Positions 1-64,000 of a DNA stretch of 64,000 nt are shown piece after piece. Location of the stretch: contig JAHRHZ010000061.1 in NCBI GenBank assembly GCA_024137785.1, forward strand, positions 2,010,066 through 2,074,065, given 5' to 3'. A program made the position numbers and the translations under genes. Within the stretch, counting starts at the first letter, position 1, and the number at the start of each line of letters is the position of its first letter. This stretch comes from Ginglymostoma cirratum. Its lineage: Eukaryota. The notes beneath the pieces are model-generated. The model saw only the letters and a list, made by a program, of their open reading frames with translations. It did not search any database and had not been told where the DNA came from.

Positions 1-2589
1 CCTGGCACAGTAGCAATAGAAACATTTCACCAACTGTGATTTCCCCTGATAACCACAAACCAGATACACTTTAAACATTTTGACTTCTGCTGAGGGTATT
101 CCCAAATTAAAGCTATTTACTTATGTCTTCCTCGTTTGTCTTCTTCCCCCTTCTTTAGTCAACAGGGTGTTGGTAACAATACTTCTCAGGCATCAATCAA
201 AAAGTAGTGCATGACAGGAGATCAGCTTGACAAATCCAGAACAGTATTTGTTCTTAGATCATCCATCTCTTTCCTACTATTAGTAACAATTTGGTTACTT
301 TTTCTCTACTAAGCTTTAGAAAAGGTAGGTTTGTCACGTAAATCTATCAGCTCTTCCTCTCTGAGATACTTGAAAGCATCTCCAGGGAAGTCAATTTACG
401 TTTTTCAATCTCTCTCACTGTCCTTTGTTGCCGTTGTAGTAAATGCCTGACAACTGGCATTTTTTTATTGACCGGCCCCACATGTTCCTGATGCGAGCTG
501 TGTAACTCAAAGTTTATAGTATCCTGTTTTGTAGTTAGGTACCAGATTTGCTGATAGTGCTCCCACGAAGCATTTTTAGGAATTTCACAAAGTTAAAGAT
601 GCTAGACAGATGTCGGTCATTAACAGCCGAGAAGCCTCAATAAGGAAATCCACATCCTGTACTCCCAAATAATATGTCTGCACAAATTCACAAAGGTGTG
701 AGACCAAAGCATTGCAGCCCTGCTGCCAAATTGCAGAAGCTCCACCACAGTCAAAGACAGGAGCATTCTTTAGAGCAAGTAGAGCCCAAGAATGTTCTTT
801 GTGCTGCTCAGACAGGATGGATGAGGAAATACAAAGATTCTTCCACAATGGTGAAGTGTAAGGGACCATAAGGAATGAGTAGACGGCTTTGGATGGAAAT
901 GGCTGTCATTGATGGAGCATGGGGGTTGTGTGGGGGTGACGGGGAGTGAGGGCTGGAGGAATATTTTGTGCTTCGTGCTTTTATTTTCATTTTTGACCAT
1001 GGTGCCTGAACCCAGGGGCTGGTTTTCTGGCCAGTGTGTCTCAGGAAGTGGCAGCCTCCTGTGTTCTTCCCGGCTTGCCCGACCTGACTCCCAATCCAGT
1101 CGGCTCCTCCAGAGAAAATAAAAGGTGCAGGCCGCCATTTTTACAACTCAGATTCATGGAAGTGGGATTTTCCCACATCTGCACTCAGGAACAAAAATCA
1201 GGGCCTGAGTACTGAACTCCAACTCCAAAATGTTGTGTACCTACTGCTAGGTCTTGTCAGTTTTAAAGTTGGTAAAGGATAATAACATAAGTTAAAGTTA
1301 TAGAGGATCATGGATTTCAATCCCCAAAGCCAGGTAATGTTTCCAGTCTATTGCTTAAAAAATAGAATTTGACATATCCAGTTACTGCATTCCTTTACAT
1401 GTTCCTTTAATACAAAACACTGTGTCCTCTGTTTTCCCATGAGTACTGCCAAGGATTTCAGCTATTAATTATGAAAAATAATATGGATTGTGGCTCAAGG
1501 GCATGGAAGATTGCTTTCTTGTTTGAATGTGATACCATATAATCTAATGATTCTTTTACATTTTATATCCATTGCATTTAGAAACTTATTAAAATAGGAC
1601 AATTCTGCATTTAAATGTACATTAATCTGAAATGGAACCTTGAAATAATACGTAGAAATTCACGTAAGCTTTCCTTATTCAATTAAAGTTTACTAATTGA
1701 GTTTAATAATTAATAATTTGGTGAATTTCCATATTTGAGTATGCTTTCTAGGAATGTTTACACTGCTTGTGAAGGACATCAAGCTGCACGAATAAAAGTT
1801 GTGTTCTGTAACATTGTTGTGGGTATAAATTGAAAATTTACTGCTGTTAGTACTAAGCCAATGCAGTAAATGAACGTACTTCTCATCTAATTGTAATTCT
1901 CATGAAATGCCATTATAATTAGTACTTTAGTTACAAAAAAAGCCTAAAAATGCACAAAATAAATTCTTGAACCTAACAAACTATCAGCCGTATTGTGTTT
2001 TCTCACTCAATTTTCCATAGCTTGCCTCAATACTTATGTGCCCCACCTCCGCGGTGCCTCATATATCAGTTCTAGCAGTGGCAGGAGTACACGACCAGAC
2101 TGCCCAGAATCCCAGTGCCATACTTAAAGCTCGGCCATGCATCAGGCCAACCACTGCCACCATGAATTGCGCCAAGCGGTGCACATAATGGGAGAAAAAT
2201 GAAAAAGAAAAGCTTCTCAGGGCACATAGCAATGTTTTGCTACCTTACATCATCACCTATCTGACTGACTACCGTTGTAACTGCAGCTACATAAATCAGG
2301 CTACAGATGCTTCCCATCCTTAGCACCATACCATGTTAGAATCCTGTCTAACCATACCACACTTCCCCAGCAAAGCATAATATCTGCTCGTTGTTCAATG
2401 TGAAAGCTTACATGTTGAAAACACTTTCTATTATTGGTAAACAGCAGAAGCAAAGGAAAAAACAAACAAAGAGAAATTGCATCTGCTTCTGGAAACAAAC
2501 AAGGCCTTACTTACCTTTCAAGTAACATCAAATTTATAGTCAATGAAAGATCACTTCACGCAAGCCAGATCTATTCCATATACATGGAA

Positions 2590-2910
2590 GTGGTCGTGGG
2601 TTTGGAAAATGCTGTCTGAGGATCTTTGGTGAATGTCTGCAGTGCATCCTGGAGATAGTACACTCTGCTGCTACTGAGCATCGGTGATGCAGGGAGTGGA
2701 TGCTTGTGGATGCAGTGCCAATCAAGCAGCTGTTTTGTCCTAGATGGTTTTGAGCTTCTTGAGTGTTGTTGGAGCTGCACCCACCTAGGCAAGTGGGAAG
2801 TATTCCATCAAACTCTTTACTTGTTCCTTGTAGATGGTGGACAGGCTCTGGGGAGTCAGGAGGTGAGTTAGTTGCCACAGTATTCCTAGCCTCTGACCTG
2901 CTGTTGTGTA
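2590..2910 (-). mobile_element. Non-LTR retrotransposon (CR1/L2 superclade) ORF2 3' fragment
   Basis: Minus strand reads AGQRLGILWQLTHLLTPQSLSTIYKEQVKSLMEYFPLA*, a post-RT LINE motif. Related fragments lie near 21000-21350 and 58020-58990. Confidence 0.7.
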
Positions 2911-3119
2911 TGTTGGGGACTGATGCCAAGATTAAGGTCTTGAGGAACAAGCAGGGAGCTGGATATTCTGACTGTGTTGGGAATTGTTGCTGTCTAGTTT
3001 CTCTTGCCACATGGAAGAATAGGGAATTACGCAGAATTGGAGTCAAGTTAGGAGCTAATGAGACATAAATGCACAGAATTAGGCCACTTGCCATTCACTA
3101 CACAGATTCTTGTCTCACA

Positions 3120-3260
3120 AAAAAACAGCAAAATACTGCAGATGATAGAAACCTGAAACAAAAACAGAAAATTCTGGAGAAATTCAGTAGGTCTGGCAGC
3201 ATTTGTGAGAAGAGAAACAGATTTAACATTTCAAGTCTAATATGACTCTCCTTCAGAACA
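3120..3260 (-). repeat. Penelope-terminus-derived short repeat (degenerate hammerhead module)
   Basis: Matches the gcagatgctgga...aaacagaaa...ctcagcaggtctggcagcat...ttaac motif repeated many times in the window. Confidence 0.65.
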
Positions 3261-3459
3261 GGATTCTCATCTCACCATTAAAACTTGTATTAAAATTGTA
3301 CTTGTGTCCCTCAGGGTTGAGAATCTCAGTTTTTCTGATCATGCCACGTTTCCGGAACAGACTTGTCATTGCTTACTTTGGTTGGGGCTGGGAAAATTGT
3401 TTTTGTAATTCTTGCTTGGCATTGCTGGTGAGACCAATACATGTTGTCGGTCCCTAACT

Positions 3460-3770
3460 GCCCTCAAATCCAGTGGCTCACTTGGCCATTTGAGGGCAGT
3501 TAAAAGTCATCTATATTACTATGGGTCTCAAGTTACATATAGGCCAGACCTAGCAGATTTCCTTCCCTAAAGAGCCTTAGTGAATCTGATGTGTTTGTAC
3601 GACAATCGACAATGGTTACATAGTCATCCATGGACTAGCTTTTATTTCTAGATTTTATAGTATTCAAATTTCACCATTTGCCTTTGTGGGATTCCATCTC
3701 ATGTCCCAGAACATTAGCCAGAGGTTCTAGATTACTAGTCTGATGAAATTACAGCTATGTCACCACCTCC
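3460..3770 (-). mobile_element. tRNA-derived SINE, decayed
   Basis: Minus strand starts ggtgacatagctgtaatttcatcagactagtaatctagaacc. Related copies lie at about 14900-15200 (-) and 46195-46370 (+). Confidence 0.55.
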
Positions 3771-4870
3771 CTCCGATTTCTGAATTTGACATTGAATGAC
3801 CATAAGCCGTGAGATTGGTAGTATTCTGTGCTTTATACTAGTGTACCAGCCAATCCATTCATGCTGTTTGGTGTATGTTTATATTTGTTACTCCCTGGTT
3901 TATGGTATTTGAGTTCTGTGCTGTTGGGCCTTTAGAAATTGGTGTTCTTCATGCTGTATTGTTTCATTTTTGGATGAAGCCCAAATCAAAGCAACACATT
4001 CTTCACTGGTAATTGAGAAATGTGTAAATGAATGGGAATTCTAATCAAAATTCAATAGGTAATTGACTCCCAGAAGACTGTCACAGACTCCATTGTCAAC
4101 TTTGTTAACAGAAAACGAATTGCAGCCTGACGACAAGCTCTCAGGTTTGTATTGGAAATATACTCTCCACAAATCAACACCTAACAGCATAAAACACAGT
4201 GTTATTCAGTGACCCTATCTATATCTCTTGTACTTGCCCCTGTCCCTGACAATTAGAATAATGGTCCTCAGACAGAGGTTGTGTATTTATTTCACTCCAT
4301 TCAGCCAACATGCACAGATAAGAACAAGACGTAAAAATATAATTCATGTGTGATAAATAGCAATAACTTATCAATATGTTGGCATAGCAATATTTCAAAA
4401 CTGTAATTTTAATACAAAGTCACATCATCATATTTGCAAATATTTCCAGTTCAGTCCAGTGGTAATATAATAGTTCATTTCTAGAGCAATGTCTGCTTTC
4501 ATTATATTGTAAAATAATTTCCATTTTATTCATTGGCATCTATTTTGTTGTAATTCTTTCTAATTTGTCACATAATTCAATTAAAAGCCACTCATTTTGC
4601 TTAAAAATCTCAAGTTATCTTAATCTGTCTCCTTCTTAGAGATAAATCAATTTATATACAGATTTGTAATCTGTTGAACACTTCGGTCTCAACTTTGACA
4701 GCCTTGATCTATCTTTTAAAGTTGAAAATGAAGAGTTAGAGAACTATTCTATTGAAGTATACTATTTAAGTACACTAAATCAGTCAGTCTTCACTCCAAA
4801 GTGTGTAAGAAAATCAACAAGATAGTTACCTTTATGTTTCCTTTCTTATAATTTCAGAATTCATCAAGTA

Positions 4871-4934
4871 ATGCTGCTACTGGGCTATCGTGCCATCCAA
4901 CTTTCCATTTTATCTCATATCCTTCTCAGTGCAG
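4871..4934 (+). CDS. IgSF receptor, leader exon (signal peptide MLLLGYRAIQLSILSHILLSA)
   Basis: ATG at 4871, hydrophobic 21-mer, and donor G|gtgaga at 4934/4935 (phase 1) joining the V exon in frame. The acceptor ttataatttcag at 4857 implies an upstream exon that I could not locate. Confidence 0.8.
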
Positions 4935-5289
4935 GTGAGAGAGCTTACAGCATCTTCTTCCAATTCTCACTGTATAAAAATATCTTAGGGTCCATGTCCC
5001 ATTTAAATGTTGTCTTGGAATTGCTTGTTTAAAACCATTCAGTTGAAACAAAGGCCTCAAGTTGAAACTTGAAAACAAATTTTCTTTTTCAGATGCTGTT
5101 TTATTCCAATTTGTATTTCGAGCCTTTTCCTCTTTAATTTCAAGTTTTCAGGATGGCTTTATTTTTCTCACCTACAAATAATTTAAAACAGAGACTGCAG
5201 TACCTCAGCTGTTGAGAGAAATTACTTCAAAAGCAAACTCTAGCAGCTGTTTAAATATACTAAATACATAGAGAGAAAAATTGCATTTG

Positions 5290-5700
5290 GCCCATGAACC
5301 CATTCTAGAAGTGTTATTTTTTGGATAAGACTTTAAACTGAGGCTCTGTCTACTGGATGCAAAAAATACCATGGCAACATCTGAGATTTCTCCAATGTCC
5401 TGGCCAATATTCATCTTGCAATCCTCATCACTGAAATCTGATTACCTGGTCATTATCTCACTGCTGTTCACAAAATCTTGCTGGGTGTGAATTAACTGTT
5501 GCACCTCCTACAATACAACACCATTTTCTGACGAAGGGTCTAGGCCCGAAACGTCAGCCTTCTTGCTCTTCTGATGCTGCTTGGCCTGCTGTGTTCATCC
5601 AGCTCTACACCTTGTTCTCCCATTTCTTTAAATGTTTTTACTAAGTGTTTTGGGAAGTTGTGAACTTGGGAAAGGTAACATATAAATGCAAATTTTTCCT
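5290..5700 (+). mobile_element. Deu-domain SINE (SacSINE1/AmnSINE-like), interrupted by a hammerhead cassette
   Basis: Core tgtcctggccaatatt...gattacctggtcattatctcactgctgtt...tacaatacaaca resembles the Deu SINE core. Confidence 0.55.
5527..5619 (+). mobile_element. Solo Penelope-terminus cassette with minimal type I hammerhead ribozyme (core 5528-5555)
   Basis: CTGACGA-A-GGGTCTAGGCCC-GAAA-CG-TC, flanked by a ccattt direct repeat (5521-5526 / 5620-5625). Confidence 0.7.
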
Positions 5701-6162
5701 TTGTTGTTTTGTTACTTAATGGCAAACATGGAACTGTATAAAGCTTTTTAGGGGGTGGAGTTCTAAGTTGTCTCTGAGAAAGTGCATGAATTTACATGAA
5801 CTGATTTTCATCACCAGTGTGCGGTTCAGAACTAGTCATAATTGCACTAGAATTGTTATTTTAATAGCACACAAAATTTATATTATTGTTAGAAGCTCCA
5901 GGTAGAGAGCTGAGCATTTGCGGGAAGCACATTAATGCCGGGAGCATAAAATCAGATTACAAACATAATTTGTATTATTTCGAGAAATATATTGCAATTG
6001 TGTACAGTGGTCTACCACCTCTGTCAGAAATTTTTAAAGCACTCCCTATACAGTAAATTGCATTGTGCAGTTGTTATTTTATGGTGAAATGTGGCTGCCA
6101 TTTTGCATGCAGCAAGTTTCAATAAACAACAGAGATAAATGGCCAGTTAATTCTGTCATGAT

Positions 6163-6381
6163 TGTAACAAGATCAGCCAGCTGGACCTCATAGAATAAGA
6201 GTTCCCTGATTGGGGCTGTTAATCTGGTTCAATTGGGGGCCCTGGTTGACAAATAAATAGGGGAATGTCAGAGATACTGACACTCTGGGAACTGATCCTG
6301 AAGAGGCAGTACTAAAGTCACGGACTGTTCAAATAAGGACCAGCTTGGTGATGGGAAACCGGCCTGTGTGGAGTTCTTTCA
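6163..6381 (+). mobile_element. Possible solo LTR
   Basis: Starts TGTAAC, ends TTTCA, with an internal aataaa and TATA-like sequence. No target-site duplication is visible. Confidence 0.4.
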
Positions 6382-6639
6382 AATTTGATTATTTCAATGA
6401 TTGAAAGGTGAATACTGACTAGAATATCATCACATATGAGTGGATTCAAAAAAGAATTGAATTATTATCGTGTTGCTGAGAAATTGTCAGCTAACTGAAA
6501 GAAAAATACAATGCAATAAATAGTTTAAGATACTCAGAGCTTTTTTTAAGTGAATTTTCCAACCTTTGACTTTAGAATTCAGTTTGAGAAGGAGGGCCTT
6601 GTGTCAAAAACAACTGTACAGAAAGACATAATATGATCA

Positions 6640-7940
6640 AGCAGAAATACAAAGGACGTTTGAGCAGAGCCCGTGTGGCTTCATGATGGAAAAATCATGG
6701 CTAAAAATCCTTTTAGAATTCTTTGAGGAAGAAACAAGCAGGATAGTTAAAGGGCACAAAGTGGATGTGATGTTTAGATTTTTAGAGGTATTTGATAAGC
6801 TCCCATACATTAAGCTACTTCAGAAGACAAGAGTCCATAATGTTGGAGATAGTACACTAACATTGATGGGGTAATGGCTGGCTGATAGAAGGCAGCAGAT
6901 TGGAGTGAGGGGAGGAGTGCATTTTCAAGATGGCAATCTGTCGTTAGTGGAGTGTCACAGGGATCTATGCTGGGTTCACAATTATTTACAATATATATCA
7001 ATGACCTGAATGGGGACAGTGAATTTGCAATAGCCAGGTTTGCAGATGACACAAAAACGAGTGTGAAGGCAATTGCAGATTGACACTGAGTCTACAGAGG
7101 GATATACACAGGTTAAGCAAACTTAACAGACTTAAGTTAACAGCTGGAATGTGGGAAAATATGAGGTTATGCATTTTGGCAGGAGGAATAGAGCAGCCTA
7201 ATATTATTTGAGTGGAAAAAAGACTTCAGAAAGCTACAGTGTAGGAATTTGAGAGTCCTTGTGCATAAATCTCAAAAAGCTAGCATCCAGGTACAACAGG
7301 TAATAGGGAAGGGAAATAGAATTTTAGCCTATGTTTCAAAGTGAATTGCGTATAAAAATAGAGAAGTCTTGCCAAAGCTATATAAAGTACAAGTTGTACC
7401 ATAACTAGAAGACTGTAAAAAGTTTAGTCCCCTTTTCCAAGGAAAGACACTAAACGCGTCCAGAGGAAGTTCACTGGGCTGATCCCATGTAAGGAGGGAC
7501 TCTCTAATGAGGAGATGTTAAGTAGTTTGGGCCTATACTCATTGAATTTTTGAAGAATGAGAGGAGACCTTATTGAAACATACAAAATTCTTAGGGGACT
7601 TGACAGGATAGATGTGGAAAGGTTGTTTCCCCTTGTGGGACTGTCTGGACGAGAAGACATTATCTTAGAATAAGGGGTTGACCCTTTAAGATGGAGATGA
7701 TGAGGAATTTCTTCTCTCAGAGGGTAGCGAATTTATGGAATTCTTTCCAATATTCGGCTGTCGAGACTGGGTTGATAGATATATTCAATGCTGAGATAGT
7801 CAGATTTTTAATCAGTAAAGGAATTAAGGGTTATGGGGCAAAGGCAGGAAAGTGGAGCTGAGGGTCAGCTATGATCTCATTGAATGGTGGATAAGACTCA
7901 ATGGGCTGAATAGCCTACACTGCTTCTTCTGCTTATGGTT
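6640..7940 (+). mobile_element. CR1 LINE 3' portion (RT remnant plus 3' UTR), decayed
   Basis: SGVSQGSMLG and FADDTK motifs near 6945-7056, the ETYKIL region, and a CR1 tail gggctgaatagcct. Contains stops and frameshifts. Confidence 0.85.
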
Positions 7941-8088
7941 TTACATTGTAGGGTACCCACTAGATTTAATATAAAGTTATGCAGTATTCTATAGGTTATA
8001 CTGGTGGGATTTTTCATAGTCACTGATCTCCTACAACTAGAGTCGAAAGTGGGAAGCCACTTGGTTCAGCAGGCAGTGGCAGCTTTTT

Positions 8089-8415
8089 TTAGAATTAGAA
8101 TCCCTACAGTGTGGAAACAGGTCCTTCGGCCCAACAAGTCCACACCAAACCTCAGAACATCCCACCCAGACCCACCCCCCCAACAACCCACCTAAACACT
8201 ATGGGCAATTTACTATGGCCAATCCACCTAACCTGCACATCTTTGGACTGTGGGAGGAAACCAGAGCACCCGGAGGAAACCTAAGCAGACACTAAGCAGA
8301 CAATGTTTGCACATTCTTGCAAACTCCACACAGACAGACGCCTGAGGCTGCAATCGAGCCCGGGTCCCTGGTGCTGTGAGGCAGCAGTGCTAACCACTGA
8401 GCCACCGTGCCGCCC
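8089..8415 (-). mobile_element. HE1-type tRNA-derived SINE (elasmobranch)
   Basis: Minus strand starts gggcggcacggtggctcagtggttagcactgctgcctcacagc (box A) and ends in a CR1-like tail (ttccacactgtagggattctaattctaa). Confidence 0.85.
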
Positions 8416-8689
8416 AAGGACACATATTCCTAATGAGGGCAAATGAAGTGGCTGCTGTCCCTATTGAGAATGAACCCCTCAAAGGCATACTGGATCAATC
8501 AAAATGCCAGCACTCAACAACTCCACCAGAGCTACTGATCATGGTGGCCATTCCCAGGGCTGCAGCTTTAACCCAGTGGCCTTAGGTCAAGTAGTGTTCA
8601 GAGGAGCACTGTTCTCCTGAACATACTAGGCTTGAATATTTTGAGCATTTTCTGTGATTTCCACAATATGGAGAGTATGTGCTTTCTCA

Positions 8690-9045
8690 CTTAGAGAGGT
8701 ACAGCATGGAAACAGACCCTTCAGTCCAACTCTTCCATGCCGACCATATATCCTAAGTTAATCCAGTCCCAACTGCCGGCATTTCGCCCATATTCCTCTA
8801 AACCCTTTCAATTCATATACCCATCCAGACGCCTTTTAAATGTTACAATTGTACCAGCCTCCCCCAGTTCTTCTGGCAACTCAGTCCATACATACACCAC
8901 CCTCTGTGTGAAAAGTTGCCCCTAAAGTCTGTTTTAAATCTCTCACCTTAAACCTATGTCCTCTAGTTTTGGACTCCCCTACCCTAGGACAAAGAATTTG
9001 ACTATTCGCTGTATCTGTGTCTTTCATGATTTTATAAACATCTAA
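8690..9045 (-). mobile_element. CR1 LINE 3' end
   Basis: Reverse complement of the CR1 tail (gaagggtctgtttccatgctgta) and the ORF2 C-terminus. Confidence 0.75.
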
Positions 9046-9198
9046 TCAGCAACATCACTGGAGTGCAATGATCTTCATCAAAATGAACTGAAGCTGGATT
9101 TGATGGGTTAACTTGGGATGTGTGACAAGGGTGGTGGGTTTTTTTTTAAATGTTGCATTTTCCAGTAAATTAATGATTATGTATTTTATTGCTCCAAG

Positions 9199-9564
9199 GA
9201 AAAAGCCAAAGCCTAATCGTTTCCGTGACACCGTCTGAGATCAAAGCATTAAGAGGACAGACGGTGAATATAAACTGTTCATACCAAAATGAAAATGGAG
9301 AACAGCTGAGGATAAAATGGGGGAAAAAAGACAGTGCACAAGAGCTTTGTGATTACACTTACAATAAAAATTATATCAAGTATACAATATGGCATTGTAT
9401 AGAACATATGGATATCACAGTGGATCTCTCAACAAACTCATCATCTTTAACAATCTACGATCTTCACTTAAATGATTCCAGCATTTACTTTTGTCAGATT
9501 TCTATTGAAATACCGCCCCCTACATTAACAGTTAAAGGTAAAGGCATACTCCTCACGGTGGAAG
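9199..9564 (+). CDS. IgSF receptor, V-set (VJ-type) domain exon, CD28H/TMIGD2-like
   Basis: Acceptor ctccaag| and donor G|gtaagt, phases 1/1, 366 nt. Has B-strand Cys (NINC), LRIKW Trp, DSSIYFC, an extra Cys pair (ELC...WHC), IEIPPP FG loop and a J-like GKGILLTV G strand. Confidence 0.92.
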
Positions 9565-10021
9565 GTAAGTTCATCATGATACTGAGTTACAATGTAAGCT
9601 GGCATCAAAACTGAAGTGAAATGGCGATTACCCTTCAATAATGTATTAAAGTGGCTGTAAATACTTTTCAATCTGCTGAGTTCCTGAGAGATGCTATATA
9701 AGTGTAATTTCTTTCTTTATTTGCTGATCAATAGCACTAAGCTTGGGTTTTTAAACCATGCTGGTTGGCTGGAGAAGGAAAGACTAGTGGGAGGTATTCA
9801 GTTCCTGGCAGTGGTACAAATGAGATTCAAAAAAACAAAGATAAATAGCTGATAGAGAAAGAGACTTTGAAGATTAGAAGGTGAAAAGGAAAGGTTCTTT
9901 TTATTCCTTCTCAAATGTGTAAGAAATGCTGGAAGGGCTTCTTAGGTTATAAGGGCAGGTATCCAGGTTTGGAATAAACTTGTATTTCACAGGGTGATAA
10001 ACATGAGGGGAAAATTGATCT

Positions 10022-10235
10022 TGAACAAAAACAAAGCTGGAAAAGCTCAGCAGGTCTGGCAGCATCTGTGAAGGAAAAAGCAGAGTTAATATTTCTGAGG
10101 AAGGGTCACCGGACCCGAAACATTAACTATTTTTTTCCTTCACAGATAGTGTCAGACCTGCTGAGCTTTTCCAGCAACTTCTGGTTTTTTTTCCTTGATT
10201 CACAGCAAACACAGTTCTTTTGGTTTTTATTAAGA
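10022..10235. mobile_element. Palindromic Penelope-terminus element with hammerhead core (10095-10124)
   Basis: Inverted arms gctggaaaagctcagcaggtctggcagcatctgtgaagg / ccttcacagatagtgtcagacctgctgagcttttccagc. 11-bp TSD aaaattgatct (10011-10021 / 10236-10246). Confidence 0.75.
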
Positions 10236-10345
10236 AAAATTGATCTGGTGTGTTAGTTTAAAATAAGTCATGTCAAATTGGTAGATTGTTTTCCACGCCA
10301 ACCACTTATTTAGTGACAGCAGTTGTAGTTTAGAGTGCACAACAT

Positions 10346-10465
10346 GGGCGGCACTGTGGCACTGTGGTTAGCACTGCTGCCTCACAGTGCCAGGGATCTA
10401 GGTGGGATGCTCTTCAGAGGGTCGATGGGCTGAATTGCCTCTCTCTGGACTGTCGGGATTCTATG
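10346..10465 (+). mobile_element. Internally deleted HE1-type SINE
   Basis: Head gggcggcactgtggcactgtggttagcactgctgcctcacag fused to the tail gggattctatga. Confidence 0.7.
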
Positions 10466-10959
10466 AACGTGTGTTCTGTCCAGTAGTCTCACTGACAATA
10501 GGAAAAAGATTTTAACTTACATAGTGCCTCTCATAACCTCAGGATGATCTGCAGAACTTTAAGGTCAACAAAATATTGAATGACCAGATGAGGGATAGAA
10601 TTGGCATTCATTTTGGTGTTGTTGGAAAGACTGGAAGTGAGGTCCTTATGACCAGTGCAGGCTGCTACCACACTTCAAAGGAGATTTTAGTCCGTATCAC
10701 CAATAGATGAAGGAAGGAATTTATGTACAGCCTTAGCATGTCACAAAGTACTTCACTACCATTATATTTCTAAAAGTAAAACTGCGTACAGAGGCCGACA
10801 GAGCAGACAAGTTCCACACAGTAAGATCCCATAAAAACAGATAAGATAAATGACAAGGTAATCGTTTTTGACACTTAATTGATTGAGAGGTGTCGGCTAG
10901 CTTAGGTAGTCAATGAATTTACTGCTCTTTTCTGCATAAAACAGTGGGATCTTTATATT

Positions 10960-11085
10960 GAGATAGCAAGAACTGTAGATGCTGGAGTCTGAGATAACAC
11001 AGCATCAAGCTAGAGGAACACAGCAGGCCAGGCAGCATTAGAGGAACAGGAAAGTTGACGTTTTGTGTCGGGACCTTTTTCAGAA
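10960..11085 (-). repeat. Penelope-terminus cassette, degenerate hammerhead
   Basis: Same family as 19445-19573, with the core decayed (CTGAAAA...AAAACGTC). Confidence 0.6.
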
Positions 11086-11269
11086 GATCTTCACGCTAAT
11101 TGAAGCAGATAGACAGGACTTTGGCTGCGCCTATGACAATGCAACACAGCATTGACATATCAGTATAAGATTATGGGCTGAATTTCCCCATTTTGAGTTA
11201 ATGTGTTTTGTTGAGTGAGCTTCATGGAACCCAGTCTGCGATTGTTCAAAGCGATCTTTCTGCTCTTCA

Positions 11270-12004
11270 TAAAGCTGAAGTTCAAAGGGATCTGGGAGTG
11301 CTAGTACAGGATTCTCTAAAGGTTAACTTGCAGGTTGAGTCCATGATTAAGAAAGCTAATGGAATGTTGTCATTTATCTTGAGGGTTGGAATATAAAAGC
11401 AGTGATGTGCTTCTGAGACTTTATAAAGCTCTAGTTAGGCCCCATTTAGAATACTGTGTCCAATTTTGGGCCCCACACCTCAGGAAGGACATACTGGCAC
11501 TGGAGCGTATCCAGCGGAGATTCACACGGATGATCCCTGGAATGGTAGGCCTAACATACGATGAATGGCTGAGGATCCTGGGATTGTATTCATTAGAGTT
11601 TAGAAGGTTGAGGGGAGATCTAATAGAAACTTACAAGATAATGCATGGCTTAGAAAGGGTGGACGCTGGGAAGTTGTTTCCGTTAGGTGGGGATACTAGG
11701 ACCCGTGGGCACAGCCTTAGAATTAGAGGAGGTCAATTTAGAACGGAAATGAGGAGACATTTCTTCAGCCAGAGAGTGGTGGGCCTGTGGAATTCATTGC
11801 CACGGAGCGCAGTGGAGGCAGGGACGTTAAATGTCTTCAAGGCAGAGATTGATAAATTCTTGATCTCGCAAGGAATCAAGGGCTACGGGGAGAGTGCGGG
11901 TAAGTGGAGTTGAAATGCCCATCAGCCATGATTAAATGGCGGACTGGACTAGATGGGCCAAATGGCCTTACTTCCACTCCTATGTCTTATGGTCTTATGG
12001 TCTT
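11270..12004 (+). mobile_element. Young 5'-truncated CR1 LINE
   Basis: Open ORF2 C-terminus 11386-11913 (LYKALVRPHLEYCVQFWAP...RRHFFSQRVV) followed by terminal TCTTATGG repeats. Confidence 0.92.
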
Positions 12005-12344
12005 CTCCTCATTAAGTGTGTATCAGGTCTCTACGGTGCCTTTCTTCATGAAAACACCCAGCCAGAGAGGTATAAGCGCTCGCTACTGCCAGGAATTTCT
12101 GACATTCATATTGGCACCATATCTAAAGCCCAGTACAAGCACTTCAGATGCTGGAAGGCAAGAACTGGTGTCTACACTATGTTGCACAACCATCATAATT
12201 GAGGAAACGGCCCAGAAAGGGAAGTTGGCATCATGCTTCATTGATGGGGACCTGGAGGTGCTGTTGGATGGGATGGTGGACAGGAGGCAGTGTTTTATGT
12301 TAATAACTACCAAAGGAGCTTTGGCTAAACTCAAACAACCAGGT

Positions 12345-12580
12345 AACAGTACCAACAGATTGAAGAACAGCTTCTTCCCTGTTGTTATTAGACTTATGAA
12401 AGGACCTCTCATATATTAGGGTTGATATTCCACTGTGCCTTCTCTGTAGCTGTAACACTGTATTCTACATTCCGTTCTATTACTCTTATGTAAGGAATGA
12501 TTTGTCTGGATAGCACATAAAACAATATTTTTCACTTTATCTCAGTACATGACAGTAATAAATTAAATCAAATCAGATCA
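12345..12580 (+). mobile_element. LINE 3' end (Rex1/Babar-like)
   Basis: RLKNSFFPVVIRL motif then an aaatc-repeat tail. Same family as 29050-29560. Confidence 0.6.
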
Positions 12581-15500
12581 GGTTTTTACTACACCACAGC
12601 TCCAGGTTCAAGATGGTGATGGAGTAGGATGCTCCAGCTGGAGCTCGTCCACTTTACCTGTTTCTCTTCCTCTTAGTGGTTTTTTTTCTCTCCGAGCCTC
12701 CAACAGCACCAGGCCTCTGGCAATGACTCCCAGCCTCCAGTGACTGGTGACCTCCAGGCCTGGTGAATCGGCCTCCCCTGGCAGCCTCCCTGCTGGTGTA
12801 GCGGCCTCCCTGCTGGTGTAGCGGTCTCCCGGCACAGTGCCCTCTCAGCCCAGTGTGGCATCCTTGGCCCAGTGTTGCAATCTGAAGCAATCTCCCAGCC
12901 TCATGATCATCAAGGTGAAGCTTGGCACAGTCTGGAGCCAGACTGGTGCAGACCAGAGGCTAAGGTGCCAGCATGATCTGGGTTGGAAGACCATTGCTCT
13001 GAACTTTTGTTTCTACAACACTTGACATTCTATTTCTCTATTTTCTAAGATCTTGTAACTAAAGAAGCTGTAGCTAAGTGGTGTTGTAAGTGATGACGTA
13101 TAATCTTTTCAGTGTACTCATTGAGTATACGTGACAATATTAAAACTAACACCTGACAGCGCAGGAAGAAGAACAATAATCTCCTGTGCTCCCCAAGGTT
13201 ATGCATCAGCAACTTTTCTATACCACCTCATGCTCCAAGCCCAGCTTATTCATCCTGGAAACCGGCTTCAATGAGGTTCTCTCTGGCTTCTCAGGCTTAA
13301 TAATGCATTAATCTGTTACATTGTCTTGGATGTCTCACCCAGTCAACGTCCTGACTCTCAGACTCAGCTTCGTCCCCAGAAGATTGCTGTTGATCCCCGA
13401 CATCTTCTGAGACATCAGCCCTTCATCAGTTCATGTGGGGAAGGATACTTAATGATGCAGCCTGTGGGTGTAGGCTCTGCTCGATCTCCTCCACCTCCTT
13501 TGTGGTTCTTCACCTGCTGCTGCTCTCTCTGGAGGCTGTGCCGTAGCCAGTGGAGATCGCTGTTCTTGCTGACAATGTTAGCATTGTAAATTCCTTCTTT
13601 CTTTTCTTCACATCTGAAGCAAAGTCACAAGGATTCCAGCCAAGGCCATGTCCATGTCCAATCCGTGAGCAGATAATGTGTGGAGAATGTCACAAAAGTA
13701 GAGACGATTTCATTAATTGTACTCCTGAGCCCTGATATCAATCAAAATGGAATCTTGTATTATATCCTGACACAGTGTGGGCATTGAGGCTTCCCAAGGA
13801 GGTTAATGTCAGTCTCAATAAAAGCTTATTCAAATATACATTGCACAACCAAAGTGTTTGTGGTACATTGTGGGATAGAATTCTGACAGTAAGCCACCTT
13901 GATACTGCCCCCTGCAGAGAAAATATCCTCAGCGATCTTGTCTGGCTCCATTTGCTTAGCTGACATGACGAAAAACAAATTAATGTGAACAACGGGTCCT
14001 GATTGTTTGCAGCCATAGTTTGTAATATTCATTCCTGCACAATGAATGATCTGCCAATGAAGTCCAGATGATGCCAGTTGGTGATACTACTGAATTGGTA
14101 GAGGTATGAATACAATAATTTCTCCGAACATGGCCTTAAATTCAAACAACTTGAACCTGCTCCTGTAGAAAGGAACAGCATTTTACTCAGCCCATTCTGC
14201 AAGTGATGGTAGCCATTTTGTACCATTATTCACCATCTGGCTTTGGATCAAAGGTTTTTTATCCTTGTGTTCTTGTCAGGAATTTCCAGGCCCAGCCTGA
14301 GATATAGAATGATCGCCCTATCCTTAATGTTCCTGTTTGTGTTGCTGACCCTGTGTTCCCAGTGACTGTTCTGCCTCCCCACATTTCTATTCAGCCTATT
14401 TATATAATCATTAATGTCCCCAGTTTATCTCCAGGGCCCAAGAATTTACAAACTGTTTTGTACTTATTGGCATACACTCTCCCTGTGTGGAGGCCAGAGT
14501 GACAGTTACCTATGGAAATTCTGCCTCCTGAAGTTCTCCACTTCTCCTATGCTCAATGAGATCACATATTACCCCGTTTCATTGTAATTATTCCCTCATG
14601 TCCCAGTGTAATGAACAAAATCCCCAGACTTGAGCCTGTTTTCTCCAGGGCTCCATGGAATTCCCCCAGTCATTCATTGTCAAACCCTTTCACTCACTAT
14701 AGACCACACCAAGGATTGATTGGCAGGACAGCCCTGACTGAACACAGCCCCTGGATTGATGTTTCTGCTGCACACTGACTGACCGATTTATAATCCCACG
14801 CTGGTTGCACTTGACCTGCAGGAATAACCGCAACCAAAACCCCAGAGTGGAATCGGATGAATCCCTTGACAAACTGTGCTGATACCCTGTGACTTTTATT
14901 ATAATTTGTTCATGGGAAGTAGGTGTCACTGGCTACGGCAGTATTTATTGCCCATCCTTAATTGCCCAGAAGGCAGTCACCTTGTTGTTGGCCTGGGATC
15001 ACATATAGGAGTTTCCTTCCCCAAAAGGCATTAGGTAAACAACCTGCAGTGCCTTCATAGGCATCATTAGACTTTCGATTTTTGCTAAATTCAAAATTCC
15101 ACCATATGCTGTTGCAGGATTCGAACCTGGGTCACTATCATATTACCTGGGTCTCTGGATTAATACTGTAGCTATAATACCTCAAGGCCTTTGCCTCCCC
15201 ACACTGACTGTTATGCCCCTTGACCCCACTAAAGCCTACTCCCTTTTGGCTTTCAGATGTGCCCATTTGCTTGAAAATGAGCCCACATCTGCAAAAGAAT
15301 AAAAAAAAGTTTGTCACCCCATTAGATGCTGGCAAATGCTACAGCTATGACATTGACATAACACGTATTATAAAATAACATGTCTACCCTCTTGACTATT
15401 CAGCGGTCCCCACTGTAACAAGCTGCCTGACTCTATCTCGGCACAAAACAAATACAAGCCGCAAAGGCTGGCAGTCTACAAGTAAGCACAAAGTGAGTGA

Positions 15501-17043
15501 GTACTAAAAAATTGAGCTAAGCTCAGATTCATGAGCAAATTTGTATGTCCCTATTCACAAAGCAACCTGGAAGAAGCAAGCAAGTTATGGGTGTCTCTGA
15601 GCTCTAAAGACAAGTGTTGAAGGTCTGAAATATGAGTGTGATGGCCTGAGAGTAGATATGATGTTGTGTTGAGACTGATGGTTTACCACTGCCAATCTGT
15701 ATAGATGAAGAATGGAGAAAGATGATGGCCAGGACAAGTAAACAGTGAGCTGCAGCTGCCAAGTACCTACTCTGATTTACAAGTCAGGAATTGGTACTGT
15801 CCAGTTTCTCAGAGAAGGACATGAGGTTTGGAAATTGCACATAAATGAAGCAAGTTGGTGATTTAATGAGGTGCAAATGCATGGAGGGAAGGTAGTCAAT
15901 ATTCACAAGCAAGGTTCTGAGATCTGCTTCAAGCTTAAGGGGAGATTTGGGAATTTTTTTCCCAATGTCAAGATTCCGATTTTTTCATTCTCGCCATATT
16001 TTGCCAACTTTCTCGCCATTGCCCACAATGCAGTAAGGAGTGGAATATTCCACTCTATATAGCAGAGTCCTAGAGTGAGATTGGTTTACACAACATTTTG
16101 ATTCAAAATGAATGATAGAACTAAAGATGGAAGCGTCATGGGTAAGAAACTAATTATTTGTTGACTTACAACATTCAAAAATTCCATTCACTTATAAAAC
16201 AAATTCAGTTTTATGTAATTTCATACAATTTTTGAAGTTACTATTTTTTAGTGTGTTTTAATAACAGAAGCAGATTCTGAACAATTTATTCTATTCCAAA
16301 ATCTTGAATAGCGAGTAGTATGGTTTAATACATTTAAGAATTAATGTACTTTTCATTTATGAAACACTAGGTTTAATTAACAACACAAGAATCTTTAGCC
16401 CATCTATTTAACTGTGTGGAGAGAAAACAAAGCAGCATTTGTATATATTGAGTTTGTGTGGTCTGCTGTGGCTTCAGTCGTTATTCTGTTCTTGATCTGC
16501 ATTTTGTGAGAAATAATGCTGTTCCTTTCAAATGAATTAAAACCAGCCGTAGTCTAAATAAACCACCATGTGCTAATACATTAAGCTGTTAATATTAGCT
16601 GCATCCTCATTAAATGAAATAAAGATAAACTGAAACTTTGACTTGGTTTCATTGTTACTCCAATTAAGTGGTAACAGTGTCATCAACTGAATCGTGCCCC
16701 TGACTCCGAATAAAAAATATAATCCTTACATCAGTTTCAAAGCATCTCAGGAATCCGCTTTGGTTACTTAATAGAGGAGCAGTCAGATCTGGTATTTCAG
16801 AATGGGCCATGACAACGTGGTAGGTTTCGATGAATGCCTGGGGATTTAGTGCATCCTTTTACACTTTGTTTTGTTTGTCTAAGTCAGCTTTATAGCACAG
16901 GTCACACGGTAAACATTATGTAATACTCGTCAAGCTGTTTCCAAATCTCACAAAGTAATAATTGACGAAGCAGTAAAAATAAATGACCAGGCAGAGTCAT
17001 TACTGGATATTAAAGATCTAATAATATTACAATTGATTTTCAG

Positions 17044-17349
17044 CTCAGCCAACCGTCCAGTTAATTGAAAAGACTCAGCCTTACCCTAATGAAGGGAGAG
17101 AGTTAATCTGCACATCACTGGAGTTCTACCCTGATGACATTCAAGTGTCCTGGTTTAAAGATGGACAACGGATCACCAATGGCATTAAGAATGGGACTCT
17201 CTATACTAACAATGACGGCTCATTCTCCATCACAAGTGCCCTGAATCTTTCTGTGCTTGAGTGGAACGAAGGTGAAATGTATTCCTGTCAGGTGAACCAC
17301 TCAACACTGCCTGCACCAATCACTGAAAGGATTTGTGTTAGTTATCCTG
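17044..17349 (+). CDS. IgSF receptor, C1-set constant domain exon
   Basis: Acceptor gattttcag| and donor G|gtaaga, phases 1/1, 306 nt. Motifs LICTSLEFYPDDIQVSW, NNDGSFS and YSCQVNH are C1-set signatures. There is an extra Cys in ERICVSYP. Confidence 0.92.
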
Positions 17350-19444
17350 GTAAGAATACTTGTGTGTTCGATCATATAGTTAGTAATAAACATAACACCT
17401 TACTGGATGGTTTCATGCTTCAACTACTGGTTAGTATTTACTTGTCAGCATTCTTGGCATCACTCTACATTGCAAACCAGCTGTCCAGCCAATTGAGCTG
17501 ACCAGGGGAACAAAGGGTTTTGTGATTCGGTGGTAGTGCCCATTCCTCTGGGCCAGTAAGTCCAGGTTCAAGTCTCACCTGTTGTCCTGAAGGTGTGTCA
17601 AACACTTTGAGATATCTCTTTTTATAGAGTACAAGGTATGGAATCTAGTGTGGAAGGAGCTGTAAGACTGAGTAGTTAATAAACTGTTAATAAGCTGGTT
17701 TCTGTCACACTGACGGGCTTGAATTAAAATCATCATTGGTCGAAGATGATTGCCTAAAGAAGGAAGATAATCAGTAGAGTCACTCCAGAGAAGAATAGCT
17801 GAAACTTTGTGCATATGACTTTCCAAAGACATTTGTGAAGCTGAACTTTATGATGTATGAAAAATGAAGTTGACATACAGACATGAATTACATCTTTGCT
17901 AAGAAAAAGACCATACATGACCTTGGCATGTTACTTCCCACTTAAAAAAATTAGACGTAAAGTGTTCTCAATATTAAAGGTTCAATAGTTGGACATTGAG
18001 GAAGGTTTGGAAATTCTATTAAAATTTATGAACAAAATGGATAAGAAGGATGACATATTAAATGCACATGAGCCATGGCCAGCCTTCGATAAATTTAGAA
18101 AACAGGATGGATATTCTGTGGAAGGATACAGATTTGAATTTATCAAACTATATACAATATTTCAAAAAATTCCATTTGGCGATGCCTAATTCAATGCTTG
18201 CCTTAAATTTTTGGAAACAAACAAAAACAGAAATTGCTGGAGAAACTCAGCAGATCTGGCAGCATCTGTAGAGAAAAAGCAGTGTGAACATTTCAAGTCC
18301 TGTAACCCTTCTTCAGGACTATTGAACTAAATGGTTGGACTGTGCTAAGGTGCCAAGTGAGGATAGAGATAGAGTTTGAGAAAGACACAAACGTTTGGAC
18401 TAGGTGTCAGAAGCCTTAAAATATTACTGGGCAAATATTCTCTGCCTTCGTAGCTCAAGTGGGACCTTCAGCATTAACACAAATAATAGAGGATTCAATG
18501 GTGGTAGCAAAGCCAGATCACCCAGATATATGTCTGAAGCATCAACACAAAAGAGAGTCAAGCTAACCAGACAGAGGATAGGAATGCCTCTTGCAATCAC
18601 AATGCAGTTGGCAGGAACTGGGGGTGATCCTCAGGAATGGCTGGAGTATGGTTAACAGGTGTATTAAATAAGACTTGAAATACAATTAAACAATAAATGA
18701 TCCTGAATGGAATGACAAGGTTTACGAAAGTATGTATTACACGACATGTTTAGAGGGGTTGACGATATAGGGAACTGGACTAGTTACAAGGGTTAAAATT
18801 GTAGCTTGACCTGCTGTGTTCATCCAGCCCCATGCTTGTTATCTTGGACTAGTTACAAGAAGCTTTAGCCCAATAATGAATATTTTAGTTGCAGAATCAT
18901 TCAGTTGTGCTGTGTTTGGCAGTGAATGCATGCCCATTGTGTATTTGGTAGATTGGTTAGAATGTTACATAGATTACTTAAATAATAATGACTAAATAAA
19001 CTAAAGTTAAATTACAGGATTTGACGATTCTACTTGCTTTAGTTTTGAGCATGACTGTGTGCTGGAACTATTAAAGAGAGTGGTACTTCCCTGTGAAATA
19101 GCTGGGATAAACCACTTTGTCAGCACAAATGAATTGCAAAGTGAAACACCCTTCTGTTCAGCAGGCCATCTATGAAAAAGACTACATAAAACTGCACATT
19201 GAACAAGACAAGGTAATTGATTCTGGAAATATCAACGGATTTACAGTTTTCACAATCCTATCATTAGTACATGCCTTTAACAAGCCCCAACTCTAATCAA
19301 AATATTATGATATAATGAAAATATATTCCAGGTGTTATTGGGCATCAGGGGATAGGATTTTAAACAATAAAAGATTAATTACCTGAAAACTACAATTGCA
19401 GTTTGCTCATCCATCTCCTCAAATTGTAATAACAATCCAAGAAT

Positions 19445-19573
19445 CTGATGAAGGGTTTAGGCCCGAAACGTCAAGTTTTCCTGCTCCTATGATGCTGCTT
19501 GACCTGCTGTGTTCATCCAGCCCCATGCTTGTTATCTCGGATTCTCCAGCATCTGCAGTACCTTTTATCTCTG
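19445..19573 (+). mobile_element. Solo Penelope-terminus cassette with intact hammerhead core (19445-19472)
   Basis: CTGATGA-A-GGGTTTAGGCCC-GAAA-CG-TC. TSD atccaagaat / atacaagaat (19435-19444 / 19574-19583). Confidence 0.75.
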
Positions 19574-21777
19574 ATACAAGAATAAGGGAAGTTGAGTACA
19601 CTAAACCTACACAAGAGATCAGCAATAGGTGTGATTTGTGTAAAGAAACAGAGGAGCTTGCCACCCATAAGGGTGTTTCCTGTTAGCAAGAAGCTTTAAA
19701 GATATTGTGACAATCTTGAATGTATAGGATGAGTGAAAAACATTTTCAAACTGCACTTTGTGGATACGGCAATTAGATTTAGTCAGTCCGTATTAACATA
19801 CGGTAAATTGAAAAGAATAATTGTGGGTGAGGTAATGGAGAAAAGGATAGGGACTGCATTAGGGGGTCACTGGCAAAGTTGTAATTGATAATGCAGGAAG
19901 GGATGGCATTTGCCAGGAATGAACTTAGGAATGTGTATGAGAACTTTTAAAAAAAGACCACCAAGGCATCTCAAGCTGTTTTACTTTATTGGCTTTGAGC
20001 AGTCTGCTCGGTGCCTCTGTCACAACCTTTCTTCACAAAAGAAACAGGACAATGAACACCTCTTAGAGCCTTAGTATCGTCACACACCAAACAGTGTGCA
20101 TTCTCATATGTTGGACAATTATGAAATCATAATATGGCAGATGAAGGGCTGACTGAATAGGGATAAAGTGATATGTAGATGTACAACAAGGGTATTTGCT
20201 CGAAGAAAGTTCTGAAACTTGGCACAAAAATAACATTAATGCCATGGCATTATAGGGCCATCTTTATAGGGAAAGCACGGAAAGCCACTGGAAAATACAA
20301 ACTTTGGCTAAAGTGCAAGATGAGGGACAGAAGACAATGTCCATTGATTGACAAAATGAGATACAGATGTGAAAGTCCAGAAAATGCAGCCCTGAAAATA
20401 GATCTGAAGTGAACACGGCCCAAGGAAAAGATTGTGAAATTGCAAAAGGGATTCTCATCACTGGACAGGAAATCTTTTAGCAGCAGTGTGTAGCCAGATA
20501 GGAGGATGAGGAGACAATATGGTTTGACAAGAGCAGGGACTATAGAAGAGGTTGGGAATAACACAAGACACATAAACCTTAAGATCACGCAGTTTTAGTG
20601 ACGGCAAAGAAATTTGAGGGTAAGTTAATAAAAAGAAACAAAAAAGGTTGAAGAGCTGGAGAGAACTTGTTGTATATCCTGCAGTACTAGATTGGGAACA
20701 GTTTAAAGATTCTGAGGAGGCTTGACAGTTATGATGTTTTGGAAATGAAGGCTATAATGAAATGTGCACCTGTTGTTCAGATGTTGAGAGTAAATGAACA
20801 TTAAAGAAAGCAAATTTAGAAAAATACACACTCAAGTTTCCAGCCTTGGGTGATCCAGCAAATATGAAGCTGATGCCTTTTAGAAATGCTTCACATGTCA
20901 ATCTTGCAGATGGCTATTTCTGTATGGCAAGGCTATCATATCCCTAGTGGGAAAGATGAATATTTTTTATTATTCATTCAGTGGACAGGCCAATATTTAT
21001 TGTCCATGCCTAGTTGCCCCAGCTGCCTTCTGGAACTCTGCAGCCTATTTGGTGTAGATACACCTATAGTGCTGTTAGGGGTAGACTCCCAGGATTTAGA
21101 CCCAGGCACGATGAGAGTATTTCATCTTCTGACTTGTAACTTTTAGATTGTTGACAGATTTTGGGGAGTCAGGAAGTGAATTACTCACTGCAGGATTCCT
21201 AACCTCCAACTTGCTTTTGTAGCCACAGTATATATCAGTGGTAAGCCCCAGAATATTGATTGTGGGGATTCAGTGATGGTAACAGCATTGAATGTCAAAG
21301 GGTGAAGGTTAGGTTCTCTTGTTGGAGTTGGTCATTGCCTGCTACCCGCGTGGTGCTAACTTTGTCTACTGGCTTGGGAAGCCAAGAAAATAAAAAGAGT
21401 AGTTGAAGGTATCTTGGTAACTGAAAACTGGCCATTGTTTGATATATAGATACGGGACGTATTTAGCCAATATTCTGAAGGATATCCTATTCAGGAGGCA
21501 GCCTGAGTAAAGTTTGCCCATAGAATATTTTGTGGATTCTCTTTGGGACTGTCAAGACTATTTTCATTCGTTCATGGGGTGTGGGTTGTTGACATGACCT
21601 TGCCAACTTAAAGGCAATATTACAAAGAAAATAAATTTACAAAATAAATATTTTAACACAAGTTACCAATTGTCAAACAGACTATTTCACTAAAGATTGT
21701 GTTTACCTTAAGTAATTATTGGACATCTTCAAAGAGAGGTGCCTGTTAGTATGTGGAATTATTAACAAACTGAAAGT

Positions 21778-22675
21778 CTCCATGACTCCCTCGTCCACTC
21801 CGCACTCCCCACTAGCCCCACCACATCCGGCACTTTTCCCTGCAACTGCAGGAACTGCTACACCTGCCCCTACACCTCCCCCCTCACACCCATCTCAGGC
21901 CCCAAGAAAACCTTCCACATCAAACAGATGTTCACCTGCAAGTCTGCTAATGTGGTATACTGTATCTGCTGTTCCCGATGTGGCCTCGTCTACATCGGGG
22001 AAACCAAGCGGAGGCTGGGAGACTGCTTTGTGGAACACCTACCCTCGCTTCGCAACAAGCGACTGCACCTCCCAGTCGCAAACCATTTCAACTCCCCCTC
22101 CCGCTCCTTGGACGACATGTCCATCCTGGGTCTCCTGCAGTGCCACAACGATGCCACCTGAATGTTGCAGGAACAGCACCTCATATTTCGCTTGGGAACC
22201 CTGCAGCCCAATGGTCACAATGTGTGGACTTCACAAGCTTCAAAATCTCCCCATCTCCGACCTCATCCCAAAACCAGCCCAGCTCGTCCCCGCCTCCTTA
22301 ACCTGTCCATCCTTCCTCCCACCTATCCACTCCTTCCACCTCAAGCTGCACCCCCACCTCCTACCTACCAGCCTTATCCCCGCCTCCTTGACCTGTCCAT
22401 CCTTCCTGGACTGATCTATCCCCACCCTAACTCCCCACCTACACTCACCTTTACTGGCTCCATCCCCGCCTCCTTGATCTGTCCGTCTTCTCTCCACCTA
22501 TCTGCTCCTTTATCCACCTTCCATCATCACCTCCCCCCTCCCTCTCTATTTATTCCAGAGTCCCCTTCCCCTCCCCAATTTCTGAAGAAGGGTCCAGACG
22601 CGAAACATCAGCCTTCCTGCTTCTCTGATGCTGCCTGGCCTGCTGTGTTCATCCATCTCCACACCGTGTTATCTC
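21778..22675 (+). mobile_element. 5'-truncated Penelope-like element (GIY-YIG endonuclease, pyrimidine-rich tail, terminal hammerhead module)
   Basis: NVVYCICCSRCGLVYIGETKRRL...EH GIY-YIG motif, premature TGA at 22159, and CTGAAGA...GAAA at about 22582-22605. Confidence 0.88.
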
Positions 22676-23280
22676 CGAAAACCATCAATGTTTGTGTAGG
22701 TTATTGTGCTTTATTTGTTTTGTTTTGTTTTAAGAAAGTGTGAGGTAAACATTTCAATCAACCTTTTCTGATGTGATATGACACACCACCGAAGCAGCTG
22801 AGACTGAAATGTTGGTCTTCTGGAAGAAAGGGATAAATGGGGTCTTTATTCTGTTATAGGGAACATGATAACATACAACCAATCAATAACAGCATTATAA
22901 TGCAGATACAAAATAGGAAAAAAACCCATTTTTTCTTTCATTAGCTTTGTTTAAGGATTGTGTACCTTCGAAGATTTTGATTTTGATTTAAAAAGGGGAA
23001 TCTGTTAATATAGAATGCAGCTAAATAGTGTATAGCTAAACAAGTGATTGGAGTTACTTGATTACTTCATTGACAGGACTGTAAGATTGAAGAGTTAATA
23101 AACTCTGTCCATAAAGAAATGTATTTTTATTTCAGTCTCACTGACTGGCCTGGATCCAAATTGATATTGTGGAGACAAAGCTCCGTTAAAGACAATGCGC
23201 TGATAATGGAATGGTATGATTTCAATGTGTGCCTACCAATGAATTGTGAAATGTAATGTTTCATCATCAAATCTTCACAG

Positions 23281-23390
23281 ATGGAAGGCCTGACAGAATT
23301 GTTACGTGGGCAATAATAGTAAGATTGATGATCCTTGCTATGGCCACACTGATTGCAATGGCAGCATTTCTATCATATTTCAGATCTCAT
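23281..23390 (+). CDS. IgSF receptor, transmembrane exon (DGRPDRIVTWAIIVRLMILAMATLIAMAAFLSYFRSH)
   Basis: Acceptor atcttcacag| and donor |gtaagt. Phase 1 entry is in frame with C1. Long hydrophobic helix containing one Arg. Confidence 0.85.
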
Positions 23391-24153
23391 GTAAGTACTC
23401 TCGTTTAAATGACATGTTATGAAACAAGTGTCACACCTGCTTTGTCAACAGGTTTCTTCCAAGATCAGTGAGCACAGGTATTGTATGATTTTGAAAATTT
23501 TTCAATTTGTATTTTTGTGGATTATTTGTTGACAACTCTTGCTTCCGAGATAACAGCACAGACTAACCAACCTCTCCCCAAGTTTATTTGCAATATTGTT
23601 TCTTTCAGATAGATGTTTGGTTGTATTCCATTAGAATTAGTTTTTCCTAAACCCACAAATTCACAAGTCAACCTAAAATACATGTATGTTTTCTATCAGT
23701 TTGGCTCTTGACAGTGTGTGAATAATTCTAGGTAAGAAAAATGTTCCAATCCGCCCATCATCGTCCTGTTATCATACTGAATAATATCTTCAAAAGTGAA
23801 ATAGATCAATAGCTCATCATAAAAAGTGATGAGTAAATGTTGAATGCAATAGGTCATCTTAGACGCACTGAGTGATTTTTATTTCATCAAACAGTTAAAG
23901 AAACAAGAGAGACTGCACAATGAAGTAAATTGTGCCCAATGGAACGTCATTGATGTCTGAACAGCTCTCGTCATTGTGTTCTTTGAGGTAAATATTCCTC
24001 CTTTGACTTTTCTCTTTTGGCAAACATTCACTAAATTAGTGAATGTAATGAAACCTACACTATATACAATGACCTTTTTTTGCAAACATCATCAGAAAAT
24101 TTAATATTTAACTCATTTGTTTTACAGGTGTGATTTCTGATCTTTGATTGTAG

Positions 24154-24185
24154 AGGTTGTTCAAAATTCTGTCCAGAAAATGCTC
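24154..24185 (+). CDS. Candidate cytoplasmic mini-exon (RLFKILSRKC)
   Basis: ttgattgtag|...|gtaagg, 32 nt. Preserves frame only together with 26627-26636. Confidence 0.3.
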
Positions 24186-25449
24186 GTAAGGTCTTTATGA
24201 TCAGTCTGAGGTATAGTCACTGCGAAATGTAAAAACATAACCCCACCCATTATGTAGCCTGTATTCTGGTGGGTGAATTAGTATCAGGCAGCCTGCCCCA
24301 TCCTTAGGCCTACTGAGATCTGTAAGCTGCCAACTAAATGTCACTTACAGACCTTATTCTACTTTCCCTGTCTGAATGCGTTCAGCAGTTTAGGGTGGGG
24401 TTGGGGAAGAAGGAAAATGGCCATCCCACAACTTCACCAACTTGGGCAAAAGGGCAGGAAGGATGAGAGTTTCCTCCTTTGTGATATATCCTGTGCCCAT
24501 CAGGGACAATCCCACCACCCTCCAATACCTCTTTGTGCCTCCCCACCTCTGTATGTAAACCCTAACCACCACCTCCCTGCTCATTAGGAACCAATATCCC
24601 ACCCCCACTTCATTAATGCTGCCCCTGGCTTTTTATCGACTTCTTGACTAGGGTGGTGATGGTATGGAGGGGGCACAGAATATGCCACCTCACAACTGCA
24701 AAATCCATATCAGTAATTTAGAGACAGAAACAGAAATTACTGCAGAAACTTAGCAGGTCTGGGCAGCATCTGTGAGGGGAAGCAGAGTTAACAGTTCAGG
24801 TTCAGTTACCTTTCTTCAGTTCATGCTACCAGAACTGCCGAATTTCCTCAGGAATTTCCCTCTGTGGTTTGGATTTCCAGCACCCATATTTCTTTGGTTT
24901 TAGTGACGTTGATTGGTGGATCAATATTGGTCAAGGCACTGAGGAAGGTCTTGTTTCATTCTTTTACATGCACTGTGCAGAGCAGATGGTGCATTGGTTA
25001 ACGTCAGGAACTGAAAGATGGCACCTTGAATGGTACAGCACTCCAACAGGACTATCTTCAGTTTCTACACTAGAGTATTTGCTAATGGAGTTTGGAAAGG
25101 GCCCAAGATCCCCAGCAGCTGTGCTACTTATTAATTCAAAAAGGTTTTAAATGTTGCTGTTATGTGCAGCTTTGACACAGTCTGCCCATCATTCTTGTTG
25201 GATAAGTGGGCCCTCTAGACACTTCTATAGGCTAATTCAGGAAAAATCATTGCCTGATGATTATTGCTGACAGTCTGGATTAGGATTCTCTTTTGACTGT
25301 AACACAAAAACTGAAATCTTAGCCCAGTATTTATTGCTGGTGAACCAATTCAGGAGATTAATGCAAAAGAAAACAACTATCATTACCTGACTTTCAATGT
25401 TGATCTACCTTTGAGTGTCAGTTGTATCAGGTACTGCAGGTACATCACA

Positions 25450-25830
25450 GAATCATAAAAGTGTTATGGCACAGTAGGAGGCCATTCAGCCCGCACCAGC
25501 TCTTCAAACAAGCCGTGTTTCCTCGGGTCAATCTCCTGCTTTCTCCACACACCCTTCCATACTATCCCTATCCAAATAATCATCCAAAACCCTCTTGAAT
25601 TCCTCAAATGAACCTGCCTCCATATTACTTCCAGCAAGGGCATTCCATATCCTAACTACTCATCACCTGAAAAAAATTTTTTTTTTTATATAATCACATC
25701 GCCCTCGTTTGTTTTGCACAATATTTCAACCAGGTGCAGCCATTCTTATTACATGATTGAGCAGGAACAACTTCCCTCTATCCATTCGACCCAGCCAATC
25801 CATAGTCCATAATTTTAAAATCCTCTGTTG
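25450..25830 (-). mobile_element. CR1 LINE 3' end, decayed
   Basis: Reverse-complement CR1 tail (ggaggccattcagccc) and ORF2 remnants. Confidence 0.6.
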
Positions 25831-39300: not shown

Positions 39301-42300
39301 CACAAGGATCATGTTACCAGGATGGGCATTTCTGTCCTTACTTCAAGCCAATGGAAGAGATGTGCAAACCCCAAACTAACTGAGAAACTGTCCTATCAAT
39401 CTTGAAGAAGTTGAGTACAATGCAGCCTTGTCCCAATTAATTCTACATAGGCTGTGGCAATAAGTTACAATATTTCACTTCCACTTAGTTAGCAATGGTC
39501 ACTTTTTGCCTTAACTCTACAGTTTAGTTTAGACCCTGAATCCCATTTAATTAACTTTAACTAACTCAAGATTAATGTAAAGATCCCAGCATGGTTTAAC
39601 AAAAAAGTTTCAGAATCTGTTTGCATAAACAAACAGAAATTTTATGTCTCACAATAATTTGTGCTGTTCAGTATTAGTTCCTGGATAAATTAAAAGCAAA
39701 CTTCAGATACAAGTCAAGGGAAGGATTTTTCATTTACAAGTTTGCAATGCTTTAAGAGAGCTGTATCCATTTCCTGGTACTCAACAGTGAAAACCAAAAC
39801 TTCGAAATAAAGATGATCAACAATGCAGCAACAACTTTCTCAAGGTCCAAATGCCTATTTTGCTATGGAAATCTGAATATTCAATTCAGTGCTTCATCAT
39901 GTAAAAGTTATGCATGGATGGACTGAACAAGGAGGAGATTATGGAGTATGGGGAGGGAGTATTAGCATTAATGTGTAAAAGCTGACTATTTTCATATTGT
40001 CAACAAAATTGACAAGTTCATTCTCTGAATGACACCTGGAGATTCAAAGTGAAATGCTACAGTTCTTTGTAGTTTAGACTCTGTTTGGGTCTAATGGATA
40101 CCTATTCTTGCTCCTCCTCTCTATGCAAAGTTTGAGTATGAACTACAAACTGGCACAAAATTGCAGTGAGACCTGTATTAGGATGAATGCCTCTAACAGT
40201 AAAACTGTTAACCTCATGAACGGGTGATTTTTTTTTTTTTTAAAGACAAAGAAGTAAACGTTGACCCAATCTGAAATAATTAGACTTATCCAGGTGTTTA
40301 TGTTCTGCACATTTTAGAAAATTTACTCCTGCACATTGCTCTCTCCACTTTTTCTGTCCTATGATGATACTTTGTACTGATGCGTTATTTTAAATATGAT
40401 TACAGTACTATTCTCACCCACATACCACCTGCTCCTGGTCAATGGCCTTGCTATTTTACACTGAAGACAACAGAGTTGCGGGTCGGTTTTGGTACCAATG
40501 TGTTCATTTACAGCAGTGCATTGGACACCCAACAGGTACAGGTAATCTCTGGGACACCAAGGAAAAAACAGATTACTATAGAACACCAGGGAGGTCAGCT
40601 GATGCAGCCCAAGATCACAAATGAAAATTGCATCTTAGTTCACTGGCGATTCATGAAGCCACGAAGCCGTAATGGAAACCGACATCTGTTTTAAAAATCC
40701 CGATCATGACTAATACTGACACGTATTATTTGTATTTTCATCTTCTTAAAGGCAACCATTACACACCTTCCAAGTGTCTATATCTAGAAACTCAGTTGAA
40801 ACCAAATCAAACCCAATCCCCGAGGATCAAAAAAACCCTATTTATCTTATAGTCAAAATTAGGATTCAAAGTGAGGCATTTTGAATAAATTTATAATGGT
40901 CATCACAGAGCTAAATTAGAGAAAAGTATATTGAAAAGCACTAATAAATTTAAAACTCAAAAAGGTGATCGTGTGCAGATACAGTTTTCTTTCATACCAC
41001 TACACCCTTCGAGATATTATTTTTTGAATCACAAATCTGAATTGAGAAGCCAACATTTCTTAGATGTTTCATATCAGAGTTACCAAAACTTTAACACAGC
41101 TGTAAATACGACAATTTATCAAAAATATTCAAGATTAAAATTAGACTAAATCTGAATCTGTTAAGATCATCTTGCCTGAGTCAGATTTTGCTCAGGTTTA
41201 ATATGTGTTCAATCCAGACAGAAGTAGATTTCGTATATCAACTACAGATTTGTTTAGTTCAGACGGCAGCATCTAATACATGTTTCATTATAACTGTGCC
41301 ATGGTATTTATTATTAGCTTTCTATTGCAAATTCCAGTCACAATCTTCTAAAAGAACAAAACATTTCTGATGTGAACAGCATGTACTAATCCTTATGTGC
41401 GGCTTATAAAAACTGGGTATATTACATACAGTACACCAAATAACCCTGCAGGTTTCGCAAAAAATAGACTTTGTCTCGCACATTTAATATCTGGTATTTG
41501 TTGATGTCAGGATGTTGCACTAACAATCACAATATCCATGCACCAACTGATCTTACATTACTTCATGGCTTCATGGAAATGAAGAACTGTCTTTGTGTGC
41601 TGCTGATTACTTCACTGACCTTCAAAGTTGTGCTACTGCTTTGAAACTTCATTTACAGTCCATGTTGTTTGCCATTCTGGTAACATGATCTTCAACCAAA
41701 TGGGAAGAAAGATATTTTGCATTCAAGCTAAGCAGTACGAAACATCAGTAATTCTAGCTGTTGGTCTGAGAGAAGACTTTTTTTCCTTTGTGCTGATATA
41801 CTTCTGCAACCTGAAATAAAACCTGAATATCTCCTCAGTAACTTGTTGAATTAGTAACCCTATAACCATCATAATAATCATTCACTGTAAAAAACACAGC
41901 AGTGCAACAGTTGGGACCTAAAAAGCTTTGCAGGATTTCTGCCACTATTAGTGCCTAATTGCTTAAAAAATAAGCAAATTACTTTACACATCTTAACAGT
42001 ATATTGGAAAACAGTCACGTCCAGTAAACTGCCCCCATGCAGGGTCAGTGAGGTTAAGCAAGAGAAAGCAAAAATAATAGGTATTAAATCATCATCGAAA
42101 ACAAAAAAGAAAGCACAAAGATTGTGTGTGTAACAAAAGGTACTTACTGTCTGCACAGAGACATGTTGTGCTATTAAACTTAACTACAGATTAACAGAGG
42201 TTTCAACTAAATAATGGTGCCATTGAAATAAAATATCTTAATGCAATGGGCAAATGTAAAGAACTTTCAATAATATCTTTCCTGCCATATCATTTCAGTA

Positions 42301-42788
42301 ATCAGGCAGAAGTTCATGATTAAACAGTTTCCATGAAACTCAAAATCATAATATGCTTTTAAAAAAAAAAGGAAAAATAGAGGTTGACGATATCTAGTCA
42401 CTAGCACAGTGCATCAGTGTTACTTGAGAAAAGCTAGAATTTGCAGCAAACTTGAGTAGCTCACACTCTGATCGTGTAGCGTGCAGTGGCAAGAATTGCC
42501 AGTAGGTTTCATGGGCAGTTGTTCTGTGTAACAGCTATTCTTTTTATATACCAGGTTGCCTTCAGATAGGGAACCAAAAGCTGAAGAAACTGGTTTAGCC
42601 CCATTCGTAAACGTTTGATGCCCAAATTCTGAGCCTGTCCATAGGGCTCCGCTGAACCAGTGTTTCCCAGCTGTTCTGTGAGGTACCCAGTCACGACAGG
42701 GTGACACTCCGACAACGCAGTCAATATTAGGTCAAACTGACCCATCTCGTGTGTTCCAGACTTTGTAGAGATACAAAGTAATAATGCA
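33303..42788 (-). other. BBX: Putative long BBX 3' UTR
   Basis: AT-rich, with no recognisable transposons downstream of the BBX stop. Minus-strand AATAAA at 33303-33308 lies near where repeats resume. Other AATAAA sites exist, so the true end is uncertain. Confidence 0.45.
34108..35240. repeat. Local direct duplication of about 230 bp (34108-34335 and 34995-35240)
   Basis: Shared blocks include ggatggtttgtcattgaacagccagctctttggaagt, aacaagtttgtacaatatgaacaa and acttttaggtctgtataaa. Confidence 0.9.
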
Positions 42789-42876
42789 TTATTGGTCTGC
42801 ACAGGAGATAAGTACTGAGGTTTGTGCCATTTCCTTAGGCTGTCCATCATGGTTTAGAGAAACTGCACGCTGGCCT
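42789..42876 (-). CDS. BBX: BBX (bobby sox HMG-box transcription factor) last coding exon
   Basis: catctgcag|A GGC...: (R)GQRAVSLNHDGQPKEMAQTSVLISCADQ*, matching the recalled vertebrate BBX C-terminus HDGQPKEM...VLISCADQ. Confidence 0.93.
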
Positions 42877-43221
42877 CTGCAGATGAAAGAAACAAAGATA
42901 ATCAATACTACAGATATACACATTGATCAACAAGATCAAATGCCAGCACTAATGCCAAGCTTTTCCTGGGGACATGCATGCTGTGAAGGTGTATCTACTA
43001 ACAACCCTTCTGTATTTGAACTGAAGTGAAGTATTGTGAATAGCACATTTACTTTGTATGCAAATCATTCGCTTAGATGGGATAAACAGACCAACACTAC
43101 ATAGACACTATGAAAACTAGATTTGTGAAATTAGAATCTTCTCATCAACTTTTAAATGGCCCCAATAAAATTGTCAGGCATACACTCTGTCTCCATGTGA
43201 ACCATGCATTATAAAAAGATA

Positions 43222-43497
43222 GTCGTAGAACCCCCTACAATGTGGAAAGAGGCCACTCAGCCCATCGAGTCTGCAGCAACCCTCCAAAGAACATCCCCCG
43301 CAGACCCAGACCCAGCCCTTACCATAACACTGTAACCCCGCATTTCCCATGGCCAATCTATCCAACCTACACATCATTGGATTATGGGAAGAAACCGGAG
43401 CACCCAGAGGAAACCCATGCAGACACAAGGAGAATGTGCAAACTCCACACCTGGGTGTCTGGCATTATGAGGCAACAATGCTCACCACTGAGCCACT
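43222..43497 (-). mobile_element. HE1-type SINE
   Basis: Homologous to 8089-8415 (gaaaccggagcacccagaggaaaccc; ccactgagccac). Confidence 0.8.
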
Positions 43498-44459
43498 ACA
43501 AGTGGGCCCTCTCCTTTGATTTCCTATTATTCTTCATTAAACAGCTAAACTAATGGTACTATTGGAAGCAAAGAAATAGAGGCAGAAAATAATAAAAGTT
43601 GACAAATGCTCACAGATGCAACAGTTTTAATAAATGGGGGTTAGTTTCACAACCTTGCCCCTAAGGAAAATTGATTTTTTAAACCCCAATGATTAAAGAA
43701 GGAAGACCTGTTGTATAGCATTCTTGCTTCCTTCAACTTGCTCATTAATTTGTTGGATTTTGGGGAGGGCGTGGGCATGACAATGCGGTGAGTGCGGGCG
43801 ATGAATACAGTTGGGACAAACCGGAAGATGAACCTGGCCTCTTGCCTTGTTTCCCTGGGACAAGGCTGCCCAGTGGAACCTGACATTACAGCTTTTCCAT
43901 CTATTCCACTAACTAAAGACTAGAGCCTGATTTTTCATTACTGAGAAAACTTGCGCCGGGTGATCAAAGGGAAATTCTGGGGCCTCAACTTTAGAGTTAT
44001 CAGGCCATTGCTACTGTTCACCAGTTTTCCCAGCTTGGATAGTGGGTTGCGACCTGGCACATGCTTCAAGTGACAATAGTGTTGCTATTTAAAATGTGTG
44101 TTCCAAATATAAGTGCCCCTTAGGTTACTATTTTCATTGGGGTGGGTGGGTTCTTGAAGATTTTGAGAACCACACCAGGTAAGCCAGTTTATGAGCACTG
44201 GCAGGAGCCTGTGACGGAGACAGGATATTTTCAACAAATAAGTTTAAAAGTTCTTGCCAACATAAATTGCCAGAATTAGTTTTAAATGTTAAAGATGTCA
44301 TTAATGCAGTAAGGTAGTATGTGGCCCTCCATTCAGCTGGTTTTGTTGAAACAGTTGTGACACCCCTATAATGTATAGGGAATGTTTATACAGCTGCAAA
44401 GGAAACTGTTTGCTTGTTGAAAGATTTCAGCGCTTTTAACTTTCTTACCCTACTTTGGA

Positions 44460-45075
44460 ATGTTTTTTTAAACGCCTGTTTATTGCTTTTTTCCAGCAGT
44501 CCAATGTCCAATCTTGCCTCTCCCTTATCTTTTAGATACCTAAAAAAACTTTTATAATTTTCTTTTACATTACTAGTTAGCTTACTCTTACATTTCATCT
44601 TCTCACCCTTATTGTTTCTGGCTTCCCACTAACCTTCACTACATTGCTTGCTGTTCCTTTTGGTTTTATGCTGTCCCTGACTTCCTTTGTCAGCCATAAA
44701 CTCAGCACTGATCCCTGTGGAACACCACTGGTCACAGATCACCAACCTGAAAATGACCCCCTTATCCCACTCACTGTTTCCTGCCCATGAGCCAATTCTC
44801 TTTCCATTCTAATGCATGACATTCAACATCATGGGATCTTATCTTATGACTTAACCTTTTGTAAGGTACCTTGTTGAATGGCTTCTGGAACTCCAAACAC
44901 ATCTACTGGTTCCCCTCTATCAGGTTGGGACTTCTTTGAAAATCTCTAATAATTTAGTCAAATGTGATTTCCCTTTCATGAAGCTGTGCTGACTCTGCTT
45001 GATTAGATTATGATTTTCTAAATGTTCTGCTATAACTTCCTTAATAATTGATTCCAGTACTTTTCTAACAATCCT
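44460..45075 (-). mobile_element. CR1 LINE internal fragments
   Basis: NYKSFFRYLK and LIKQSQHSFMKGKSHLTKLLE motifs on the minus strand. Confidence 0.75.
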
Positions 45076-45119
45076 GACTGTTTTTCTATGAAGTAGCAAA
45101 GCCTTATTAGTCACCTCAC

Positions 45120-45327
45120 CTATGTGCATTCTCCATTGCTGCAACTTCTGCCAAGGCAGCTAAACTGAAGAATGCTGGGATTGCAGAGGTTGCTTGCACT
45201 TCTGGAGAAATGCCGCATGCCTGTTCAGTTTCTGAATGACTATAGTTGACTCCACCATCAGAAGTGTCTGTCTTTAGTGGCTGCTTTTTCTTTTCTTGCT
45301 TACATTGTATCTTCTCCTTTGAGAGAT
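45120..45327 (-). CDS. BBX: BBX penultimate coding exon
   Basis: tttttgcag|...AG|gtgagg, phases 1/2, 208 nt. Ends AFFSLAALAEVAAMENAH(R). Confidence 0.92.
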
Positions 45328-45744
45328 CTGCAAAAAGTGAAATGCAATTAGGACTTAGCCAATTTGGAAAGGGAGAAAAACCAAAAACTGTTGATTCACT
45401 TAAAAATGAATTACTTTCATTGTTTTAGTTAGTAATTCCTTTCTATACATCCATCTTTGACAGAGGAATATTGACTAACCTGGAGGTCTTTTCCAATTAT
45501 TGCATAACCAAACAACTGCAGAAAACATGTGTAATGTTTGGTTTGTTCATGACCTATTCTGTTAGGCAACTACCTCACTTTTCATGATTCCCTACACATG
45601 AGAGATCTGGAACCCAGACAGAGCAAAACAATGGCAGAAACCTTTCTCCAAGACGGAGAAATAACTATGAAAAAAGGATTGTGGCACTGTCTTAGAGTTT
45701 CTAAGTATGGTCAGAGGATAGTACACAAACGCTGTAGCTGAACA

Positions 45745-45957
45745 AAAAAGAAATCCGTGTATGCTGGAAATCAGAGAAACAAACAGAAATTGCTCGAAAG
45801 CTCAGCAGGTCTGTGCAGAGAAATCAGAGTTAATGTTTCGGGTCCAGGGACCGTTCTTCATAAGGGTTCCTCTCGGGGTCCCTGGACCCGAAACATTAAC
45901 TCTGATTTCTCTGCACAGACCGGCTAAGCTTTCCAGCAATTCCTGTTTTTGTCTCTG
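45745..45957. mobile_element. Palindromic Penelope-terminus element
   Basis: Near-perfect arms gtctgtgcagagaaatcagagttaatgtttcgggtccagggacc / ggtccctggacccgaaacattaactctgatttctctgcacagac. Confidence 0.75.
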
Positions 45958-46399
45958 AGGCTTATGAAGTCCACTTACTGATGTTATTTATGTAGAATTC
46001 TGCAGTTTGGGTTCAACTTAAGTATTTTACTTCTGACCTTTTTGTGAGACTTACTCAGCAATTTTTTTTTTAACTTAAACAGGTTCTATTTAAATATTTT
46101 GAGAAATAAGTGCATCTATCTGGCTTATGAACAGGTTTAAAAACTCACCATCTAGGAGCAAAGAACTGCTCAGGTTAATGTGTAAGCATACGTAGTGCAG
46201 AGGGCATGATGCAGAACTGGTAATCCAGAAATCTGAATCTAATAATCTGTGGACTAGCAAGGGACCAAATGACTGTCAGATTGTTGGAAATATCCAATAC
46301 CTCATGACGATCCTTCAGGATGGGAACCTGCCATCACTATTCAATGGCATCCCGGAGTCATATTTCTTGCGTTATTGGCAAGTAACACAGATTAAAGAA

Positions 46400-48420
46400 G
46401 AGTGGATTCCGTTTGTGTGAAAACTCAGATTTGTTCAATGGCTCAGGCTACAACACGCAGTCACAAACAACAATGTATGCAACTCACTTTTGCTAGACTG
46501 CATATGACAGTTGGTCATGTGTTTCATCCTGCTCCCTGACTCATTAGCATATCCAGCACTTAAAGCAATAATAAAAGATTCCATCCTCAACCCCACTATT
46601 AAAGAATAAAGTGACATGTATTAAGAATGAAAGTGTACATACATTTGAGTAGTTGCAATGCTATTTACATAGAAACAATAACTAAAAAACCTGAAATGCT
46701 TAAGAGTCAGTTTAACATACAAGTAGCTTGACAACTCTGTGGATGGTGTAACCTTCCAGAGATTTAGACTTCACACTTGGGTGTTCTCAACTTGTCAATG
46801 AGGTGAAATTTTGCGTGTCGTTTGCTGTCATAATGTCTGTCTTCCTCACCTTCACTACCCAAGCTTATTTGTGCATGCATTTTGTGCACAATTGGAATGT
46901 TTTACAGATCCAAGTTCTGTCTTTCTTTATGGTGCCCATTTGATGTTGTGACTTTGTATGATCGAGGCTTAGTGCACACTTTGGGAACCTCTCTGGATAT
47001 CCCCTGTATAATGCTGAACATTTGTCAAACCTATGATTAGGCATGTGGATCACGTGCCATCTTCATTTTCTCGTTTTGTGAGAAGTTTTCCATCTGTATC
47101 TCCGAGAACCTGGGACAGGATATGGCTTGGAAGGTTTATCCTAACCTGGTTTCCAAATATGATCTCCCATATCCAAAAGGTAGAACGCAGTAACTAACCC
47201 TACACTTTGTAATGAGTGCTTAGAGAATGTGAACCATTCATTCAGCGAGACCACTGGTTCTGGGATAATGGGATGAGGTTTACACCCCATAGGGTTTACA
47301 ACCCTATCGCATACATGATCCTGAAAAGTCTGCCTTTACAATGTAGCACATTGTCAGATATGATCTCTTCAGGTGTACCAATCAGCATGAACACTGCACT
47401 CGTTGTGTCTGCAATGGACATGCTTGAAATGTTTTTTAACTGACAATTGGAAATTTAGAAAAATAGCTGGGAACAAGGAGAAAATCATCACTATCCACAG
47501 TGAATAAATTAGTTGTAGGTTGAAGGTTCTTCCACATCGTAACTTCGTCTTGCTGATAACAATGTACCTGGCTTATACTTTTGCAGGTCTCTGGCCAACT
47601 CCCTATCGTTGCTGCTACAATGATACGCATGGATTTTCTGTGGCCATGTCTTAGCGTAGCCTCTGTTTATATTTTTGGAAGCAGATTTCTTGCACTGGCA
47701 GACCCAGTGTTCTTTTGCATTGCATAATTTGTAAAGATCTTGGAATGCAGGACAGCTTTGCAGTGGCTGCACCCACTGACAAAATGGTCAATTGATTCTC
47801 TTGCCTTTAAGATAACAATTCAATGTACAACTGTTTGTAGCATAAAAAGAACAATATTTATTTAAAATTAAATCTCTATTCAACTACTTACATCAAGTCC
47901 AACCTCTAGGAGTATAGGAGTATCGTTTTCCACTTTTATAAGTACATGCCCACATAGTTCAGTGCTTGCAATAAAATGTGGAAATGGCAAAGTACTTTCT
48001 GATTTACTGTGGTCTTCCTCAGGCTTTGCTACACCAGCAGCTCACTGATAGATGTGACATTTGAGCATGTGAAAGAGATGAGTTTGTAGTGCTCACTTAC
48101 TACTTTACTAAACATACGAGAGAAAGGTAAGGCTTTGCACATTCAGACGTAAGTGATTTTTTAATGGCATGCTAAGCTTTAATTACTGTTGAAAAAATTG
48201 GAAATCTAGGTTCACAATATGGAGTCCCATTCTTTCAAACTTTAATTATTCCACACAAGCTGAGGTTACCATGAAGGGCACTCCTTCTCAACCTAACCTC
48301 TCCCCTCCCCTCCCCTGAGGTGTAGTGATCCTCAGATTAAACCATCAGCAGTCATCTCTTGCTTATGACAGCATAGCTCTATGGTCCGGTAGAACTATGG
48401 AGACTTTATCTTCATTGTTA
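46400..48420 (-). mobile_element. Gypsy-type LTR retrotransposon relic
   Basis: Decayed gag zinc knuckle (CPAF...LCNAKEHWVCQC) and integrase motifs (LLVPSYFSKFPIV, PEEIISDN, HYPRTSGLAE). Internally deleted; boundaries approximate. Confidence 0.65.
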
Positions 48421-48771
48421 CAGAGCTTAAAAATAAACCTTTGAACTTTTACTTTTTCCATCTCCTCCCCAGTCCCATTTTTTCCTCTTCTTTATTTTGT
48501 TTTCTGTTAGTGATGTAATATTAAATTCAATTTTCTAATTTATATTTCCGAACTTATAGTCTGTTTGCATCAAGAAGGATTTTTCTACCTGATTGGTCTG
48601 CTTTGTTTACCTTACTCACAGGCCACAAATCCCCTGTAAAGGACTTGACACAGGAAATGATATCTAAGTAGGGGAACTGTCAGTCAAAAACTCACGTAAT
48701 GTCTGTATGCAGTTATTAACATTGTGAATGGTAAACGCTACTCCTACAAGATCTAGTCATTTTCCACTTAC

Positions 48772-48960
48772 CCCCTGCAGGTGACAAGCGCCCATCAGCT
48801 GTTCGGATTAAGTGTGTTATTTTTGTTTTTCTGGCCTTGCGCTTCTGGCTACCAACGAGGGGTTCTTGAGTCACAGCTGTTAGTGGGCTGCTTGGAACCG
48901 ATGGAGCATGGTCTGCCTTCTCCACATGTTCCTCAATGTTCGAATCTTGTGGTACTATGG
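48772..48960 (-). CDS. BBX: BBX coding exon
   Basis: gtttcag|CC...G|gtaagt, phases 1/1, 189 nt. TQEPLVGSQKRKARKTKITHLIRTADGRLSPAG. Confidence 0.93.
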
Positions 48961-51900
48961 CTGAAACGTAAGAAACAATTAAGACAAAATCTACCACTCT
49001 AACAGTGTCCATTCACACAAAATAAGACACTTCGGTCAGCTTGTTTGCAGAATACTGCTATTTATTGATCCAGCTTCCGTGGCCCAGATATACATACAGT
49101 GGTTATGTTTCCTTCTTTGATGTCTTTTGCTATTTATTTATGGAGCACTCTGAACCACTTTGAACGTGCTCTATATCACTAATAATTTTTATTTGGGTGG
49201 CCATGATGAGATACTCGCCCTGTTGTAACCACCTCACTAGTTAATCTCTGGGCAACCCTCTTGGCCTACTACTGACCCTATCCTGTAGGAGAAAACAAAA
49301 CTTACTTTTGCATTGCTGGATACCAGAGGAGCAGATTTTGATCTATGGTCTTTGGGACTCAGAAGCTGCCAGTCTCTGTTTGATTGGCAGTTACGACTGG
49401 CCTGGGACACTGTTGTCAAGGCTTATGATAGGCTAATAAACATAGTTATGCTCTGCTTGCTCTTAATAAGCTCTGTGGCACATGATGGATCATGTTTACT
49501 TGAAGGTGGAGGTGGAGAGTTAATCAAAAATGGGAAGTGTGCACAGAGTGTCTACAGTTGAATAAATGGCTTGATTTAAAAGGTAAACATGAAGTTCATG
49601 TTAAAAGAAAATTCAGTTAATTGACTAATTGTGTTTCTAGAGTAACCTCATTATCCAATTCCCTCACTATTAAACACAGATGTCAGAAACTTGCAGACTT
49701 TTTTTCTAGCTTCCAGTAAATTGTTAATCCTTCGAAGTAAATCCTTATAACACAAATACATGTCATAAATAAAGGATTATAACAGCCCTGAAATCTATAA
49801 AATGACAGAGGAAGCCATAGATATTCAGTACAACATCAGTGACATCATTGATGACTGAAAGCACAACTTGCTGGATGGTTAGAACTTGGTCTTAGCACTT
49901 CCAGCATCAAATTTAAAGACAAAAGCAATATCATATTGGCTATAAGAACTTAATGTAGTATGCAGTGTTTGAAGTACATTCCAAATTTCACCAACATATA
50001 GGAAGAAATGTGGTTACTTTTATACTTCGGGCTTTATTCGGTGACTGTGACTGAGATGCTGAATGATTGAACAAAGCGTGATTCAAAGATTTGCCATATA
50101 TTTTATGGTAAATTAATTATGTGCTTACTGGATTAATTAGAAATGATTAAATGTCTGTTTTAATTGGATGTTGTGACATTACTGAGAATGTAAGATTTGA
50201 GGCTTTTAAAAACACCATATCTGTTTTTGGAGCAGAGGCTGCATGTTTACAGTCTAGCCATAATGAGGTAACCAAAGGTTCTTAAGTAGCAAATATTTTA
50301 ATAGGTCATTGAAATTGGAGAAACCTCAAATTAAATTTCGACGAATTTTATCGAGTCTGGTCTATTTAATTCACACAGGGGAGGTACTATAATCCTTATT
50401 TGCAATACCTAGACACTTGGCAAGGTCTATTAATGTCAAGAGAGTTTTATTGTAAGAATATCACTGCAGTAATCCATTTGCTAGCCTTTACACCTAGAAG
50501 TTAGTTTAAACTCTTTCACAGTTAGTTAAATTTATGATTATGGCAATCTAAAAAGATTAACTGGATATTATTACCATGGATTTAATTATATTCCAACAGG
50601 CCACCCTGCCACAAGATTCAACCCAACAGTCTCACTGGGGCACTTAGGCCATTATATACATATTTACATGCATGCGTGACATCCTCTGGGAACAATTAAG
50701 GCGTTTTATGTGATTTCCGTCCATGCTTCATTATGTGAACATCTGCAGTTACAGCTCTTACACAGAAGCTAGATCATACCATAACAATGAAAGAGTTTAA
50801 AAGCTGAGGCCACCTCTTCCCTTACCCCCATTCTACATCAAGAAACATCAGTTCCACCACGTAGCAAAAATGAACCTTTATTAGTACCTTTATCAGTTAA
50901 ATGATGTGTCCCCTTTTGGTGTTTACACTTGCTGACTATTTTCTGAGATGGAGATGATCCTAAAAAATATAAATAAAAATATATAAAAAAAAAAGAAAAT
51001 GCTGGCTTTCACCAAATGGGTTCCTAATTCCAACAGAATAATGGTAATTCCATACTCTGTTCTTGCTAATGGAAAATTAAAATACAGCTATGCCTCGCAC
51101 AATTTAATTCAATGCTTCAGTGTTGGCACACTGGTCATTTTCAGGGGACAGTATATCTGCTGGAGGAATTGGGGGAGATGATAGTGATAGCAGTAATAGC
51201 TGTTGTCAGGTGTAAATATACTCATCTATTTAACTTTGAATAAATCAGAAAATGCAAAAAATCAAGTGCTCTGACTACATCCACTGCCAGAGAAGAAAAC
51301 CTGGCACTGTCTGTACCTAAGTACAAAGTTCAAACACGTTCTTGTTCCCATGTGGACACAGAGATAAACCAATTGTGCACAACGTTGCACTCCAAACGTT
51401 TCAACAAAAACAAACTTTTCTGTTATGTATTAAGTTCTCCTACCTGAACTCTCAAATATGTGAAAAAAGTCACAAAGTGTTGAGCAACAAAGTTGTTCAT
51501 CACTGGACAAAAGACAAATAATCCATTGAGAACAATAATAGGTCACTCCATCACGTCGTCACATAAAAGAAAACACTTTGATTTCAGTTATAAGGTGGCT
51601 AATATTTTCCATCTGAACCAGATGAAAAACACACTATGCACTGGCAAATTGAAATAAAGTAGAGCTCATTCATTTTGAGTCTGATTTCAAGCTGCCACAA
51701 ATTCAAGTTTATTACATTTCAGTCAGCATATACATGGACACAGATGTTAGTTTCGACCTTGCAAGAAATTTGCAGTAATGTTTGAGGTTTTCCAATGCTC
51801 TGTTTAGAATGGTACCTTACTTCACTTTCACCCTTCCTTCCCCATAGATAGTCGACATTCCTTGTAGATAGTTGACACTGTAAATTACTGTCAACCCTCA

Positions 51901-53519
51901 AGTACTATACCTTTCTCCTTCAAAAATACAATCAAATACCTTCTCCAAAAATCATTCTCACTGTGCTTGATGTCTTTTGCTTCATCTTTAACTTCAGCTC
52001 AGTTATGTATTGCCAACCCTACCTTTACCAAAAAGCCATGTTTGAACTCCAATCACATTTCTATCCCTGTCGTAGTATAGAAACAACACAAATCAATGTC
52101 AAAAATAATATCCTTATGACTTTGATGACGGTGTGACATGATCCTATCTCATTCTTGCCAACTCTTTGTGCAGTCTTTGGCATAATCATCCAAACCATTC
52201 TCCTCCAAAACCTTTACTTCATCATTGAGCTTAATGATAATGTCTTTCGTTACATCCTTACCTATCATATCAAAGTCAGAATATCTTCACCAACAGCTTT
52301 GATTCTATTCTTCAGGTCTCCTCAATCCATGATGTTCCTCTCAACTACATTGGCATATTAACCTCTAAAGGCAATGGAGTTAACATCCATGTAGTTATGA
52401 CACCTATCTCTGTCTTTCCAGCCCCTCTCAATCCCAAACTGCTTCTGTCTTATTAAATCCTGTTTCCGTTCCTGTTGAATATCAGGAAGGCTGAAAGCAT
52501 CTTCTGTAAATATTATCTAATCAAACTATTGACAGATGTTATTACACACCTCTGGAACAGGAGGGACTTAAACTGTCTCCTGGCTCTGAGGGAGGAACAC
52601 AATTGTGCCACAAGAACCCTAAGCCATCATCTCCTTTGTTTCTTTCCTTTTATATCCAGAAGTGCTGTTATATACAACTGAACATGTTTTTTTACATCAC
52701 CAAATCACTCATGATATTTTTTATTAGCAACCACCAGTAATTCACCCATGTTTCTAATCGAATAAAAAAATGTAACGCAAAGCATCAAAGACGAAGGGGA
52801 AGTAGGGAGAAGGGGAGAGGTTAAACCAAAATGGAGTTGGAGGGGAAGCCGTCATCTTTGACTCATATCTCAAATCCCAAACACCTAAATCACTAATTTT
52901 ATCACTCTTCCTGACAGTTTTTGATTCAGACTTGCTTGGGATCTCAGTATCCAAATCACATCCTTTGCTGATCTTCCAACCTCATAATCTATTCATGATA
53001 AAGACTGTCGACTTTGACCTCCATAAGTTCACCCATCTCCACTGCTGCCCCGAAACCCCTCGTCTTTATCATTGCCATCGCTTTTGACACAAGGAATTAA
53101 CTTCTCTCCTGGGTGGACTCCCACACCCATGATTTGTAAACATCATTCAAAACTGTGCTGCTTTTCTCTTGTCCCACATCTCACCTACTCACCCATCGCT
53201 TCAGCCTAATGTGAACAACCGTGTCTTCTGTTTTGTAAAAGCTGTGTTTGGAATTGCCTGTCTATATTCCTGCAACTCCCTCTCCAAATTTACAACCATG
53301 GTTAAAACATGCTTTTTTGACTAAATTTTTGGATATTGCTGCAAATCTCTTTTTTTTGGGGTAGGCAAATATTTGTGTCCAAGTACATCAATGTAGAACA
53401 CATCAAGACTCTCTATGTTGAAAGGTGTGAGAAGAAAACAAATTGCTTTTGTAGTTTTTTTTTCTTTGAAAAGGTGCAGCTTCCATAAAGTAACCAAAAT
53501 GTCTAATTGTTGGATATAA

Positions 53520-53725
53520 ATGCAAAAGCATAAACGTTGTGGAAGCTGGAAATATGAAATAAAAATAAAATATGCTATAAATACTCGGCAGTCAGGCAGC
53601 ATGAGTACAGAGAGAAACAGAGTTTATTATTCAGATTGGTGAGTTGTTAGTATCGACCTTAAATGTCAATTCTGATTCTCCCCCCACAAATGTTGCCTGA
53701 CCTGCTAAACATTCCAAACAGTTTG
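53520..53725. repeat. Degenerate palindromic Penelope-terminus element
   Basis: Arms gcagtcaggcagcat...agagaaacagagt / tctgattctc...atgttgcctgacctgc. Confidence 0.55.
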
Positions 53726-53839
53726 TGAAAAAAAGTAACCTGAAATCAAAGTGGCTTTGGCATCAAATAGATGGCGCATTCACTTCTATACAATTAAAAC
53801 TAAAATATACCTAGACTGCTTTATGTTCCCTAGTCCTAC

Positions 53840-53988
53840 CTTTATCACTTTTTTGTTGATCAGTGGATCCACTCCTATTCTTTTTCTTTTTTCTTGTCAC
53901 TGTTGTGTTCTTGCGGTCAAAAGTTACTGGACTGTATTGTGGAAGGCTGTTGAATTTCTTTGCAAACTCCTGCTCTAGATTCCCCAAC
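53840..53988 (-). CDS. BBX: BBX coding exon
   Basis: ctttctag|G...G|gtagga, phases 2/1, 149 nt. LEQEFAKKFNSLPQYSPVTFDRK...RKKKK. Confidence 0.93.
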
Positions 53989-54031
53989 CTAGAAAGATGA
54001 CAAGAAAGTTCTTAAGTACATTATTTCCACA

Positions 54032-54203
54032 CAAGAACAACACAAAAATTGCTAGTAAAACTCAAAATGGAGTTTTGAAAAAGGGTCACTGGACCGAAAT
54101 GTTAACACAGATTCCTCTCCACGGATGCTGCCAGACCTGCTGAGGTTTTCTGGCAATTTCTGCTTTTATTTCTGATTTCCAACATCCATGGGTCTTTTGG
54201 TTT
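54032..54203 (+). mobile_element. Penelope-terminus cassette with 15-bp TSD
   Basis: TSD tacattatttccaca (54017-54031 / 54204-54218). Degenerate core ttgaaaaagggtcactggaccgaaa. Confidence 0.75.
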
Positions 54204-54399
54204 TACATTATTTCCACAGTCTTGATCATCCACAGGTTTTCAAGACTTTTTCTACAGTTCCAAATAAACAAGATAAACTCTTTTTGTGAAGGGAACAGTC
54301 AGCACAGAGCGATTGTAGAAAACACTGCATGGGAAATAGTGTGCAAAAGTTGGAAATTTGGTGCAAATAGGAAGTCAGGGCAGGGGGAAAGGAGGTGTT

Positions 54400-56070
54400 T
54401 GCTACTTTTTGCCTCTGATGTAGTAGTTTGTGTAAGTTTGCAGTAGTTAGTATTTAAAAAAACTTAAGTATTTATATAAATAATAAATATATAAATAATC
54501 TGGATTAAGGTATGGCAGAACGGGCTGTGGGCCTGGATATTATGTGGGAATTTGTGGGCACAGAGGTCAGCCTTGGACACATCTATAGTAGGTATTTCCA
54601 TTTGGTTCTCTGGGGCTCAGAGTAATGGAGTTGGAGTATAGAGTGGAGAACTTGACTCAGGAGCAGTACCTGGACAGTTTGCTTTGAACACTGTTGGCCT
54701 ACCCAAACCAAACAGATTACAGCAGTTCAAGGTAGCAGCTCACTAACCAGGGATGGATAATAATTGCCCATAATGTCGATGAATACCAGGAACGAATTAA
54801 AAAAGACTTTGGTCAACTCTGTGGAGACATGTGGATTCATAAGGGTTTTGGAATGGCTGATAGTGTACAATGTAAGAGAATAAGATAACTCAGTTAGAAA
54901 AACAATGCATTTATAACAAGTATAATCGCTACCTGTGAGATAAGCATAAAGATTTTCAGAAGGATAGCCAGAATGCAGACATGGCAGGTCGGAACAGGAG
55001 ACTATCCATAAAAGGCAAGGAAAACAACAAGTGCAATAGATATTTGTCAAGGGTTCATTATTATAGAGAAAGTGTGTTCAAGAGCCTGTGCCAGGGTGAG
55101 TAATCTATAAAACTACTTGAAATGATAATGGCAGGGAGGGGACGGATCCAATCATTGTAATCCATACTGGGATCAACTCAGATAGAAGAGTAAGCACGAG
55201 ATCCTGTTTAGACAGTACCAGGAACTAGGGGAGCTAAATTAAAGATCTGGGTTATAATATGGATCATTTCCAGTGTCATGTGCAAATTGGCGCAAACAAA
55301 TTAGAGAGGTGACCATGTGGCTAGGAAAACACAATTCCATATGGGACACCGATGCCAGAAATAAGACATAAAGGAACTATTCTATTAGATTAGGCTCCAG
55401 CTAAGAGAGGCTGGTACCAGTATCCTGCCATAGAGGTTAAATAGAGTGATGAAAGAACTTTGAACTAGTGAATGGATGGATTGGGAGGCAAGAAGATTGC
55501 AAATAAAGAAAGTAGTAGCAATAATGGTTCAAAAATGTGACAGGGAATAGAAACTGTGCTCTAGGCAATAAATGTAAAGGGAAAAGTACAAGATATAATT
55601 AAACTAGGAAACAGAAATAAGAAACATATGCTTAAAGGTAAGAATTTAAGAACAGATGGAGGGTGTGTAATCCAAATAGGTGTCCTTCACAAAAAACATG
55701 GAGAAATAAGAAACAGGCTGAATGAAATACAGTTGCAAATTCAACTTGGAGTGTATGACATGGTAGCCATTTTTAAGACATGGCTATAAAGATGGTCAGG
55801 ACTGGAAACTAAACATACCAGGGTGCATGGTCAGTAGAAAAGTAAGGTGCATTCTAGAAGGGAAGCAGCAGTGATTAAGGGCTTCTACAATGAGAGGTTA
55901 TGAGAGATATTCAGGCAATTGAAACTTTATGGGCGGAGATAATCAAAAAGGTTTTAAGAATGTTGAAGGAGTTGCATATAAGTCCCTCCTGGTCACTGTT
56001 GTGAAGTGGTAGATTACATAAATGCAGGTATTAACCAAACATGTATCAATTACAGAGTGATCTTAATAGT
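54400..56070 (+). mobile_element. Old CR1 LINE 5'/internal region (ORF1 and endonuclease), heavily decayed
   Basis: Endonuclease-like remnants (tatgacatggtagccatt...acatggct; ctaaacataccagggt; gaaactttatggg) similar to 59905-60386. Confidence 0.5.
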
Positions 56071-57085
56071 TACCGGTTCAGAGGCATGCCATACTAGATT
56101 CAGTATGGAATTATAAACCAGATTTCGTTAATAACGCATGAACACTTAGGTAACAATAATCATAATATTGAGGAAGAAACACCAAACAGATCGATTTAAC
56201 AACACAAACAGCCATCAATGACTAAAAAGATGGATGACAACAAAGAACCAAAAGAAAAACAATACAAAAATGCAAAAAAACAAGAGAACAAATGTGAAAC
56301 AACAAAGGGTAAGAAAGCAGATAGAAAAGGACTACAAACTCGGATTGTGAAAATAAACTTGTGAGGATTATCAAAAGTCAACACAGTTTTACAATTATAT
56401 TGAGAAAAGTCAACTTCCATCAGAACTGTCTTTATAAAATCTCATGTTACTGTTATAGTTTACCATTGCCAGTGGATATGTATTAAAACGGATAGTGCTA
56501 ATACACAAAATAGAAGAAAGTTAGAAATACAGTAGTTTTTGTCAGAAGTGAGAAACTTTAAAACCACAGGCAGAATTTTTTCCTCACTAAATAAATGCTC
56601 AATATTGCGCAGTTGGAAGTCACACCACACCAGGTTATGAAACATACGGTTTATTTGAAATCACAAGCTTTCATAGCACTGCTCCTTCATCAGGTTACTC
56701 AGTTATGGAAGGAAAAAACAGCTTGCGCAACACTTTTCAAAATGATCTTGATGGCAAGATGATCTTTTAAAAAAAAACCCTTTAACAGCTGACATTTTAT
56801 TCATTTGCAAAAAAAATGCACTGTATGAGGCTGTCAGTCACAGTTATAAGCATGTATCACAAAGAGATTCATGGCGTCAAAGACATATTCTTATTTCCAA
56901 GGTCCATTGAAAATCAGATATCAGTGATAACTCTATTTTATAATGTTACAACTTGCAAGTCAGACACAAAAGACTGCTTGCCACACAAATCCATCAGCTA
57001 AACATGAGTGAATGGGAGACAGGCTGCTAGGTTAAATCTCTAACATGAGTGGAGAAAAAAGCAGAGAAAGAAATTGACTACTCAC

Positions 57086-57224
57086 CCAAGAGCAGATTCA
57101 TCTTTCTGTTTCAACTTCTTCAACTTCTTGGTTCCACTAGTCCCAATATTCGAAAATGACCAATCTTCCTCCTTCCAACATCCCTCATGGTCAGATGAAC
57201 CCCCTTTTCCTGAAGCTTTCTTAC
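57086..57224 (-). CDS. BBX: BBX coding exon (most 5' BBX exon found in the window)
   Basis: cttttag|GT...GG|gtgagt, phases 1/2, 139 nt. KKASGKGGSSDHEGCWKEEDWSFS...SGTKKLKK. HMG-box exons were not seen and presumably lie beyond the window. Confidence 0.9.
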
Positions 57225-58224
57225 CTAAAAGAAATGCAAACCCATTCTTATGTCATTCAGTAAACACACCAGGGAGTGCATCTATATTGCACCATAGCAA
57301 ACCATCAGACTCCTTCAAAACCCGATACTTATTCCCAACATTGATCTGGCTTATGTCCTTTCAATATCACCTCTCCAAGGTTTTCTTTGTAAACAATAGC
57401 TTCGATAGAGATGAAAATAATATTATTAAAATAGAGGTTTAAACTGTCATTATTCCAATTTATTTGAGAATTCATTAGCAAACCTTTTAAGCCATACAAT
57501 AAAGAGATAATGTTAGCTACATCTTCTGCCTTGCACTTTTGAACTGCACAGACTCATCAGCTATGGTCTGAGATCTGCAGTTCTCCATTCAGGAAGACTA
57601 ATCAGCGCTGCAACAATTGGCCATGTTATACACAATAACTGTCTGCCAGCTGCCAGATCAGCAAAATACCAGGAACTTGTAGACAAAATGCTCCTATTAG
57701 ATGAATCTTGCCTCTTTCGTTCGGCTACAGAGGTGAGCATTAAAGTCAGTATATCTTTGCCTTCAATGACTTCTTTGGTAGCCTCTGGGTCACTGATTTC
57801 AGCAAATTGACAGTTAAAATTTATGCAGGGCACTCCGTATGTTTGAAAGCTCTCATCTGCTGATAAAAGGGGCAGGATCAACAGTGTCAGTTCCACAAAC
57901 GTCAGATTGCAGCAAGTATTACTGGAGATAAAAGTTTAGATTTTAGATCCTACCTCTGCAATGTGGGGACAAATGTTACCTGGGAAATATCTTGGGTGGC
58001 TCTTGTGATCCTTAAAAATTTACTTATTCATGGGATGCGAGTATATGATAGGACAAGGCTACTATCAACTTCTTCAACTTCCTGGTTCCACCTTGTACTT
58101 GAGATGGTCTTAGTGAGCCACCTTCATAAACTGTTGCAGTTTGTATGGTAAAGGTACTCCCACGGTACTATTAGAAAAGGAGTTCCAGGATTTTGACCCA
58201 ATGAGTAACAAAATATTCACAAAT

Positions 58225-58595
58225 GACCTTATAGAGGTTTACAAAGTCACAAGGGGCACAGATAGGGTGACTAGCCAAGCCTTTTACCCAGGGTAAGGGA
58301 GTACAAAACCAGAGGGCAGAAGTTTAAGCTGAAAGGGGAAAGATTTAAAAGGGACCTAAGGGGCAACTTTTTCACACAGAGGGTGATGTGTGTATGGAAT
58401 GAGCTGACAGAGGAAGTGGGGGAGGCTGGTACAATTATACCATTTAAAAGTCATCTGGAGGGGTATATGAATAGGAAGGATTTAGAGGTATATGGGTCAA
58501 ATGCTGGCAAATGGGACTAGATTTATATAGGATATCTGGTTAGCATGGATGAATTGGATCAAATGGTCTGTTTCCATGCTGTATATTTCTATGAT
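58225..58595 (+). mobile_element. CR1 LINE 3' end
   Basis: gaccttatagaggtttacaaa...tttttcacacagagggtg...ggtctgtttccatgctgtat. Confidence 0.8.
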
Positions 58596-59339
58596 TGTAA
58601 GTTAGTTTGGTGTACGGCTTCGAAGAAAATTTAAAGGTGCTGATATTTGCATGTGCTGCTGATCTTGCCGTTCCAGTTGATAGAGGTTTTGGAGTTGAAA
58701 CAAAACCAAAACCTGCTGAAGAAACTCAGCAGGTCTGGCAGCATCTGTGGGAAGAAAGCAGAGTTAACGTTTTGAGTCCAATGACTCTTCATCAAAGGAT
58801 TCGGATTTGGTAGGTGCTGTCAAAAGAGCCTTGTTGAGTTGCTGGAATGCATCTTACAGATGGTACACACTGAAACCATGACGTGCGTATGGAGGAGGGA
58901 GCACATTTTTACATGATAGATGGGATGCCAATCACGCAGGTTGCTTTGTCCTCCATGTTACTGAACTTCTTATATATTGTTGGAGCTGCACTCTAAATGT
59001 TGAAGCGTCAAGCAATTTGTGATTTGTCACATAGCTGCCAATATGAGGGATGCACAGACTGGCTGAGTAAATAGAGACAAATTGTGCCTGTGATAGCTTT
59101 TGCTCATGGGTGAGGAATAACTGACTAATAAACAAAGTACAGCAAGTTAGGAAATCTTGGTTCTTTGCCACCTGGGGTCACATTCATCTTCTTAAATCAT
59201 TGAAATTTCACTATAGCATTTTACGTCTTTAAGCAACAGTATTATTTTGTATTTCTATGGCACCCTTTACTACGTTAAAGGAACTAAAGTCAATCAGACG
59301 ACTATAATAAAAAATAAATACATAGTCATCAACAAAGAG

Positions 59340-59890
59340 ATATAAAGAGGTAAGAAGGTAAGAATGTAAAAAATAAGAACAGAGTTGGCCCTTTGAGGTT
59401 GCTTTGCTGTTCAACATGGTTGATCTGCTATGTCAACTTCCCTGCACCACATCATTTCCACATCTCTTGACTCCTTAAGTATAGAAAAACATATCAATAT
59501 ATAGCCTAAATAAATCATCCAAATAAAATTCTCCTCATCTCTGTCCTAAGTGGCCAATGTATTCTCAGACTGTAGTCTCTGTTTTTTGACTTGCCAGCCA
59601 AGGAACATATCCTCCCAGCATGAAGTACGTTAAGAATTTTCTATGTTTCAATGAAGATGAACTTCTCAGTCTAATTAATATGATTTAGCAGGACAATCCT
59701 CTCATCCCAGAAATCATTCAGGTGAAGCCTTGTTGCACTGCCTCAGAGGCAGGTATATCTTAGTTAAGATGACCAAAGGTGAACATAATACTACAGCTGC
59801 AGTCTCATCAAAGTCCTACACAATTAAATATAGACTTTATGTATCTTTATATTCCACTCCCTTCGTAATAAAGGCTAAAATGTATTTTCT
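59340..59890 (-). mobile_element. CR1 LINE 3' end, decayed
   Basis: Reverse-complement ORF2 C-terminal motifs (aagaattttctatgtttcaatgaag). Confidence 0.6.
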
Positions 59891-60386
59891 CAATTGCTTG
59901 CATGCCTGATATGATGTAATTGGGATCATGGAGACCTGGCTCCAGGGTATCCAAGGATGGGAACTCAACATCCGGGGTTATTCAATTTTCAGGAAAGATG
60001 GATGGAAAAGGAAAGGGAGGTGGGGTACCACTGCTCATTACAGGAGGAGATTAACACAATTTTAAGAGAGGACATTAGTCTGGATAACGTGGAATCAGCA
60101 TGGGTAGAGCTGCTGGACACCAAAGAGAAAAAGATGTTAGTGGGAGTTATGCGCAGACCACCAAACAGTAGTTGTGAGGTTGGGGATTGTATCAAACAGT
60201 AAATAAGAGATATATATGCTGTAAGGGGATAGCAGTTATTATGGATGACTTCAATCTACATATTGATTGGACCATCTAAACTGGTAGCAATGTGATGGAG
60301 AAAGATTTCATGGAATGTAAGAGGGATGGTTTCCTTGACCAATATGTTGAGGAACCAACCAGATAGCAAGCCATCCTAGACTCAGT

Positions 60387-62384
60387 GATAACAAGGTGTA
60401 GAGCTGGATGAACACAACAGGCCAAGCAGCATCAGAGGAGCAGGAAAGCTGACATTTTGGGTCTGGACCCTTCTTCAGAAATGGGGGAGGGGAAGGGGGT
60501 TCTGAAATAAATAGAGAGAGGGGGGAAGGCGGATGGAAGATGGATAAAGGAGCAGATAGGTGGGAGAAAAGATGGACAGGTCAGGGAGGTGGGGATGGAA
60601 CCAGTAAAGGTGAGTGTAGATGGGGAGTAGGATGGGCGTTGGTCAGGTCAAGGGAAGATGGACAGGTCAAGGAGGCGGGGATGAAGCTGGTAGGTAGGAG
60701 GAGGGGGTGGGGGTTCAGGTGGGAGGAGTGGATAGGTGGGAGAAAGGATGGACAGGTTAGGGAGGCGGGGACGAGCTGGGCTGGTTTTGGGATGCAGTCG
60801 GGGGAGGGGAGTTTTTTAAGCTTGTGAAGTCCACATTGATACCATTGGGCTGCAGGGTTCCCAAGTGAAATATGAGGTGCTGTTCCTGCAACCTTCGGGT
60901 GGCATCATTGTGGCACTGCAGGAGGCCCAGGATGGACATCCAAGGAGTGGGGAGGGGGAGTCGAAGTCGAAGTGGTTTGCGACTGGGAGATGCAGTCATT
61001 TGTCACGAACCAAGGGTAGGTGTTCCACAAAGCGATCTCCAAGCCTCCGCTTGGGTTCCCTGATGTAGAGGCGGCCACATCGGGAACAGCGGATACAGTA
61101 TACCACATTAGCAGATGTGCAGGTGAACATCTGTTTAATGTGGAAGGTTTTCTTGGGGCCTGGGATGGAGGTGAGGGGGGAGGTGTAGGGGCAGGTGTAG
61201 CACTTCCTGTGGTTGCAGGGAAAAGTGCCGGGGGTGGTGGGGCTAGTGGGGAGTGTGGAAAGGACAAGGCAGTCACGGACAGAGTGGTCCCTCCGGAAAG
61301 CAGATAAGGGTGGGGAGGGAAAATTGTCCTTGGTAGTGGGGTCAGATTGCAGGTGGCAGAAGTGGCAGAGGATGATGCTTTGAATCAGGAGGTTGGTGGG
61401 GTGGTACGTGAGGATGAGGGGGATTCTGTTTTTGTTATTGCAGGGAGTGGGTGTGAGGGATGAATTGCGGAAAACACGAGAGATGTGGTCAAGGGCGATT
61501 TCGACAACTGTGGAGGGGAAGTTGCAGTCCTTGAAAAATGAGGACATCTGGGATGTCCTGGAGTGGAAAGCCTCATCTCGGGAGCAGATGCAGCGGAGGC
61601 GAAGGAATTGGGAATAGGGGATGGCATTTTTGCAGGAAGGTGGGTGAGAGGAGGTGTATTCTAGGTAGCTGTGGGAATCGGTAGGCTTGATATAGATATC
61701 GGTTTCCAGGTGGTTGCCAGAGATGGAAACAGATGTCCAGGAAGGAGAGAGAGGTATCAGAGATGGTCCAGGTGAACTAAAGGTTGGGGTGGAAGGTGTT
61801 AGTAAAGTGGATGAACTGTTCTAGCTCCTCGTGGGGCACGATGCGGCACCGATATAACGGAGGAAGAGGTGGGGGATAGGGCCAGTGTAGCTTTGGAAGA
61901 GGGATTGTTCCACGTATCCTACAAAGAGGCAGGCATAGCTTGGGCCCGTGCGGGTACCCATGACCACCCCCTTTGTCTGTAGGAAGTGGGAGGAATTGAA
62001 AGAGAAGTTGCTGAGGGTGAGGACGAGTTCAGCTAAGCGGACCAGGGTGTCAGTGGAGGGGGTGAGAGAGATAAAAAGGTACTGCAGATGCTGGAGAATC
62101 TGAGATAACAAGGCGTGGGGCTGCATGAACACAGCAGGCCAAGCAGCATCATAGGAGCAGGAAAACTTGACGTTTCGGGCCTAGACCCTTCATCAGAAAA
62201 AGTGGAGGGGGACTGGTCGGGCCTCCGGGACAGGGAGAAGCGGACGGCTTTTAGGCCATCTGCATGGGCAATGCAAGTATATAGGGAGTGGACGTCCATG
62301 GTGAAGATGAGGCGTTGGGGACCAGGGAATCGGAAGTTTTGGAAGAGGTGGAGGGTGTGGGTGGTGTCACGGATGTAGGTGGGG
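60387..62384 (-). mobile_element. Penelope-like element (partial RT, GIY-YIG, terminal module) with 14-bp TSD
   Basis: TMDVHSLYTCI, QTKGVVMGTRTGPSYACLF, LFLRYI, NVVYCIRCSRCGRLYI. TSD atcctagactcagt (60373-60386 / 62385-62398). Confidence 0.92.
62063..62200 (-). mobile_element. Solo Penelope-terminus cassette with intact hammerhead core (62169-62196)
   Basis: Minus strand CTGATGA-A-GGGTCTAGGCCC-GAAA-CG-TC. 11-bp TSD agtggaggggg (62052-62062 / 62201-62211). Removing the cassette restores the RT reading DQSPSTDTLV. Confidence 0.8.
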
Positions 62385-62608
62385 ATCCTAGACTCAGTAC
62401 TGGTTTACGAGAGAGGATTAATTAGCAACATTGTGGTGAGAGATCCTTTGGGGAAGAGTGACCATAATATGGTAGAATTCTTCACTAAGATGGAGTGACA
62501 CAGTCAAATCTGAGACTTGGGTCCTGAACTTAAAGAAAGCTAAGTTTGATGGTATGAGGCATGCTATGGCTAGGATAATCTGGCCCAGGATACTTAAAAG
62601 GTTGCTGT

Positions 62609-62838
62609 AAAACAGGAACAAAAACAGAAGTTACTGGAAAAGCTCAGCAGAGTCTGGTAGCATCTGCAAAGAAAAAAAATCAGAGTTAATATTTTCGGTC
62701 CGGTGATCCTTCCTCAGGACACATGGAACACATGAGGCTCTGAGGAAGGGTCACCGGACCTGAAATCTTAACTCTGATTTTCTTTACAGGTGCTGCCAGA
62801 CCTGCTGAGTTTTTCCAGCAGCTTCTGTTTTTGTTCCA
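62609..62838. mobile_element. Palindromic Penelope-terminus element with two hammerhead-like cores
   Basis: CTGAGGAAGGGTCACCGGACCTGAAA on + (62740) and CTGAGGAAGGATCACCGGACCGAAA on -, inside long inverted arms. Confidence 0.75.
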
Positions 62839-64000
62839 TAGTTAAGGAGCTGATGGTGGATAGGCAATGGCAGTTAAAGAACACATGGATGAATTTCAAC
62901 AATTGTACATCCCTGTCTGGCGTAAGAGTCATCCAGGAAAGGTGGCTCAACCATGGCTAACAGGGGAAAGCAGAGACAGTGTTAAAGCCAAACAGGAAGC
63001 ACACACTTTGGCCAGAAAAAGCAGCAGACCTGAGGACTGGAAGAAATTTAAAATTCAACAGAGGACGACAAATCGGGAGGGGAAAATTGAATATGAAAGT
63101 AAGTTTGTGGAAAACATAAAAACTGACTGCTAGAGCTTCTGTAGATATGTGAACAGAAAAAGACTGGTGAAAACAAATGTAGGTCCCTTGCAGTTAGAAT
63201 CAGGTGAATTCAGAGTGGACAGCAAAGAGATGGCAGACCAGTTGAACAAATACTTTAGATGTGTCTTCAGTAAGGAGGACACAAATAACCTTCAGGAGAC
63301 AGAGGGTCAAGCATAAGAAAGAACTGAAGGAAATCCTTATTAATCAGGAAATGGTATTATGGAAATTGATGGGATTGAAACCCAATAAGTCTGCAGGGCA
63401 CAACACTTTTTGCATCCCTCTTAAGGAAGTGGCCCTAAAAATAGAAGATGCACTGGTGATCATTTTCCAGCATTCTGTAGACTCTGGAAGAGCTCCAATG
63501 GACTGGAGATTAGCTAACGGAAACTTCCCCCCACCTTGTTAAAAAAGGAGGGAGAGAGAACATGGGGAATTACCGGCCAATTAGCCTGACATTGGTGGTG
63601 CGGAAAACGCTGGAGTCAACCATTAAGGATGTAATAACTGGGCATTTGGAAAGCAGTGACAGAATCGTTCCTAGTCAGCATGGATTCACAAAAGGGAAAC
63701 CATGATTGACCAATCTTCTGGAATATTTTGAAGATGTGACCAGTAGAGTGGGCAAAGATGGATCAGTAGATGTTGTGCATCTGGACTTTCAAAAGGCTTT
63801 TAACAAGGTTCCAAACAAGAGATTAGTAAAGAAAATTAAAGCTCATTGTATAGGAGGTAATGCATTGATGTGGATAGAGAGCTGGTTGGCAGACAGGGAG
63901 CAGAGAGTTGGAATAAATAGGTCCTTTTCAGAGTGGCAGGCAGTGACAAGTGGGCGACTGCAGGGTTCAGAGCTGGGACCCCAGCTGTTCACATTATATA

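Follow-up and report, generated by a model that had tools for sequence, protein, structure and literature searches.

Hammerhead-bearing inserts in the window

Three short inserts that begin at a hammerhead ribozyme core lie in the analysed 64,000-nucleotide stretch of Ginglymostoma cirratum DNA (contig JAHRHZ010000061.1, positions 2,010,066 to 2,074,065; hereafter the window), and they raise the question of whether such units spread on their own or are left behind by a larger retroelement. A sequence-only reading had favoured the former, seeing in them an independently mobilised mini-element. The inserts and their CTGANGA cores, starting at 5528 (+), 19445 (+) and 62196 (-), were confirmed, as was the layout CTGANGA-A-GGGT/4-nt loop/GCCC-GAAA-CG-TC in all three; the cuts are predicted after 5555, 19472 and 62169, as had been stated. 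Positions relative to the unit are counted below from the start of the core.

Insert 1 (5527-5619, + strand) is a solo pseudo-LTR (pLTR) stub of an older family-A subfamily, extending from about -1 to +92 without a tail, and its minimal type I core occupies 5528-5555 (+) with a helix I of 2 bp. It is flanked by CCATTT at 5521-5526 (+) and 5620-5625. Because the left copy is identical to the element's own -6 to -1 sequence, this repeat is microhomology as much as target-site duplication. Insert 2 (19445-19573, + strand; core 19445-19472, helix I 1 bp) is a solo pLTR stub with a tail, from 0 to +128, of a young family-A subfamily. Its repeat CAAGAAT (19438-19444, +, and 19577-19583) is exact over 7 bp, or 9/10 if extended, and the opening bases of the right repeat are the element's own tail (TGATACA). 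Insert 3 (62063-62200, - strand; core 62169-62196, helix I 3 bp), also of the young subfamily, carries a tail and a 5' T run and is bounded by the 11-bp target-site duplication CCCCCTCCACT at 62201-62211 (-) and 62052-62062; the duplication is exact, and homologous empty sites read straight through the junction. The flanking repeats reported earlier are real in all three cases, that of insert 3 in full and those of inserts 1 and 2 partly as microhomology.

Over 130 nt, inserts 2 and 3 share 94.6% identity, which bears out the near-identity described before; they differ at the subfamily-diagnostic sites +12, +57 and +80. Each insert had also been said to interrupt a different host element. This holds for insert 3, which lies in an older, broken, 5'-truncated Penelope-like element (60387-62400, - strand) with RT, linker, GIY-YIG, 3' UTR and its own hammerhead at 60478. 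No such support was found for insert 1, whose flanks gave two weak matches covering one side only, or for insert 2, whose flanks matched no host element in the 1.22 Mb of genome that was sampled.

At least four further pieces belonging to this family lie in the window, and two are joined to a Penelope ORF. A second long family-A copy (21779-22673, + strand) comprises GIY-YIG, 3' UTR, TATTTA at 22547 and a hammerhead core at 22582. A loose core motif gave 25 matches in the window against 9.2 expected, a count reached by 1 of 100 shuffles. Rfam identified no hammerhead anywhere in the window. The Rfam matches to MIR533 and mir-1490 were both under the gathering scores and were rejected, the MIR533 match being a head-to-head family-B pair.

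Putative assignment to Neptune-type Penelope-like elements

Judged from their sequence, the inserts represent the pLTR, hammerhead plus tail, of a Penelope-like element that is putatively of Neptune type, and the earlier view of them as Penelope termini moved by the Penelope protein was right. The unit was located genome-wide by pattern searches and exact-match probes, with 30,733 exact matches to the tail. One long copy (L076) has the YIDD and YIGET motifs, a CX4CX2C linker (CNRRKCYTC) and GIY-YIG upstream of the unit; the Pfam match to GIY-YIG on this copy (E=0.0016) falls short of the curated cut-off, and no RT domain was matched by Pfam on the broken pieces, including the half-length L076 piece. 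The order found upstream of the terminus is thus RT, a CX2-5CxxC linker and, at the C-terminal end, GIY-YIG. Such a linker between RT and endonuclease is given as a defining feature of EN+ Penelope-like elements in PMC8557442. Motifs and domain order place the element in the Neptune/Nematis group, with Neptune as the putative member. Families B and C likewise lie downstream of Penelope ORFs.

An optional tail of 30-40 bp and an inverted 5'-truncated arm were also found. Many stubs sit in head-to-head pairs with unequal 3' ends, and in 32 of 40 short pairs one 3' end is of the +92 type and the other of the +128 type, so that the tail is on one side. The tail runs on into the ORF start at about +165, a junction with 1,268 exact matches genome-wide. 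Among 30 loci with this junction, four start at -3/-2, two at +2/+5, and six are joined to another unit starting at -5 to -3. No full-length element was recovered from these 30 loci, and the ORF-start sequence common to them ended within about 290 nt.

Hammerhead structure

As had been recognised, the inserts carry a minimal type I hammerhead motif, with CUGANGA and GAAA boxes, an NUH triplet and covariation in stem II. Stem pairs were counted with the conserved boxes as anchors because MAFFT alignments misplaced the family-C stem. Pairs of stem II vary among families and stay paired (pair 4 U-G, U-A or G-C; pair 3 G-C or A-U), the stem letters on the 5' side being partly fixed by the family regular expressions used in this count. 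For families A, B and C, respectively, helix I consists of U-A/U-A/U-G, U-A/U-A/G-C and C-G/A-U/C-G, and the NUH triplets are GUC, GUU and CUU. The three inserts have a helix I of only 1-3 bp, and their minimum free energy structure is a non-hammerhead hairpin, the hammerhead fold being 7-11 kcal/mol less stable. Minimum free energy folding of six units gave z values from -1.8 to +0.05 and no hammerhead fold, and poly(A) RNA-seq showed no pile of read ends at the predicted cut site.

Termini of the copies

The shared 5' boundary had been taken as incompatible with random truncation. This proved right, since the end counts pile up just above the core. For tail-anchored copies, 29 of 102 have their 5' end at -7 to -1; of the 152 young unmasked copies, 99 were at risk and 41 of these stop in that same 7-nt stretch above the core. 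The end rate per nucleotide is 0.059 at -7 to -1 versus 0.007 at 0 to +25 and 0.0017 upstream, a difference of 8 to 35 times. Copies beside N runs, mostly palindromic ones, were left out (55 of 209 young copies; 25 of 175 cores). Exact matches counted across the genome with four 10-nt probes and one anchor went from 79,732 to 52,862, 28,401 and 21,729, with a loss of 46% over the 24 nt spanning the edge versus 23% over the next 76 nt. Short copies end at -6 to -2 in family A (68/78) and at -5 to -2 in family B (41/57). The ends that make up the edge cover about 7 nt, and microhomology or T-run slippage is seen at many junctions. The cut of the ribozyme (+28) sits 28 nt inside the insert; a second 5' peak there was considered and found unsupported, as 7 of 129 copies end at +27 to +31 (p 0.09, not significant). 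The 3' ends form two clusters, at +90 to +94 and +125 to +128.

Promoter-like motifs and RNA evidence

In the long copy that hosts insert 3, a putative promoter (60479-60513, - strand) consists of TATTTA at -35 and the initiator-like motif CCATTTC, with its A at -4 from the core. TATTTA stands at -35 in all 60 long family-A copies having both motifs, TATAAA at -33 in 5 of 6 long family-B copies, and 4 of the 7 long family-C copies, counted by eye, have a TATA-like box at -37 to -40. In the initiator-like motifs the A lies at -4 in family A (CCATTTC), at -4 in family B (TCAGTTC) and at -7 in family C (TCACTTC). In all three Penelope families the edge falls at the initiator-like motif, 29-33 nt below the TATA-like box; since the family-C edge is diffuse (8/25 at -9 to -7), few copies, and old ones, underlie the shift of the edge with TATA position. 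The TATA-like box itself falls outside the short copies.

An extra G at the 5' junction can be read as a record of the RNA cap, a reading for which the literature search returned no citable paper. Here a G precedes the A of the predicted start (+1) in 16 of 24 non-templated solo junctions, versus a background of 0.29-0.35; some of these Gs belong to the target duplication.

In 41,800 poly(A) RNA-seq reads over one stretch, no position was found where many molecules begin, and the transcription start site is for this reason a predicted one. A second RNA-seq run gave 12 reads. The step in read depth at the edge is explainable by genomic stubs within host transcripts, and a joint going back 112 nt in 34 of the 41,800 poly(A) reads, which may come from small linear or circular RNA, would also be explained by genomic tandems.

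Origin of the short copies

The inserts are probably explained by run-off copying from an internal RT start to the RNA 5' end. The RT would start at a distance of 92 or 128 nt beyond the ribozyme core, copy the uncut ribozyme and run off the capped 5' end of an element RNA whose predicted start is about 4 nt above the core. The pile-up of ends would then mark where transcription starts from a TATA-plus-initiator promoter located in the pLTR, and the extra G may record the cap. Joined directly to the target, the run-off cDNA would give a solo stub; joined to a partner cDNA it would give a head-to-head pair, and to another RNA piece a partial tandem.

The same start could be reached on another template, if short transcripts from a promoter in the 3' pLTR of truncated copies were reverse-transcribed in trans in one round, in a SINE-like manner. 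About 28,000 exact-match copies retain the promoter region versus the 1,268 matches to the tail-ORF junction, and pLTR sequences alone are able to mobilise cargo in trans, according to part of PMC3846280. This route is nevertheless unlikely as the explanation, given that copies with the ORF start have the same edge and that the ORF start occurs only on the mRNA front or at a tandem junction; the anole protein, moreover, needed a template that included the opening 172 nt of its ORF, as reported in a section of PMC11167929. The two routes could operate side by side.

It is very unlikely that the edge is a hot spot at the DNA or enzyme level, through endonuclease cleavage at ATT, annealing of the cDNA through the T run or stalling of the RT at a C-rich tract above the core. 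The anole enzyme does favour 5'-ATT-3' in its own pLTR (PMC11167929, in part), family A has ATTT at -4, and the microhomology and T-run slippage at many junctions would fit; families B and C, however, carry AGTT and ACTT, lack a C run and show the pile-up at the same type of motif, and the excess of G before the A would not be predicted.

The sequence-only model of a self-propagating, retrozyme-like mini-element that borrows the Penelope RT could draw on the discrete size, the flanking repeats, the tens of thousands of copies and the relation of animal retrozymes to pLTRs (10.64898/2026.07.22.740005), and is highly improbable all the same. Long and short copies (64 and 57) have matching haplotypes in matching proportions, as judged at four diagnostic sites (p 0.34-0.94), with no sign of a master lineage of their own. 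No promoter was identified inside the stub, and the missing TATA-like box would leave short copies with none of their own. Head-to-tail tandems are near-absent (5 same-strand neighbours within 450 nt among 175 family-A cores), and the unit is not bounded by the ribozyme cut, whose bin is unenriched; the edge tracks the initiator-like motif instead. The short helix I and the non-hammerhead hairpin also speak against it. An independent retrozyme lineage is unsupported because haplotypes are shared with long copies, the putative promoter is absent and tandems are rare.

A solo-LTR-like origin, in which full-length insertions recombine between their two 130-bp repeats, would yield a unit with target duplication and identical 5' edge and is suggested for some rotifer solo pLTRs in part of PMC3846280, and is scarcely credible here, where full-length precursors are scarce (as seen in the junction matches and the short shared ORF-start sequence) and many stubs sit in head-to-head pairs with unequal 3' ends.

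With run-off copying preferred, the stubs are likely dead-end copies and not a separate self-spreading ribozyme element, and they are likely dead on arrival because they miss the TATA-like box. A broader scheme of strong-stop-like transposition, with an RNA-pairing hammerhead, might unite Neptune stubs, pairs and pseudo-LTRs, and is offered as a possibility that we consider doubtful. Priming 92-128 nt from the cap and run-off would be followed by a jump or a join, and the palindromic hammerhead, lying within the opening 32 nt, would let two RNAs pair on a protein dimer, whereby both target strands could be primed, one at +128 and one at +92.

The result bears on how Penelope-like elements build pseudo-LTRs, inverted arms and tails, and on what the hammerhead does. 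If the edge is a transcription start, genome sequence alone would show, for vertebrate Neptune elements, where the promoter lies, where the RNA begins and at which two sites the RT starts; the ribozyme would stand at the cap and be copied uncut, and exact constructs could be designed for the existing in vitro assay. These abundant repeats of 90-140 bp should then not be labelled SINEs, MITEs, microRNA hairpins or retrozymes.

Comparison with known systems

A pLTR, a 30-40 bp tail, an inverted 5'-truncated arm and solo pLTRs are described for EN+ Penelope-like elements of the Neptune/Nematis type in parts of PMC8557442 and PMC3846280. The shark element resembles these in its RT-Cys linker-GIY-YIG order, heavy 5' truncation, variable target duplications and head-to-head arms with a one-sided tail (32/40 pairs). 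According to the same portions, a rotifer pLTR likewise has TATA plus a TCACT initiator-like motif, and solo pLTRs are suggested to arise by recombination or self-priming on an antisense template; a fixed initiator edge and run-off cDNA are not described in them. The promoter of D. virilis Penelope is internal and TATA-less (PMC2377424), a point against the TATA-plus-initiator reading. The literature search, made by title and abstract and mainly among open-access papers, found no start-site-bounded solo pLTR.

The ribozymes share with the metazoan pLTR hammerheads of PMC4209133 the extra nucleotide after A9, the G10.1-C11.1 pair, a loopless palindromic helix III, a helix I of 2-4 bp and the occurrence mostly as single motifs. 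Unlike in those, helix I of families A and B reaches almost exactly the predicted +1, which would place the ribozyme within the first 32 nt of the RNA.

Anole Poseidon in vitro, in the part of PMC11167929 available, similarly has two internal RT start sites bounding the tail and an uncut RNA template, with both target strands extended. It belongs to another clade, its ORF starts in stem II and not about 165 nt below the core as here, and a product bounded by the start site is not described in that part of the account.

With non-LTR retrozymes the units have in common that they are non-coding, carry a type I hammerhead, are related to pLTRs and occur as dispersed monomers; retrozymes form 150-450 bp tandems that are processed cut-to-cut, with linear and circular RNA (PMC7229834; 10.64898/2026.07.22.740005). 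The shark units, unlike these, are solo or head-to-head, and the cut site is internal.

Minus-strand strong-stop DNA of LTR retroelements is primed near the RNA 5' end, runs off at the cap and then jumps. In the shark element nicked chromosomal DNA would serve as the primer, a tRNA primer, RNase H and integrase would play no part, and the run-off product itself would stay in the genome.

Inserts, ribozyme and parent element

With the C of CTGANGA numbered 0, the three family-A inserts of the window, solo stubs of the hammerhead-plus-tail terminus (the unit) of a Neptune-type Penelope-like element, were confirmed at the positions proposed by the sequence-only reading: insert 1 at 5527-5619 (+) with its core at 5528, insert 2 at 19445-19573 (+) with its core at 19445, and insert 3 at 62063-62200 (-) with its core at 62196. 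The cut positions it named also agree with the motif, which predicts cleavage after 5555, 19472 and, on the minus strand, 62169, and the inserts that it called near-identical (2 and 3) share 94.6% identity. Its flanking direct repeats stood in part. At insert 3 the duplication is clean and 11 bp long; the repeats of inserts 1 and 2 are partly microhomology, since the 6-bp repeat of insert 1 is identical to the element's own bases -6..-1 and that of insert 2 is exact over 7 bp only. Likewise, of the separate host elements claimed, one was established for insert 3, which interrupts an older Penelope RT with homologues continuous across the empty site, and none for the other two. Sequence flanking insert 1 (5430-5700, +), which we take to resemble a decayed Deu-domain SINE, gave two weak matches in the sample, both to one flank. 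A 45-bp family-A fragment (+53..+97) without ribozyme is located at 18804-18848 (+) between two copies of GGACTAGTTACAAG, so stubs also insert without the core.

The boxes, triplet and palindromic helix III are those of a putative minimal type I hammerhead, as had been claimed. Covariation of stem II, set as a check, is present across families A, B and C; in this stem and in helix I alike, the bases vary from family to family yet remain paired, so selection acted on the fold in the parent elements. Helix I comprises 4 bp and extends to -4 in family B and in the young A subfamily; in inserts 1, 2 and 3 it has 2, 1 and 3 bp, in line with the earlier caveat of weak pairing in solo copies, and fold prediction prefers an alternative hairpin over the hammerhead in all three.

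Two longer pieces of the window with a GIY-YIG frame terminate in the same unit as the inserts. A real long copy outside the window (L076) has the order YIDD, CX4CX2C linker, GIY-YIG, 3' UTR and unit. No full-length copy was seen, including at 30 tail-to-ORF junction loci. The element itself is of an ordinary kind. In the 4.36 Gb genome, which has shark-like repeats, exact matches numbered 7,398 for a 43-nt probe of the family-A core and 30,733 for a 44-nt probe of its tail. Families B (25,125 matches genome-wide) and C (5,021), each with its own hammerhead, lie downstream of Penelope-like frames; a stub of C, the third Penelope family, is found at 56659-56693 (-), with a GGAGC/GCUCC-type stem and a CUU triplet.

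An independently mobilised, retrozyme-like mini-element was not borne out. Haplotypes at four sites are shared between long young copies (64) and short ones (57; p 0.34-0.94), stubs lack the TATA-like box, and tandems are rare, with only 5 same-strand neighbours within 450 nt among 175 cores.

The 5' edge and promoter motifs

The proposal that the shared 5' boundary is non-random was upheld by a pile-up at -7..-1 in two samples and by genome-wide counts. Among tail-selected copies, 29 of 102 terminate there, three of the 29 abutting an N run; such runs have round lengths (10, 100, 400, 3000 and 5000), frequently lie between inverted arms and look like assembly gaps, though they may instead be sequence that was withheld. 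The second sample held 209 young copies in 1.17 Mb, reduced to 152 by removal of 55 (N or edge) and 2 duplicates, and 41 of the 99 at risk stop at -7..-1. The rate of 5' ends per nt was 0.059 in this interval versus 0.007 at 0..+25, a value depressed by partial core selection of the sample, and 0.0017 upstream, where this selection has no effect. Genome-wide, one anchor combined with a probe at +33, 0, -24 or -100 gave 79,732, 52,862, 28,401 and 21,729 matches, respectively, somewhat reduced by variants within the probes. The ribozyme cut (+28) showed no significant peak of 5' ends (7 of 129 copies, p 0.09).

Long copies carry a TATA-like box with an initiator-like motif 29-33 nt downstream of it, the initiator consensus being YYANWYY. 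Family A has TATTTA at -35 (60/60) and CCATTTC with A at -4, and family B has TATAAA at -33 (5/6) and TCAGTTC with A at -4; for family C the positions are -37 to -40 for the box (4/7, counted by eye) and near -7 for the A of TCACTTC. The 5' ends of short copies fall at -6..-2 in family A (68/78) and at -5..-2 in family B (41/57), while those of family C are diffuse (8/25 at -9..-7). In stubs the box is left behind outside the copy. The edge is non-random and probably promoter-defined, and the transcription start site would be situated there. Of 24 solo junctions that retain the A and have a next base other than the template C, 16 show G at this position (background 0.29-0.35), some of these Gs being part of the target duplication. 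An extra G is expected where RT copies the cap, and the junction G may record such copying. The unit was present in 41,800 poly(A) RNA-seq reads, on both strands, with no pile-up of read starts or ends in them; a second run gave 12 reads. A literature search, with many journals outside its coverage, found no paper stating a promoter-defined edge.

Copying of the unit and head-to-head pairs

The element's mRNA would begin with the unit. Downstream of the tail the template runs into the reading frame, with Met near +165 (1,268 matches), and unit 3' ends form two clusters at +90..94 and +125..128. At 30 ORF-start loci, four pieces start at -3/-2, two at +2/+5 and five reach above -8; 18 start further down or are unalignable and one adjoins N. 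Six of the 30 are joined to a further unit starting at -5..-3, as expected if RT runs off the template 5' end and then jumps; these joining steps after run-off are inferred.

In 32 of 40 short head-to-head pairs, from a sample with many loci chosen for one tail, one arm extends to about +128 and its partner to about +92; an arm starting at -8..-1 occurs in 24 of the 40. Paired arms differ in 10 of 85 diagnostic comparisons, whereas arms paired at random differ in 47%, and at least one differing site is present in 8 of 36 pairs; most pairs are therefore of single source, and a minority may derive from two RNAs. In the window, family-B stubs form head-to-head pairs with long hairpins at 10036-10175, 32334-32504, 45771-45958 and 62615-62837. 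In Rfam the first of these matches MIR533, under the gathering score, and is likely a false microRNA call. Upstream of the core, two sampled loci (L016 and L056) carry short reiterated ATGATTCATC-type and AAACCCTTCATCA-type repeats between inverted arms, and another junction has a long T run, which suggests that the RT slipped or jumped repeatedly on reaching the end of its template, as a telomerase-like enzyme might do. At a solo stub in L075 (G000:C1, ~3,843,100) the 5' and 3' flanks are reverse complements of each other (CAAGGCTTGGG / CCCAAGCCT), giving an inverted, not direct, target duplication.

Other features of the window

Exon-sized frames of an Ig V-set (9177-9614, +, E 2e-14) and a C1-set domain (17037-17501, +, E 1e-20) probably represent a single immune-type receptor gene. 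The V domain contains an IEIPPP stretch, which we take to recall CD28-family or NKp30-like receptors. The reading frame at 11383-11913 (+), presumably the 3' end of a CR1/L2-type LINE, gave zero matches in a Pfam search.

Comparison with known elements

The boxes, triplet and palindromic helix III agree with the minimal type I motif as defined in PMC4209133, and the layout of L076 is like that outlined for Neptune/Nematis elements (PMC8557442). The two 3'-end clusters match what is described for the anole element, in which RT starts at two internal sites on an uncut RNA template (PMC11167929). Retrozymes are presented as tandem (PMC7229834; 10.64898/2026.07.22.740005), whereas family-A units are rarely so (5 neighbours among 175 cores). 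The TATA-like box above the unit is unlike the internal, TATA-less promoter described for the fly Penelope element (PMC2377424); together with the initiator-like motif of the shark families, it resembles the TATA plus TCACT motif noted in a rotifer pLTR (PMC3846280).
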